Of a stretch of DNA of 64,000 nucleotides, positions 1-64,000 are shown piece after piece. Positions within the stretch are counted from its first letter, which is position 1. Every line of letters starts with the position of its first letter. Both the position numbers and the translations under genes were made by a program. The stretch is from assembly GCA_030390025.1 (NCBI GenBank), contig CM059429.1, positions 138,446,001 to 138,510,000 of the forward strand, read 5' to 3'. The stretch comes from Squalus acanthias (Eukaryota). The notes beneath the pieces are model-generated. The model saw only the letters and a program-made list of their open reading frames with translations, was not told the origin of the DNA and did not search any database.

Positions 1-177
1 TTCCTTCTTTAAGACGATCCTTAAAACCTACCTCTTTAACCAAGCTTTTGGTCACCTGCCCTAATTTCTCCTTATGTGGCTTGGTGTTAAATTGTTTGTC
101 TTGTAACACTCCTGTGAGGCGCCTTGGGACGTTTTACTATGTTAAAGGCGCTATAGAAATACAAGTTGTTGGTGTTG
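1..177 (+). mobile_element. L2 LINE 3' end fragment
   Basis: Matches the 3' end of the longer L2 copy at 19298-21715 and of 5370-5735 (ccttaaaacctacctcttt...aaaggcgctatagaaatacaagttgtt tail). Confidence 0.75.
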
Positions 178-296
178 CCTGACTCCAATACTTACTATTG
201 TGCCATTTCCATTTATGCATAAAACAACTTCTGGCATTCCACTGGTTGGATGTGGAGTAACTGGGAGCAGCTTTATTCCCTTTGTCAACAACTTAC

Positions 297-596
297 CTCC
301 GCTGTCACCGAAACTTTTCCTCACTGACCCTTTCAGTGTAACGTGTTGAACCTGACAGGTGACGGCGGTTCCCGGGTCCCAGTGAGTGTCTGTAATCCGC
401 AGCCGGGAGCTCAGGTAGAAGGTGCCGTCACTGTTTCCTGTCAGGGAGTCCGGTTCTATTTGATAGGAGACATCTCCCGCTACAATCCAAGAAATGTTCA
501 GACCTCTCGGGAAAAATCCCGCCGCCACACAAGTCAGAGACTGAATCCCAACAACTTCATTCTCGGGATTCGCAGAGAGATAGACTTCAGGTTTCG
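297..596 (-). CDS. Ig-superfamily gene A, exon 3: C1-set constant domain (gene continues beyond left edge)
   Basis: Acceptor ttag ends at 597, donor G|gtaagt at 297, 300 nt, phase 1-1. Translation AKPEVYLSANPENEVVGIQSLTCVAAGFFPRGLNISW...NSDGTFYLSSRL...W..G..VTCQVQHVTL has C1-set motifs (CxxxGFxP, W, NxDGTF, CxVxH). Confidence 0.9.
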
Positions 597-934
597 CTAA
601 ATAAACATTAAAATATCACAAGTTATATCAAAGCAAATATATAGAGAGCAACTGTAGATTAAACTCGTGCATATATGATACTAAATGGGAAATTATATGA
701 TTTGATTAGATTGTCTCAATATACAAATCACAAGATACCTATAATAAAATATAACACATGTACCCGAATGAAATACGAGCCAGAATAATATCCCGTGACT
801 TTACAATAAGTTTCGTTCGCTTTGTTTTTCTTTGGACCAATAGCAAGAAAATTAAATGAAGTGACTATGCTTATTTCACAAAATCAGTGTCGCTATTTGC
901 AATTCGCTTGTTATAGAAATAATATCCCGCTGTT

Positions 935-1078
935 AGAATAGAATCGGACAGCACAGAAGGAGGCCATCGGCCCATCGTGCCTGTGCCGGCTCTTTGAAAG
1001 GGCTGTCCAATTAGTCCCGCTCCCCTGTTCTTTCCTCATGGCATTGCAATGATTTTCCTTTTCAAGTATTTATCCAGT
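935..1078 (-). mobile_element. CR1 LINE extreme 3' end fragment
   Basis: gcacagaaggaggccatcggcccatcgtg terminus shared with minus-strand CR1 ends at 17302 and 27080. Confidence 0.65.
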
Positions 1079-1309
1079 ATTGGTATCAGCATTCTATAAT
1101 TTTGTCTTTTGGATGTTTTTCTTCAAACCAAGTGTTTTTTAAACTATATGAAAGTGTCTGCTGTTTAATGGATATTGTGGAATTAAAGTTAAACGCTGGT
1201 GTATTCAGTCCAGTCCCCAGTGCACAGAGTATGTCAGTCCCAGATTAGATATGTGTGTGGAGCGAGTTCTGATTCCTTTGCCCCAATACATTGAACTATT
1301 TCAGTTTTG

Positions 1310-1519
1310 ATGCGGAGATGCCGGTGTTGAACTGAGGTGGACAAAAGTGAGAAGTCGCACAACACCAGGTTATAGTCCAACAGTTTTATTTGAAATCACA
1401 AGCTTTCGGAGCGCTGCTCCTTCGTCACTTCATCTGACAAAGGAGCAGCCGTTCCGAAAGCTTGTGATTTCAAATAAAACTGTTGGACTATAACCTGGTG
1501 TTGTGCGACTTCTCACTTT
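1310..1519. mobile_element. Miniature Penelope-like insertion (inverted pseudo-LTR pair plus tail) with 13-bp target-site duplication
   Basis: Inverted arms about 1343-1427 and 1435-1520; same termini as the GIY-YIG element at 37255-39925; TATTTCAGTTTTG directly repeated at 1297-1309 and 1520-1532. Confidence 0.85.
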
Positions 1520-1546
1520 TATTTCAGTTTTGGTTCATCTAATTAC

Positions 1547-1882
1547 CTTGGATGTTCAGTTCTGTTCCCTCTCCTGTAAATTCTTTCCAGGGCCGAGGCT
1601 CCTCTCTAAGAACCAGGCAGTGGTAAGTGTCGGAATCGTCCACAATCACCTCCCGGATGATAAGCGAGCCCTCAGATACAGACACACGAGAGCTTTTATT
1701 GAGGACATTCCTAGTTTTGTTGCCTCTGATGCCAGGATTGTCTCTTGTCCTAAACCAATAATATCTCACCGAATCCAGCCGCTCCTCTCCGGGTAACAGG
1801 GTGCAATTGATCCGAGCTGTCTGTCCTCTCAGGAGGGACAGAGCTAAAGGAGACTGGATCACTTTCAGACCGACAGCAGGCC
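1547..1882 (-). CDS. Ig-superfamily gene A, exon 2: V-set domain with germline-joined J-like strand
   Basis: Acceptor tcccag, donor CAAG|gtaatt, 336 nt, phase 1-1. GPAVGLKVIQSPLALSLLRGQTARINC...YYW...LIIREVIVDDSDTYHC...FTGEGTELNIQ has B-strand Cys, C-strand Trp, DxxxYxC and GxGT. Confidence 0.92.
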
Positions 1883-1977
1883 CTGGGACATAAAATTACA
1901 ACAAGTAGGAACATGACATTCAAATTATCTGAGTCCAACTAGAATAACTGTCAACTGGGGTAAGAGTGAATGCTTAC

Positions 1978-2026
1978 CTAAGACAAGGAGCCAGAGTTTG
2001 AGAACAATGTTTCTAAATGGAGCCAT
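1978..2026 (-). CDS. Ig-superfamily gene A, exon 1: signal peptide
   Basis: ATG at 2026, MAPFRNIVLKLWLLVL(G), donor TAG|gtaagc, phase 1 joins the V exon in frame across a 95-nt intron. Confidence 0.88.
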
Positions 2027-2039
2027 ATTGCTGAAGAAA

Positions 2040-2150
2040 GCACCGAGTCACCGGTTGGTTAGACCTGTTGGCTGGTCTAAAGAATATTAAGATCGCTGGT
2101 AAATTATTGCGGTTGTAGCGCACAGTGCGTCACATCACACCGGCTGTTGG
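2040..2150 (-). promoter_or_regulatory. Putative proximal promoter of gene A (RUNX site, CRE/AP-1-like site)
   Basis: TGCGGT at 2108-2113 and TGCGTCA at 2126-2132, about 80-105 bp upstream of the ATG. Motif matches only. Confidence 0.35.
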
Positions 2151-2751
2151 TTGCAGTCCGAATGGAATAGTTCAACTAAATATATGTGGCGGTCTCTTCA
2201 TTCCTTCTGTGCAATTGAAATGTATTTCCCCCTAACATGCAGTGCAGCAAAATCCTGTATCATTGCAGTTCAACCTGGTAATACAGTATCCTGTCATTTT
2301 ATACTGAGTGGTACAATCACCCGACCCCGACATCAACAACTTTCTTTAAAAATTCAAAAATAAATACATCTGTAAACCACACGAATTCTAGCTGACGAAA
2401 CTCGCTGGGGAATTCAGGTAACACCGAGAAAATATTCATTTGGTTTATGAGATCACCTGAGCTGCTTGATGTGTTACTGACCGATGTTGTGTTCGGATAA
2501 GGATGAAGCAGGGAGGATGGCCAGAATGGGAACCAGGGCTCTGTGGAGCAGGTGGCAGTCCAAGGGGGTGGGGGGATGAGGAGCAGAATAGAAAGGTTGA
2601 AGTCATAGGGGATTGGATAATTAGGATAGATGACATCCACTGTAGTAGCAACTGAGTCCAGAAGGGTGTGTTGCCTACCTAATGTAAGGGGAAAGGATAT
2701 CTCCAGGCAACTGGAGAGGAACGTGGAAAGGGAGGGGGAAGATCTAGTTGT

Positions 2752-4462
2752 TGTAAAGGATGCGTGCTCGGTGCCGAAGGCTGCTCTGTGCGTAGCCTGG
2801 GTGCTAGTGCGGGGTTAGGCCTTGTTGCCTGTTCTGGTCTCCAGCCAGCCTGATAACACTAGACACCTGTGAGTGGTTCGACCCACTCGCCCTTACAGTT
2901 CTGACACTGGACTTAGGTGCGAGAGCAATAATGCAGAGAAAACTCAGGTAGACCCGGTTGAATAGTACGAAATGGAAAATCTTTATTGCATATTGTTCAA
3001 GATTACGAAATACATGTCATAAGCACAGATTAATGACAGTACAATCTTACACATAGTTATGAAACTAATTTTAGGGAAACGAGGAGCGCACGACACATCG
3101 TAAAAGGGGACACACATTATATTTATCCTTAACACAAAACCCTCCCCTGATCAATGCCTGTCCTAATATAGATCTGTAGGATCGAGACTCATGCTCACCA
3201 CTCGTAACAACTCGGAAAATTCCGAAACGCTGCTCGGATGTTTTCGCCACAGCACCTGACTATTCACGTGTTGATCAGGGGTCTCTGTACCCCACTTGTT
3301 TACTCGCTTCTGCTCCGGCTAGCAGGCTGGACCGTCTGCTGCCATGAAGATCTGTGTTGGTCTCGGAGTTCTGACACCACTCGAAAAAGAGTCTTCCTGT
3401 GCCCTACACCGGGTCGATAGAATTCGAAGGAAAGTCTTCCAGGGCCAGTTGTGAAGAAGTCGGTAAAATTCGAAGAAGTGGTTAATCGATTTTTTGGGCG
3501 CGGTCGGGGTTTACTGACCGCGGCGGCACGTGTAGTCGTCTTCTTCTCCTCTCCTCTCCTCTCCCCTCCCCTCCCCTCCCCTCTCCTCTCCTCTCCTCTC
3601 TCCTCTCTCCTCTCTCCTCTCTCCTCTGGTTCCAACACCGCTTACCGACTTCTCGGGATGGTGCGCCCGCTTACAGGCCTTCGCAGACCAGCTCTCCACA
3701 GATCTTCGCGGCAAGCCACGAGGTTGACTCCCGGAAAATCAGAGGATAAGAGTCAAGAGCTCGAGTCGGTGGTCGGTAAAGAATAAGAGTCGTCAGGGAT
3801 AAGAGCACGATGAACAGCCAGAGGATAAGCGAAAGATGGACGTTTGGACACTACAGTTATAGTACTGTAATTCCTAATCTCCCGCCCAATCTTAATGTTC
3901 ATCTTTGTCATGTTTTGGCGCTCAAACTTCTTGTATGGGGTGGTACTTGTCGTTAATGGGTTTCGATGACACTTGTAACTGTCTGAGTACCCGTTAATAT
4001 TTCTCCCATTGTGGAACCGGCTAGGAGTCTCCCTGGAGGGGTTTTGGGGGCTTCCAAATTCTTGCTGTGAGTACCCGCGAACGGCTCTCTCATCGTAGAG
4101 CCGTGGGGAATTTGCGTATCAATGTCTTTGGATGGGCCCTTGATTGCCCAGTACAATAGCCCTCGTTTGTGCCTGGAAGACCGATTCCAGTATTTATGTT
4201 TAAAGTGCAAACCCATCGCGTCTTGTCATTATCTCAATATGCTGAGTACTGTCCGATCTTGCTGAAATGTTTATTGAAAACGCCATCTTGTCTGCCTACT
4301 GAAAGTCTAGAACCTTCTGCCACGAGGCGTGGCGGCCATTTTACAGGCTGCTTGTGTCCGTTTTGAAACCTGACAGCATTTTGCTGAAATAAAGCGGTTT
4401 ATACGAAACCATATGTCTCTATCTCATTCTTTCGAAATCGCGATAATTTTGTGAATTCTACA
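2752..4462 (-). mobile_element. Long (1711 bp) solo LTR with 4-bp TSD
   Basis: TGTA...TACA termini; TTGT duplicated at 2748-2751 and 4463-4466; CR1 ORF1 homology resumes on both sides; minus-strand GC/CCAAT boxes (about 3880-3891), TATA-like (about 3857-3862) and AATAAA (2982-2987). Confidence 0.8.
3540..3627. repeat. CT-rich polypyrimidine microsatellite within the LTR
   Basis: (CTCTC/CTCCC/CTCTCTC)n visible directly. Confidence 0.95.
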
Positions 4463-5369
4463 TTGTCGTGGTCAATGACATAGGGAAGAAAAGGGAGGCG
4501 GTCCTGCTAAAGGAGTATCAGAAGCGAGGAACTAAATGAAAAAAACAGGACTTCATGGCTGGTAATCTTGTGATTACTACCTGAGCCACATGCTAATTGG
4601 CCTAGGGATAGACTGATAAGGAAGGTGAATGTGTGGCTGAAAGACTGGTGTGGGAAAGAGGGGTTCCATTTTTTGGGACACTGGCACCAGTACTGGGACA
4701 GGAAGGAGCTGTACCGCTGGGACGAGCTCCACCTGAACCGGAATGGGACCAGAGTCCTCGTGGAAAGGATAAATAATGCTGTGGATAGGACTTTAAACTA
4801 GTAAGAAGGGTGGAGGGATCTGGTGGAAATAACATAAGCTTGAAGATAAATGAAATAGATGAGAGTAAAGGTCAGACCAAGGTAAGGAATAAGGGTGACA
4901 TAAATGGTCAGGCAACACATACAGCTATAGAACATATCTTTAAAATGACAGTTAAAAATAAAGTGAAAGGAATGGTTAATATAATGAAATTAAATTCCCT
5001 GTACAGCAATGTGCACAGCATCCAGAACAAAATGGGGAAACTGGAGGCAATAATTCGTAGTAAGGAGCCAGATGTAGTAGGGATAACTGAAACATGGTTA
5101 CATAAAGAAAAGGACTGCCAATTAAATATTGCAGGGTATAAAGTATTTAGAAAGGATAGGGAAGGAAGAAGGAGGTGGGGTACCTATTAATTAGAGATAA
5201 CATAATGGCAGTAGAAAAAAGGAACATAACTAACATTAAAATAGAAATAGAATCCATATGGATTGAGATAAAGGAGAAGAAGGGATCAATCACATTAATA
5301 GAGGTGTTCTACAGACCACCTAATAGTGGAAGGGAAGTGGAGGAAGAAATATGTAAGCACATTTTTTAA

Positions 5370-5735
5370 TGTGTAATGCCCTTTCCTATCTCTGTAATCT
5401 CCTCCAGCCCCACAAACCTTCCAGATATCTGCGCTCCTCTAATTCTGGCCTCTTGTGCATCCCCGATTTTAATTGCTCCACCATTGGTGGCTGTGCCTTC
5501 AGCTGCCAAGGCCTTAAGGTCCGGAATTCCCTCCCATAACCGCTCTGCCTCTCTACCTCTCTTTCCTCCTTTAAGGCGCTCCTTAAAACCTATCTCTTTG
5601 ACCAAGCTTTTGGTCATCTGCCCTAATATCTCCTTATGTGACTCGGTGTCAAATTTCATTTCATAATGCTCCTGTGAAGCACCTTGGGATGTTTTACTAT
5701 GTTAAAGGTGCTATATAAATGCAAGTTGTTGTTGT
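5370..5735 (+). mobile_element. L2 LINE 3' fragment nested in CR1
   Basis: Same 3' region as the L2 at 19298-21715; (GTT)n tail; the CR1 APE region resumes after it (..IIIMGDFNYP). Confidence 0.8.
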
Positions 5736-8240
5736 AAAAGACATAGAATAATAATCATGGGAGATTTCAACTACCCTCAAATAAATTGTCAAGAAGAGGG
5801 AAAGGGGAAAAGGGAATAGAGTTTTTACAATGTGTACAAGACTCCTTTCTTACCCAGTACATAAGAAGCCCAACAAGAGGAATCACTGCTAGATCTAGTA
5901 ATGGGAAGTAAACCAGAGCAGATAAGAGAAGTAACTATAGGAGAGCATCTAGGCAATAGTAATCACAACATAATAAGGTTTAAACTAATGATTGAGAAAG
6001 ACTTAAGTAAAACAAAGACCAAAGTAATAGATTGGAATAAAGCTAATTTGGATGGAATAAGAATGGAACTAGGGATGATAAACTGGAAAAAATACTGACA
6101 GACAAAGAGATAAAACAACAGTGGGAAATATTTAAAATGGTGATTAATAGAGTTCAGGAGAAATATATTCTGCTAATAAAGAACAAACTAGCCAATAATG
6201 AAACACCATAGATGAATAAAAAAACAGGGTAAAATTGAAACTAAAGAAAAAGGCGTACACTAAGTACATAGACAATAAAGGAGAGAATGACAAAGGAGAA
6301 TAAAAAGAGGTTAGGAAAGAAGTCAAAAAGACAATTAGGAAAGTAAAAAGGAACTATGAAATCAAATTATCAAGTAATATAAAACAAAATAGGAAAGTGT
6401 TCTACAGACACATTAATAAATAAAGGAAAATCAGGATAGCGATAGGGCCACTAAGGGATGCACAAGATAAATTCACAGGTAATGACAGTGAAATGGCAGA
6501 AATATTGAATAATTACTTTGCCTCGGTATTTACCAGGGAGACTAATAGGGCGGACATGGCATAAGAAGAAGAGATCAAAAAATATATCAATACAATTAAG
6601 ATAGAAAGGGGAGATAATTGATAAACTAGTTAAACTTAGAGAGGATAAAACCCCTGGATGTTACATCCATGCATATTAGAAGAGGCTAGGGAAGAGATAG
6701 TAGAAGCACTATTATATATTTATAAAAATTCATTAGAAAAAGGTATAGTGCCAGAGGACTGGAGGACAGTTTATGTGATTCCTATTTTTAAAAAGGGAGA
6801 TAGAACAAGTCCAGGGATCTATAGACCAATTAGCTTAATGTCAGTCGTAGGAAAGATAATAGAATCTTTACTCAAAGATGTAATAGGAAAACATCTAGAA
6901 GCTGAAAATATAATAAAGAATAGTCAACACGGATTTCAAAAGGGAAGATCATGCATGACCAAACTTATTGAATTCTTTGAAGAAGTAAAACAAAGATTAG
7001 ACAAGGATAATGTGGTAGATGTAACACACTTGGATTTTCAAAAGGCCTTTGATAAGGTATCGCATAGTAGACTCATCACTAAGGTCAGAGCACGTGGAGT
7101 CACAGGACAAGTAGCAGAATGGATAACAAGCTGGCTACAAAACAGAAAACAGAGAGTAGGGGTTAAAGGTAGTTACTCAGACTGGTGGGAAGTGGTGTTC
7201 CACAGAGGTCAGACCACTGCTGTTCAGAACATTTACATTAACGATTTGGACTCTGGAATTGGAAGTACAATCTTAAAATTTGTGGATGACACCAAATTGG
7301 GGGTATAGTTGATACTGAGGAAGAGTGTGACAAAATACAAGAAGTTAATAAACTTGCAGAATGGGCGTGTAAATGGCAAATTAATTTCAATATAGTTAAG
7401 TGTGAGGTGGTGCATTTGGTAGGAGGAATAAGAAGGCCACATATTCCTTGGAAAATAAGTGTCTAAATGGAGTCGAGGAGCAAAGGGATCTAGGGATACA
7501 CATTCAGAAATCACTAAAAGTAACAACGCAGGATAACAAGGCCATAAAAATGGAAACAAAGCACTGGGGTTCATTTCTAGAGGAATAGAATTGAAAAGCA
7601 GGGAAGTTATGTTAAACTTGTGTGGAACCTTGGTTAGACCACACTCGGCGTACTGTGTGCAGTCCTGGTCTCCATATTACAAAAAGGATATAGAGGCACT
7701 GGAGAAGGTGCAAAAAAGATTTACAAGTTTGATACCAGAACTGAGAGGTTATAACTACCAGGAAAGACTGAACAGGCTGGGGTTCTCTAGAAAAGAGAAG
7801 GCTGAGGGGTGACCTAATAGAGGTCTTTAAAATTATGAAGGGGGTTGATAGGGTAGATGTAGAGAAGATGTTTCCACTTGTAGGGGAGTCCAAAACTAGG
7901 GACCATAAATATAAGATAGTCACTGATAAATCCAATAAAGAATTCAGGAGAAACCTCTTTATCCATAAAGTGCTTAGAATGTGGAATATGCTACCACATG
8001 GAGTGGTTGAGGCGAATAGCATAGATACCTTTAAGGGGAAGCTAGATAAGTACATGAGGGAGAAAGGAATAGAAGGATATGAAGATAGGGTTAAATGAAG
8101 TAGGGTGGGAGGAGGCTTGTGTGGAGGTTAAACACCGGCATAGACCAGTTGGGCCGAATGACCTGTTTCTATGCTCTAAATTCTATGTAATGTTAATCCA
8201 GCCTGTTGCATCCTGTATTACACAGGCAATTAAAGCTAAA

Positions 8241-8357
8241 TGCACAAAGCATGTCAGTCCCAGATTAGATATGTGTGTGTAGCTATTTCTGATTCCTTTG
8301 CCCCGTACATGAAACTATTTCAGTTTTGGTTAATCTAATTATCTTGGTTGTTCAGTT
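8241..8357 (-). pseudogene. Relic of a duplicated copy of gene A (end of VJ exon plus start of intron 2)
   Basis: Aligns to 1221-1309 plus 1533-1561; donor GT mutated to AT; lacks the Penelope insertion; truncated by the CR1 at 8358. Confidence 0.8.
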
Positions 8358-9000
8358 AACATAAGAACATAAGAACATAAGAAATAGGAGCAGGAGTAGG
8401 CCATTCGGCCCTTCGAGCCTGCTCTGCCATTCAATGAGATCATGGCTGATCTTCTGCCTCAACTCCATTCACCGACCCTATCGCCATATCCCTTGATGCC
8501 CTTACTAGTCAGAAATCTATCGACTTCTGTTTTGAATATACCCAATGACTGAGCCTCCACAGCCCTCTGGGGTAGAGAATTCCAAAGATTCACCACCCTC
8601 TGTGTGAAGAAATTTCTTCTCATCTCAGTCCTGAATGGCCTACCCTTTATCCTGAGGCTGTGGCCCCTGGTTCTAGACTCCCCAGCCATGGGAAACATTC
8701 TCCCAGCATCCACCCTATCAAGCCCTGTAATAATTTTGTATGCTTCAATGAGATCCCCTCTCATTCTTCTGAATTCAAGAGAATACAGGCCTAGTTTACT
8801 CAATCTCTTCTCATACAACAGTCCCGCCATCCCAGGAATCAATCTCGTGAACCTTCGTTGCACTCCCTCTATGGCAAGTATATCCTTCCTTAGGTAAGGA
8901 GACCAAAATTGTACACAGTACTCCAGGTGTGGTCTCACCAAGGCCCTATATAATTGGAGTAAGACTTCTTTACTCCTGTACTCAAATCCTCTTGTAATGA
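8358..9000 (-). mobile_element. CR1 LINE 3' fragment
   Basis: ORF 8459-8941 (VRPHLEYCVQFWSP...RNFFTQRVVNLWNSLP); (TTCTTATG)n tail on the minus strand. Confidence 0.92.
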
Positions 9001-11461
9001 TGGGCAGCTATTGAGCAGAGAAACCAGAGCTTCATGGAAGTCCTCTGGAGTAGGACTGCCAGTGCAGAAACCGGTCCTCATGGCCCCCCATGAAGTGCAG
9101 CAAGGTGCTGTCAAGCCACTTGCAGCTCTGAAGTGGGGCTGACCCATGAGAGGGATGTTGGTGGCAGACAACAAGGAAGTGGGGGTTCCTCTCCAAGCGC
9201 TCATACTCCCATGCCACTGCGGAGCCCTCGGTCAGAGCCCCACCAGAGTCCTCACCCAACTGAGATGGGCGTCTCATCCCCTGCATAGCCGCAGGAGCAG
9301 CAGACTGTTGGTGAGCCCTCACAGGCTCGCAACCCCAGAGGATGCCCACCAAAGGTGTCGAGGCAGGAGCAGCATGAAAGTGAGCAAGGGGCCTCCACAT
9401 CTGCTGAAGCCACAGGGGAAGCACCACATAGGAGCATGCGTAAGAGGAAGATAAAGCACAAGTAGTCACAAGGGTAGTCACTTGGGTGTTCTGTTGTGTT
9501 TAATTGTTAAATGCTATCCTTTAGTGAATGTTATAAAATGAAGTGATGGCAAACTGTTGAAGTTCTGGGCTGTGTCATTTCGCAAATGGAAGTTCCACAT
9601 TGATTGCTCAGGGCGACTTGGATTTGTCATGGTGGTGGTCAGAGTGATAGAAAGCTGCAGGTTCTTGTCCATTGTCTATGGTGTGGTAAGAAGGTGCGAG
9701 CCAAATGTGTTTGATTGGGCAGCCTAAGCAAATCTAGCCAAGATGAATGCATCCCTTGCATCCTGGGCAGCAATGTTCTCGCGTGCTGCTGCCGCTGGTT
9801 GATGTGCCTCCGCAAGGTCTTCGTTCTCGCTCTCCTCCTCATCCTCATCTGAGGAGGCTATGCGCTGAGCCACTTGTTCCTCAGGCAGCTGCAAGCCACG
9901 ATGCTGTGCGAGGTTGTGAAGTGCACAGCAGACCACGATGATTCTGGAGACCCTGGCTGCTGAGTACTGCAGGGCTCCACCTGACCTATCAAGACATCTG
10001 AATCGCATCTTCAGCAAGCCGATGGTTTGCTCAATAATGGATCTGGTGGAAATGTGGCTGGCATTGTAGCGCTCCTCTGCTTTGTTTGATGGCCTCCTGA
10101 ACGGCGTCATTAGCCACATCTTCAGGGGATAGCCCTTGTCTCCAAGTAGCCATCCACAAAGTTGGTTTGGCGGACTGAAGAGCGGAGGCACACTAGACTG
10201 CCGCAGGATGAAGGAGTCATGGCAACTGCCAGAGTACTTGGCGTAAACATGCAAAATTTCCTTCTTGTGGTTACACACCAGCTGCACGTTGAGGGAGTGG
10301 AAGCCCTTGCGGTTGACAAAAAGAGCTGGATTGTGATGGGGTGTCTTAAGGGCCACATGTGTGCAGTCTATGACGCCCTGAACCCTTGGAATGCCTGCCA
10401 TATTTGCAAATCCAACCGCACGCGCGGTTATACTTGCTTGATCCTTGGAGAAGTTGATGTAATTGTGCGCCTTTGCAAAGAGGGCATCGGTTACCTGCAT
10501 GATGCAAGTGTGTGCGGCCGACTGCGAGATGCCGCTGATGTCTACTGTTGATCCCTGGAATGAGCCTGAAGCAAAAAAGTTGAGTGCGGTGGTGACTTTT
10601 ACGGCAACTGGTAAGGGATGTCTACCTGCTCCTCTGGGCTCCAGGTCTTGGTGCAGCTTTGCGCAGATGTCACCCACTACCTCTCAGCCTCCTTTGGCAC
10701 TGCTGCTCAGTCATGTTGAGGTAGCTCATCCTCTGTCTGTAAACCCTGTTTTGGGGGTATCTCCTGTGGTGACGTGCTTCCCTGCGCTGGCACCTTCTGG
10801 CCTGTGCAGCTTCAGGTGGGTGAGCAACAGGTTGGCGCTCCTGTTGTTCCGGGTTCTGCTGCTGCCACGGCTGGTCTTCGTCCGAATCTGAGGTCCAGGG
10901 GGAAAGGAAAGGAAAGGAAATAAATGGTTCCCATGCTGCTGGTATATACCTCAGTTGAGGAAGCGCTCAGGCAAGGTGGGGAGAGGGTTTTCCCAGGAGG
11001 TCACAGTGGAGATGGATCTCAGCTTCACCACTTCCAAAATCAGTAGACCTGCAAAAAGTTCTCCAAGACCTGAGAAAATAAAGTTCTGCCACCTGCAAAT
11101 GATCCTTATTGAAAACTCCATTTTTATGGTGGAGCTGGAGCTGTTAGGAAGGCAACCACTTGTGAACCTGACAGGATTAGCTGGCATGTTTCAGGAGAGA
11201 CGTGCAGCACGCTGGAAATGTGGCAAACTTTGAAAGGCCTCACAAAATGGGATTATAGAGGTCGTTAAGTAGCAGTTAAGTGCCTTAAGGGTCTATCCCA
11301 CCACTTGGAGGCGGGACCGAAACGGAGTCTGCAAGCCCGCATTTGGGAAAGTTGTGCAGAGGCGGGTTGAAGGCGGGATTGGAACCCGCCGCCATTTTTT
11401 GCTACTTTACCACCTGATCCGCCTTCAAATCCGCCTCCTCGGGGCTGGCAAAATCCAGCCC
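9001..11461 (-). mobile_element. PIF/Harbinger DNA transposon, truncated at the left end
   Basis: Contains a HARBI1-type transposase; GC-rich subterminal region and TIR-like gggctggattttg end at 11461; no matching left TIR seen. Confidence 0.75.
9724..10934 (-). pseudogene. Harbinger (HARBI1-like DDE) transposase; open catalytic core 9724-10677, N-terminus frameshifted near 10680
   Basis: [62 protein letters not shown]. The upstream [22 protein letters not shown] segment is in another frame; candidate ATG at 10934. Confidence 0.88.
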
Positions 11462-13194
11462 ATTGTGTTTATTAGGTTGTATTTTGCTCCTACAATTAAT
11501 GTACTCTTTTTCTACTGTGTTATTGTGTAAATCTGTTCTATACCTATCAACTGCATGTTTCTCTGGAAATTATGTGCTCTAGTTAGAGATGTACCAACAC
11601 CACCAACATGTAAAGTCTATACCAAAAAAAGTTAAAAGGACAGGAAGTACAGAAATAAATAGCATTGATGACTTTGTGGATTGCAGTTGTATTCTTTTTC
11701 TGCATTTAAGCGCTCAGTTTGAACAAAATCTATTCAGCTGTGTGGTTAACATATTGACCTAGCCACTTAAAAGCATTGGACATAGTAAGCAGAACTAAGA
11801 GGATATTTGGCAAAGAGCATTAGTAGCAATCAGAAACTTCTGAACTTTCAGTGTAGGCTAGTGACCAAGGCGTGCAACCAAATTGAGAGCTTGCAGGTAT
11901 GTAGTTTTCAAATTGCCATCTATCTGAAATGTGTAACAAACTGATCAAAGAGATGACACAATACTTTAGAAAACATTTGTTTACATAAACAGCATGCTTC
12001 TGGCATCTCACTGAACTCTAGCTTTTTTAAAGTAGGACTTTCATCTGATGTTTTAACAAAAAAGCTGAAGCAGTAAAGTACACACTTTACATGGCAACAT
12101 CACTGTATCAGTGACCACATTATTATAAATTAACCTTTAATTTAAAACAAAAGGGAAAAATGACAAAAGTACTTCATTTTGAAGTAGCATAAAATTATCC
12201 AGATGGTCAACGTAATGAACTTTCACAGACACTTTGGAGCACACTATTCTTAGGTACGTTCGGAACTACCCAAAACCTTCTCAACATGATGACAATGTTC
12301 TTTTAGTACATAGGTTTTTGAAAACTGCAGCAACATATTGCACAATGTTAAAATTATAAAACACTAGCAACATTTTCTCCTGGGTGGAAACTAAACACAT
12401 AAAATCATTGCAATCCATATTACTCCTCACAACATTTTGTAATACGCATAACTATATATTTTAATAAAGATAATGCATTTCTCAAGTCCAAGAAAACTAA
12501 TGGAACTTGCAACATGAGGAATTCCAACTGCCACCCTGAGCTATGATCCGATTGCTTTGAAATGTTGATGTGTATAAGATACTTTTCAGCGTTTGCTATT
12601 TAAGCTATTTAAATATTGTATCTCTCTCCCTTTCTAACAGTATTTTGTTAGTAACTCTAAGCAATATTGAAAGGGTTGTATTTAGGTTCATTAGAGTTCC
12701 TACGGGCTTTTAATAAAATACAGACTAGAGTTAGTTAAGAGGTTGGAAACTGACACACTTCGGGTTTCACAACTAGTGTGTTTGCCACTCTCAGGTGTCT
12801 CAGCAGGGAGAGGAGATCACTTCCCATGTTGCTCCAGCAAGTCTTTTGAATGGTCCATTCACCAATTAGCTCCATTCGCGGTGCCTGTGGCAATGTTCCT
12901 GGACTTCTCCTTCTATTGTCCCAGAAGATGAGAACACTGTGAACAGACAGAGGATTTTGAATAGGTGAAAAATTGTAATATTATTCTAAAAGTGCATAAA
13001 CCAAACTTAATAGATATTTGATATATTGGCGAACACAATATTTCTTAGATTAAACACGATGAGAATTATCAATAATGAGTGTAACATATCACAATTTAAA
13101 TGTTGAATTATAATTTCCTGAAACATCTATTGGCTCAGTGATAATGCATTTGGTAGCATTGGTTTTAAATGTACTGTTTCTTCTCTAAACTGCT

Positions 13195-13580
13195 GTTTCT
13201 TTCATTTGCTGCTGAAATCCTCACCCATGCCTTTGTTACCTCTAGACTTGACTATTCCAATGCTCTCCTGGCTGGCCTCCCATCTTGCACCCTCCGTAAA
13301 CTTGAGCTCATCCAAAACTCTGCTGCCTGTATCATAACTTGCACCAAGTCCCGTTCACCCATCACCCTTGGCTCCCAGAATGGCAACGACTCAATTTTAA
13401 AATTCTCATCCTTGTTTTCAAATCCCTCCATGGCCTCGCCCCTCCCTATCTCTGTTACCTTTTCCAGCTCTACAACTCTCCGGGATCTCTGTGCTCCTCC
13501 AATTCTGGCCTCTTGCACATCTCCGATTTTAATTGCTCAACCATTGGCGGCTGTGCCTTCAGCTGCCTCGGCCCTAAGCT
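13195..13580 (+). mobile_element. L2 LINE 3' coding fragment
   Basis: AAEILTHAFVTSRLDYSNALLAGLP..LELIQNSAA, typical L2 ORF2 C-terminal region. Confidence 0.85.
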
Positions 13581-13581
13581 G

Positions 13582-13842
13582 ATGATGTTTTAGTGTTGTT
13601 GATTGAGGGGTAAATATTGGCCAGGACACCGGAACAACTTCCATGCTCTTCTTTAAATAGTGCCATGGAATCTTTTACATCCGCCTAAGAGAGCAGACAG
13701 GGCTTCGGTTTACCATCTCGTGTGAGGGGCACCTCTGACAGCACTCCCTCAGTGCTACACTGAAGTGGCAGCCTGACTCGGACTTGAATCCATGACCTTC
13801 TGACTGAGATGAGAGTGCTGGCAACTGAGCCAAGGCTGACCC
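13582..13842 (-). mobile_element. Deu-domain SINE (SacSINE1/AmnSINE1-like) fragment
   Basis: atagtgccatgg.atcttttaca.cc.cct.aga.gcagacagggcttcggttt core shared with 51457-51675; tRNA-like head at the right end. Confidence 0.65.
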
Positions 13843-14009
13843 CTAATGAAATGTTGGCTAGTCTGTTCGCTGCATGGCTGTTGACTGACCTGTTGTGTAT
13901 TTCCAGCATATTCTGCTTTTGTTCCCGCTTTCCAATATTTGCGGTGTTTTGCTTCTATACAAACTTGATAGGTTTAACTGACCTTTGTGAACACACATGG
14001 GACTACTTG

Positions 14010-14230
14010 GACGGGGTGGGCGCCTTGACACTAGTCCTCCAAACCTGCACAGGCAGCACCGACCAGCCGCTACAGTTTCAAGCTTGGAGGAACCTCTCGT
14101 CTCAGAGCAAATGCTTGAGTATTGTTAATCCCGCCTTGCTATTTCAGATTGGTGTATTGACCTGGGCGTGCAAGCTGCTGGTTGGTCTGTCTGGCAGTCA
14201 ATCACAAGGGACGAGTTTGGGCGAAAAGTT
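14010..14230. promoter_or_regulatory. Putative TRIM45 promoter, possibly bidirectional
   Basis: Local GC/CpG enrichment with GC boxes (ggggtgggcg, cccgcc) and CCAAT-like boxes in both orientations (gattgg about 14147, caatca about 14198), 750-950 bp upstream of the ATG. Confidence 0.45.
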
Positions 14231-14972
14231 TGGGAGTTTTTTTTGTTGGAAACTTTCTTGGACTTGGAGAGCTCAGTCCAGACTAATAGTGTTCGGTGTT
14301 ACATAACTATAGCACAGTCTGACTTTATATCATGAGGATTTAAACAATGTTCAGTGGGGAAAACCCGAAAGAAAAAAAATTACGGAAAGTTGTCGGGATT
14401 GGCGGTTCTGGTTGAGTGAACAACGGGGAATATGTTAGGAATGAAGACCGGGGAAAGTTTGATTTATATTTAGTAATAGGAGAAATCGGGTAGTGCCGTT
14501 TGATGCTATACGGTGACCTACATTGTAATGTCGAGCAGTGCTTGTGAAATTAAAGATTAATTACAAAGTGATAAGAAACTTAACACTGTTTGATCATTTG
14601 GCAATAACTAACTGCACCAGAATTAAAAATAAAAGTGAATTAATATTCCGTGGCTGGACACATTTCTTCAATACTTAATAATCTTCATTAGAAATTTGGT
14701 TTGGATGTTATAGTAGAAAATGGGTCGGGAGTTTTAAAGTATGAAAGAAGTATTTTAGTGCCCGTAGAGCAATAGGCAGCATTGGAGTAAGACCAGTGAA
14801 GAGCTGAGGTATTTTAGGATTCAGATTGAAGATCTTATTGAACTATTGATATCAACCAGTTAGGATGCTTGAGGAATTGTTTTGGATGTTGAGATATTTT
14901 TAATGTACTTGGGATTTAGGAAATTTAATTATATTTATTTATTTTTGCATATTTTTCTGTAAATTTCCAAAA

Positions 14973-15448
14973 ATGTCAGAGAGTCAGGAAAAGTTGGAAA
15001 ATAACTCTAAGACTTCTGCACCGTCCTCGACAAGTTCCGAATCTCCAAGGAGCTGCAGGACAAAGTGTTCGGTTTGTAAAAACTTTTACACCGATCCGAA
15101 GATCTTGCCTTGTCTGCATACGTTCTGCCTCGGCTGTACGAGAGGCTTGGAGCAGTTCTCTGTTCCTCGGACTCCGAGGGAGGTTGAGTCAGGATCTGGA
15201 GGATCATTAGATTGCTCCGAGCCTGGGGCCTGTATCCTGTGTCCAGTCTGTGATTGTGAGGTGCCTGTGCCCCCTGCTGGAGTGCGAGGGCTGACCAGTA
15301 ACCATCTGATTCTGAATGAGGTTTTACTGGAGAGCCTGAAGAGACCCGACTACAGGTTAGTCTGTGATCTTTGTAACGATGGAGATGCTGAAAGAAGGTG
15401 TCACATCTGCTCAGCAAATCTCTGTGACTTCTGCTCCAAAGCACACAG
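14973..15448 (+). CDS. TRIM45: TRIM45 coding exon 1 (RING finger, B-box 1)
   Basis: CSVC..PCLHTFCLGC..CPVC RING; CDLC..CHIC..LCDFC B-box; donor AG|gtaaga, phase 2. Confidence 0.93.
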
Positions 15449-15776
15449 GTAAGACTCTGTTTGGACTGGTCATTGGGATTTTATTGGCTCCCCTTGTATG
15501 CATCTTCAAAGCTTTGCTTATTATGTGCAATGATTCTAGTGAACTATACCATTGTAGGAAAGATATCTCATTTATTACAATAGATGTCACTTTTTATTAT
15601 AAAATTCTCTGTCCTGATAATGTAATTAAACAAGGGTAAGATTATTAAGTAAGCTACACTTTTCAAACTGATATGAGGCATGGCCACTTTACAATTAAAT
15701 TAATCTTGTTAAAACTGAAAATAACCATGGTTGGTGGTCATAAATTTTTAAGCTGTAAAACTAACCCTTCCGGCAG

Positions 15777-16513
15777 GAGGCAGAGGATGACCGCTTCTCA
15801 CGACACAGTGGCCCTGAAGGACCTACAAGGTGGAAATGAGAGAATTGTTAAGCCCATCATGTGCTCTGTTCATCCTGCAGAGGAACTGAGGCTGTTTTGT
15901 GAGACGTGTGATCGTCTGGTCTGCAGGGATTGTTGTATGGTGGATCATCGTGACCATAACTGTGACTTTATTGCTAGTGTCATTAACAAACATGGCAGTT
16001 TCATCAGGGAGCTTCTGAAGCAAACACAGCCACACGTTGGTGCATTGCAGGAGACTTTGCAAAAGATTGGCAATACTAGGCAGCTAGTACAAGAGCGGCT
16101 GAGAGTGATAACTGAAGAAATTAATAGTTTTACAGAGGATTATATCCGGGCTTTAGAGAAACATCGGAACAGACTTTTGAAAGAGCTGGAAGAGCTGAGA
16201 GTCCAGAAGGAGAATTCCCTGTATCTGCAGCAGATCCAGTTGGAACAGATCCTGGCAGATATGAAGACTGGAGTGGATTTCACGGAGCACTTGCTGACCG
16301 GTGGCTCTCACGTGGAAATCCTACTAACCAAATGTGTGGTAGTCAACCGGTTGAAACAGCTGAATAAGATTAATTACAGCACTCACCCTGGAGAGGATGA
16401 TGGGATACGGTTCCAGCCGCAGGAGAGAGCAGGACAGTGCGATGGGTTTGAGGTGTTCGGAATCATTGTCACAAAGGCAGTTGATCCCACCAAGTGTGTT
16501 CTTCAGGGTGAAG
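15777..16513 (+). CDS. TRIM45: TRIM45 coding exon 2 (B-box 2, coiled coil, start of filamin repeat)
   Basis: ctaac branch point and cag acceptor; CSVHPAEELRLFCETCDRLVCRDC..DHRDH; VDPTKCVLQGE; donor AAG|gtaagc. Confidence 0.93.
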
Positions 16514-17301
16514 GTAAGCGAGAAAGACAAACTTAACTTTTAAGTGTTGAATTTCTTTAAAGTTTTTGAATGACTGGTGCATCTCCCATGGATTTGGTTG
16601 TGCTGTGAGGGTTGGAGGCCTCGGTGCAAGTGGCAGAGTGGGGTTGCGGCAGAGTGGAAACGGATTGTCAAGTATGAGGTGAGGGTCGGCAATTAGGAGG
16701 TTTAGCAAATGAGCAGTGGGGGAGCCTATGATAGAGAACAGCGGGCAATGCTGGTGGTCACAGGGTGGTAACATGCTGAAGGTATTAAGAAGGTAAGTTA
16801 TGACCACCTCTGTTTTCCACGTTTGGTTAGTTGTACACTATCCTGATGGAAGGAAAAAGGAGTATCATGTTTTTCACAGTAGAAACAGCGAATCACTGGA
16901 TTCAGTCAGAAAATCTGGACAGGAGCCAGCATTTGACCAATCAGAAAGCACATGCCTGAGGCTGCAGGCACAAAAATTGTCTTTTGATAGATAAATATGT
17001 CGGATCTGAGGGCCTGGGTTGAAATCTTGTATGATGGCCACTGTCATTTCACTTTACTGTTTATGGAGGATAGTGCATATTTTTATAGTTGACTTTATGT
17101 AAAGTCATGAGACAATAGGAGGCAGACTGAGCGAAAAAGACACCCAGTGTATGCACAGTCAAAGGGGTAGGCAGGTGGAAAGGGAAACATGGAAAAACTG
17201 ACAAAGTGGAGCAGGCTCCATTAGCACAAGTAAACAAAAAAAGTAAAATACTGCAAATAAAAACAGAAAATTCTAGCAACAATCAGCAGGCCAGGCAGCA
17301 T

Positions 17302-18045
17302 AGGAATCATAGAAATTTGCAGCACAGAAGGAGGCCATTCGGCCCATCGTGTCCGCGCCGGCCGACAAAGAGCTGTCCACCCTAATCCCACCTGCCAGCT
17401 CTTGGTCCGTAGCCTTGTAGGCCACGGCACCTCAAGTGCACATCCAAGTTCTTTTTGAATGTGGTGAGAGTTTCTGCCTCCACCACCCTTTCAGGCAGTG
17501 AGTTCCAGAACCCCCACCACCCTCTGGGTGAAAACATTTCCCCTCAAATCCCCTCTAAACCTCCTACCATTTACTTTAAATCTATCCCCCCTGGTTGTTG
17601 ACCTCTCTGCTAAGGGAAATAGATCCTTCCTATCCACTCTATCTAGGCCCCTCATAATTTTATACACCACAATTAGGTCTCCCCTCAGCCTCTCTTCCAA
17701 AGAAAACAACCCCACCTATCCAATCTTGCCTCATAGCTAAAATTCTCCAGTCCAGGCAACATTCTCGTAAATCTCCTCTGCACCCTCTCTAGCACAATCA
17801 CACCCTTCCTGTAATGTGGTGACCAGAACTGTACGCAGTACTCTAGCTGTGGCCTAACTAGTGTTTTATACAGTTGAAGCATAACCTCCCTGCTCTTATA
17901 TTCTATGCCTCGGCTAATAAAGGCAAGTATCGCGTATGCCGCCTTATCTACCTGTCCTGCTACCTTCAGGGATCTATGGACATGCACTCCAAGGTCCCTC
18001 TGTTCCTCTGCACTTCTCAGTGTCCGACCATTTATTGTGTATTCC
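17302..18045 (-). mobile_element. CR1 LINE 3' fragment
   Basis: ORFs 17685-17987 and 17491-17715 (LVRPQLEYCVQFWSP, RLRGDLI). Confidence 0.9.
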
Positions 18046-18316
18046 CAGGTGTTTTTGAAAGGTTTGATATGGTAAATAAAGAAAGACTTTTTTCCTTTAG
18101 CTGGGGTGTCAGTAACAAGGAGGTCAACAATTTACTATTGTCATTTGAGGAAAGAGGTTGGGATAAATTTAAAGGGTTGATAGAGAATTGAATGCTTTGC
18201 CACAGACAGTAGTTGAGGCAGAGACCATTGAATAATTTAAGGGAAAGGTGGATAATATTTGAAACAAAGGGAAATACAGAGATATGAGAAGATGGAATTA
18301 GGTTTGGATTGTTCGA

Positions 18317-18480
18317 CTGCGGATGCTGGAAATCTGAAATGAAAACAGAAAATGCTGGAAACACTCAGCAGGTCAGGCAGCATCTGTGGAGAGAAGAAGG
18401 TAGGGTTCATGTTTCAGGTCGATGACCTATCGTCCGAGCCAGGTTCCGCTGAGCGTTTCCAGCATTTTCTGTTTTTATTC
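18317..18480. mobile_element. Short inverted-repeat element, probable pseudo-LTR remnant of a second Penelope-like family
   Basis: aaaacagaaaatgctggaaacactcagc ... gctgagcgtttccagcattttctgtttt inverted arms; related half copies at about 13880-13955 and 17240-17300. Confidence 0.55.
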
Positions 18481-18559
18481 CATTGGTACAGCAGCCTGGT
18501 AGAAGAAAAAAAGAAGGTTGACACCAAGGTGTTGATCATTCTTTGTGTGTAAATAAACT

Positions 18560-19130
18560 TCCCCTGATCTCCGTCTTAAATATTCCCTTTGCCAGTTTGA
18601 ACCTGTGTCCCCTTGCCCTACTCACATTTTAAAGTAATATTCTGGGTTTACCTTTTCTGTTCCATTAACTATCTTGTATACCTCTGCAAGATGACCTCTC
18701 GGACACATCCTTCCCAGCTTGAAAAGCCAAGGTTTCTCCAGTCATTCTTCATAATTCACACCCTGGCTCTTCACTTTCTGTAAGCTTCATGACTTTCTCT
18801 GCACTGCTTGCATGCTTATTTTGTAACTAAAACTGGACAAAGTACTTGAGGTGCGGTCTGACCAGAGCTTGCGGTATAGCTTCAGCATGCCATCCTCTGA
18901 CTTGCACTGTACTGACTTAGCAACATAGTTCAGCAGTTTATTTAGCTTGTTGATTGTTCCAGAATGACTGGACATGTTGAGTCGGCTACCCGCCCCCCCC
19001 CCCCCCCCCCCAGATTGTTCAACACCATTCAGAGAGTAGATGAATTACCCATGTTTTTTCTACAATGAACAGTACCTAACATTTACCCAAAGCAAGTTTC
19101 ATCTAAGACTGTTTGCCCATTTTATCGAGC
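18560..19130 (-). mobile_element. Old degraded CR1 fragment containing a poly-C tract (about 18993-19011)
   Basis: Residual LKLYRKL / VRPHLKY-like translation. Confidence 0.55.
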
Positions 19131-19297
19131 CCATTTTTGTAGAGTGCCTCCAATGTCTCTTTTCTATTGTTCAGCTCCATGTGACTGCCCACATGGTTCC
19201 ATTCTTTTGTGATCATAGTCAGAGTTTCTCCACCAATAGGTTCTCTTCCTAACCCCTCCGTCATCTCTGGAGTTCATCAAGAATCTTTCCTTAGTCC

Positions 19298-21715
19298 AAC
19301 AACAACAACTTGTATTTATATAGTGCCTTTAACATAGCAAAATGTCCCAAGGTGCTTCACAGGAGTATTATAAGACAAAAAAATTGACACCAAGCCACAT
19401 AAGAAATTAGGGCAGGTGACCAAAAGCTTGGTCAAAGAGGTAGGTTTTAAGGAGCATCTTAAAGGAGGAAAGAGAGGTGGAGAGGTTTAGGGAGAGAGTT
19501 CCAGTGCTTAGGGCCTAGGCAGCTGAAGGCATGGTCATCGATGATTGAGCGATTATAATCAGGGATGCTCAAGAGGGCAGAATTAGAGGAGTGCAGATAT
19601 CTCTGGGTGGGGGAGGTTGTGGGGCTGAAGGAGATTACAGAGATAGGGAGGGGCGAGGCCATGGAGGTGATTTGAAAACCAGGATGAGAATTTTGAAATC
19701 AAAACATTGCTTAACCGGGAGCCAATGTAGGTCAGCGAGCACAGGGGTGATGGGTGAACAGGACTTGATGCAAGTTAGGACACGGGCAGCCGAGTTTTAG
19801 ATGACCTCAAGTTTACGTAGGGTAGAATGTGGGAGGCGAGCCAGGAGTGCGTTGGAATAGTCAAATCTAGAGGTAACAAAGGCATGGATGAGGGTTTCAG
19901 CAGCAGATGAGCTGAGGCAAGGGCAGAGACGGGCAATGTTACGGAGGTGGAAATAGGCGGTCTTAGTTATGCCGCGGATATGTGGTCGGAAGCTCATTTC
20001 AGGGTCAAATATGACACCAAGGTTGTGAACAGTCTGATTCAGCCTCAGACAGATGTTAGGGAGAGGGATGGAGTCAGTGGCTAGGGAACGGAGTTTGTGG
20101 TGGGGCATGAAGACAATGGCTTCGGTCTTCCCAATATTTAATTGGAGAAAATTTCTGCTCATTCAGTACTGGATGGCGGACAAGCAGTGTGTCAATTTAG
20201 AGACTGTGGAGGGGCCTAGAGAAGTGGTGGTGAGGTAGAGCTGGGTGTCGTCAGCATACATGTGGAAACTGACGCTGTGTTTTTGGATGATGCCACAAAT
20301 GGGCAGCATATAAATGAGAAATAGGAGGGGGCCAAGGATAGATCCTTGGGGGACCCCAGAGGTAACGATGTGGGAATGGGAAGAAAAGCCATTGCAGGTG
20401 ATTTTCTGGCTACGATTAGATAGATAAGATTGGAACCAGGCGAGTGCAGTCCCACCCAGCTGGACCACGGTGGAGAGGCGTTGAAGGAGGATGGAGTGTC
20501 AACCATGTCAAAGGCTGCAGACAGGTCGAGAAGGACGAGGAGGGATAGTTTACCTTTATCACAGTCACAAAGGATGTCATTTGTGACTTTGATGAGAGCT
20601 GTTTCGGTACAGTGGCAGGGGCAGAAATTGGATTGGAGGGATTCAAACATGGGTTTCCAGGAAAGATGGGCACGGATTTGGGAGGCGACAACACATTCAA
20701 GGACTTTGGAAATGGGGCGGTAGTTTGCAAGGACGGAGGGGGTCAAGGGTTAGTTTTTTGAGGAGAGGGGTAATGACGGCAGATTTGAAGGAGAGGGAGA
20801 CAGTACCTGAGGAGAGTGAACTGTTTACAATATCAGCTAATATGGGATCCAGAAAAAGAAGTTGGTGGTCAGCAGTTTAGTGGGAATAGGGTCGAGGGAG
20901 CAGGAAGTGGGTCTCATGGACAAGATGAATATGGAGAAGTCAAGAGGGGAGATCGGAGAGAAACTGGAGAAAGATGCTTGATGAGTTCATGGCTAGGGCA
21001 GGGGGGAACCTTGGAGGAAGTTTGGCCTGGTGGGCTAGGAGAAGGAAGGGAAGTGGCAGAGGCAGCTGATCAGATGGTCTCAATCTTAGAGACAAAGAAG
21101 TCCATGAGCTCCTCGCACTTGTTGGAGGTGAGTGTGGAGGAGACAGTGGAGAGAGGTTTAAGAAGATGGTTAGCAGTAGAAAATAGTAACCGGGGGTTAT
21201 CTTTGCATTCCAGAATGATCCTGGAATAGTGATCAGTTTTGGCAGACGAGAGCAGGACCTGATAATGCTTTATGTGTTCCAGCCAGATCTGGCAGTGAAT
21301 GGCTAAACCAGTTGTCCACTATATCCGTTCAAGTCTGCGTCCCTTGGACTTGAGCGAGCGAAGATGTGGGCCGTACCAGGGGGAATGGCCATGGTGAGAG
21401 TGAGTAATGGCTTTAATAGGAACTAGGGCATCAAAGGTGGTGGTGAGAGTGTGGTTGAGCAGATTGGTAGCTGCAGAAATGTCATGGTGAATGGAGGGCC
21501 AAAGGCTGGATATTTGGGATTTTGTAAGTGCAGTTGTAAGAAAGTTGGGGGAAGAGTTTTTTCCAGGGGCGGACACAGAAGGAAGTAGAGTTGGGGAGGG
21601 GAGGGGAAGGGAAGGGGGATGTGGGTGGAGAGCGATCCAAGGAAGTGGTCAGAGATGGCCTTAGCTGCAATTGACACGATGGGAGTAGCGAGGCCACGAG
21701 AGATGGCAAGGTCCT
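19298..21715 (-). mobile_element. L2 LINE, 5'-truncated and frameshifted
   Basis: NYRPIS, LLDLSAAFD, GVPQGSILGPLLF, YADDTQLY, LQLNIGKTE, AFVTSRFDY; (GTT)n tail at 19298. Confidence 0.92.
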
Positions 21716-21779
21716 CTTCCTTATCTACATGTTGCTATACAGGAAGTCAGCTTTCACATGTACACTAATAATACTCAAC

Positions 21780-22250
21780 TGTACTTCTCAATCGCCTCAC
21801 TTGACCTTTGACTGCCTCTATGTTGTCTGCTTGCTTGTCTGACATCCAGTCCTGCTTCCCCCAGTTTAACATTGGAAAGACTGGAGTCTTTGTCTTTGGT
21901 TGTCATCTTTTGCCCTTGCCAAAAATGTCCATTTGGCATTGATTCCATACCCCTCCCTGGCCAGTGTCTTGGATTAATGCCTCCATACTCCACTACTCTC
22001 ATACTCTCCTTGATGGCATCGCATCCTCCAGTCAGCATAGCTCCAATTTTTCCAAAATTCTGTTTCACATATGCTGTCCGCACTAAGTCCTGCTCACCCA
22101 TAACACCTATCCTCGGTGACGTACATCGATTTCCCACTATCTTTAAATTTAAAATCTATATCCATGTCTTTAAATCCTTCCATGGCCTTGAGCCACTATA
22201 TCACTGTAATCCCCTCTCCTCCATATCCGCTCCCCTCTCCTATCTAAGTA
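21780..22250 (+). mobile_element. Degraded L2 fragment
   Basis: Weak similarity, in opposite orientation, to the adjacent L2 (tttaacattggaaagactgga, tttaaatccttccatggcctt). Confidence 0.55.
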
Positions 22251-23410
22251 TATCATCCTGTAAAGTTCGAATGTCACTTCCCCAAAAATAACTTCACCAA
22301 AAATAACTTAATTGACTGTTTTCAGTGTATTGCCCAAGTAAGTGTGTTTAGTTTGTGTGCAGAATTAAAGGTGGGGCTTACTCTGAATTAATTCATGCAC
22401 AGCTAGTAAATTATTAGCTCAATGCACATACTGATTTTCTTTTTTATATTAAAATCAACAGGAGATTCACATCAAGAATTTGTATGGCACATGGTTTTTT
22501 TAGCTGTAAACTTGCTTGCCTGAATTTCACCCATGGTATCAAGTGGGGCAGGAAGCCAGACATTTGCATGATCCAGTTAGAGATCGTAATGTAAGATAGT
22601 GCGATGTCTGGTTGTCATAGTTACTTTACAAGATTATTACTGTTTATATGTTGTGTGCATTCCATTCTATGTCTGTAAATTGCTTTACAAGTGTTAGATC
22701 TGAGTGGCTTGGGAAACATTTTAATTGCTGAATTGAAATCCTGCATGTTGTATGCTGCCGTTTTGTTTTTGCTGTTTACTGCGACTGAGTGGAAATTAGG
22801 TACTTGCCCACAAGAAAAGTGATGGGCCATTTGTCCTCTGTAATTCTGTTCATCTCATAGTGGCCAGTCAGTGGCATGGGTAGAATTCTAAGAACTATTT
22901 GTGCTGCCCTTTCAGTGGGATATTGGTACATTGGGGAGAGGGCAATTGGGGAAGGCAGTAAAGTAAATAATGCTGTTTGGTAATGTGAGCTGGCTGTGGG
23001 AAGGTGGGAATAGAGTTGCATTCTTTTGGTTCAAATCCCTGTCTTCTGAGGCCAAGTAGCCAACTGTAGTTAAGAGAGCTGATTGTAACCTGTTAATGCT
23101 CCAGTCCGCCACTGGACGACAAGCTGATTTGCTTCTGATTTTTATTGACCTGTGTACAGACACTACTCTACACAGCACCTCCCAGTGAGAGTGTAGCTGA
23201 GTTCAGGAGTGGGAATCAAAACTGCTTCTCACTGTGCATGGAGTCACACTGGTGCCTTTGTGATTTCTATGTGCTGTATATATTGAGGGGGGGAGTGGGG
23301 GCAGTGGGAATAAGTGGTTTTAAGTGTTGTATTTATTGTGTCAGGTATTCCTGTAAAGACACAAGTCTAGTGTATTCTGCATAATGCAGTTATAATTTGC
23401 TCATATTCAG

Positions 23411-23540
23411 GCCTTAATGTGGCTCGACAAGATGAACCAAGTGTATTCGTGCTGGTCTGTAATGACCAAACTGGGCAGCAGATGGGGAGAGGAGGCGAAT
23501 CCATTCGGGTTAACATCTTCAACAAGAAGAACAAAGAATG
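23411..23540 (+). CDS. TRIM45: TRIM45 coding exon 3 (filamin repeat)
   Basis: ttcag acceptor, TG|gtgggt donor, 130 nt; GLNVARQDEPSVFVLVCNDQTGQQMGRGGESIRVNIFNKKNKE; phases fit exons 2 and 4. Confidence 0.9.
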
Positions 23541-23949
23541 GTGGGTAATTTGTGCAAGAAGTAACTGGACCATAAATTAATGTCTGACAAAATGTAGCTG
23601 TCTTGCTTTGTAAAGTAGGTTAAGACTGGGTTATCGAGCAGCTAATTGCTATAGCCTCCACCCCTTGCACCTGATCTAAGTTAATCTGAATCTCTTATTC
23701 GAGATCTGATTTTCTTCAAAACTATACACTCTACAAGTTATTTAATTACTGTCCAGAAAGAGCATTTCATGTACAGACTCTATAAAATTCACCTTTCAAA
23801 TGATTCATCTATGGGGAGGGGGAATTTCTGCTGCTTTGAATCTACATGCATTCTATCTGATTTTCTAATAGAATTATAGACACTTCAGCATAGAAAGCTC
23901 CCATTTGACCCATCATTATATCAGTAAAATATTTGTGATTTGTATGTGT

Positions 23950-26622
23950 TTGATTAGTAAAATCCGAAACTAGGGTCTTAAATCTAAACAAAGCAAACTA
24001 TGTAGGTATGAGGGGCGAATTGGTTCTGGTGGATTGGGAAACTGCATTAAAAGGTATGATGGTAGACAAGCAATGGCTAGCATTTAAAGAATTAATTCAT
24101 AATTTACAACAAATATACATTCCTTTAAGGCACAAAAATCCCAGAGGAAAAGTGGTTCAACCGTGGCTAACAACAGAAGTTAAAGATAGTATTAGATCAA
24201 AGGAAGAGGCTTATAATGTTGCCACAAAGAGTCGTAAGCCTGAGGATTGGGAGGATTTTAGAATTCAGCAAAGGAGGACCAAGAAATTGATAAAGAAAGG
24301 GAAAATAGAATATGAGAGTAAACTAATGAGAGTAAACTAGCGAGAGACATAAAAACAAACTGTAACAGCTTCTATAGCTTTGTAAAATGGAAAAGATTAG
24401 CAAAAGTAAATGTTGGTCCCTTACATGCTGAGACAGGAGAAATTATAATGAGGAATAAGGAAATGGCAGAGAAATTAAACAAATACTTTGTATCTGTCTT
24501 CACGGAAGAAGATGCAAAAAAACTTCCTGGAAACATAGAAACATAGAATCTAGGAGCAGGAGTAGGCCATTCGGCCCGTCGAGCCTGCTCCACCATTCAA
24601 TACGATCATGGCTGATCATCCAAATCCAGTACCCTGTCCCTGCTTTAATCCCCACAGTACACATATCCCACCCTACCCCCGTAACCCCACGTATTTAATT
24701 CCCCCTAACATATCCCATCCTATCCCCATAACCCCACATATTTAATCCCCCCCTAACACTAAGGGTCAATTTATCATAGCCAAATCAACCTAACCCGCAC
24801 ATTTTTGGACTGTGGGAGGAAACCGGAGCACCCGGAGGAAACCCACGCAGACACGGGGAGAATGTGCAAACTCCACACAGACAGTCACCCGAGGTCAGAT
24901 TCGAACCTGGGTCTCTGGCGCTGTGAGGCACCAGTGCTAACCACTATGCCACCGTGCACTGTGGTGAACCAAGGCTCTAGCGAGAATGAGGAACTGAAAA
25001 AACAGTTTAGTAAAAAAATAGTACTGGAGAAATTAATGGCACTGAAAGCCAATAAATCCCCTGGACCTGATGGCCTACATCCCAGGGTTTTGCAAGAGGT
25101 GGCTATAGAGATAGTGGATGCATTGGATGTCATTTCCCAAAATTCCATAGATTCTAGAACGGTTCCTGCAGATTGGAAGGTAGCAAATGTAACCCCACTA
25201 TTTAAGAAAGGAGGGAGAGAGAAAATGGGGAACTACAGACCAGTTAGCCTGACATCAGTAGTAGGGAAAATGCTAGAATCTATTATTAAAGACGTGGTAA
25301 CAGGGCACTTAGAAAATAATAATAGGATTGGGCAGAGTCAACACGGATTTATGAAAGGGAAATCGTGTTTGATGAATCTGTTGGGAGTTTGTTGAGGTTG
25401 TAACTAGCAGAATAGATAAGGGGGAACCAGTGGATGTGGTGTATTTGGATTTTCAGAGGGCATTCGATAAGGTGCCACACAAGAGATTATTAAACAAAAT
25501 TAGGGCTCATGGGATTGGAGGTAATATACAAGCATGGATAGAGGATTGATTAACGGACAGAAAACAGAGAGTAGGAATAAACGGGTCATTTTCGGGTTGG
25601 CAGGCTGTAACTAGTGGGGTACCACAAGGATCAGTGTTTGGGCCTCAGCTATTCACAATCTACATCAATGATTTGGATGAGGGGACCAAATGTAATATAT
25701 CCAAATTTGCTGATGATGCAAAGCAGGGTGGGAATGTAAGTTGTGAGGAGGATGCAAGGAGGCTTCAAGGGGATATAGACAAGCTAAGTGAGTGGGCAAG
25801 AACATGGCAATTGGAATATAATTTGGAGAAATGTGAAGTTATCCACTTTGGTAGGAAAAATAGAAAAGCAGAGTATTTTTTAAATGGTGAGAGATTGGGA
25901 AATGTTGGTGTTCAGAGGGACCTGGGTGTCCTTGTACCCTGAAAATTAACATGCAAGTACAGCAAGCAATTAGGAAAGCAAATGGTATGTTGGCCTTTAT
26001 TACAAGAGGATTTGAGTATAAGAGTAAAGACGTCTTACTGCAATTCTATAGGGCCCTGGTGAGACCACACCTGGAGTATTATGTACAGTTTTGGTCTCCT
26101 TATCTAAGGAAGGATATACTTACCTTAGAGGGACTGCAACAAAGGTTCACCAGATTGGTTCCTGGGATGGGAGAATTGTCCGATGAGGAGAGATTGAGTA
26201 GACTAGGCCTATATTCTCTAGAGTTTAGAAGAATGAGAGGTGATCTCATTGAAACATACAAAATTCTTACAGGGCTTGACTGGGTAGATGCAGGGAGGAT
26301 GTTTCCCCTGGCTGGGGAGTCTAGAATCAGGGGTCACATCTCAGAATAAGGGGTCGGCCATTTAGGACTGAGATGATGAGAAATTTCTTCACTCAGAGGG
26401 TGGTGAATCTTTGGAATTCTTTACCCCAGAGGGCTGTGGAGGCTCAGTCGTTGAGTATATTCAAGACAGAGATAGATAGATTTTTGAATATTAAGGGAAT
26501 CAAGAGATATAGGGATAGTGCAGGAAAGTGGAGGTGAGGTGGATGATCAGCCATGATATTGAATGGCGGAGCAGGCTCGAGGGGCCAAATGGCCGACTCC
26601 TGCTCCTATTTCTTATGTTCTT
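23950..26622 (+). mobile_element. CR1 LINE, 5'-truncated, with nested SINE
   Basis: SPGPDGLHPRVL, NYRPVSLTS, KFADD, RPHLEY ORF fragments; tcttatgttctta tail. Confidence 0.92.
24534..24957 (-). mobile_element. HE1-like V-SINE nested in CR1
   Basis: tRNA-like head, V-domain core (ggagtttgcacattctccccgtgtctgcgtggg on minus strand), CR1-derived tail; highly similar to 58360-58799. Confidence 0.85.
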
Positions 26623-26699
26623 ATTGCTATCTGTTGCTGGTATGTGTTGGGATCAACAGTTAATCAACCTCCTTCCTTCAATGTCTTTTACGTCAGCCG

Positions 26700-26945
26700 T
26701 GGCTCATTTCGCAGAAGAGCAGGGGAGTTATCCCCGGTGTCCTGGCCAATATTTATCCCTTAATTAACATCACTTTAAAAAAAAACAGATTATCTGGTCA
26801 TTATCACATTTCTGTTTGTGGGAGCTTGCTGTGCACAAATTATCTGCTGCATTTTCTACATTACAACAGTGACTACACTTCAAAAGTACTTAATTGGCTG
26901 TAAGACACTTTGGGACGTCCTGAGGTTGTGAAAGGCGCTATCAAG
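26700..26945 (+). mobile_element. Deu-domain SINE 3' half with L2-like tail
   Basis: gtcctggccaatatttatccct...gtgggagcttgctgtgcacaaatt...tttgggacgtcctgaggttgtgaaaggcgcta; reverse copies at about 28680-28760 and 48160-48360. Confidence 0.65.
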
Positions 26946-27079
26946 TCTGTTTTTTTTAATGGTTCACAATGACATGCTTCGAGTAAACACGAGACACTTG
27001 GGTGTATACAGAGCAGACTTTATTCATATACAGCACAGGTGATCAGCCTAACTCTGTACCGAGAGTAGCTTTTCAGTTT

Positions 27080-28420
27080 AATAGAATCATAGAAGCTTAT
27101 AGCACAGAAGGAGGCCATTCGGCCCATCGTGTCTGTGCCGGCCGAAAAAGAGCTACTCAGCCTAATCCCACGTTCCAGTTCTTGGTCCGTAGATTTGTAG
27201 GTTATGGCACTTTAAGTGCATATCCAAGTACTTTTTAAATGCGATGAGGGTTTCTGCCTCTACCACCCTTTCAGGCAGTGAGTTCCAGAGCCCCACCACC
27301 CTCTGGGTGAAAAAAATTGTCCTCAACTCCCCTCTAATCCTTCTACCAATACTTTAAATCTATGCCTCCTGGTTATTGACCTTTCTGCTAAGGAAATAGG
27401 TCCTTCCCATCCACTCTATCTAGGCCCCTCATAATTTTATACACCTCAATTAAATCTCCCCTCGGCCTCCTCTGTTTCAATGAAAACAACCCCAGCCTAT
27501 CCAATCTTTCCTCATAGCTAAAGTTCTCCAGTCCTGGCAACATCCTTGTAAATCTCCTCTGTAGTCTCTCTAGTGCAATCATGTCGTTTCTGTAATGTGG
27601 TGACCAGATCTGCACACAGTACTTTAGTTGTGGCTTAACTAGTGTTTTATACAGTTTTAGCATAACCTCCCTGCTCTTATATTCTCTGCCTCAGCTAATA
27701 AAGGAAAGCATCCCGTATGCCTTCTTAACCACCTTATCTACCTGTCCTGTTACCTTCAGGGATCTGTGGACATGCACTACAAGGTCCCTCTGTTCCTCTA
27801 CACGTCTCCGTATCCTACCATTTATTGTGTATTCCCGCGCCTTGTTAGCCTTCCCCAAATGCATTACCTCACACTTGCCACTTTTCTGCCCACCTGACCA
27901 GTCCATCAATATCTTCCTGCAGTCTACAGCTTTCTTCCTCACTATCAACCACACAGCAATTTTTTGTATCATCTGCAAACTTCTTAATCATGCCCCCTAC
28001 ATTGAAGTCTAAATCATTGATCTATACCACGAAAAGCAAGGGACCTAGTACTGAGCCCTGTGGAATCCCACTGGAAATCGCCTTCCAGTCACAAAAACAC
28101 CCGTCGACTATTACCCTTTGCTTCCTGCCACTGAGCCAATTTTGGATCCAACTTGCCACTTTCCCTTGGATCCCATGGACTTTTACTTTTCTGATCAGTC
28201 TGCCATGTGGGACATTGTCAAAAGCTTTGCTAAAATCCATGTAGACTACATCAAGCGTGCTACCCTCATCGATCCTCCTTGTTGCCTCCTCAAAATTCAT
28301 TTAAGTTAGTCAGACTTGACCTCCCCTTAACAAATCCATGCTGACTTTCCTCGATTAATCCATGCCTTTCTTAATGACGATTAATATGGTTCCTCAGAAT
28401 TTTTTCCAATAATTTGCCCA
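27080..28420 (-). mobile_element. CR1 LINE 3' fragment
   Basis: DVVYMDFSKAFD, GIPQGSVLGPLLF, LVKPQLKYCVQ ORF fragments. Confidence 0.9.
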
Positions 28421-29464
28421 ATTTAAACGATGGTTTCTGTATCTATCTTTCGAGCTTTTCAAATAACTGTTTAAAAACGTACTCCTTTATGCACCTTAGT
28501 TCGCCTACATCAAAGGTACATGTCCCAGATAAGATCTCACGACTTATCTGTTCCTGAATCCTTTGAAAACAGTCTATTTACCTAAACAGTCGTAGTTGTT
28601 TCCTTCAAAGATACTTCTTGACTTAATTGTTCTTGAATCCTTTGAGGAGTAGTTTTATTAACCGCTTATCTTCCTAAAAAAAAGACTTGCATTTATATAA
28701 CGCCTTTCACAACCACAGGACGTCCCAAAGCACTTTACAGCCAATGAAGTACTTTTTGAAACGTTCCCTATACTATAGTTAATGGACCCCTCTGCCTATG
28801 TTTATTACGCTATTACTAAAGTTATACTTTCACTCATGGTTGATGTCGTCCCAGTCACTTATTTCCTTGTTCAAGCATTTCTTGTAGATAATACTCAGAC
28901 ACTAAAAGCAGATGATAAGCTATGCTTTCATCTCATTGCCATGCCTTGCTCCCTTCTCTGGATGCCTCTGTAGGTTCCTCCATAAGAACATTGGAACTAA
29001 AGAATTGCTAGACAAAAAAAGACCAAGGTCCATCCAGTACGCCTTCTACCATCCTAGTAGTCGCATGATACAATGGTAATGGAGTTGTTGACTAATCAGA
29101 GCAATCAGCCTCTATCAATTACTCTACAACAAACCCAGACATGAAGCGAAGAAACCCAAACCCTCCAGTAGTGGAAAGCTTTGAAAATCATAGGTCCAAG
29201 GTCACCTTTTGCTCCCAAGCATGTGCACTTACCATATGCTATGTTTGAAATTACTCTATTACATAGGAGTTGTACAACTGAACAGGCTATCGTATTTATC
29301 TGACCCTACAATTTATGGTTGGGTCAGTGCTGGAAATACTGAACTAAACTCCAGCATCCTTTGGGAACCTTCCATCTTGTATATTACATCCCAGGCTGGT
29401 TGTTTTCATTGCCATTATATTTTCAGTCATAGAAGCTCAGGAACAATCATGTACTTTCCTCTTT

Positions 29465-29901
29465 TTCTTTATTCGTTTACAGGATGTGTGCGTCGCTGGC
29501 AAGGCCGGCATTTATTGCCCATTCCTAATTGCCCTTGTGAAGGTGGTGGTGAGCCGCCTTCTTGAACCGCTGCAGTCCGTGTGGTGAAGTTACTCCCACA
29601 GTGCTGAGTTTGTTGTAGCGGTTTGGTGCAACTGAGTGGCTTGCTAGGCCATTTCAGAGGGCAGTTCAGAGTCAACCACATTGCCGTGGGTCTGGAGTCA
29701 CATACTGGGTAAGGACGGCAGGTTTCCTTCCCTAAAGGACATTAGTGAACCAGATGGTTTCATGGTCTCCAGATTGTTTTTTTTAATTAACTGAATTTAT
29801 ATCCCCCAGCTGCCGTGGTGGGATTTGAACTCGCGTCTCTGGATTATTACTCCGGGACTCTGGATTACTAGTCCAGTAACATAACCACTCTGCTACCGTA
29901 C
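29465..29901 (-). mobile_element. LF-SINE-like element
   Basis: tRNA-like head (gggatttgaactc...ataaccac), core ggtttccttccctaaaggacattagtgaacc, tail matching the LINE end at 43790-43910. Confidence 0.65.
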
Positions 29902-29980
29902 TGTATTGTTTGCGCATGTGCGTGTTAACTGAGTGAAAGTATTTACGATGAACATTTTGGTCTTCTGTTATTTCATGCAG

Positions 29981-30095
29981 CAGTCTCAAGGCAATGCTGC
30001 AGGACAATCATGATGGAACTTATCGTCTTACATACACTCCGCGGGTATCGGGCTCGTATGTAGCATGTGTCTGTGTGAGGGGACAGCATGTTCAG
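29981..30095 (+). CDS. TRIM45: TRIM45 coding exon 4 (filamin repeat)
   Basis: tgcag acceptor, CAG|gtgagt donor, 115 nt; SLKAMLQDNHDGTYRLTYTPRVSGSYVACVCVRGQHVQ (DNxDGTY..YTP filamin motif). Confidence 0.93.
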
Positions 30096-31684
30096 GTGAG
30101 TTAACAGGGGATGAAGATCAGTAAAATGATAACTCGAAAGGGTGTAAATTCTACTGGCGTATTGCATTAGATCACTTGCCTTCTGCCTTTGCGACCTGGG
30201 TTTGAATACATTCCTGATAGAATAGTTAAAAATATTTTCTCTAGGTCTTGAAATGAGATGTCTAGTTTCATCTGACCATCAAAGTAAGTATATGCCCTGA
30301 ATGCATGCATGTGATCATTGATTGTAAAATGTACGTTTCCCTTATACTCTTTGTTCACAAAGTGCATCAGGGACATTGAATCTGAAGCAGTGTTGTTTTG
30401 GGGTTGACCTTATCTGTAATTGTGCAATGAGAAAGGGTTAATTAATAATCATGTAGTAAAGGGGCCTTTAGGGAAGAGTGACCATAATATGATAGAATTT
30501 TATATTGAGTTTGAAAGTGATTTAGTTAAATCCGAAACTAGGGTCTGAAATCTGAACAAAGCAAACTACGTAGGTATGAGGGGCGAGTTGGCTACGGTAG
30601 ATTGGGAAACTACATTAAAAGGTATGATGGTAGACAAGCAATGGCTAGCATTTAAAGAATTAATACATAATTTACAACAAATATACATTCCTTTAAGGCA
30701 CAAAAGCCCCACAGGAAAAGTGGTCCAACCGTGGCTAACAAGAGAAGTTAAAGATAGTATTAGATCAAAGGAAGAGATTTATAATGTTGCCAAAAAGAGT
30801 AGTGAGCCTGAGGATTGGGAGGATTTTAGAATTCAGCAAAGGAGGACAAAGAAATTAATAAAGAAAGGGAAAACAGAGTATGAGAGTAAACTAGCGAGAG
30901 ATATAAAAACAGATTGTAAAAGCTTCTATAGGTATATAAAAAGGAAAAGATTAGCGAAAGTAAATGTGGGTCCTTTACAGACTGAAACAGGAGAAATTAT
31001 AATGGGGCATAAGGAAATGGCAGTGAAATTAAACAAATACTTTGTATCTGTCTTCACGGAAGAAGATGCAAAAAACTTCCTGGAAATAATGGTGAACCAA
31101 GGCTCTAGCGAGAATGAGGAACTGAAAGAAATTAGTATTAGTAAAAAAAATAGTACTGGAGAAATTAATGGCACTGAAAACCAATAAAGCCCCTGGACCT
31201 GATGGCCTACATCCCAGGGTTTTGAAAGAGGTGGCTATTGGTTGTCATTTTCCAAAATTCCTTAGATTCTAGAATGTTCCCCGTGGATTGGAAGGAAGCA
31301 AATGTAACCCCACTATTTAAGAAAGGAGGGAGAGCGAAAACGGGGAACTACAGACCAGTTAGCCTGACATCAGTAGTAGGGAAAATGCTGGAACCTATTA
31401 TTAAGGACATGGTAACAGGGCACTTAGAAAATAATAATAGGATTGGGCAGAGTCAACACGGATTTATGAAAGGGAAATCGTGTTTGATGAATCTGTTGGG
31501 GTTTTTTGAGGTTGTAACTAGCAGAATAGATAAGGGGGAACCAATGGATGTGGTGTATTTGGATTTTCAGAAGGCATTCGATAAGGTGCCACACAAGATT
31601 AGGGCTTATGGGATTGGGGGTAATATACTAGCATGAATTGAGGATTGGTTAACGGACAGAAAACAGAGAGTAGGAATAAACGGG

Positions 31685-34600
31685 CGCCGAGAGCGGGAGC
31701 AGCGGCACAAAGAGCGCCGAGAGCGGGAGCAGCACCGGAAGGAGCGGACTTGGTGGGAGCACAGCGAGAGCGAGCAGTTAAAAGGAGCAGTCCCGAGCGG
31801 CAGCAACTCAACAGAGGCAGTTTTTGGAAAAAGTGACGTCAGAGTAAAAAAAGTGACGTCGGCACAAGGGAAGGAGCTGATTGGTGAGTAGCTGGTGAGT
31901 GTGTTTTTTTTACGTTTATAAGTTTATTTCTGCTAAGTTAGTTAATAGCCTTTTAAATAGAGGGAAAGAGCTGATTGGTGAGTAGCTGGGGAGTGTTTTT
32001 TGTTAAGTTTTAAGTTCATTTCTGCTGGGTTAGTTCTTAGTCTATTAAATAGAGGCATTGTAGGGCAGCTCAGTCCCATGGAGTGCACATCGTGTGCCAT
32101 GTGGGAAGTCCTGGACGTTTTGCGTAGCCTGGACGACCACATGTGCGGAAAGTGTCGCCAGCTACAGCAACTTGAGCTTCGGGTTTCGGAGCTTGAGCGG
32201 CGGCTGGAGTCACTGCGCTGTATCCGTGAGGCTGAGAGTTACGTGGATAGCACGTTTCTAGAGGTGGCCACCCCGCAGCTTAAGAGTATGCAGGCAGAGA
32301 TGGAATGGGTGACCACCAAACAGAAGAGGAGGACCAGGCAGGTAGTGCAGGAGTCCCTGGGGTGCATCGCACTCTCCAACCAGTATTCTGTTCTGAGTAC
32401 TGGTGAGGATGATGGTTCCTCTGGGGAGTGCAGCCAGAGCCAAGTCCATGGCACCGTGGGTGGTTCAGCTGCATGGGGGAGAGGAAAAAGAGTGGAAGAG
32501 CAATAGTGGTAGGGGATTCAATAGTTAGGGGAGCAGACAGGCATTTCTGCGGCCAGAGACGTGACTCCAGGATGGTATGTTGCCTCTCTGGTGCCAGGGT
32601 CAAGGATGTCACTGAGCAGCTTTACAACACTCTGAGGGGGGAGGGTGAACAGCCAGAGATTGTTGTCTATATCGGTACCAACGACGTAAGCAGAAAGAGG
32701 GATGAGGTCCTGCAGGCAGAGTTTAGGGAGCTAGGAGAGAGATTAAAAAGCAGGACCTCAAAGGTAGCAATCTCCGATTACTCCTGGTGCCACATGCTAG
32801 TGAGTACAGGGATAGGAGGATAGAACAGATGAATGTGTGGCTGGAGTGATGGTGCAGGAGGGAGGGCTTTAGATTCCTGAGGCATCGGGACCGTTTCTGG
32901 GAAAGGTGGGACCTGTAAAAGCCAGACAGGTTACACCTCAACAGAGCCGGGACCAATATTCTCGCGGGGAGGTTTGGTAGTGCTGTTGGGGAGGGTTTAA
33001 ACTAGCTTGGCAGGGGGAGGGGCACCAGCATATAGGAGTAGAAAAGAGGAATAAGGTGCATAGAAGAGTGATTGTGTTGGATAGCACTAGAGGCGGTAGT
33101 AGTACCATATTAGATTGGAGCAGACTAAGAAAGACTACGAAAAATTCAAAAATGGGTTTAGAATGCATGTTCGTTAACGCCCAAAGTGTGGTGAATAAGG
33201 TTGGTGAGCTACAAGCACAATTAGCCGTGTGGCAATAATGGAAACGTAGCTTAAAAACGGTGAGGATTGAGCACTTAATATTCAAGGGTACAAGGTGTTC
33301 AGAAAAGATAGGGAAGGAAAAAAGGGAGGTGGGGTGGCAGTGCTGATTAAGGAAGACTTTGTAGTGTTGGGAAGGGAGGATGTTCTCGAGGGGACAAGGA
33401 CAGAATCCATTTGGTTAGAGTTGAGGAGCAAAAAGGGTATGATCACGCTATTGGGGGTATTCTGTAGGCCTCCAAATAGTGAGAGGGAGGTAGAGGAGCA
33501 AATTTGCAGGGAAATTGCAGAGATATGCAAGAACTATAGAGTGGTGATATTGGGGGACTTTAATTACCCAAATATCGATTGGGATAATGCATGGGTAAAG
33601 GGAAAGGAAAGGGAGGAATTTTTGAAATGTGTTCAGGAGAATTTCCTTGACCAATATGTTCTTGGCCCAACTAGGAAGGAGGCATTGCTGGATCTGGTGT
33701 TGGGGAATGAGGTGGGCCAGGTCGACCAAGTGTCTGTGGGAGAACGCTTGGATACGAGTGATCATCGTATCATAAGATTTAGATTAGCAATGTAGAGGAG
33801 CAAGGAACAATCTAGAGTGGAACTTCTAAACTGGAATAGGGCTAACTTCAATGGGATGTGAAAGGATCTAGCCAGGGTAAAATGGAACCAAAGACTGACA
33901 GGAAAAACTGTAACGGAACAATCTTTAAGGAGGAGATGTTCCAAGTACAGGCTAGGTACATTCCAACAAGAGGGGGAAGGGTAAGGGAACCAAAGCAAGG
34001 GCTCCTTGGATGACGAGGGAGATAGAGAAGATGATGAAACAAAAAAAGAGGGTGTATGATGCATGTCGGGTGAATTCTTCAAGGGAGAACCAGACCAAAT
34101 ACAATAAGTTGAGAGGGGAAGTGAAGATGAAAATAAGATTGGCAAAGAGAGAATATGAGAATAAAGTGGCGGTTCACATAAAAGGGAACCCAAAAATCTT
34201 CTACCGGCATGTAAACAGTAAGCGGGTAGTAAGAGGTGGGGTGGGGCCTATTAGAGACAAAGAAGGTGATATATGCTTCGAGGCGCAGGGCAAGGCTAGA
34301 ATACTCAATGAGTACTTTGTATCTGTGTTTACTAAGGAGGTGGATGCTGACAAAATATTGGTAGAAGTGGAAAAGGTAGGAGCAATGGAAGGGGTGAAAA
34401 TCGATAGACAGGATGTACTAGAAAGGCTGGGTATGCTTAGAGTGGATAAGTCGCCTGGTCCAGATGGCTTGCATCCTAGGTTGCTAAGGGAATTGGGGGA
34501 GGAGATAGCAGAAGGGCTTGCCATAATTTTCCAAACTTCCCTAGATGCGGGGGAGGTGCCTGAGGATTGGAAAGTGGCAAATATGACACTATTGTTCAAG

Positions 34601-36384
34601 AAAGGGTGTATGGACAACCCTAGTAACTACAGGCCGGTCAGTTTAACATCGGTGGTGGGTAAAGTTTTAGAAACAATAATCAAGAAAAAAATTAACGGGC
34701 ACTTGGAGAGGTTTAAGCTAATTAAGGAGAGCCAACACGGATTTGTAAAAGGCAGATCGTGTTTGACTAATCTAATTGAATTTTTTGATGAAGTAACAGA
34801 GAGGATTGATGAAGGGAATGCAATGGATGTTGTCTACATGGATTTTTGGAAGGCGTTTGACAAAGTACCACATAGAAGGCTGGTTAACAAAATTGAGGCT
34901 CATGGAATAGGTGGGTCAGTGGCAGCTTGGATAAGGAATTGGCTTAAGGACAAAAAACTGCAAGTTGTGGTAAATGGCTGTTTTTCAGACTGGGGGATGG
35001 TAGACAGTGGTGTTCCCCAAGGGTCAGTGTTGGGGCCACTGCTTTTTTTGATATATATAAATGACCTGGATATTGGAATACAGAGTAGAATTTCTAAATT
35101 TGCCGATGACACCAAACTTGAGTGTGTGGCAAACAGTGAGGATGATACCAATCGACTGCAACAGGACATGGATAGGCTAGCAGAATGGGCAGACAAGTGG
35201 CAGATGGAATTTAATACAGAGAAATGTGAGGTGATGCATTTTGGCAGAAGGAACAGGGAGAGGCAATATACACTTAATGGCACAGTTTTAAAGAGTGTGC
35301 AGGGACAGAGGGACCTGGAAGTTAACGTGCATAGGTCCTTGAAGGTGGCAGGACATATTGAGAGAGTGGTTAACAAAGCATATGGGATCTTGGGCTTCAT
35401 AAATAGAGGTCATGATGTGGAGATGCCGGTGTTGGACTGGGGTGGACAAAAATGAGAAGTCGCACAAACCAAAAAAAAAGAAAACAAAAACAAAAAGGTT
35501 AAAAGCTCAACTGCAGACAGCAGGATTTGACACGTTGGACCCCCTGTGACCCATCTCATTGTCTTGGCTGTGCTCTGGTGTGTCTTTGATGTAATGCATC
35601 CCTGAAAGATTGTATCTCTGCAGTTTCTGTGTTTATATACTGTGTAATATTGTAGATTCCCTCATTGTACCTTTACCTGACGAAGGGGCGACAGCTCTGA
35701 AAGATTGTAATTTTAAATAAATCTGTTGGACTATAACCTGGTGTTGTGCGATTTCTCATTTTCATAAATAGAGGTATTGAGTACAAAAGTAGAGAAGTTA
35801 TGCTGAACCTTTATAAAGCGCTGGTTAGGCCACAACTGGAGTATTGCGTCCAGTTCTGGTCACCACACTTTAGGAAGGATGTGAAGGCACTTGAGAGGGT
35901 GCAGAGGAGATTTACTAGAATGGTTCTGGGGATGGGGGATATTAGCTACTAGGACAGGTTGGAGAAACTGGATTTGTTTTCATTAGAGCAAAGGAGGTTG
36001 AGGGGTGATTTGATAGAAGAGTACAAGATTATGACGGGTTTGGATAGGCTAGACGGGGAAAGGCTGGTCCCACTAGTTGACGGTACAAGGGCTGGGGGAC
36101 ACAGATTTAAGGTTTTGGGCAAGAGATACAGGGGGGTTGTGAGGAAAAACTTTTTTACGCAGTGAGTGGTGATCTGGAATTTGCTGCCGACGGAAGTGGT
36201 GGAAGCTGAGACACTCAATGTTTTCAAGGGGAGACTTGATGGGCACTTGAGGGAAATAAACTTGCAGGGCTACGGGGATAGAGCAGGGGAATGGGACTGA
36301 CTGGATTGCTCTACAGAGAGCTGGCACGGACTCGAAGGGCTGAATTGCCTCCTTCTGTGCCGTTATGTCTCTATGACTATGATT
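31685..36384 (+). mobile_element. Apparently full-length CR1 LINE nested in CR1 (5' UTR, ORF1 zinc finger and esterase, ORF2 APE-RT)
   Basis: GC-rich 5' UTR with duplicated TGACGTC and gagctgattggtgagtagctgg motifs; CTSCAMW..CGKC, VVGDSIVRG, GTND; 481-aa RT ORF 34010-35455; (CTATGA)n tail. Confidence 0.9.
35411..35760 (+). mobile_element. Short Penelope-like insertion (inverted tail plus pseudo-LTR) with 15-bp TSD
   Basis: TTCATAAATAGAGGT at 35396-35410 and 35761-35775; termini match the elements at 1310 and 37255. Confidence 0.85.
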
Positions 36385-37307
36385 TTTGGGTTGGCAGGCT
36401 GTAACTAGTGGGGTACTGCAAGGATCAGTGTTTGGGCCTCAGCTATTCACAATCTATATCAATGATTTGGATGAAGGGACCAAATGTAATATATCCAAGT
36501 TTGCTGCTGATACAAAGCTAGGTGGAAATGTAAGTTGTGAGGAGGATGCAAGGAGGCTTCAAGGGGATATAGACAGGCTAAGTGAGTGGGCAAGAACATG
36601 GCAAATGGAATATAATGTGGAGAAATGTGAAGTTATCCACTTTGGTAGGAAAAATAGAAAAGCAGAGTATTTTTTAAATGGTGAGAGATTGGGAAATGTT
36701 GGTATTCAGAGGGACCTGGGTGTCCTTGTACACTAATCACAGAAAGTTAATATGCAGGTACAGCAAGCAATTAGGAAAGCAAATGGTATGTTAGCCTTTA
36801 TTACAAGAGGATTTGAGTATAAGAGTAAAGACATCTTACTGCAATTATATAGGACCCTAGTGAGACCACACCTGAAGTATTGTGTACAGTTTTGGTCTCC
36901 TTACCTAAGGAAGGATATACTTGCCATAGAGGGAGTGCAATGAAGGTTCCTGGGATTGGGGGGGGCGGGGGAGAATTGTCCGATGAGGAGAGATTGAGTA
37001 GACTAGGCCTATATTCTCTAGAGTTTAGAAGAATGAGAGGTGATCTCATTGAAACATACAAAATTCTTACAGGACTTGACAGGGTAGATGCAGGGAAGAT
37101 GTTTCCCCTGGCTGGGGAGTCTAGAACCAGGGGTCACAGAATAAGGGATTGGCCATTTAGGACTGAGATGTGAAATTTCTTCGCTCAGAGGGTAGTGAAT
37201 CTTTGGAATTCCCTACCCCAGAGGGCTGTGGAGGCTCAGTCGTTGAGTATATTCAAAAATGAGAAGTCGCACAACACCAGGTTATAGTCCAACAGATTTA
37301 TTTAATT

Positions 37308-37346
37308 TTACAAGCTTTCGGAACAGTTCGCTCCTTCGTCAGGTAA
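37308..37346 (-). ncRNA. Minimal type I hammerhead ribozyme motif (Penelope pLTR)
   Basis: Reverse complement of 39780-39818. Confidence 0.65.
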
Positions 37347-37569
37347 GTTAGCAGTGAGAGAATCTCCCAGAATTCACAATTTAAACACAGACAAAATATA
37401 TTCAAATCTTTCCCTACATCAAAGAGCAGAGCCAAGACAATGAGATGTGTCCCAGGGGGTCCAACGTGTCAAACCACCTGCTGGCTGCATATCCTGTCAA
37501 TCTGTGTAGGTTCTTGTGTTAGTCTTTTTAAAAAAAAAAACACCTGGGAAGACCGGCCATGATGTCAAG

Positions 37570-38451
37570 TCACGTTCTGTATCGTGACATGAACCCGATA
37601 TCGCGATTGAGGCCATCCTCATGAGTGCGGAACTTGGCTATCAGTTTCTGCTCTATGATTTTGCGCTGTCGTGTATCTCGAAGGCCGCCTTGGAGAACGC
37701 TTACCCGCATATCCGAGGCTGAATGCCCCTGGCTGCTGAAGTGTTCCCCGACTGGGAGGCAACCCTCCTGCCTGGCGATTGTTGCGCGGTGTCCGTTCAT
37801 ATGTTGTCTCAGTGTCTGCATGGTCTCGCCGATGTACCATGCTCTGGAGCATCCTTTACTGCAACGTATCAGGTAGACAACGTTGGCCGAGTCACATGAG
37901 TATGTACCGTGTACCTGGTGGGTAGTGTCCTCACGTGTGATGATGGTATCTGTGTCCATGATTTGGCATGTCTTGCAGAGGTTGCCGTGGCAGGGTTGTG
38001 TGGTGTCTTGGTTGCTGTTCTCCTGAAAGATGGGTAATCTGCTGCGAATGATGGTACTTTTGAGGTTAGGCGGCTGCTTGAAGGCGAGTAGTGGAGGCGT
38101 GGGGATGGCCTTAGCAAGGTGTTCGTCGTCATCGATGACATGTTGAAGGCTGCGAAGAACATGGCGTAGTTTTTCCGCTCCGGGGAAGTACTGGACGACG
38201 TAGGGTACTCTGTTGGTTGTGTCCCGTGTTCGTCTTCTGAGGAGGTCTATGCGGTTTTTCGCTGTGGCCCGTCGGAACTGTCGATCGACGAGTCGAGCGT
38301 CATATCCCGTTCTTACGAGGGCGTCTTTCAGTGTCCGTAGGTGTCCATCGCGTTCCTCCTTGTCTGAGCAGATCCTGTGTATTCGCAGGGCTTGTCCATA
38401 GGGGATGGCTTCTTTAACGTGGTTAGGGTGGAAGCTGGAGAAGTGGAGCAT
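37570..38451 (-). CDS. Penelope ORF C-terminal part (RT thumb, linker, GIY-YIG endonuclease), inverted copy, 5'-truncated
   Basis: 293-aa ORF almost identical to 38571-39557. Confidence 0.85.
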   Translation of the reverse strand: MLHFSSFHPNHVKEAIPYGQALRIHRICSDKEERDGHLRTLKDALVRTGYDARLVDRQFRRATAKNRIDLLRRRTRDTTNRVPYVVQYFPGAEKLRHVLRSLQHVIDDDEHLAKAIPTPPLLAFKQPPNLKSTIIRSRLPIFQENSNQDTTQPCHGNLCKTCQIMDTDTIITREDTTHQVHGTYSCDSANVVYLIRCSKGCSRAWYIGETMQTLRQHMNGHRATIARQEGCLPVGEHFSSQGHSASDMRVSVLQGGLRDTRQRKIIEQKLIAKFRTHEDGLNRDIGFMSRYRT

Positions 38452-38570
38452 CGTGAGGTTGTCCGTGGGCTTGCGGTAGAGTGAAGTGCTGAGGCGTCCG
38501 TCTTTGATGGATATGATGGAAAGGACTACACGATAGCATCAACAGGTTCCATCCCACCATCAAACTCACC

Positions 38571-39557
38571 ATGGACTACTCCTCAGAATCGGTTTCATTC
38601 TTGGACACACGAATCTCCATCAAAGACGGACGCCTCAGCACTTCACTCTACCGCAAGCCCACGGACAACCTCACGATGCTCCACTTCTCCAGCTTCCACC
38701 CTAACCACGTTAAAGAAGCCATCCCCTATGGACAAGCCCTGCGAATACACAGGATCTGCTCAGACGAGGAGGAACGCGATGGACACCTACGGACACTGAA
38801 AGACGCCCTCGTAAGAACGGGATATGACGCTCGACTCGTCGATCGACAGTTCCGACGGGCCACAGCGAAAAACCGCATAGACCTCCTCAGAAGACGAACA
38901 CGGGACACAACCAACAGAGTACCCTACGTCGTCCAGTACTTCCCCGGAGCGGAAAAACTACGCCATGTTCTTCGCAGCCTTCAACATGTCATCGATGACG
39001 ACGAACACCTTGCTAAGGCCATCCCCACGCCTCCACTACTCGCCTTCAAGCAGCCGCCTAACCTCAAAAGTACCATCGTTCGCAGCAGATTACCCATCTT
39101 TCAGGAGAACAGCAACCAAGACACCACACAACCCTGCCACGGCAACCTCTGCAAGACATGCCAAATCATGGACACAGATACCATCATCACACGTGAGGAC
39201 ACTACCCACCAGGTACACGGTACATACTCATGTGACTCGGCCAACGTTGTCTACCTGATACGTTGCAGTAAAGGATGCTCCAGAGCATGGTACATCGGCG
39301 AGACCATGCAGACACTGAGACAACGTATGAACGGACACCGCGCAACAATCGCCAGGCAGGAGGGTTGCCTCCCAGTCGGGGAACACTTCAGCAGCCAGGG
39401 GCATTCAGCCTCGGATATGCGGGTAAGCGTTCTCCAAGGCGGCCTTCGAGATACACGACAGCGCAAAATCATAGAGCAGAAACTGATAGCCAAGTTCCGC
39501 ACTCATGAGGATGGCCTCAATCGCGATATCGGGTTCATGTCACGATACAGAACGTGA
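38571..39557 (+). CDS. Penelope ORF C-terminal part (RT end, linker, GIY-YIG endonuclease), 5'-truncated
   Basis: FLD, LYRKPTD, SFHP..K..IPYGQALRI.RICS, Cys-rich linker, NVVYLIRC..C..YIGET..L..R..H, E at C-terminus. Confidence 0.9.
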   Translation: MDYSSESVSFLDTRISIKDGRLSTSLYRKPTDNLTMLHFSSFHPNHVKEAIPYGQALRIHRICSDEEERDGHLRTLKDALVRTGYDARLVDRQFRRATAKNRIDLLRRRTRDTTNRVPYVVQYFPGAEKLRHVLRSLQHVIDDDEHLAKAIPTPPLLAFKQPPNLKSTIVRSRLPIFQENSNQDTTQPCHGNLCKTCQIMDTDTIITREDTTHQVHGTYSCDSANVVYLIRCSKGCSRAWYIGETMQTLRQRMNGHRATIARQEGCLPVGEHFSSQGHSASDMRVSVLQGGLRDTRQRKIIEQKLIAKFRTHEDGLNRDIGFMSRYRT

Positions 39558-39779
39558 CTTGACATCATGGCCCGTCTTCCCAGGTGTTTTTTTTTTAAAA
39601 AGACTAACACAAGAACCTACACAGATTGACAGGATATGCAGCCAGCAGGTGGTTTGACACGTTGGACCCCCTGGGACACATCTCATTGTCTTGGCTCTGC
39701 TCTTTGATGTAGGGAAAGATTTGAATATATTTTGTCTGTGTTTAAATTGTGAATTCTGGGAGATTCTCTCACTGCTAAC

Positions 39780-39818
39780 TTACCTGACGAAGGAGCGAAC
39801 TGTTCCGAAAGCTTGTAA
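39780..39818 (+). ncRNA. Minimal type I hammerhead ribozyme motif (Penelope pLTR)
   Basis: TTAC-CTGACGA-A-GGAGCG/aac/TGTTCC-GAAA-GCTT-GTAA: core boxes, stem II, palindromic AAGCTT in place of stem III, stem I TTAC/GTAA. Confidence 0.68.
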
Positions 39819-40962
39819 AATTAAATAAATCTGTTGGACTATAACCTGGTGTTGTGCGACTTCTCATTTTTGTCCACCCCAGTCCAACGCCGGCATCTCC
39901 ACTGTCTTGAATATACTCATGATGTGATCAATAGATTTTTGAATATTAAGGGATATGGGGATAGTGCAGGGAAGTGGAGCTGCGGTAGAAGATCAGCCAT
40001 GATCTTATTGAATGGTGGAGAAGGCTCGAGGGGCCAAATGGCCGACTCCTGCTCCTATTTCTTATGTTCTTATGTAACTGGTAATGGGAGTGAAGTGTGT
40101 GCTATTTCTTCATTCTCAGCTGGACTAATTCAGTGAGTGTTTTACAGCATTGCAACCTTTGCAGCCAGAGAGTGTAAAGCAGCTGGTGTTATTGTTCCTC
40201 CCTGCTATAAGAAGAAAGCAGGCATGATGTAAATATTTTTGTATCTGTGACTCAATAACTTACACTATCTTGGAACCTTCTCCTAATAAATCCTGCTCTT
40301 GATCTCTCCAAGCATTAATCTTCTGAACTGTTGCTGATTGATCCAAAAATTAGTATGTATAAATCTCCATGGGGAAGAAATTTCCATCTTTATTAATTTA
40401 ATGAGAAAGTAGATGAGAATAAAAAGTGCTGTTCCTGCACTTTTACTCGCTAAAATTGATGAAGATGGGAATTTCAGCCCCCCAGGGTTTAATTTCCCCA
40501 TTTATTTTTTAACATGCTGGTTAGCATGTTAACATCACATCCCTCACTGCGCCTCACCGTTAACCTCAAATGGTTAACGCCTGCGTTAAAATAGTGCAGA
40601 CAGGAAGTTAACACAAACACACTAACCAGTGCTCCATAATAGTGCATAGAGTGATTAAACCCCTGGTTTCTTGAAAAAGTCTTCACTCATAAGATACAAA
40701 ATATATTTCATCAGATGTCTGGCTTTCAAGATATCAACAACTTTAAGTGAAAGTCTTGTTAATTAATACCCGATGCCCCAATCCTACCGGCCAGACCTAT
40801 ATCTGCTTCCTTAACCTTTGCCCCTGCCATAGCTGCAGGCTAACCCTGTTGGTGTTCTTGCTGAAAGTTCAAAATTGATGCAGACATAGCAAAATGTCTA
40901 TAATAAACGTGCCAGTTTTATGCTCCACCAGAGTTTGGGTGGATGCATGAGCTTTGTTATAT

Positions 40963-41265
40963 TGAAAAAGTGCAACATCCCCACCGACACCTGGGAATCC
41001 CTGGCCCAAGACTGCACAAAGTGGAGGAGAAGCATCCGGGAAGGCGCCGAACACCTCGAGTCTCTTCGCTGGGAGGAAGCAGAAGCCAAGTGCAAGGAGC
41101 GCACGTCAACCCAAGCACCCCACCCTCCCGCCCCTTCAACCACCGTCTGCCCCGCTTGTGACAGAGAGACTGTCGGTCCCGCATTGAACTCATCAGTCAC
41201 CTGAGAACTCATTTTTAATGTGGAAGCAAGTCATCCTCGGTTCCAAGGGACTGCCGAAGAAGATG
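40963..41265 (+). mobile_element. RTE LINE 3' end fragment
   Basis: KCNIPTDTWESLAQD..WRRSIREG..VCPACDR; same family as 60059-61883; (GAA)n tail. Confidence 0.85.
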
Positions 41266-41299
41266 ATTTACATTCTAGCTCTGTTCAGGGGTTTCTCAA

Positions 41300-41545
41300 T
41301 TGGGTAGTTGGCCAGGGCACCAGTAGGTAGCCTTGGTCCCCAGCAGCCAACTGTCCAGTCTGCCTGATGGCTTCAAATCGTGCTGTCCCAGAGGACTGCT
41401 GCAAAATGAAGGCAACGCAGCTGCTATCGGGTTAATCCGCATTCGCCTGCGTTTTACTATTCCTGTGATCTGACACCACCTGCACATTAATGGAATGAAA
41501 ACTTTTCCTATTCATAAATGCTATGGGGTTATTTTTTGGGGTATT
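41300..41545 (-). mobile_element. Degraded Harbinger transposase fragment
   Basis: FMNRKSFHSINVQVVSDH matches the [18 protein letters not shown] motif of the transposase at 9724-10677. Confidence 0.65.
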
Positions 41546-41999
41546 AATGGCTGTGTGTGTCATCAATGAGGCCCTATATTTTTTGCCAATAAAATGACAG
41601 TGAATGGACTTCAGAAAAGTAATTCCTTCACTGCGAAGCACTTTAGCACATCCTGAGGAAATGAAAGGCTCTGCATAAATACTGGTTGTTTCTTGGGAAG
41701 CCTCATGCTATAGCCTCCTTTCCACGGGCAAAGTCGTCCAAGATATTTCTCCAGGCAACAGAGCCTTCCAGGACTGGCTTAAGGCTCCTCCTTCTTCTCT
41801 GTTGGTAGAAGGGAGGGTTCTAGTGTCCGAGTACGGGGGGGCGGGGGGGAGTGGTGGCAGGAATGAGCTGCTGGGAAACCAGTCGGGAGTGTCAGTCCCT
41901 TTCTCGCTCTATTACTCACTCTTGCTTAAGCCTATTTTGTCATTAATAACAAAGAAAGACCTGTTCTTTCTCCTTATCTCATTCAAGTTACCAACTTGC

Positions 42000-43910
42000 C
42001 TATGTCCTGTCCACAAAAGCAGGACAAATCCAATCCGGCTAATTACCGCCCCATCAGCCTATTCTCAATCATCAGCAAAGTGATGGAAGGTGTCATCGAC
42101 AGTACTATTAAGCGGCACTTGCTCACCATTAACCTGCTCACTGATGCTCAGTTTGGATTCCGTCAGGACCACTCGGCTCCACACCTCATTACAGCCTTGG
42201 TCCAAAAATAGACAAGAGAGCTGAATTCCAGAGGTGAGGAGAGAGGAACTGCCCTTGACATCAAGGTAGCATTTGACTGAGTGTGGCACCAAAGAGCACA
42301 AGTAAAATTGAAGTCAATGGGGATCAGGGGGAAAACTCTCCAGTGGCTGGAGTCATACCAAGCACAAAGGAAGCTGGTTGTGGTTTGTCGTGGAGTAATT
42401 TCAAATCACTCAACACAAGTCCGAGATCGAGAGTCCAAACAGCCTTTACTCGCACCGGTGGGGAGACAGCCTGCTTGCGCCTTCATCAAGCTTCTCCGAA
42501 TTATTACAGCAGTTAGTAGATATTTATACATACAGTTTGATGTGCTATACATTGTTCCCACCTACCTTCGAGAATGATCTGCGTTATGACATCATTTTAA
42601 CTCTTATCAGCATTTGTTTACTGGCCCTTTGTCCTAGTCCCAAGAATTGTTAACTTCGTGTCTGCTTCCTGATCTACTTAATGTCCTTGGGATATTGTTG
42701 GGCCGTCTGGTTTCTAGGATGGTTACACATCTTGAGCATCCCCTTTGTCTTGCAACATTTGCATTTCTATGTTTTTGATTGTACCTTGTAGCCAGCCCAG
42801 TTACGCGATTATGTGAGGTAATGCTATGCACTGCCTCTCCTGATCATTTTTGTACAGAGCCAAATCCCCAACATGCACCCCCCACTCTACGCTAACTTTT
42901 ATGCTGCATCTTTCCCCCTTTCATGGTTGTTGGAGGCCAATCATCTCAACCCCATGACCGCTGCAAGAGTTGCTCAGGGCAGTGTCCTAGGCTCAACCAT
43001 CCTTAGCTGCTTCATCGTTGACCCTTCCTCCATCATAAGGTCAGAAGTGGGGATGTTCACTGATGATTGCAGTGTTCAGTTCCATTTACAATTGCTCACA
43101 TAATGAAGCAGTCCATGCCCGCATGCAGCAAGTCCTGGACAACATTCAGGCTTGGATTGATTAGCAAGCATCATTTGTGCCACACAAGTGCTAGGCAATG
43201 ACTATCTCCAATAAACGAGAGTCTAACCGCCTCCCCTTAATATTCAATGGCGTTGCCATTGTCTAATCTCTCGCCATCAATATCCTGGGGGTCACCATTA
43301 ACCAGAAACTTAACTGGAGCAGCCACATAAATATGGTGGCTACAAGACCAGGTCAGAGGCTGGGTATTCCGTGGCGAGTGTCTCACCTCCCGATTCCCCA
43401 AAGCTTCACCACCTACAAGGCACAAGTCAGGAGTGTGATGGAATACTCTCCACTTGCCTGGATGAGTGCAGCTTCAACAACACTCGAAGCTCAACCCCAT
43501 CTAGGGCAAAGCAGCCCGCTTGATCGGCACCCCATCCACCACCTTAAACATTCACTCCCTCCACCACCTGCACACATGGCTGCAGTGTGTACCATCTACA
43601 ACAGCACTTCCCAAATCCATGACCTCTACCACCTAGAAGGACAGGGCAGCAGGCGCATGGGAATACCATCATCTCCAAGTTCCCCTCCAAGTCACACACC
43701 ATCCTGACTTGGAAATATATCGTCGTTCTTTCATCGTCCATGGGTCAAAATCCTGGAACTCCCTCCCTAACAGCACTGTGGGAGTACCCTCACCACACGG
43801 ACTGCAGCAGTTCAAGAAGGCGGCTCACCACCACCTTCTCGAGGGCAACTAGGTATGGTCAGTAAATGCTGGCTTTGCCAGAGATGCCCACATCCCGTGA
43901 ATTAATAAGT
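42000..43910 (+). mobile_element. CR1-clade LINE fragment (LF-SINE-type tail), interrupted by a solo LTR
   Basis: NPANYRPISLFSIISKVME, QFGFR, QGSVLG, YKAQVRSVMEYSPLAW; 3' tail shared with the LF-SINE-like copies. Confidence 0.8.
42386..42923 (-). mobile_element. Solo LTR (538 bp) with 5-bp TSD
   Basis: TG...CA termini, TGGTT at 42381-42385 and 42924-42928, LINE homology resumes after it; minus strand begins TGAAAGGGGG. Confidence 0.78.
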
Positions 43911-44807
43911 AAAGAAAAACAGTCTGGGGAATGTCTCAGCAGTGTTGCCATGGCGATCTGCAGTGAAGTGCAGTGGGTTCCTAACTTGGGCTAACTCTAC
44001 AGGGCGGTTTCTTCAGAACGGATTCTCCCACCATGCTCTGCACATTGTATAAATCTTCAAAATATTCTTTCCACCGCTTGCTCCTGTTCGTCTTCAATTA
44101 TCTGACCATTTTGGTCTTTCACTGTAGCCATTTTAAGTTTGTAAGATTCACTTAGTTCTCTTAACTTCCAATACAGCCCTTGTGTTTTGTTTATTTTGGT
44201 GTAAGATAAAGGTAACTGCATTAAATCTAAATTTAACTTTAAAGTTCCAGCAACAAACAGCAAAAGAAAGTAATGTAACAAAATAATGCAGTAAGAAAAG
44301 TCAAACAAGAATCGAGTTGCAATGCTGTAGAAATCCGTCCGTTACACCTTTTAGGAATTCAAGATCTCCTCAAGCCCACAGCACTGAAGCCCAAAAGCAT
44401 CTGTTTTAAATTAGCAAGCAATGCTACAGGAGTGAGGCTCAAACCTTGTGGATTTCATTCTGGGATCACATTAAATAAAATTGCCTGCGATTAAGGGGTT
44501 TAAAAAGGCGTGTGCATGCTCTTTATGTCACCTCAAATATATGATTTAACTTGGTGACTTGCAAAGTAGGCACTCTGATTTACTTGCCTGATTCCATGAG
44601 GCAAGTATGCAGGATGTGTGGATGTGCCCTCTGAACGCACCATTGCAAAACTGGCTCTTATGTTCTGGAAAGGGGTATTTTGCTACCTTGTGGACCGATT
44701 CTATATTGTTTTCTATGTATCTGTACTATCAGTGTCTTTCCACTTCTGTGTGTTATAATACTTGTAAATAAATCTTAGTTTTAACCTATATACGTCGGCC
44801 CAACAGG

Positions 44808-45150
44808 CCCTGCCTTCTTGAACTGCTGAAGCAGTTTGATACACTGAGTGGTTCACTAGGCCACTTCGGAGGGCAGTTAAGAGTTAACCGCATTGGTGTG
44901 GGACGGGAGTCACACATAGGCCAGACCAGGTAAGTATAGGAAGTTTCCTTCCCTAAAGGACATCTGTTGAGTTTTTACGACAATTTGACAGCTTCATGGT
45001 TACTTTTACTGATATTTCCAGATTTAAAAACAAAAAACAAATTCAAATTCTCAAACTGCTATGGTGGGATTTGAATTTGCATTCTCTGAATTATTAGTCC
45101 AGGTTTCTAGATTAGTAAAGTAACATAACCACTACACTATTGTACCCTGG
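44808..45150 (-). mobile_element. LF-SINE-like element
   Basis: Homologous to 29465-29901 (gagggcagttaagagttaacc, tttccttccctaaaggacat, ggtgggatttgaa). Confidence 0.62.
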
Positions 45151-45397
45151 GTATCATAGATGTGACTAGGAGCGCCCACAATACTACTGTACTGTGATTG
45201 AAACGTGCTCTTCAGTAGATTAGCTGTACATTTGATCGCTTCTGTGCATTAAAGAGGGGCTAAATAGATTTTAGTAAAAACAATTTTGCTTGCTTTGCTA
45301 TTGTGCATTTGCATTGAATTTTAAAAAATTAATTTATATTTTGCTTTTTAATATGTTATGTATAATGTAACTTTAATAACCTGCTGTTATCTTCCAG

Positions 45398-45524
45398 GGA
45401 TCTCCATTCACTATAACAGTAACAAGTAAATTCCGTAAGCACACTGGTATATTCCACTGCTGCACATTCTGTTCCAGTGGTGGACAAAAAGATGTCCGTT
45501 GTGGCTGCAGAGGCACAATGCCTG
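45398..45524 (+). CDS. TRIM45: TRIM45 coding exon 5
   Basis: cttccag acceptor, G|gtgagt donor, 127 nt; GSPFTITVTSKFRKHTGIFHCCTFCSSGGQKDVRCGCRGTMP, characteristic of the TRIM45 C-terminus. Confidence 0.93.
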
Positions 45525-46196
45525 GTGAGTTTAATAGAACAGCTCTACCATATAATGGCCTAATAGACATTAGAATATGTCTTTTTTGGAAAAATCATAC
45601 TATGATTTAAAATTGTACTTGTCAAATTGATTTTTAAATGTATTATTGAAAGCCTTTATAACCAAGCTCACTGATCAAAATTTAACACTTAATGGACTGT
45701 AAATAAGTTATTGATTTCCAAGTTCACAAAGAGCAGCAGCATTGGCTCACTTCTCCGGCCAATCCATATAAATAACTTTCAGAAACAGTAACAGAAAAAT
45801 TAGAAACAGCTGAAATAATATTAGAAACCGAATAAGCGTTTCTTTCCCCATCTTATTTATTTTCATCGAGTGTGACCGTTTAGCGTCATCTAGCCAAAAG
45901 GAGGAGCCTTTGTAGATTTTGAAACCATTTTTAAGTGGTTCAATATGGACACAGAGATGGAATTACTTATTTCTGTATGGTGCTCCATCCAGAACACTAA
46001 GGAACAACTTGTGGACAGTGCAGTTCAGATTATAGGATTGGGCTATCTTGAGTATAAATGTTTGCCTTTTTAAAGAAGGTAAAAATGCATGTTGTGTGAT
46101 AAAGGGTATTGTTTCTGACACGGCATGACATGAAATTTGCTAGCATTACTGAGTCTACAGTATTGTGAAATTTTGCTCTTTGCCTTTAATTGGCAG

Positions 46197-46345
46197 GTGG
46201 GTATCAAGGCTGCGGACATGGACACAAAAGTCACCCTGGCCAACCGCATTGGTCCTGTTGTGGAAAGTTGACTGAAAATTCGGAATGCTCTGGAGCAATA
46301 AATGGCAACTCGTACCGGAGCCTGGTTAGGACTGTTGCTCTGTAA
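46197..46345 (+). CDS. TRIM45: TRIM45 coding exon 6 (stop)
   Basis: ggcag acceptor; GGYQGCGHGHKSHPGQPHWSCCGKLTENSECSGAINGNSYRSLVRTVAL*; joined CDS 1734 nt = 577 aa. Confidence 0.93.
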
Positions 46346-47753
46346 CAATTCAAGGCAAGGGAACCGCAAACCTAAGATTGATCATAGAAAATTTAGCAGT
46401 GAAATAACTTAGTGAAGTTCAGCCAACTTAGAAAAGTTCTGATGTTCAGGGCTAATTAAAGCTTAGCCAATTTGATGCCTGGTATTGTCTTATTATAAGA
46501 TAAGGACAGAATGGAGATGTTCTGATCTGGTCAATATTGATTATTTTGGGGACCTTGTCAAAATGACTATCAGTTAAAACTCAAAGAAAAAGAACTTAAA
46601 AATTCACTGAGCCAACACTTATCCAATTAATAATCAAAGGACTGCAATGGAGGAATAACATAAAGGAAATATGAATGATGTTTTTGTTGTTGTTTTCACA
46701 AATTTTCACAATCTATACCACAGACTGTAATAAAGTGAAGAAAAAGGATCTCGTTTAATGGCATTAAATTGTACTAGAGGCAATACATTTTAGTGCTATT
46801 AGGCATAGAAAAATAATTTTAAGACTAATGGAGGTGGGATGATCAAGATAAAATATATTGTAGATTGAGAGAGATTAGTGTGAACTGCCGTATGGGAATT
46901 GTGCTACAGTGTTATATCTTGGTGACCACAAACAGCTGATTCAGTTGAACTTAAGGGAATTATTGCTTCATTCAGAACTTTTCCAACTAAAATTCTGCGT
47001 GTCCCTTAATATAGGGATATGGGAAAGGATAATGTGAAATGGAACTGACATTGCCTGTGCCATTTGTGGAATATATACAAAATTCTTGGCTTGTGTCTTG
47101 TATGTGATTATCTTTTAGATATGCCTATAGTATATATTCACATTTGGCCTAAATGCTTCTCTATATTAATATGGATCTGTTATAGTGGCTGTTTAGACCA
47201 TCCTTAGTGAGCTCGCGACTGAAGTCAAAATTAAAACTAAATCAAATAATACATTTCTAATAATCATGTGCAACTATATAGTATCTTTTTGTAATACTAG
47301 TTTTGTGCTAATTTCAAATATTTATCAAAACTTATTTTGCTACATTGCATCCTAAACAGCATATTTTAAGTTGAGTACGTTCATGCATTTTTACAATGAC
47401 TTGTGTTGTTAGCCATTTATTTTGTATGTAAACTTTGTTCAATTTCAAATTTGTTCAATTTGAAATCTAATTTACTGTAATATACCGCAGTCTAGATTTG
47501 GTGCCTGATTTTTGCTAAAATTAGCAAAGCCTTTTTGTATCCCTCTTTCTCTCTTCCTATGTGGTTTTTCTCTCGCTCACAAAGAATAAGTAGAAGTTTA
47601 GAGTAAATGTTACTAGTCTAAGTCGTCTTGCATGATGGGGGAATGCTATATGGATTAAACAACTTTTTGCTTATACTATCAAAAATGTTGTTTGTGTGTG
47701 ACGTATGCTAGAAATTGGCTAAGTTGCTTTATTTAATCAACCTTTTTCATGCT

Positions 47754-47759
47754 AATAAA
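47754..47759 (+). terminator. Candidate polyadenylation signal of TRIM45
   Basis: AATAAA near the end of an AT-rich, repeat-free 3'-UTR-like stretch; alternatives near 46729 and 48040. Confidence 0.35.
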
Positions 47760-49109
47760 ACATGCTGCTTATGTATACACTTGGTTTTTATGATTTCTCT
47801 TCTAAATCTGCAGAGTATTTTGATCAATCAAGTATACGGACCACTAAAAACAATTGGCTCTTCGAGCCTGAAGCAATTTCATGTGCTGTGTTGAAGCACT
47901 GGACTTCTTTCACCTATTGGGCTTTTCTCTGTGTCTGTATTTTTGTGATTCTTTCATTTGCCTATGATGTTCATCAGACATTTAAAAGGCTGGATTTTTA
48001 AATAGCACGTAATGCACAAATTCAATGTTTCACCTATTTAATAAAACTTAATTCAAAGTATTAATTATCTTTATCCTTCTGATTTCTGGGCTGTGCTTGC
48101 ATCCAACATATATCATCAACACATGGAAATTGGACATTAAAAAAATCACAATTTAAAGAAAGACTTTTATATAGCGCCTTTCACAAACTCAGGACGCCCC
48201 AAAGCGCTTCACAGCCAATGAAGTACTCTTGAAGTGGAGTCATTGTTGTAATGTAGGAAACGTGGCAGCCAATCTGCGCACAGCAAGCTCCCACAAACAG
48301 CAATGTGATAATAGCCAGATAATAGTGATGTTGGTTGAGGGATAAATATTGGCCCTAGGATATTTAGCAGAAAGAGTTCACATGAAATGCTCAAAACCAT
48401 AATGACCATTTGTGAAAGGACTTGGTTTTGACTGACTGAAATCAGCTACATTCATGCTTCTGACTATTAGACGAGAGTGCTATCATTGAGGTGAAGGGAC
48501 TAAAACTTTTAAAACAAAACGCCATTTCAGTATCAATTGAAACTGCAGGGTATCAATCTAACATTGCAATTCACATTACTGTGATTATGTTCTACAATGA
48601 TCATGATGACATTTCCATGGTCCTGGAGAGCACATGGACTATCATATTCAATGAGGTATTTGAATATTGATAACTGTCATATCCAATTTCATCCAGCTTT
48701 TTAAAGGACTTAGTTAGGACTTAGTAAGAGAATTGGAATCTGATTGTAACTTAAATCTTTTATTGTGTCTGACCAAGTCTCAACACACTCGATGTCTCTA
48801 AGCAGTAGTCATACAGAGAAATAAATGTAATCACCCCATTTTTCCTCTGGGTAGAGACATAACCATCATCGAACCTTTCGTTCTTGTGTCTCTCCTCAAA
48901 TTGTGAAGCACAGCTCAAGATCTTTATAGGCCTCTAGTCACACACACTCATCCTTATCGTGATAAGTGTTATTGTGAACAAGACGCCCAAAAATGAAGTA
49001 GTCCCTGACAACACCAGATGCTAACTTTATCATCTTGGGTCGATCGCCCTGCTTCCTGTCTCAAGGCTGTCCTATCTCGATGTATTGACAACATTTAGTC
49101 AATATGCTC

Positions 49110-50390
49110 ATGGTGAAATGGGTGGACACATGGCAGATGAAATTTAATGCAGAAAAGTGTGAAGTGATACATTTTGGTAGAATGAGGAGAGGACATATAA
49201 ATGGTACAATCCCAAAGGGGGTGCATGAACAGAGACACCTGGGGGTATATGTGCACAAATTGTTGAAGGTGGCAGGGCAGGCTGAGAAAGCAGTTAAAAA
49301 GGCTTATGGGATCCTGGGCTTCATAAATCGAGGTATAGAGTACAAAAGTGTGGAAATTATGATGAACCTGCATAAAACACTTGTTCAGCCCCAACTGGAG
49401 TACTGTGTCCAATTCTGGGCACCACACTTTAGGAAGGATGTGAAGGCCTTAGAGAGGGTGCAGAAAAAATTTATGAGAATGATTCCAGGAATGAGGGACT
49501 TCAGTTACGTTGATAGACTGGAGAAGCTGGGGTTGTTCTCCTTAGAGCAGAGAAGATTGAGAGGAGATTTGATAGAGGTGTTCAAAATCATGAGGGGTCT
49601 GGACAGAGTAGATAGAGAGAAACTGTTCCCATTGGCAGAAGGGTTGAGAACCAGAGGACACAGATTTAAGGTGATTGGCAAAAGAACCAAAGGCAACGTA
49701 AGAAAAAACTTTTTTACGCAGCGAGTGGTTAAGATCTGGAATGCACTGCCTGAAAGGGTGGTGGAGGCAGATTCAATCACTGCTTTCAAAAGGGAGTTGG
49801 ATAAGTATCTGAAGGAAAGAAATTGCAGGACTATAGGGAAAGGGTGGGGGAGTGGGACTAGCTGAGAGTCGACATAGGTTCGAATGGCTGCCTTCCGTGC
49901 TGTAACCATTCTATGACCACACTTGGAGTACTGTGTACAAGTTTGGTTGCAGAGAAGATTTACAAGGATGATACCAGAAATGTGAGGTTATACCCATCAG
50001 GAAAGGCTGAGAGGTGACCTAATAGAGGTCTTTAAAATTATGAAAGGTTTTGTTAGAGTAGATACAGAGAGAGTGTTTCCACTTGTGGGGAAGAGCAAAA
50101 CTAGAGGCCATCAATATAAGATAGTCACCAACAAATGAAAGAGGAAATTCAGAAGAAACTTCTTTACCCATAGGGTGGGGAGAATATGGAACTCGCTATC
50201 ACAGGGAGTAGTTGAGGCAAATCGTATAGATGCATTTAAGGGGAGGCTAGATAAGCATATGAGGGAGAAGGGAATAGAGGGTTATGCTGATAGATTTAGA
50301 TGAGGAAAAACAGGAGGGGTCTCGAGTGGAGCATAAATGCTGGCATAGACTGGTTGGGTCGAATGGCCTGTTTTTGTGCCGTATATCTTT
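49110..50390 (+). mobile_element. Two adjacent CR1 3' fragments (about 49110-49915 and 49916-50390)
   Basis: ORF 49104-49865 with WQMKFNAEKCEVIHFG, QLEYCVQFW, NFFTQRVV; the second fragment repeats the same region. Confidence 0.88.
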
Positions 50391-50461
50391 GTAGGCATGA
50401 ACCACACATCCTGTACTTCACCAGGAAACAAACAGCAGTCAGCTAAATTGGAAAATAATAT

Positions 50462-51382
50462 TGTAGGATCCGTTCCCCCCACCCCCCAACGGTAAAAATT
50501 GGACTATGAAATATAAAAACCCAGAACTGCAGAGCCAGCAAAAAGGGCTTGGCAATAAAGGGTTAATTCAAACATTGCAGCCGAAACTACGACTGGATCA
50601 CAGACAATCTAAAATACCAATGCTTCTGAAAAAGAACATTCGCATATTCATTTACCTTAAGGGGTTACATTGTCCACCTCAGACCATGGCCTCCGAATAA
50701 CTAGTTTCAGTGCAGGCCTAGACAATGGGCCGGGCCTCGAACCTTTTGAATACGAATGCTAACAGAAACCAACAACCTGGGAGGATTGCATTGTCAGAAA
50801 GATATCTCAAATCAATGGACAATTCACACATTTTGAAACGAATCATATGCTCAGAAGGGGGCCAGAAAATACTGCAAGTTGGTTTTGGTTTAAAGTAAGA
50901 TCACTTCGAAGACAGTGGTGTGAGAAGCTGACGGCAGAACAGCGAACAGAAAGATTCGGGCCTACAATCAACTCCAAGAGACAGCCGATCAGGAGTGGTA
51001 ATTGTATGTTTCAGCCAAATCATAGAGGGGGCTTTTATGACTGAGTCTGAGTAAGTTTGTGAGTTTCAGTCAGATCACAATGAGGGTTTTGTGATTGAGT
51101 CTGGGTAACTTTATATACAACAGTCAAATCGCGGACGGGTTTAACTGTGTCATATTGGGCTGATGCAAATGACCCTTGTGTAGGCGTTTGTATTTTGGGG
51201 TTGTTAGCCTAATATAAATCGTAGGGATTTATACTAGGGAAGTAATTGTATGTGTGTGTTCAATAAACGAACGAATCAAAGGTTGAGCCAAAACCCTGTG
51301 CCGTGTGTATTTTGTTCTTATAAATCCTGACGTCCAAGAACTGTGTGTAACGGGGGACCAGTATCGGAGAAAACCCCTTACA
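50462..51382 (+). mobile_element. Probable solo LTR (921 bp)
   Basis: TGTA...TACA termini, flanks ATAT/ATAC (4-bp TSD with one mismatch), internal direct repeats about 51020-51140, AATAAA at 51262. Confidence 0.6.
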
Positions 51383-51456
51383 ATACATTAAACCCTGAAG
51401 AATCCTGGGATACTTTAATCCACAAAACTCTTATGTACATACAGCAGCCAGCCTGG

Positions 51457-51675
51457 TCTTCGAAATAGTGCCATGGGATCTTTTACAGCCACCTGAGAGG
51501 GCAGACAGGGCTTCGGTTTAATGTCTCATTTGAAAGACGCCACCTTCAACAGCACTCTTTCAGTACTGCACTGAAATGTCAGCCTAGTTCATGTGTACAA
51601 GTCTCTGGAATGGGACATGAACTCACAACCTTCTGACTCAGGCGAGAGTGCTATCACTGAGCCAATGCTGACACC
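51457..51675 (-). mobile_element. Deu-domain SINE fragment
   Basis: Same core as 13582-13842. Confidence 0.65.
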
Positions 51676-51961
51676 TGTTAAGAAAGATGTTTGAGGAATA
51701 TCATACATACATGCAAGCTCTGAGCCAATCTCTCAGGATGTGAGTCTTGGGTTTACAACTATCCTTTGCGGTTGCATTTCAAAAGCATTATCTTCCTTGC
51801 AGCCACCAATGGAGCGAGTGGCAACTTCATTGGAATCTGCAGCAGATCCCCAGCCAAGGACAAGTCGGTGCCTCCATCTCAATTGAAGCTGCAGCTCTGG
51901 AGGAATTGGGGGACAGAATGGAGCGCAGTATGAATCACAGCTTCCACACCATGGCAACCAC

Positions 51962-53135
51962 TGTGTATTTGGACTTTCAAAAGGCTTTCGATAAGGTCCC
52001 GCATAAGAGATTAGCATGTAAAGTTAAGGCACATGGGATTGGGGGCAAGGTATTGACTTGGATAGAGAACTGGTTGGCGGACAGAAAGCAGAGAGTAGGA
52101 ATTAATGGGTCTTTTTCCGAGTGGCAGGCAGTGACTAGTGGGGTACCGCAGGGATCGGTCCTTGGACCTCAGCTATTCACAATATACATTAATGATCTAG
52201 ATAAGGGAACTAAATGTAATATCTCCAAGTTTGCAGATGACACAAAGCTGGGTGGGCGTGTGTGCTGCGAGGAGGATACCGAGAAACTCCAGAATGATTT
52301 GGACAGGTTGGGTGAGTGGGCAGAAGCGTGGCAGATGCAATATAACATGGATAAATGCGAGGTTATACACTTCGGTGTCAAAAACAGAAAGGCAAACTAT
52401 TATCTGAATGGCAATAGATTGGGAGAAGGGGAAGTGCAACGAGACCTGGGTGTCCTTGTGCACCAGTCGCTGAAGGTAAGCACGCAGGTGCAGCAGGCGG
52501 TGAAGAAGGCAAATGGTATGTTGGCCTTCATAGTGAAAGGATTTGCGTATAGGAACAGGGGTGTCCTGCTGCAGTTGTACATGGCCTTGGTGAGACCACA
52601 CCTTGAGTACTGTGTGCAGTTTTGGTCGCCTTATCTGAGGAAGGATGTTCTTGCCATGGAAGGAGTTCAGCGAAGATTCACAAGGCTGATACCTGGGATG
52701 GCAGGAATGACATATGAGGAGAGATTGGGTCGATTGGGCTTATACTCGCTGGAGTATAGAAGAATGAGAGGGGATCTCATCGAAACATAAAATTCTGACA
52801 GATCTGGACAAACTGGATGCAAGAAGAATGTTCCCGATGGTCGGAGAGTCCAGAACCAGGGGTCATAATCTAAGGATAAGGGGTAAGCCATTTAGGACAG
52901 AAATGAGGAAGAATTTCTTCACCCAGAGAGTGGTGAATCTGTGGAATTCTCTACCACAGAAGGTAGTTGAGGCCAAGTCATTAAATATATTGAAGAATGA
53001 GTTAGATATATTTCTTAAAGATAAAGGTATCAAGGGATATGGGGAGAAGGCAGGTACAGGGTACTGAGTTTGGATGATCAGCCATGATCTCATCGAATGG
53101 CCTACTCCTGCTCCTATCTTCTATGTTTCTATGTC
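51962..53135 (+). mobile_element. CR1 3' fragment, very similar to 55694-56887
   Basis: VYLDFQKAFDKVPH...KFADD...RPHLEYC; tctatgtttctatg tail. Confidence 0.92.
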
Positions 53136-53659
53136 TCAGGCCTTTCGGGATCTGGTAGCTTCCATTAGACCAGTCAGCTTGCAGATCAGTTGGGTCACAG
53201 ATCCAGGGCCCAGTGGAAGGGTGATGACTAGAGTCCACTTGCCCGATATTGACATCTCTTCGGACAACAGTACACATCAAGACTCCGGCCTTTCCCCTCA
53301 AAGCACCGTGCAAGTGGAACGTCAGGATGCCCAGGAGTAAGCACCAGAAATACAGCCAGTAGCGCTTCCCCGAAAGACGAGGGTCACCTCAGTCACATAA
53401 CCTTTTTGGAGAGTATAAGCAGCTAACTACCTCCTGTGCTTCAGGCCCTCAAGTTGCACCGAGAACAAACATGAGAATAGGTTAAATAAAAAGGCACCTA
53501 TAGGCACCCAGGGAAAGATGGTGTTAAGAAAGAGTAGTTTGATTGTGGGCACTTTGGAATTCACTGTTATAAAATAGAACATGCACTGACATGGCACTTT
53601 GTTATTGATGGAGATTAAAGTCATACAGGAAGTAGAAATAGGAGGATATTTCAAATGAA

Positions 53660-56600
53660 TACGTGGCTAGAGAAATGGTGCAAGGGGGAGGGATTCAAAT
53701 TCCTTGGACATTGGAACTGGTTCTGGGGGAGGTGGGACCAGTACAAACGGGACGGTCTGCACCTGGGCAGGGCCGGGACCGATGTCCTAGGGGGAGTGTT
53801 TGCTAGTGCTGTTGGGGAGGGTTTAAACTAAAGTGGCAGGGGGTTGGGAACCTGAGCAGGGAGACAGAGGAAAGGGAAACAAGGATAAAAGCTAAAGACA
53901 GGAAGGAGAAAAACAAAAGTAGAAGGCAAAGAACTCAACCGTTTAAATCAAACATGGTCACAGTAAATAATAATTCATATAGGTCTGAGAGCGTTAAAAA
54001 AACAAGCCTGAAGGCTTTGTGTCTTAATGCAAGGAGCATTCGGAACAAGGTGGATGAATTAGCTGCGCAAATAGAGGTAAATGAATACGATTTGATTGGG
54101 ATTACAGAAACATGGCTCCAGGGTGGCCAAGGCTGGGAACTCAACATCCAGGGTTATTCAATATTTAGGAAAGATAGGCAAAAAAGAAAGGGCGGTGGGG
54201 TAGCATTGCTGGTTAAAGAGGGGATTAACACAATTGAAAGGAAGGATATTAGCTCTGATGATGCGGAATCTGTATGGGTAGAACTGAGAAATAACAAGGG
54301 GCAGAAAACGTTAGTGGGAGTGGTATATAGACCTCCAAACAGTAATACGGAGGTTGGGGACAGCATTAAAAGGGAAATTAGAGAAGCATGCAGTAAGGGC
54401 ACAGCAGTCATCATGGGTGACTTTAATTTACATATAGATTGGGCTAACCAAATTAGTAAAAATACTGTGGAGGAGGAATTCCTAGAATGTTTACGGGATG
54501 GTTTTCTGGAACAATATGTCGAGGAACTAACCAGAGATCAGGCCATCTTAGACTGGGTATTATGTAACGAGAAAGGATTAATTAGCAATCTTGTTGTATG
54601 AGGCCCCTTGGGTCAAAGTGATCATAATATGATAGAATTCTTCATTAGGATGGAGAGTGAAGTAGTTGAATCAGAGACTAGGGTCCTGAATTTAAATAAA
54701 GGAAACTACGATGGTATGAGGCGCAAATTGGGTAGGATTGATTGGGGAATGTCACTCAAGGGGTTGATGGTGGATAGGCAATGGCATACATTCAAAGACT
54801 GCATGGATGAACTACAGAATTTGTTCATCCCAGTGTGGCATAAGAATAAAACAAAAAGGGTGACTCAACCGTGGCTAACAAGAGAAATTAGGGATAGCAT
54901 AAGATTCAAGGAGAGGGCATATAAATTGGCCAGAAAAAGCGGTAACCCTGAGGATTGAGAGCAGTTTAGGATTCAACAAAGGAGGACAAAGGGATTAATT
55001 AAGAAGGGGAAAATAGAATATGAAAGTAAGCTTGCTGGGAACATAAAAACTGACTGTAAGAGCTTTTATAGATATGTGAAGAGAAAAAGATTAGTGAAAT
55101 CAAGTGTAGGTCCCTTGCAGTCAGAAGCGGGGGAAGTTATAATGGGGAACAAAGAAATGGCAGACCAATTAAGTGCATATTTTGGTTCTGTCTTCACAAA
55201 GGAGGACACAAATAACCTCCCAGAGATGTTGGAGAACATACGGTCTGATGAAAGGGAGGAACTGAAAGAAATCAGTATTTGCAGGGAAATGGTGTTAGGG
55301 AAATAGACGGGATTGAAGGCCAATAAATCCCCAGGGCCTGATAATCTACATCCTAGGGTACTTAAGGAATAGTAGATGCATTGCTGATCATCTTCCAACA
55401 TTCGATGGAATCTGGAACTGTACCCATGAATTGGAGGGTAGCTAATGTTACCCCACTATTCAAAAAGGGTGGTAGAGAGAAAGCGGGGAATTACAGACCG
55501 GTAAGCCTGACATCGGTAGTGGGGAAAATGCTAGAGTCCATTATAAAGGATGTAATAGCTGAGCACTTGAAAAACAGTGACAGGATCGGACAAAGTCAAC
55601 ATGGATTTACAAAAGGTAAATCGTGCTTGACTAATCTACTGGAATTTTTTGAGGATGTAACTGGGAAAATAGATAAGGGAGAACCAGTTGATGTGGTGTA
55701 TTTGGACTTTCAAAAGGCTTTCGATAAGGTCCCGCATAAGAGATTAGCGTGTAAAGTTAAGGCACATGGGATTGGGGGCAAGGTATTGACTTGGATAGAG
55801 AACTGGTTGGCGGACAGAAAGCAGAGAGTAGGAATTAATGGGTCTTTTTCCGAGTGGCAAGCAGTGACTAGTGGGGTACCGCAGGGATTGGTCCTTGGAC
55901 CCCAGCTATTCACAATATACATTAATGATCTAGATAAGGGAACTAAATGTAATATCTCCAAGTTTGCAGATGACACAAAGCTGGGTGGGAGTGTGTGTTG
56001 CGAGGAGGATACGGAGAAACTCCAGGATGATTTGGACAGGTTGGGTGAGTGGGCAGAAGCATGGCAGATGCAATATAACGTGGATAAATGCGAGGTTATA
56101 CACTTTAGTGTCAAAAACAGAAAGGCAAACTATTATCTGAATGACAATAGATTGGGAGAAGGGGAAGTGCAACGAGACCTGGGTGTCCTTGTGCACCAGT
56201 CGCTGAAAGTAAGCATGCAGGTGCAGCAGGCGGTGAAGAAGGCAAATGGTATGTTGGCCTTCACAGCGAAAGGGTTTGAGTATAGGAACAGGGATGTCCT
56301 GCTGCAGTTGTACAGGGCCTTGGTGAGACCACACCTTGAGTACTGTGTGCAGTTTTGGTCGCCTTATCTGAGGAAGGATGTTCTTGCCATGGAAGGAGTT
56401 CAGCAAAGATTCACAAGGCTGATACCTGGGATGGCAGGAATGACATATGAGGAGAGATTGGGTCGATTGGGCTTATACTCGCTGGAGTATAGAAGAATGA
56501 GAGGGGATCTCATCGAAACATATAAAATTCTGACAGGTCTGGACAAACTAGATGCAGGAAGGATGTTCCCGATGGTCGGAGAGTCCAGAACCAGGGGTCA

Positions 56601-56887
56601 TAATCTAAGGATAAGGGGTAAGCCATTTAGGACAGAAATGAGGAAGAATTTCTTCACCCAGAGAGTGGTGAACCTGTGGAATTCTCTACCACAGAAGGTA
56701 GTTGAGGCCAAGTCATTAAATATATTGAAGAATGAGTTAGATATATTTCTTAAGGCTAAAGGTATCAAGGGATATGGGGAGAAGGCAGGTACAGGGTACT
56801 GAGTTTGGATGATCAGCTATGATCGCATTGAATGGCGGAGCAGGCTCGAGGGGCCGAATGGCCTACTCCTGCTCCTATCTTCTATGT
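53660..56887 (+). mobile_element. CR1 LINE (end of ORF1, APE, RT), young but disrupted
   Basis: ORFs 53954-54601 (LNARSI, GITETWL, YRPPN, MGDFN) and 55381-56802 (473-aa RT). Confidence 0.93.
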
Positions 56888-57769
56888 AAAATGTGCGGGT
56901 GCTCTGATCCTGTGAGAAGCAAGCGCAGGTGGTTACAGGCAGATTAGAAAAAAATTGCTTCAAAAAGCATTTCCTAGCTGCAGAAATCTGTGATCAAAAT
57001 CTCTTGACTCTTCTGTCTTCTCACTGCCCCCTGTATCAGCTGATCCTGGCAACTGCTGTACCTCATCATTCTCAGTCTGAGTCACCAGGAGTGCACCAGC
57101 AGTGCAAACCCAGGAAACTCATGACTGCCTTGTCACTGGCTCTCACTCTGACATATGCAAATGAGGCCAGTAGGGACTTGGCAGGCGGATCGTGGGAAGG
57201 CTCAAAAGAAAACTCGGGGGAAGCGTTTTAAAGGCGCACAAGCGTCAGAAACCAATTACACCTGAATTTCCTCGCTAAAAAAAACCCCACACGGTTTATA
57301 CACCATTAATGTACTGAAAACAGAGGAAATTCATTCCCAATCTTTAGTTCTTCCCTTCCAAGAAATCATGTGTTGTCTCCCTTTTACTTTTGCCTTGTTC
57401 AAGTGCACTAGTATCTGTCTTTTCAGTTGTACTTATTGATGGAACTTTGGATTGGAACCTAACCTCAACCTCCCGAGGTAGTTTGACTGCACTTTCTCTT
57501 TTAAGGTTACCTTGCGCTTGCTTTACAGAGCGTGTCCCTTCAAGCACAATTTCTCAATTAAATAATAGTTCAGAACTGTCTTCAAGTTGTTGCTTCAGAA
57601 ATGTCCTCAAGTGGCATTTTCAGAAAATGACCCGGTATTGCCTTCTCAGTGGCCCTGAATATATGTTCTTATACTTTTGTTACAATAACAAAACTGAGGC
57701 AAGAGATCAAGTTGTAACCTTTGGGAAAAAATTGCTTTGCTTGTACTAAGATCAATCTCCCTGCAAAGA

Positions 57770-58165
57770 ACGACAGAACCATAGGGGTTTATTAGCGCAG
57801 AAGGAGGCCATTCGGTCCAGTGTCTGTGCTGCCTGTTTGCTCGAGCATTCCAAAACTAATCTCACTGCCCTTATAACTTGTATCTTCTTCTGCTTTAAAT
57901 ATTTATTCAATTTCCCCTTAAAAGATGCAATCACTCCCTGTGGCAAAGTATTCTATGCTCCAACAATCCACTGTATAAAGAAATTTCTCCTAATCTCTGT
58001 CCTGATTCTCTTAGTGGCTATTTTAAATTGATTACCCCTCGTCATTGACTCCCCAACTAGAGGAATTAGTCTTTCCCTATTCACTTTATTAAAATGTTAA
58101 TCACTTTAAAAACCTCTATTAAATCTTCTCATAGCCTTCACTGCTCCAGTGGAAATAGTCCCAGT
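57770..58165 (-). mobile_element. Degraded CR1 3' fragment
   Basis: gcagaaggaggccattcgg terminus; RNFFIQ-like translation on the minus strand. Confidence 0.65.
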
Positions 58166-58359
58166 ATCATTCTGTAGATCAAGTCAGACAGAGAGCTCCT
58201 TGCCAATAACTATCCTCCTGGAATTCTGTAAAGGATAAGAATGCCAATTTGTCAAAATAGATCAATGACTCGATCCTCCATTGTCAACAGATTTCTGGAT
58301 AGCTGGAAAGGTTCTTCCAGCTCTGAGAAAGTCAATTTTGCAATAGATAATCCAGGCAA

Positions 58360-58799
58360 GGGCGGCACGGTGGCATAGTGGTTAGCACTGGTGCCTCACA
58401 ACGCCAGGGACCCGGGTTCGAATCCGGCCTCGGGTGACTGTCTGTGTGGAGTTTGCACATTCTCCCCGTGTCTGCGTGGGTTTCCTCCGGGTGCTCCGGT
58501 TTCCTCCCACAGTCCAAAAATGTGCAGGTTAGGTTGATTTGGCTATGGTAAATTGACCCTTAGTGTTAGAGGGGGATTAAATATGTGGGGTTACGGGGAT
58601 AGGATGGGATATGTTAGGGGGAATTAAATACGTGGGGTTACGGGGATAGGGTGGGATATGTGTCGGTGCAGGCTCGATGGGGATTCTGTGTGGGAAAGCA
58701 GGGACAGGGTACTGGATTTGGATGATCAGCCATGATCGTATTGAATGGTGGAGCAGGCTCAACGGGCCGAATGGCCTACTCCTGCTCCTAGTTTCTATG
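58360..58799 (+). mobile_element. Full-length HE1-like V-SINE
   Basis: A box tggcatagtgg, B box ggttcgaatcc, V-domain core, internal about 43-bp tandem duplication, CR1 tail. Confidence 0.88.
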
Positions 58800-58880
58800 C
58801 AAGGAACTGGTTTCACAAAGAGCAACATACATTTCTGAGGCAACTTTAACAAAGGAAATGACTTTTCTAATTATGGAACA

Positions 58881-58890
58881 GGAACTGAAA
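58881..58890 (+). promoter_or_regulatory. ETS-IRF composite element (EICE) in the proximal promoter of gene B
   Basis: GGAACTGAAA exactly matches GGAANNGAAA, about 80 bp upstream of the ATG. Confidence 0.45.
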
Positions 58891-58968
58891 TTGCTGATTA
58901 GTTGCTGAGAGAGTTGCTTTGGTGCTGTCAGAAGGTCTATTCCTGCATATCAGTGTTACTGATAAAGC

Positions 58969-59002
58969 ATGATGATTGATACATTGCTCCTGTTTTCAGT
59001 CT
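58969..59002 (+). CDS. Ig-superfamily gene B, exon 1: signal peptide
   Basis: MMIDTLLLFSV, donor T|gtaagt, phase 1 joins the V exon in frame (..SVCAATG LELLQSP). Confidence 0.75.
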
Positions 59003-59139
59003 GTAAGTATATCGATTCTATATATAAGTAATGTACATATAATCACATTTTAATATTGTCATAGGTTTACTATAGCATGGCACTTACGTTAAAACATTTT
59101 GAATATTTTTAAAACATTAATGAGGCTGTATTATAATAG

Positions 59140-59493
59140 GTGCTGCCACTGGATTAGAACTGCTACAATCTCCGGTCTCGCTCAGGCTGCAGGAAGGCCA
59201 GTCTGCCCATTTCGACTGCATTCTACAATATGAAGACAAGATAGTAAATGGCAGCTTTTATTGGCAATATACTAAAGTGAACTTTGGTGAAACACAAGTG
59301 AGAAATATCAGTATCGATCCAGGAGATGATCGTTTCAATGTTTTCAGTATCAACGCATCTGATTTCCGCAGCTCATTGATAATGAAAGACCTTCACATTA
59401 CTGACACGGGTGTGTATTATTGCAACATCATTATTCACGAACGTTCACTTTCAAGGACGACCATGGGCCCTGGGACTCGTCTAATTGTTCAAG
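59140..59493 (+). CDS. Ig-superfamily gene B, exon 2: V-set domain with germline-joined J-like strand (later exons not in window)
   Basis: tag acceptor, CAAG|gtaagg donor, 354 nt, phase 1-1; LELLQSPVSLRLQEGQSAHFDC..FYWQY..DRF..SLIMKDLHITDTGVYYC..TMGPGTRLIVQ. Confidence 0.92.
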
Positions 59494-60058
59494 GTAAGGG
59501 AGAATGCCTCTAGGGGACTCCGTGTAGTTTGGTTAGGCATTAGATTAAGGATGCATGTGCTGGAGGACCCCGTTTGCAACTTTCAAGTATGAATGGCTGT
59601 GGTATGCGCAGCACATGATCTGCCCATTAGTACCAGACGGTGAGTGGCCTAACCAGTGGTCCTTAAAGGGGTCACTGGAGGCTGCTCCAAAAACGGCGTG
59701 GACCATTTTTCCACTCTGCAGTACCCCACTCAATACTTCCTCCATTCCAGACATAACTCCTCTCACAAATTCTTGTTGTTTTCTACCCTTCAGCCACTTT
59801 TTTAAATCCATTCCTAAAGTTTATCCTGAATCTCTACAGCTTAGAGTTTAACTAATAGCCTTTTGTATGGTACTTCAAAATAAGTAACACAAGTAACCAA
59901 ATATAAACAGCTACAGAAATGATAAGCACATTAACATTAGTGAAATGCATAAAACTATCAAGACAAGTTAGCACTTTTATGAAATTATTTTAAATGTAAT
60001 CTATTGCTGTGTATTCACTGGTTTGTTACTTTTGGGAATGTCTGTAACATTAAAATAT

Positions 60059-61883
60059 CTTCTTCTTAGACAGTCCCTCGGAACCGAGGATGACATGCTT
60101 CCACACTAAAATGAGTTCCAATGCGGGACCTACAGTCTCTGTCACAGGTGGGGCAGACGGTGGTTGAAGGGGCGGGTGGCTGGGGTGCTTGGGTTGACGT
60201 GCGCACCTTCCGCTGTTTGCGCTTGGCTTCCGCTTGCTCCTGGCGAAGAGACTTGAGGTGTTCGGCGCCTTCCCGGATGCTTCTCCTCCTCTTTGTGCGG
60301 TCTTGGGCCAGGGATTCCCAGGTGGGGATGTTGCAGTTTTTCAAGGAGGCTTTGAGGGTGTCCTTGAAGCGTTTCCTCTGCCCACCTGGGGCTCACTTGC
60401 CGTGTTGGAGCTCCGAGTAGAGTGCTTATTTTGGGAGTCTCATATTGGGCATGTAGACGATGTGGCCAGTCCATCGGGGCTGATCGAGCGTGGTCAAAGC
60501 TTCGATGCTGGGGATGTTGGCCTGAGCGAGGACACTGATGTTGGTGCGCCTATCCTACCAATGGATTTGCAGGATCTTGCGGAGGCAGTGTTGGTGGTAC
60601 CTCTCCAGTGCTTTGAGGTGCCTGCTGTACATGGTCCATGTCTCTGAAGCATACAGGAGGGCGGGTATCACTACTGCTCTGTAGACCATGAGCTTGGTGC
60701 TGGGTTTGAGGTCCTGGTCTTCAAACACTCTCTTCCTCAGGCGACCGAAGGCTGCACTGGCACACTGAAGGCGGTGTTGGACTTCGTCATCGACGTCTGC
60801 CCTTGTTGACAGTAGGCTCCCGAGGTATGGAAAGTGGTCCACGTTGTCCAAGGCCTCGTCGTGGATTTTGATAATCGGGGGGCAGTACTGTGTGGCGGGG
60901 GCAGGTTGGTAGAGGACCTTTGTCTTATGGATGTTTAGTATAAGGCCCATGCTCTCGTATGCTTCGGTGAAGGTGTTGACAATTGTTTGGAGTTCGGCCT
61001 CAGAGTGTGCGCAGACGCAAGCGTCGTCTGCATACTGTAATTCGATGACAGAGGATGGGATGACCTTGGATCTGGACCGGAGGTGACGGAGGTTGAACAG
61101 TTTCCCGTTTGTTCTGTAGATTAGCTCCACTCCAGCGGGGAGCTTACTGAGGGTGAGATGGCGCATTGCAGCCAGGAAGATCGAGAAGAGCATTGGTGCG
61201 ATGACACAGCCTTGCTTGACCCAGGTCCGTACGTGAATTGGGTCTGTGGTAGATCCGTTGGTCAGGATCACGGCTTGCATGTCGTCGTGAAGCAGGCGGA
61301 GGATGGTGACAAACTTTTGAGGGCAGCCGAATTTGAGGAGGACACTCCATAATCCTTCACGGTTGACGGTGTCAAAGGCCTTTGTGAAGTCAAAGAAGGC
61401 CAAGTACAGCGGTTGGTGCTGTTCCTTGCATTTCTCTTGTAGTTGACGCGCGGTGAAGATCATGTCCATTGTGCCCCTTAGTGGGCAGAATCCGCATTGC
61501 GACTCTGGGAGGAGCTCTTCAGCCACTGGGAGAAGGCGATTGAGGAGGATTCTTGCGATGACTTTCCCTGTGGCAGACAGCAGGGAGACTCCTCTGTAAT
61601 TACCACAATCGGACTTGTCACCTTTCTTGAAGATGGTCACAATTATGGCATCTCTGAGATCCCTTGGCATGCTCTCCTCCTTCCAAATAAGAGAAATGAG
61701 TTCATGTATTCATGCCAATAGTGCTTCTCTGCCATGTTTTAGTGCCTCGGCGGGGATTCCATCTGCACCTGAGGCCTTGTTGTTCTTCAGTTGTCGGATG
61801 GCCTTTTCAACCTCATGCCAGGCTGGGGTTGTGCTGAGGTGGTGGCGGGTAGCATGCTGTGAGATGGAGTTGATGACACTCAC
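60059..61883 (-). mobile_element. RTE LINE, 3' half (RT and tail)
   Basis: 371-aa ORF 60555-61670: NYRGVSLL, QCGF, FDFTKAFD, KQGCVIAP.LF, YADD, FPYLGS; (AAG)n tail on the minus strand. Confidence 0.93.
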
Positions 61884-61934
61884 TAGAAGGAGACGCACCG
61901 CGGGACACACTCACTGGAAGGAGACACACTATAA

Positions 61935-62447
61935 GGAGGTCGGGACCCAGGAGTGAGGTCGAGGCCCAGGAGTGAGGTCGGGACCCGGGAGCGAAGTCGG
62001 GACCCGGGAGCGAAGTCGGGACCCGGGAGCGAGGACTGGACCCAGGAGCGAGGACGGGACCCAGGAGCGAGGACGGGACCCAGGAGCGAGGACGGGACCC
62101 AGGAGCGAGGACGGGACCCAGGAGCGAGGACGGGACCCAGGAGCGAGGACGGGACCCAGGAGCGAGGACGGGACCCAGGAGCGAGGACGGGACCCAGGAG
62201 CGAGGACGGGACCCAGGAGCGAGGACGGGGCCCAGGAGCGAGGACGGGGCCCAGGAGCGAGGACGGGGCCCAGGAGCGAGGACGGGGCCCAGGAGCGAGG
62301 ACGGGGCCCAGGAGCGAGGACGGGACCAAGGAGCGAGGACGGGGCCCAGGAGCGAGGTCGGGGCCCAGGAGCGAGGTCGGGACCCGGGAGCAAGGACGAG
62401 GCCCAGGAGCGAGGTCGAGGCCCAGGAGCGAGGTTGAGGCCCAGGAG
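61935..62447. repeat. 19-bp GC-rich minisatellite, about 27 copies (AGGAGCGAGGACGGGACCC and variants)
   Basis: Period read directly; gives 19-aa periodic ORFs in several frames. Confidence 0.95.
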
Positions 62448-62449
62448 TG

Positions 62450-64000
62450 GCGCAGCATGGACCAGCAGCGGGGTCGGGAGGACCACACTGCAGCCTATGA
62501 AACCCAGGCAGAGAGGACCTGCGGGAAGGAGGGAGGAGGACAGTAGGAATATGTTTGTGTGTGTGTGTGCTAGGCCGATGTAGCAGAGCCTGGTCTCCAA
62601 TCGTCTTGGATCCCCTTGCCATTGGACCAAGAACTTGCTCTGTCAAGCCCGTGTGGTAGCTGGTGTGCAACGGCCACCCCACGTTAAAAGAATTCACGCA
62701 CAGGCATCTTCCACCCTTTAAAATGAAGTTTGGGACCTGGAACGTCAGGACCCTCATGGACAACCCCAACAGTGACAGACCGGAACGCCGTACTGCTATC
62801 GTTGCCCGGGAGCTCAGATGTTTCTACATAGACATTGCCGCCCTAAGTGAGACCCGGCGGGCAGGGGAAGGCCAGCTCAAGGAGCAAGGCGGTGGTTACA
62901 CCTTCTTCTGGAAAGGCAAACCTGAAGAAGAACGCCGTCTCCATGGGGTAGGCTTCGCCATAAAAAATGAGCTAGTTGAACGTCTCAGAGACTCCCCTTG
63001 TGGAATAAACGAATGCCTCATGACTCTACGGCTCACCCTAGCCCAGAACCAGTGCGCTACGGTCATCAGTGCGTACGCCCCAACACTGGAAGCCACAGAC
63101 GAGACCAAAGAGGAATTCTACTCCAGCCTCGAACAATCCCTGTCCCGAGTCCCAATGGGCGACAAGCTGATCCTCCTTGGTGACTTCAACGCCAGAGTTA
63201 GAAAGGACACAGACCTCTGGGGAGGTGTGATCGGCAGAGAGGGGGTAGAGAAAGCCAACTCCAACGGTACCCTCCTCCTAATGAAATGCTTAGAACATGG
63301 CCTTGTCATAACCAACACCTTGTTCTGTCAGAGAGACAAGTACAAGGCTTCATGGCAACACCCTCGCTCCAAGCACTGGTATCTGCTGGACTACGTCATC
63401 GTCCGAGCAAGGGACCGCAAGGACGTCCGCATCACCCGCGCCATGACAGGAGCTGAGGACTGCTGGACTACCTACCGCCTCATCCGCTCTGTCATCTCCA
63501 TCAACATAGCCCCAAAACAACAGCGGCAACAGAAGCAATGCCGCAGGAAAATCAACGCTGGAGCACTCAAAGACCCTGCTAAGAAAGCCCTATTCAGCCT
63601 GCACCTCACAACCAAATTGACGACTCCCAGTGATTCAGAGACACAGAGTGTCCACAGTGCCTGGTCTGCACTCAAGGCCTCCATAATCAGCACCTGTGAA
63701 GAGACGCTCGGTCACTCGACCAGGAAACACCAAGACTGGTTCGACGAGAACGACCAGGAGATCCAGGAGCTAATAAGCCACAAGCGCAAGGCATTCCTGA
63801 TCTGGAAACAGCAACAGAACTCGAGAGCAAGAAAGCAGCTCTACAGACGCCTGAAGGCCAAAGTCCAACAAAAAACACGCGACCTAAAGAACAGATGGTG
63901 GGTGGAGAAAGCGCAGGAGATCCAGCAGCTAGCCGACAACCACGACGTGCGTGGATTCTTTAGCGCAGTCAAGACCACCTACGGTCCAAGCACCCAAGGT
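62450..64000 (+). mobile_element. RTE LINE, 5' half (5' UTR and APE endonuclease), inverted relative to the 3' half
   Basis: Frame from ATG 62723 in phase to the window end: MKFGTWNVRTL, IAALSETR, GVGF, SAYAPT, LLGDFNARV, LDYV. Confidence 0.92.

Follow-up and report, generated by a model that had tools for sequence, protein, structure and literature searches.

A probable non-rearranging paired-receptor system with unsplit VJ exons at the TTF2–TRIM45–VTCN1 locus of Squalus acanthias

SIRPs combine a V-C1-C1 ectodomain with a Lys/DAP12-type activating transmembrane (TM) segment and a synteny of their own, and PRARP has a VJ-C1-TM-ITIM/ITSM layout. UrIg is a secreted, MHC-linked VJ-C1x3 disulfide homodimer (PMC12227049), and the CD28 family is marked by a single V domain, a PPP/EIP motif in CDR3, and a tail with tyrosine motifs (PMC11599192). 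NKp30 (NCR3) is described as binding CD3-zeta through its TM charge and recognizing B7-H6 (PMC12272517), and patchy exon-wise identity in paired receptors is termed “merohomogenization” (PMC3210942).

Here, we analysed a window of 64,000 nucleotides from S. acanthias together with its flanks. The gene order TTF2–A1/A2–TRIM45–B–VTCN1–A3 probably represents a non-rearranging paired-receptor system, in which the best explanation, taken as a whole, is that A1 and A3 are paired receptors, A2 is an additional cassette, and B is a separate activating receptor. The A copies and their neighbours are as follows (prefixed coordinates lie outside the window):

1978..2026, minus strand: A2 leader exon, identical in A1, A2, and A3
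1547..1882, minus strand: A2 unsplit VJ exon, V-set (Pfam), 13-residue CDR3-like loop, T-G-x-G
297..596, minus strand: A2 C1 exon, C1-set (Pfam), donor intact
G000:C5:138437597-138442556, minus strand: A1 with Arg-bearing TM exon, left of the window
G000:C5:138575646-138587992, plus strand: A3, the inhibitory copy, right of the window
14961..30101, plus strand: TRIM45-type gene, exons seen, 3' end beyond the mapped part
~14961-15452, plus strand: RING exon of the TRIM45-type gene (domain match)
~15778-16515, plus strand: B-box/coiled-coil exon of the TRIM45-type gene (domain match)
29982-30101, plus strand: filamin exon of the TRIM45-type gene (domain match)
about G000:C5:138539903-138547295: VTCN1/B7-H4-like gene, after gene B

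The neighbours are TTF2-, TRIM45-, and VTCN1-like, and the RING, B-box, and filamin exons between A and B form a TRIM45 layout (Pfam), as stated in an earlier note on this DNA. The two divergent VJ genes of that note are both real, but the cluster contains four V exons, the other two belonging to near-identical A copies outside the window. Its observation of a joined VJ in one intact exon was confirmed for both genes, and a search around the V exons of A and B found no CAC[AT]GTG heptamer. Both genes have canonical phase-1 splice sites throughout, and each of the two V exons ends in CAAG/gtaa. When 234 kb were scanned with a C1 profile (six frames, stops read through), only three A-type C1 exons and the IgC of VTCN1, which had belonged to the profile's training set, were recovered.

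The three VJ-C1 cassettes are 96–97% identical, and each encodes a V-C1 ectodomain with one C1. In A1, a TM exon with an Arg is followed by no tail (activating type), whereas the tail of A3 carries ITIM/ITSM motifs (inhibitory type). A3 is inverted and lies about 128 kb away, beyond VTCN1/B7-H4. From this anatomy, A3 is predicted to be an inhibitory receptor that recruits SHP-type phosphatases, and A1 its activating twin, which would signal through an adaptor of the FcR-gamma/CD3-zeta type. No TM exon for A2 was found between the A2 C1 exon and copy A1; A2 is probably a tandem extra ectodomain cassette without a TM exon of its own, and may splice onto the A1 exons or be a remnant. This lack, together with a DNA identity of 98.4% between A1 and A2 over 2266 bp, would also fit A2 being an artefact of the assembly or a decayed fragment, in which case the finding would reduce to ordinary neighbours. 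We consider this unlikely. False haplotype duplication is disfavoured because it does not predict the private insertion in the first intron of A1, the 8 exonic base differences between A1 and A2, or the unduplicated spacer of ~3 kb between them. Moreover, the A2 frames are intact, A2 shares a longer upstream match with A3, and the A1/A3 pair and gene B hold whatever A2 is.

The earlier note had also raised a paired activating/inhibitory family, which is well supported, except that the pair consists of A1 and A3, neither of which lies in the window, and not of A and B. Among homologues in other species, which are database gene models known by sequence rather than genome position, both receptor types were present in Heterodontus (P0097/P0098) and Pristis (P0100/P0099), in each case as a cluster on a contig with a single listed length. 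The records of the homologues concerned are XP_067896079/XP_067896840 from Heterodontus and XP_051869794/XP_051870356 from Pristis, with XP_078088791 from Mustelus. The ectodomains of the pair are 96% identical within Squalus, 98% within Heterodontus, and 99% within Pristis, versus 65–78% between these species, and starred branches of the ectodomain tree unite the copies of each species. Across species, the TM exons retain their activating or inhibitory type, and the activating TM exon is homologous in Squalus, Heterodontus, Pristis, and Mobula (z 6.8–19.1 against 2000 shuffles). The first two tyrosine motifs are 28 residues apart in six of the seven inhibitory-type shark and ray tails scanned; in the Narcine tail, the pattern used detected the first motif only. 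Inhibitory forms only were found in Heptranchias, Hypanus, Narcine, and Chiloscyllium punctatum, and the activating form only in Mobula hypostoma. The second Hemiscyllium model lacks a clear TM, and the Hypanus model is the only one with a repeat, a near-identical duplicated C1. One contig of run X2, which we guess to be RNA and which derives from a related species, has V joined to C1 with nothing between them, and the Arg-TM exon is covered by another contig of equal depth (44.7), tied to the former by depth alone; runs X1–X4 were compared with the A1 stretch only.

At the DNA level, the identity of A2 and A3 is 98.0% across the 968 bp of promoter, leader, and V, 95.8% across the 403 bp of the C1 block, and 79–90% within the V-C1 intron; about 40 bp beyond the C1 donor, the match stops. 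Such patchiness is what has been termed “merohomogenization” (PMC3210942). Because identity is higher in the exons than in the intron, gene conversion is suggested, and the identity patterns and the TM exon comparison confine the homogenization to the ligand-binding exons. A similar pattern could also arise if the cassette had been duplicated afresh several times next to old TM exons. Repeated conversion between the inverted copies would keep the ligand-binding parts almost identical and the signalling exons distinct, and A1 and A3 should for this reason share a ligand. In NKG2A/C, KLRI, and PIR, ligand-binding exons are likewise homogenized within species and signalling exons conserved by type (PMC3210942). 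A1/A3 differ from these in that the ectodomain is an antigen-receptor-type VJ-C1, the pair has been kept in sharks and rays, and the inverted partners are separated by about 130 kb of DNA that includes TRIM45, gene B, and VTCN1.

SIRP-alpha/beta resemble A in having a joined-VJ V domain and C1, an inhibitory member with several tyrosine motifs, and an activating member that has a charged TM residue but no tail. The A family might therefore be the elasmobranch branch of the SIRPs, equivalent to SIRP-alpha/beta and shortened to V-C1. Of the three alignments listed for the A profile, that with SIRP-alpha (2wng) had the highest-scoring single V-C1 stretch (67.6 bits, versus 55.7 with UrIg2 and 44.5 with an Ig chain), the top ESM Atlas clusters were SIRP-alpha-named (0.96), and several NCBI names are SIRP-like. 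However, the V domain of A does not appear to be of the SIRP type: when it was searched alone, none of its 14 PDB matches was a SIRP, and a bichir SIRP-type V that matched SIRPs at 1e-14 matched neither A nor B in the Squalus genome. (The whole bichir protein gave no match in a stricter search, which is uninformative.) Furthermore, outside the Hypanus model A has one C1 instead of two, the activating TM of A1 carries Arg instead of Lys, the neighbours are TTF2, TRIM45, and VTCN1, and a clade of A and SIRP was disfavoured but not rejected (AU p=0.067). SIRP descent is thus improbable, and A is best read as an old paired-receptor family that resembles the SIRPs but is distinct from them.

Gene B is composed of the following parts:

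58969..59002, plus strand: leader exon, matching the N-termini of P0015 and P0016
59140..59493, plus strand: unsplit VJ exon, V-set (Pfam), M-G-x-G
59494..64000 and beyond the window, plus strand: second intron with LINE-like fragments and a tandem array, no C1 exon
G000:C5:138511509-138511538: stalk exon, 30 nt, inferred from splice signals
G000:C5:138512037-138512134: Arg-bearing TM exon with stop (TM of the Mustelus orthologue, z=17.8)

The product, of 171 aa, consists of a leader, a VJ domain, a short stalk, and an Arg-bearing TM followed by a stop. A phase-1 C1 exon had been predicted downstream, but the C1 profile found none in six frames over 234 kb, and the Mustelus orthologue (P0016), which has the same layout, likewise lacks C1. 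This layout of leader, VJ, stalk, and charged TM is that of NKp30/NCR3, as is the length (170 aa in nurse-shark NCR3). In contrast, B is 31% identical to it, is not part of the large cluster of NCR3-like genes on C26, and forms its own clade outside the starred NCR3 clade, and the TM exons of B and NKp30 are not significantly alike (z=0.5); a placement of B as sister of the NCR3 clade was not rejected (AU p=0.46). The best PDB matches of B were TCR V-alpha chains (weak, E 3.5e-6 and above), and a longer-protein search with B gave no match. A structure model of its V domain, from a 3-sequence alignment, had a mean pLDDT of 37 and was discarded. The CD28 family was rejected for both genes, as neither loop contains PPP/EIP, A has a C1, and B has no tail. 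NCBIfam gave no match for any of five proteins. In the best reading, B is a divergent activating relative; it would be a separate, long-diverged receptor of NKp30-like layout that escaped homogenization.

PRARP1/2 and UrIg/UrIg2 share with A the unsplit VJ exon followed by C1; A differs from UrIg in being a membrane V-C1 protein with no spare Cys and no FGxG. The VJ-C1-TM-ITIM/ITSM layout of A agrees with that of PRARP, so that A and B could be the shark orthologues of PRARP1/PRARP2, a known non-rearranging VJ(-C1) pair. However, turtle P0091, a VJ-TM-ITSM-type protein with canonical FGxG that we take to be PRARP-like, best matched another family on C3553/C24 (E 3.8e-13), with B at 3.1e-7 and A unlisted. 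It also grouped with that family in two trees (99/94 and 98/93), and its members retain Phe118 and have a Cys close to the candidate TM. Although joined-VJ genes in the literature include PRARP (PMC11599192, PMC10751288), orthology of A and B with this pair is very unlikely.

The earlier note had proposed that A and B may pair as an invariant TCR/Ig-like heterodimer. In both genes the VJ exon is unsplit and encodes GxG, the loops are of equal length, the two genes are each other's best non-copy V match in the genome (profile-profile probability 97%), B has the V-alpha matches described above, and both B and A1 have a TM Arg. The leader/VJ layout and CAAG/gtaa donor are shared as the note had said, and the genes differ widely elsewhere (31% identity between A and B). 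Its loop of 11 residues ending in an aromatic residue or Met was incorrect, there being 13 residues between Cys104 and position 118 in both, and the latter being non-aromatic (Thr in A, Met in B); its QSP.SL.L..G start is present but generic, as TCR V-alpha chains also have it. The old duplication proposed there is plausible from the reciprocal best matches, but a grouping of A and B was missing from the best V tree (AU p=0.31), and A+B+frog received 35/81 support. For the first tree, which also gave the NCR3 value, 4 of 28 rows were dropped (three J-less C29, long-branch C438); for the second, with the A+B+frog and A+SIRP groupings, three further rows were dropped and eight added. These trees leave A, B, NKp30, SIRP, and the C5:145 Mb pair, where a rapid pattern search gave no convincing ITIM exon, mutually unresolved. 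By sequence, A and B may plausibly share an old ancestor, and a frog homologue, A0A8C5P6H9, is possible.

Pairing itself is poorly supported. Because B has no C1, here or in Mustelus, the two ectodomains are unequal by one domain in height. At the positions that we take to form the V-V interface (numbered after IMGT), Gln44 is missing in all 14 aligned A and B rows and Phe118 is found in 2/11 A and 0/3 B rows, whereas Gln44 and Phe/Trp118 are visible in the TCR matches of B; 10/11 A rows have His or Arg at position 103. No spare extracellular (interchain) Cys was found in the deduced A1, A2, A3, and B chains, and the partner to which concerted evolution ties A is its own twin rather than B. 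The resemblance between the Arg-TM exons of A1 and B is not significant (z=1.8, p=0.06) and is therefore not counted as proof of kinship. A heterodimer of A and B is thus extremely unlikely.

B and A1/A3 might stem from NKp30's unsplit VJ(-C1) stock and, by analogy with NKp30 and B7-H6, recognize B7-H4 (VTCN1), whose gene lies between them, as a relic receptor–ligand cassette that survives in frogs. Linkage and layout alone suggest this, and we regard it as a long shot; a pathogen-driven decoy pair fits the strong divergence between species at least as well. To our knowledge, B7-H4 is an orphan in mammals. If true, the proposal would give B7-H4 a natural receptor, and it would reveal an opposing-signal system whose antigen-receptor-type scaffold predates the split between sharks and bony vertebrates.

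We found no earlier description of the A/B family in the literature covered, to which the PRARP papers did not belong, and these receptors are apparently an undescribed family of familiar immune design. Unsplit VJ-C1 genes have been sought as relatives of the gene that the RAG transposon entered (PMC12227049), and the locus contributes an elasmobranch-wide family of this kind, which, by its layout, would work as an innate on/off pair and not as a two-chain antigen receptor. The exon-restricted homogenization of paired receptors is now extended to sharks and rays. Furthermore, shark NK/myeloid biology gains concrete candidate receptors, for which the adjacency of B7-H4 makes a ligand easy to test.

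Genes A and B lie in the window C5:138446001-138510000 (contig CM059429.1) of the 3.7-Gb genome, and a RING/B-box/filamin gene with the TRIM45 layout, identified from its Pfam domains, was found between them, confirming the earlier note's claim that they bracket TRIM45. In gene A (minus strand), a leader and a single unsplit VJ exon precede a C1 exon; gene B (plus strand) comprises a leader and a single unsplit VJ exon. V-set and C1-set domains are supported by Pfam. Every junction is canonical and phase 1, with CAAG|gtaa at the end of both V exons, in agreement with the common leader/VJ layout and donor proposed previously. The CDR3-like loops are indeed similar in length, but they contain 13 residues in both genes rather than the 11 suggested, and the next residue is Thr (A) or Met (B), not aromatic. 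No RSS heptamer occurred near either V exon; therefore, "germline-joined" is better read as non-rearranging, the exons having never been split or having been joined anciently.

Features of the locus (positions outside the window are genome position minus 138446000)
-8303..-8403, minus strand: A1 TM exon with Arg and stop, single-copy, after C1
-5101..-5400, minus strand: A1 C1 exon
-3812..-4147, minus strand: A1 V exon
-3444, minus strand: A1 leader (A1 lies left of the window)
65509-65538 (30 nt), plus strand: gene B stalk exon, downstream of the V exon
66037-66134, plus strand: gene B TM exon with Arg, then stop, downstream of the stalk exon
about 93903-101295, right side: VTCN1/B7-H4-like gene (best solved-structure match 4gos, E 4.8e-18)
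129646-141992, plus strand, opposite to A1 and A2: A3, beyond VTCN1

A TTF2-like gene (GRF zinc finger/SNF2) occupies the left side of the locus. Among the mobile elements, a 319-aa DDE_Tnp_4 (Harbinger-type) transposase-like open frame (window 9724-10683, minus strand) lies between A2 and TRIM45, and two tandem near-identical retroelement-like frames of 320-350 aa each lie at 37570-39557. The second intron of gene B holds a tandem array (61813-62640) of an approximately 20-bp G+C-rich unit flanked by two LINE-like fragments in opposite orientations. To the right of A3 are an LTR retroelement (plus strand) with long gag/pol-like open frames (L024:1722-5634; extended window about 155700-159600) and, from about 165500, a long simple-repeat tract.

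Gene B lacks the phase-1 C1 exon predicted for it: a C1 profile scan reading through stops found none in its introns, and stalk and Arg-TM exons occur instead, giving a deduced product of 171 aa. A Mustelus model (XP_078088791.1) has the same length and layout, while a Chiloscyllium model resembles gene B in leader and V only. The layout is that of NKp30 (170 aa in nurse shark); however, identity to gene B is only 31%, and gene B falls outside the large NKp30/NCR3-like cluster at C26:13.47-17.14 Mb. Nurse-shark NCR3 has 67 matches, most of which fall in this cluster, some with stops.

The earlier note proposed A and B as two chains of a TCR/Ig-like dimer. Such a dimer is unlikely on the deduced sequences because B is one domain shorter than A; moreover, Gln44 is absent in 14/14 and Phe118 in 12/14 A and B rows, 10/11 A rows have His or Arg at position 103, and no extracellular Cys is left over in the deduced chains. 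The note's other option, a paired activating/inhibitory family, is well supported, with different partners. Gene A (A2) is one of three genome copies: A1 ends in an Arg-TM and stop; in A3 the TM is neutral and the tail contains LHYVSV, TEYAVL, LHYSTV, and a fourth tyrosine close to its end. The genes are real and the partners were misassigned. A2 precedes A1, the stretch between them lacks a TM exon, and because A2's junctions are all phase 1, it could splice in frame into A1 exons. In X2, a sequencing run from a related species, a single contig joins V straight to C1, and the Arg-TM exon sites have the same contig depth (44.7); we read these as a spliced activating transcript, the TM piece being linked by depth alone and X2 taken as RNA by guess. 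A1 alone carries, in its first intron (-3493..-3811), an insertion of 224 bp that contains an inverted repeat and is flanked by a direct duplication; this insertion is younger than the separation of A1 from A2 or than the most recent conversion.

Of 204 candidates, 11 qualified as A homologues at E<=0.001, all of them elasmobranch, and cluster members added others; sharks supplied the closest named ones (84% to Heptranchias). One inhibitory and one Arg-TM form occur in both Heterodontus and Pristis. Ectodomain identity between forms was 96% in this shark, 98% in Heterodontus, and 99% in Pristis, versus 65-78% between these three species, and copies clustered by species in a 14-row tree. The activating TM exon was homologous in four species (z 6.8-19.1), and the inhibitory tails were alignable across sharks and rays. 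Therefore, both signaling ends are older than the shark-ray split, with the ectodomains re-equalized afterwards. A2 and A3 DNA matched at 98.0% over promoter-leader-V, 95.8% over the C1 block, and 79-90% in the intron between, the match ending just past C1; PMC3210942 attributes such a pattern in mammalian paired receptors to gene conversion. Against this concerted-evolution reading, only the inhibitory form was recovered from four taxa. The Hypanus inhibitory model has two near-identical C1 domains (V-C1-C1, like SIRP), which may reflect either recent duplication of the exon or an artefact of modelling. SIRP is the described family closest to A in design, but the V domain of A seems to differ from the SIRP type.

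Copies aside, A and B are reciprocal best matches in the genome, but the trees gave no resolved sister grouping of the two (AU p=0.31). A Leptobrachium frog protein (A0A8C5P6H9; V-V-C1-TM-tyrosine motifs) hints at one old A/B family reaching amphibians: its alignment to the inhibitory form of Heptranchias spans 339 columns at 27%, its TM plus tail matched A3 at z=9.5, and the V of B was its sole shark-genome match at E<=1e-6. However, against the A3 cytoplasmic part it scored z=4.8, within the 2.8-5.5 of other ITIM-type tails, its C1 fitted the C5:145 Mb genes equally well, and A+B+frog clade support was 35/81. Those C5 genes form a second inverted VJ-C1 pair 6.7 Mb away (145185249-145188118, minus; 145375606-145380955, plus), with a CD28H-like EIPPP loop and GxG, near-identical C1 frames, and candidate TMs, one with Arg and one neutral. 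Since PMC11599192 describes CD28H-like genes as single-V, this C1 may be unreported. An unplaced single-exon VJ domain (C438:918485-918817, plus) has a 13-residue loop and a long branch.

A turtle VJ-ITSM-type protein, presumably PRARP-like, points to a shark family on C24/C3553 rather than to A/B, with 22 matches on C3553, C24, and C185 ranked above gene B. This expanded VJ-type family (many copies on C3553; C24:48.88 Mb) is closest to turtle XP_037738506; in the genes sampled, the FGxG is canonical, there is a C1 exon or a candidate TM exon containing Cys and Arg, and two near-identical copies include an ITIM-like exon. Its members seem better candidates than A/B for a PRARP-like or TCR-like dimer.

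In the literature searched, we found no description of the TTF2-TRIM45-VTCN1 locus; "undescribed" is provisional, as Fu et al. 2019 on PRARP, Ohta et al. 2019, and the paper on the shark NCR3 family may already include these genes. TRIM45, VTCN1, and PRARP were absent from the searched supplementary text files of PMC10751288, PMC11599192, and PMC12227049.

On the basis of established receptor biology, the TM Arg of the activating forms would pair with an FcR-gamma/CD3-zeta-type adaptor. NKp30 binds CD3-zeta through TM charge (PMC12272517). Adaptor pairing through TM charge is a general rule for such receptors, and ITIM/ITSM motifs recruit SHP phosphatases, as those of A3 probably do. A1 and A3 may share one ligand and set a threshold; alternatively, A1 may counter a pathogen exploiting A3. 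Gene B would be an independent activating receptor. Anatomy, conservation, and identity pattern are observed directly, and the adaptor, phosphatase, and ligand roles are predictions. The system is best read as a conserved family of paired receptors built on a VJ-C1 scaffold, together with a relative that has the NKp30 layout.
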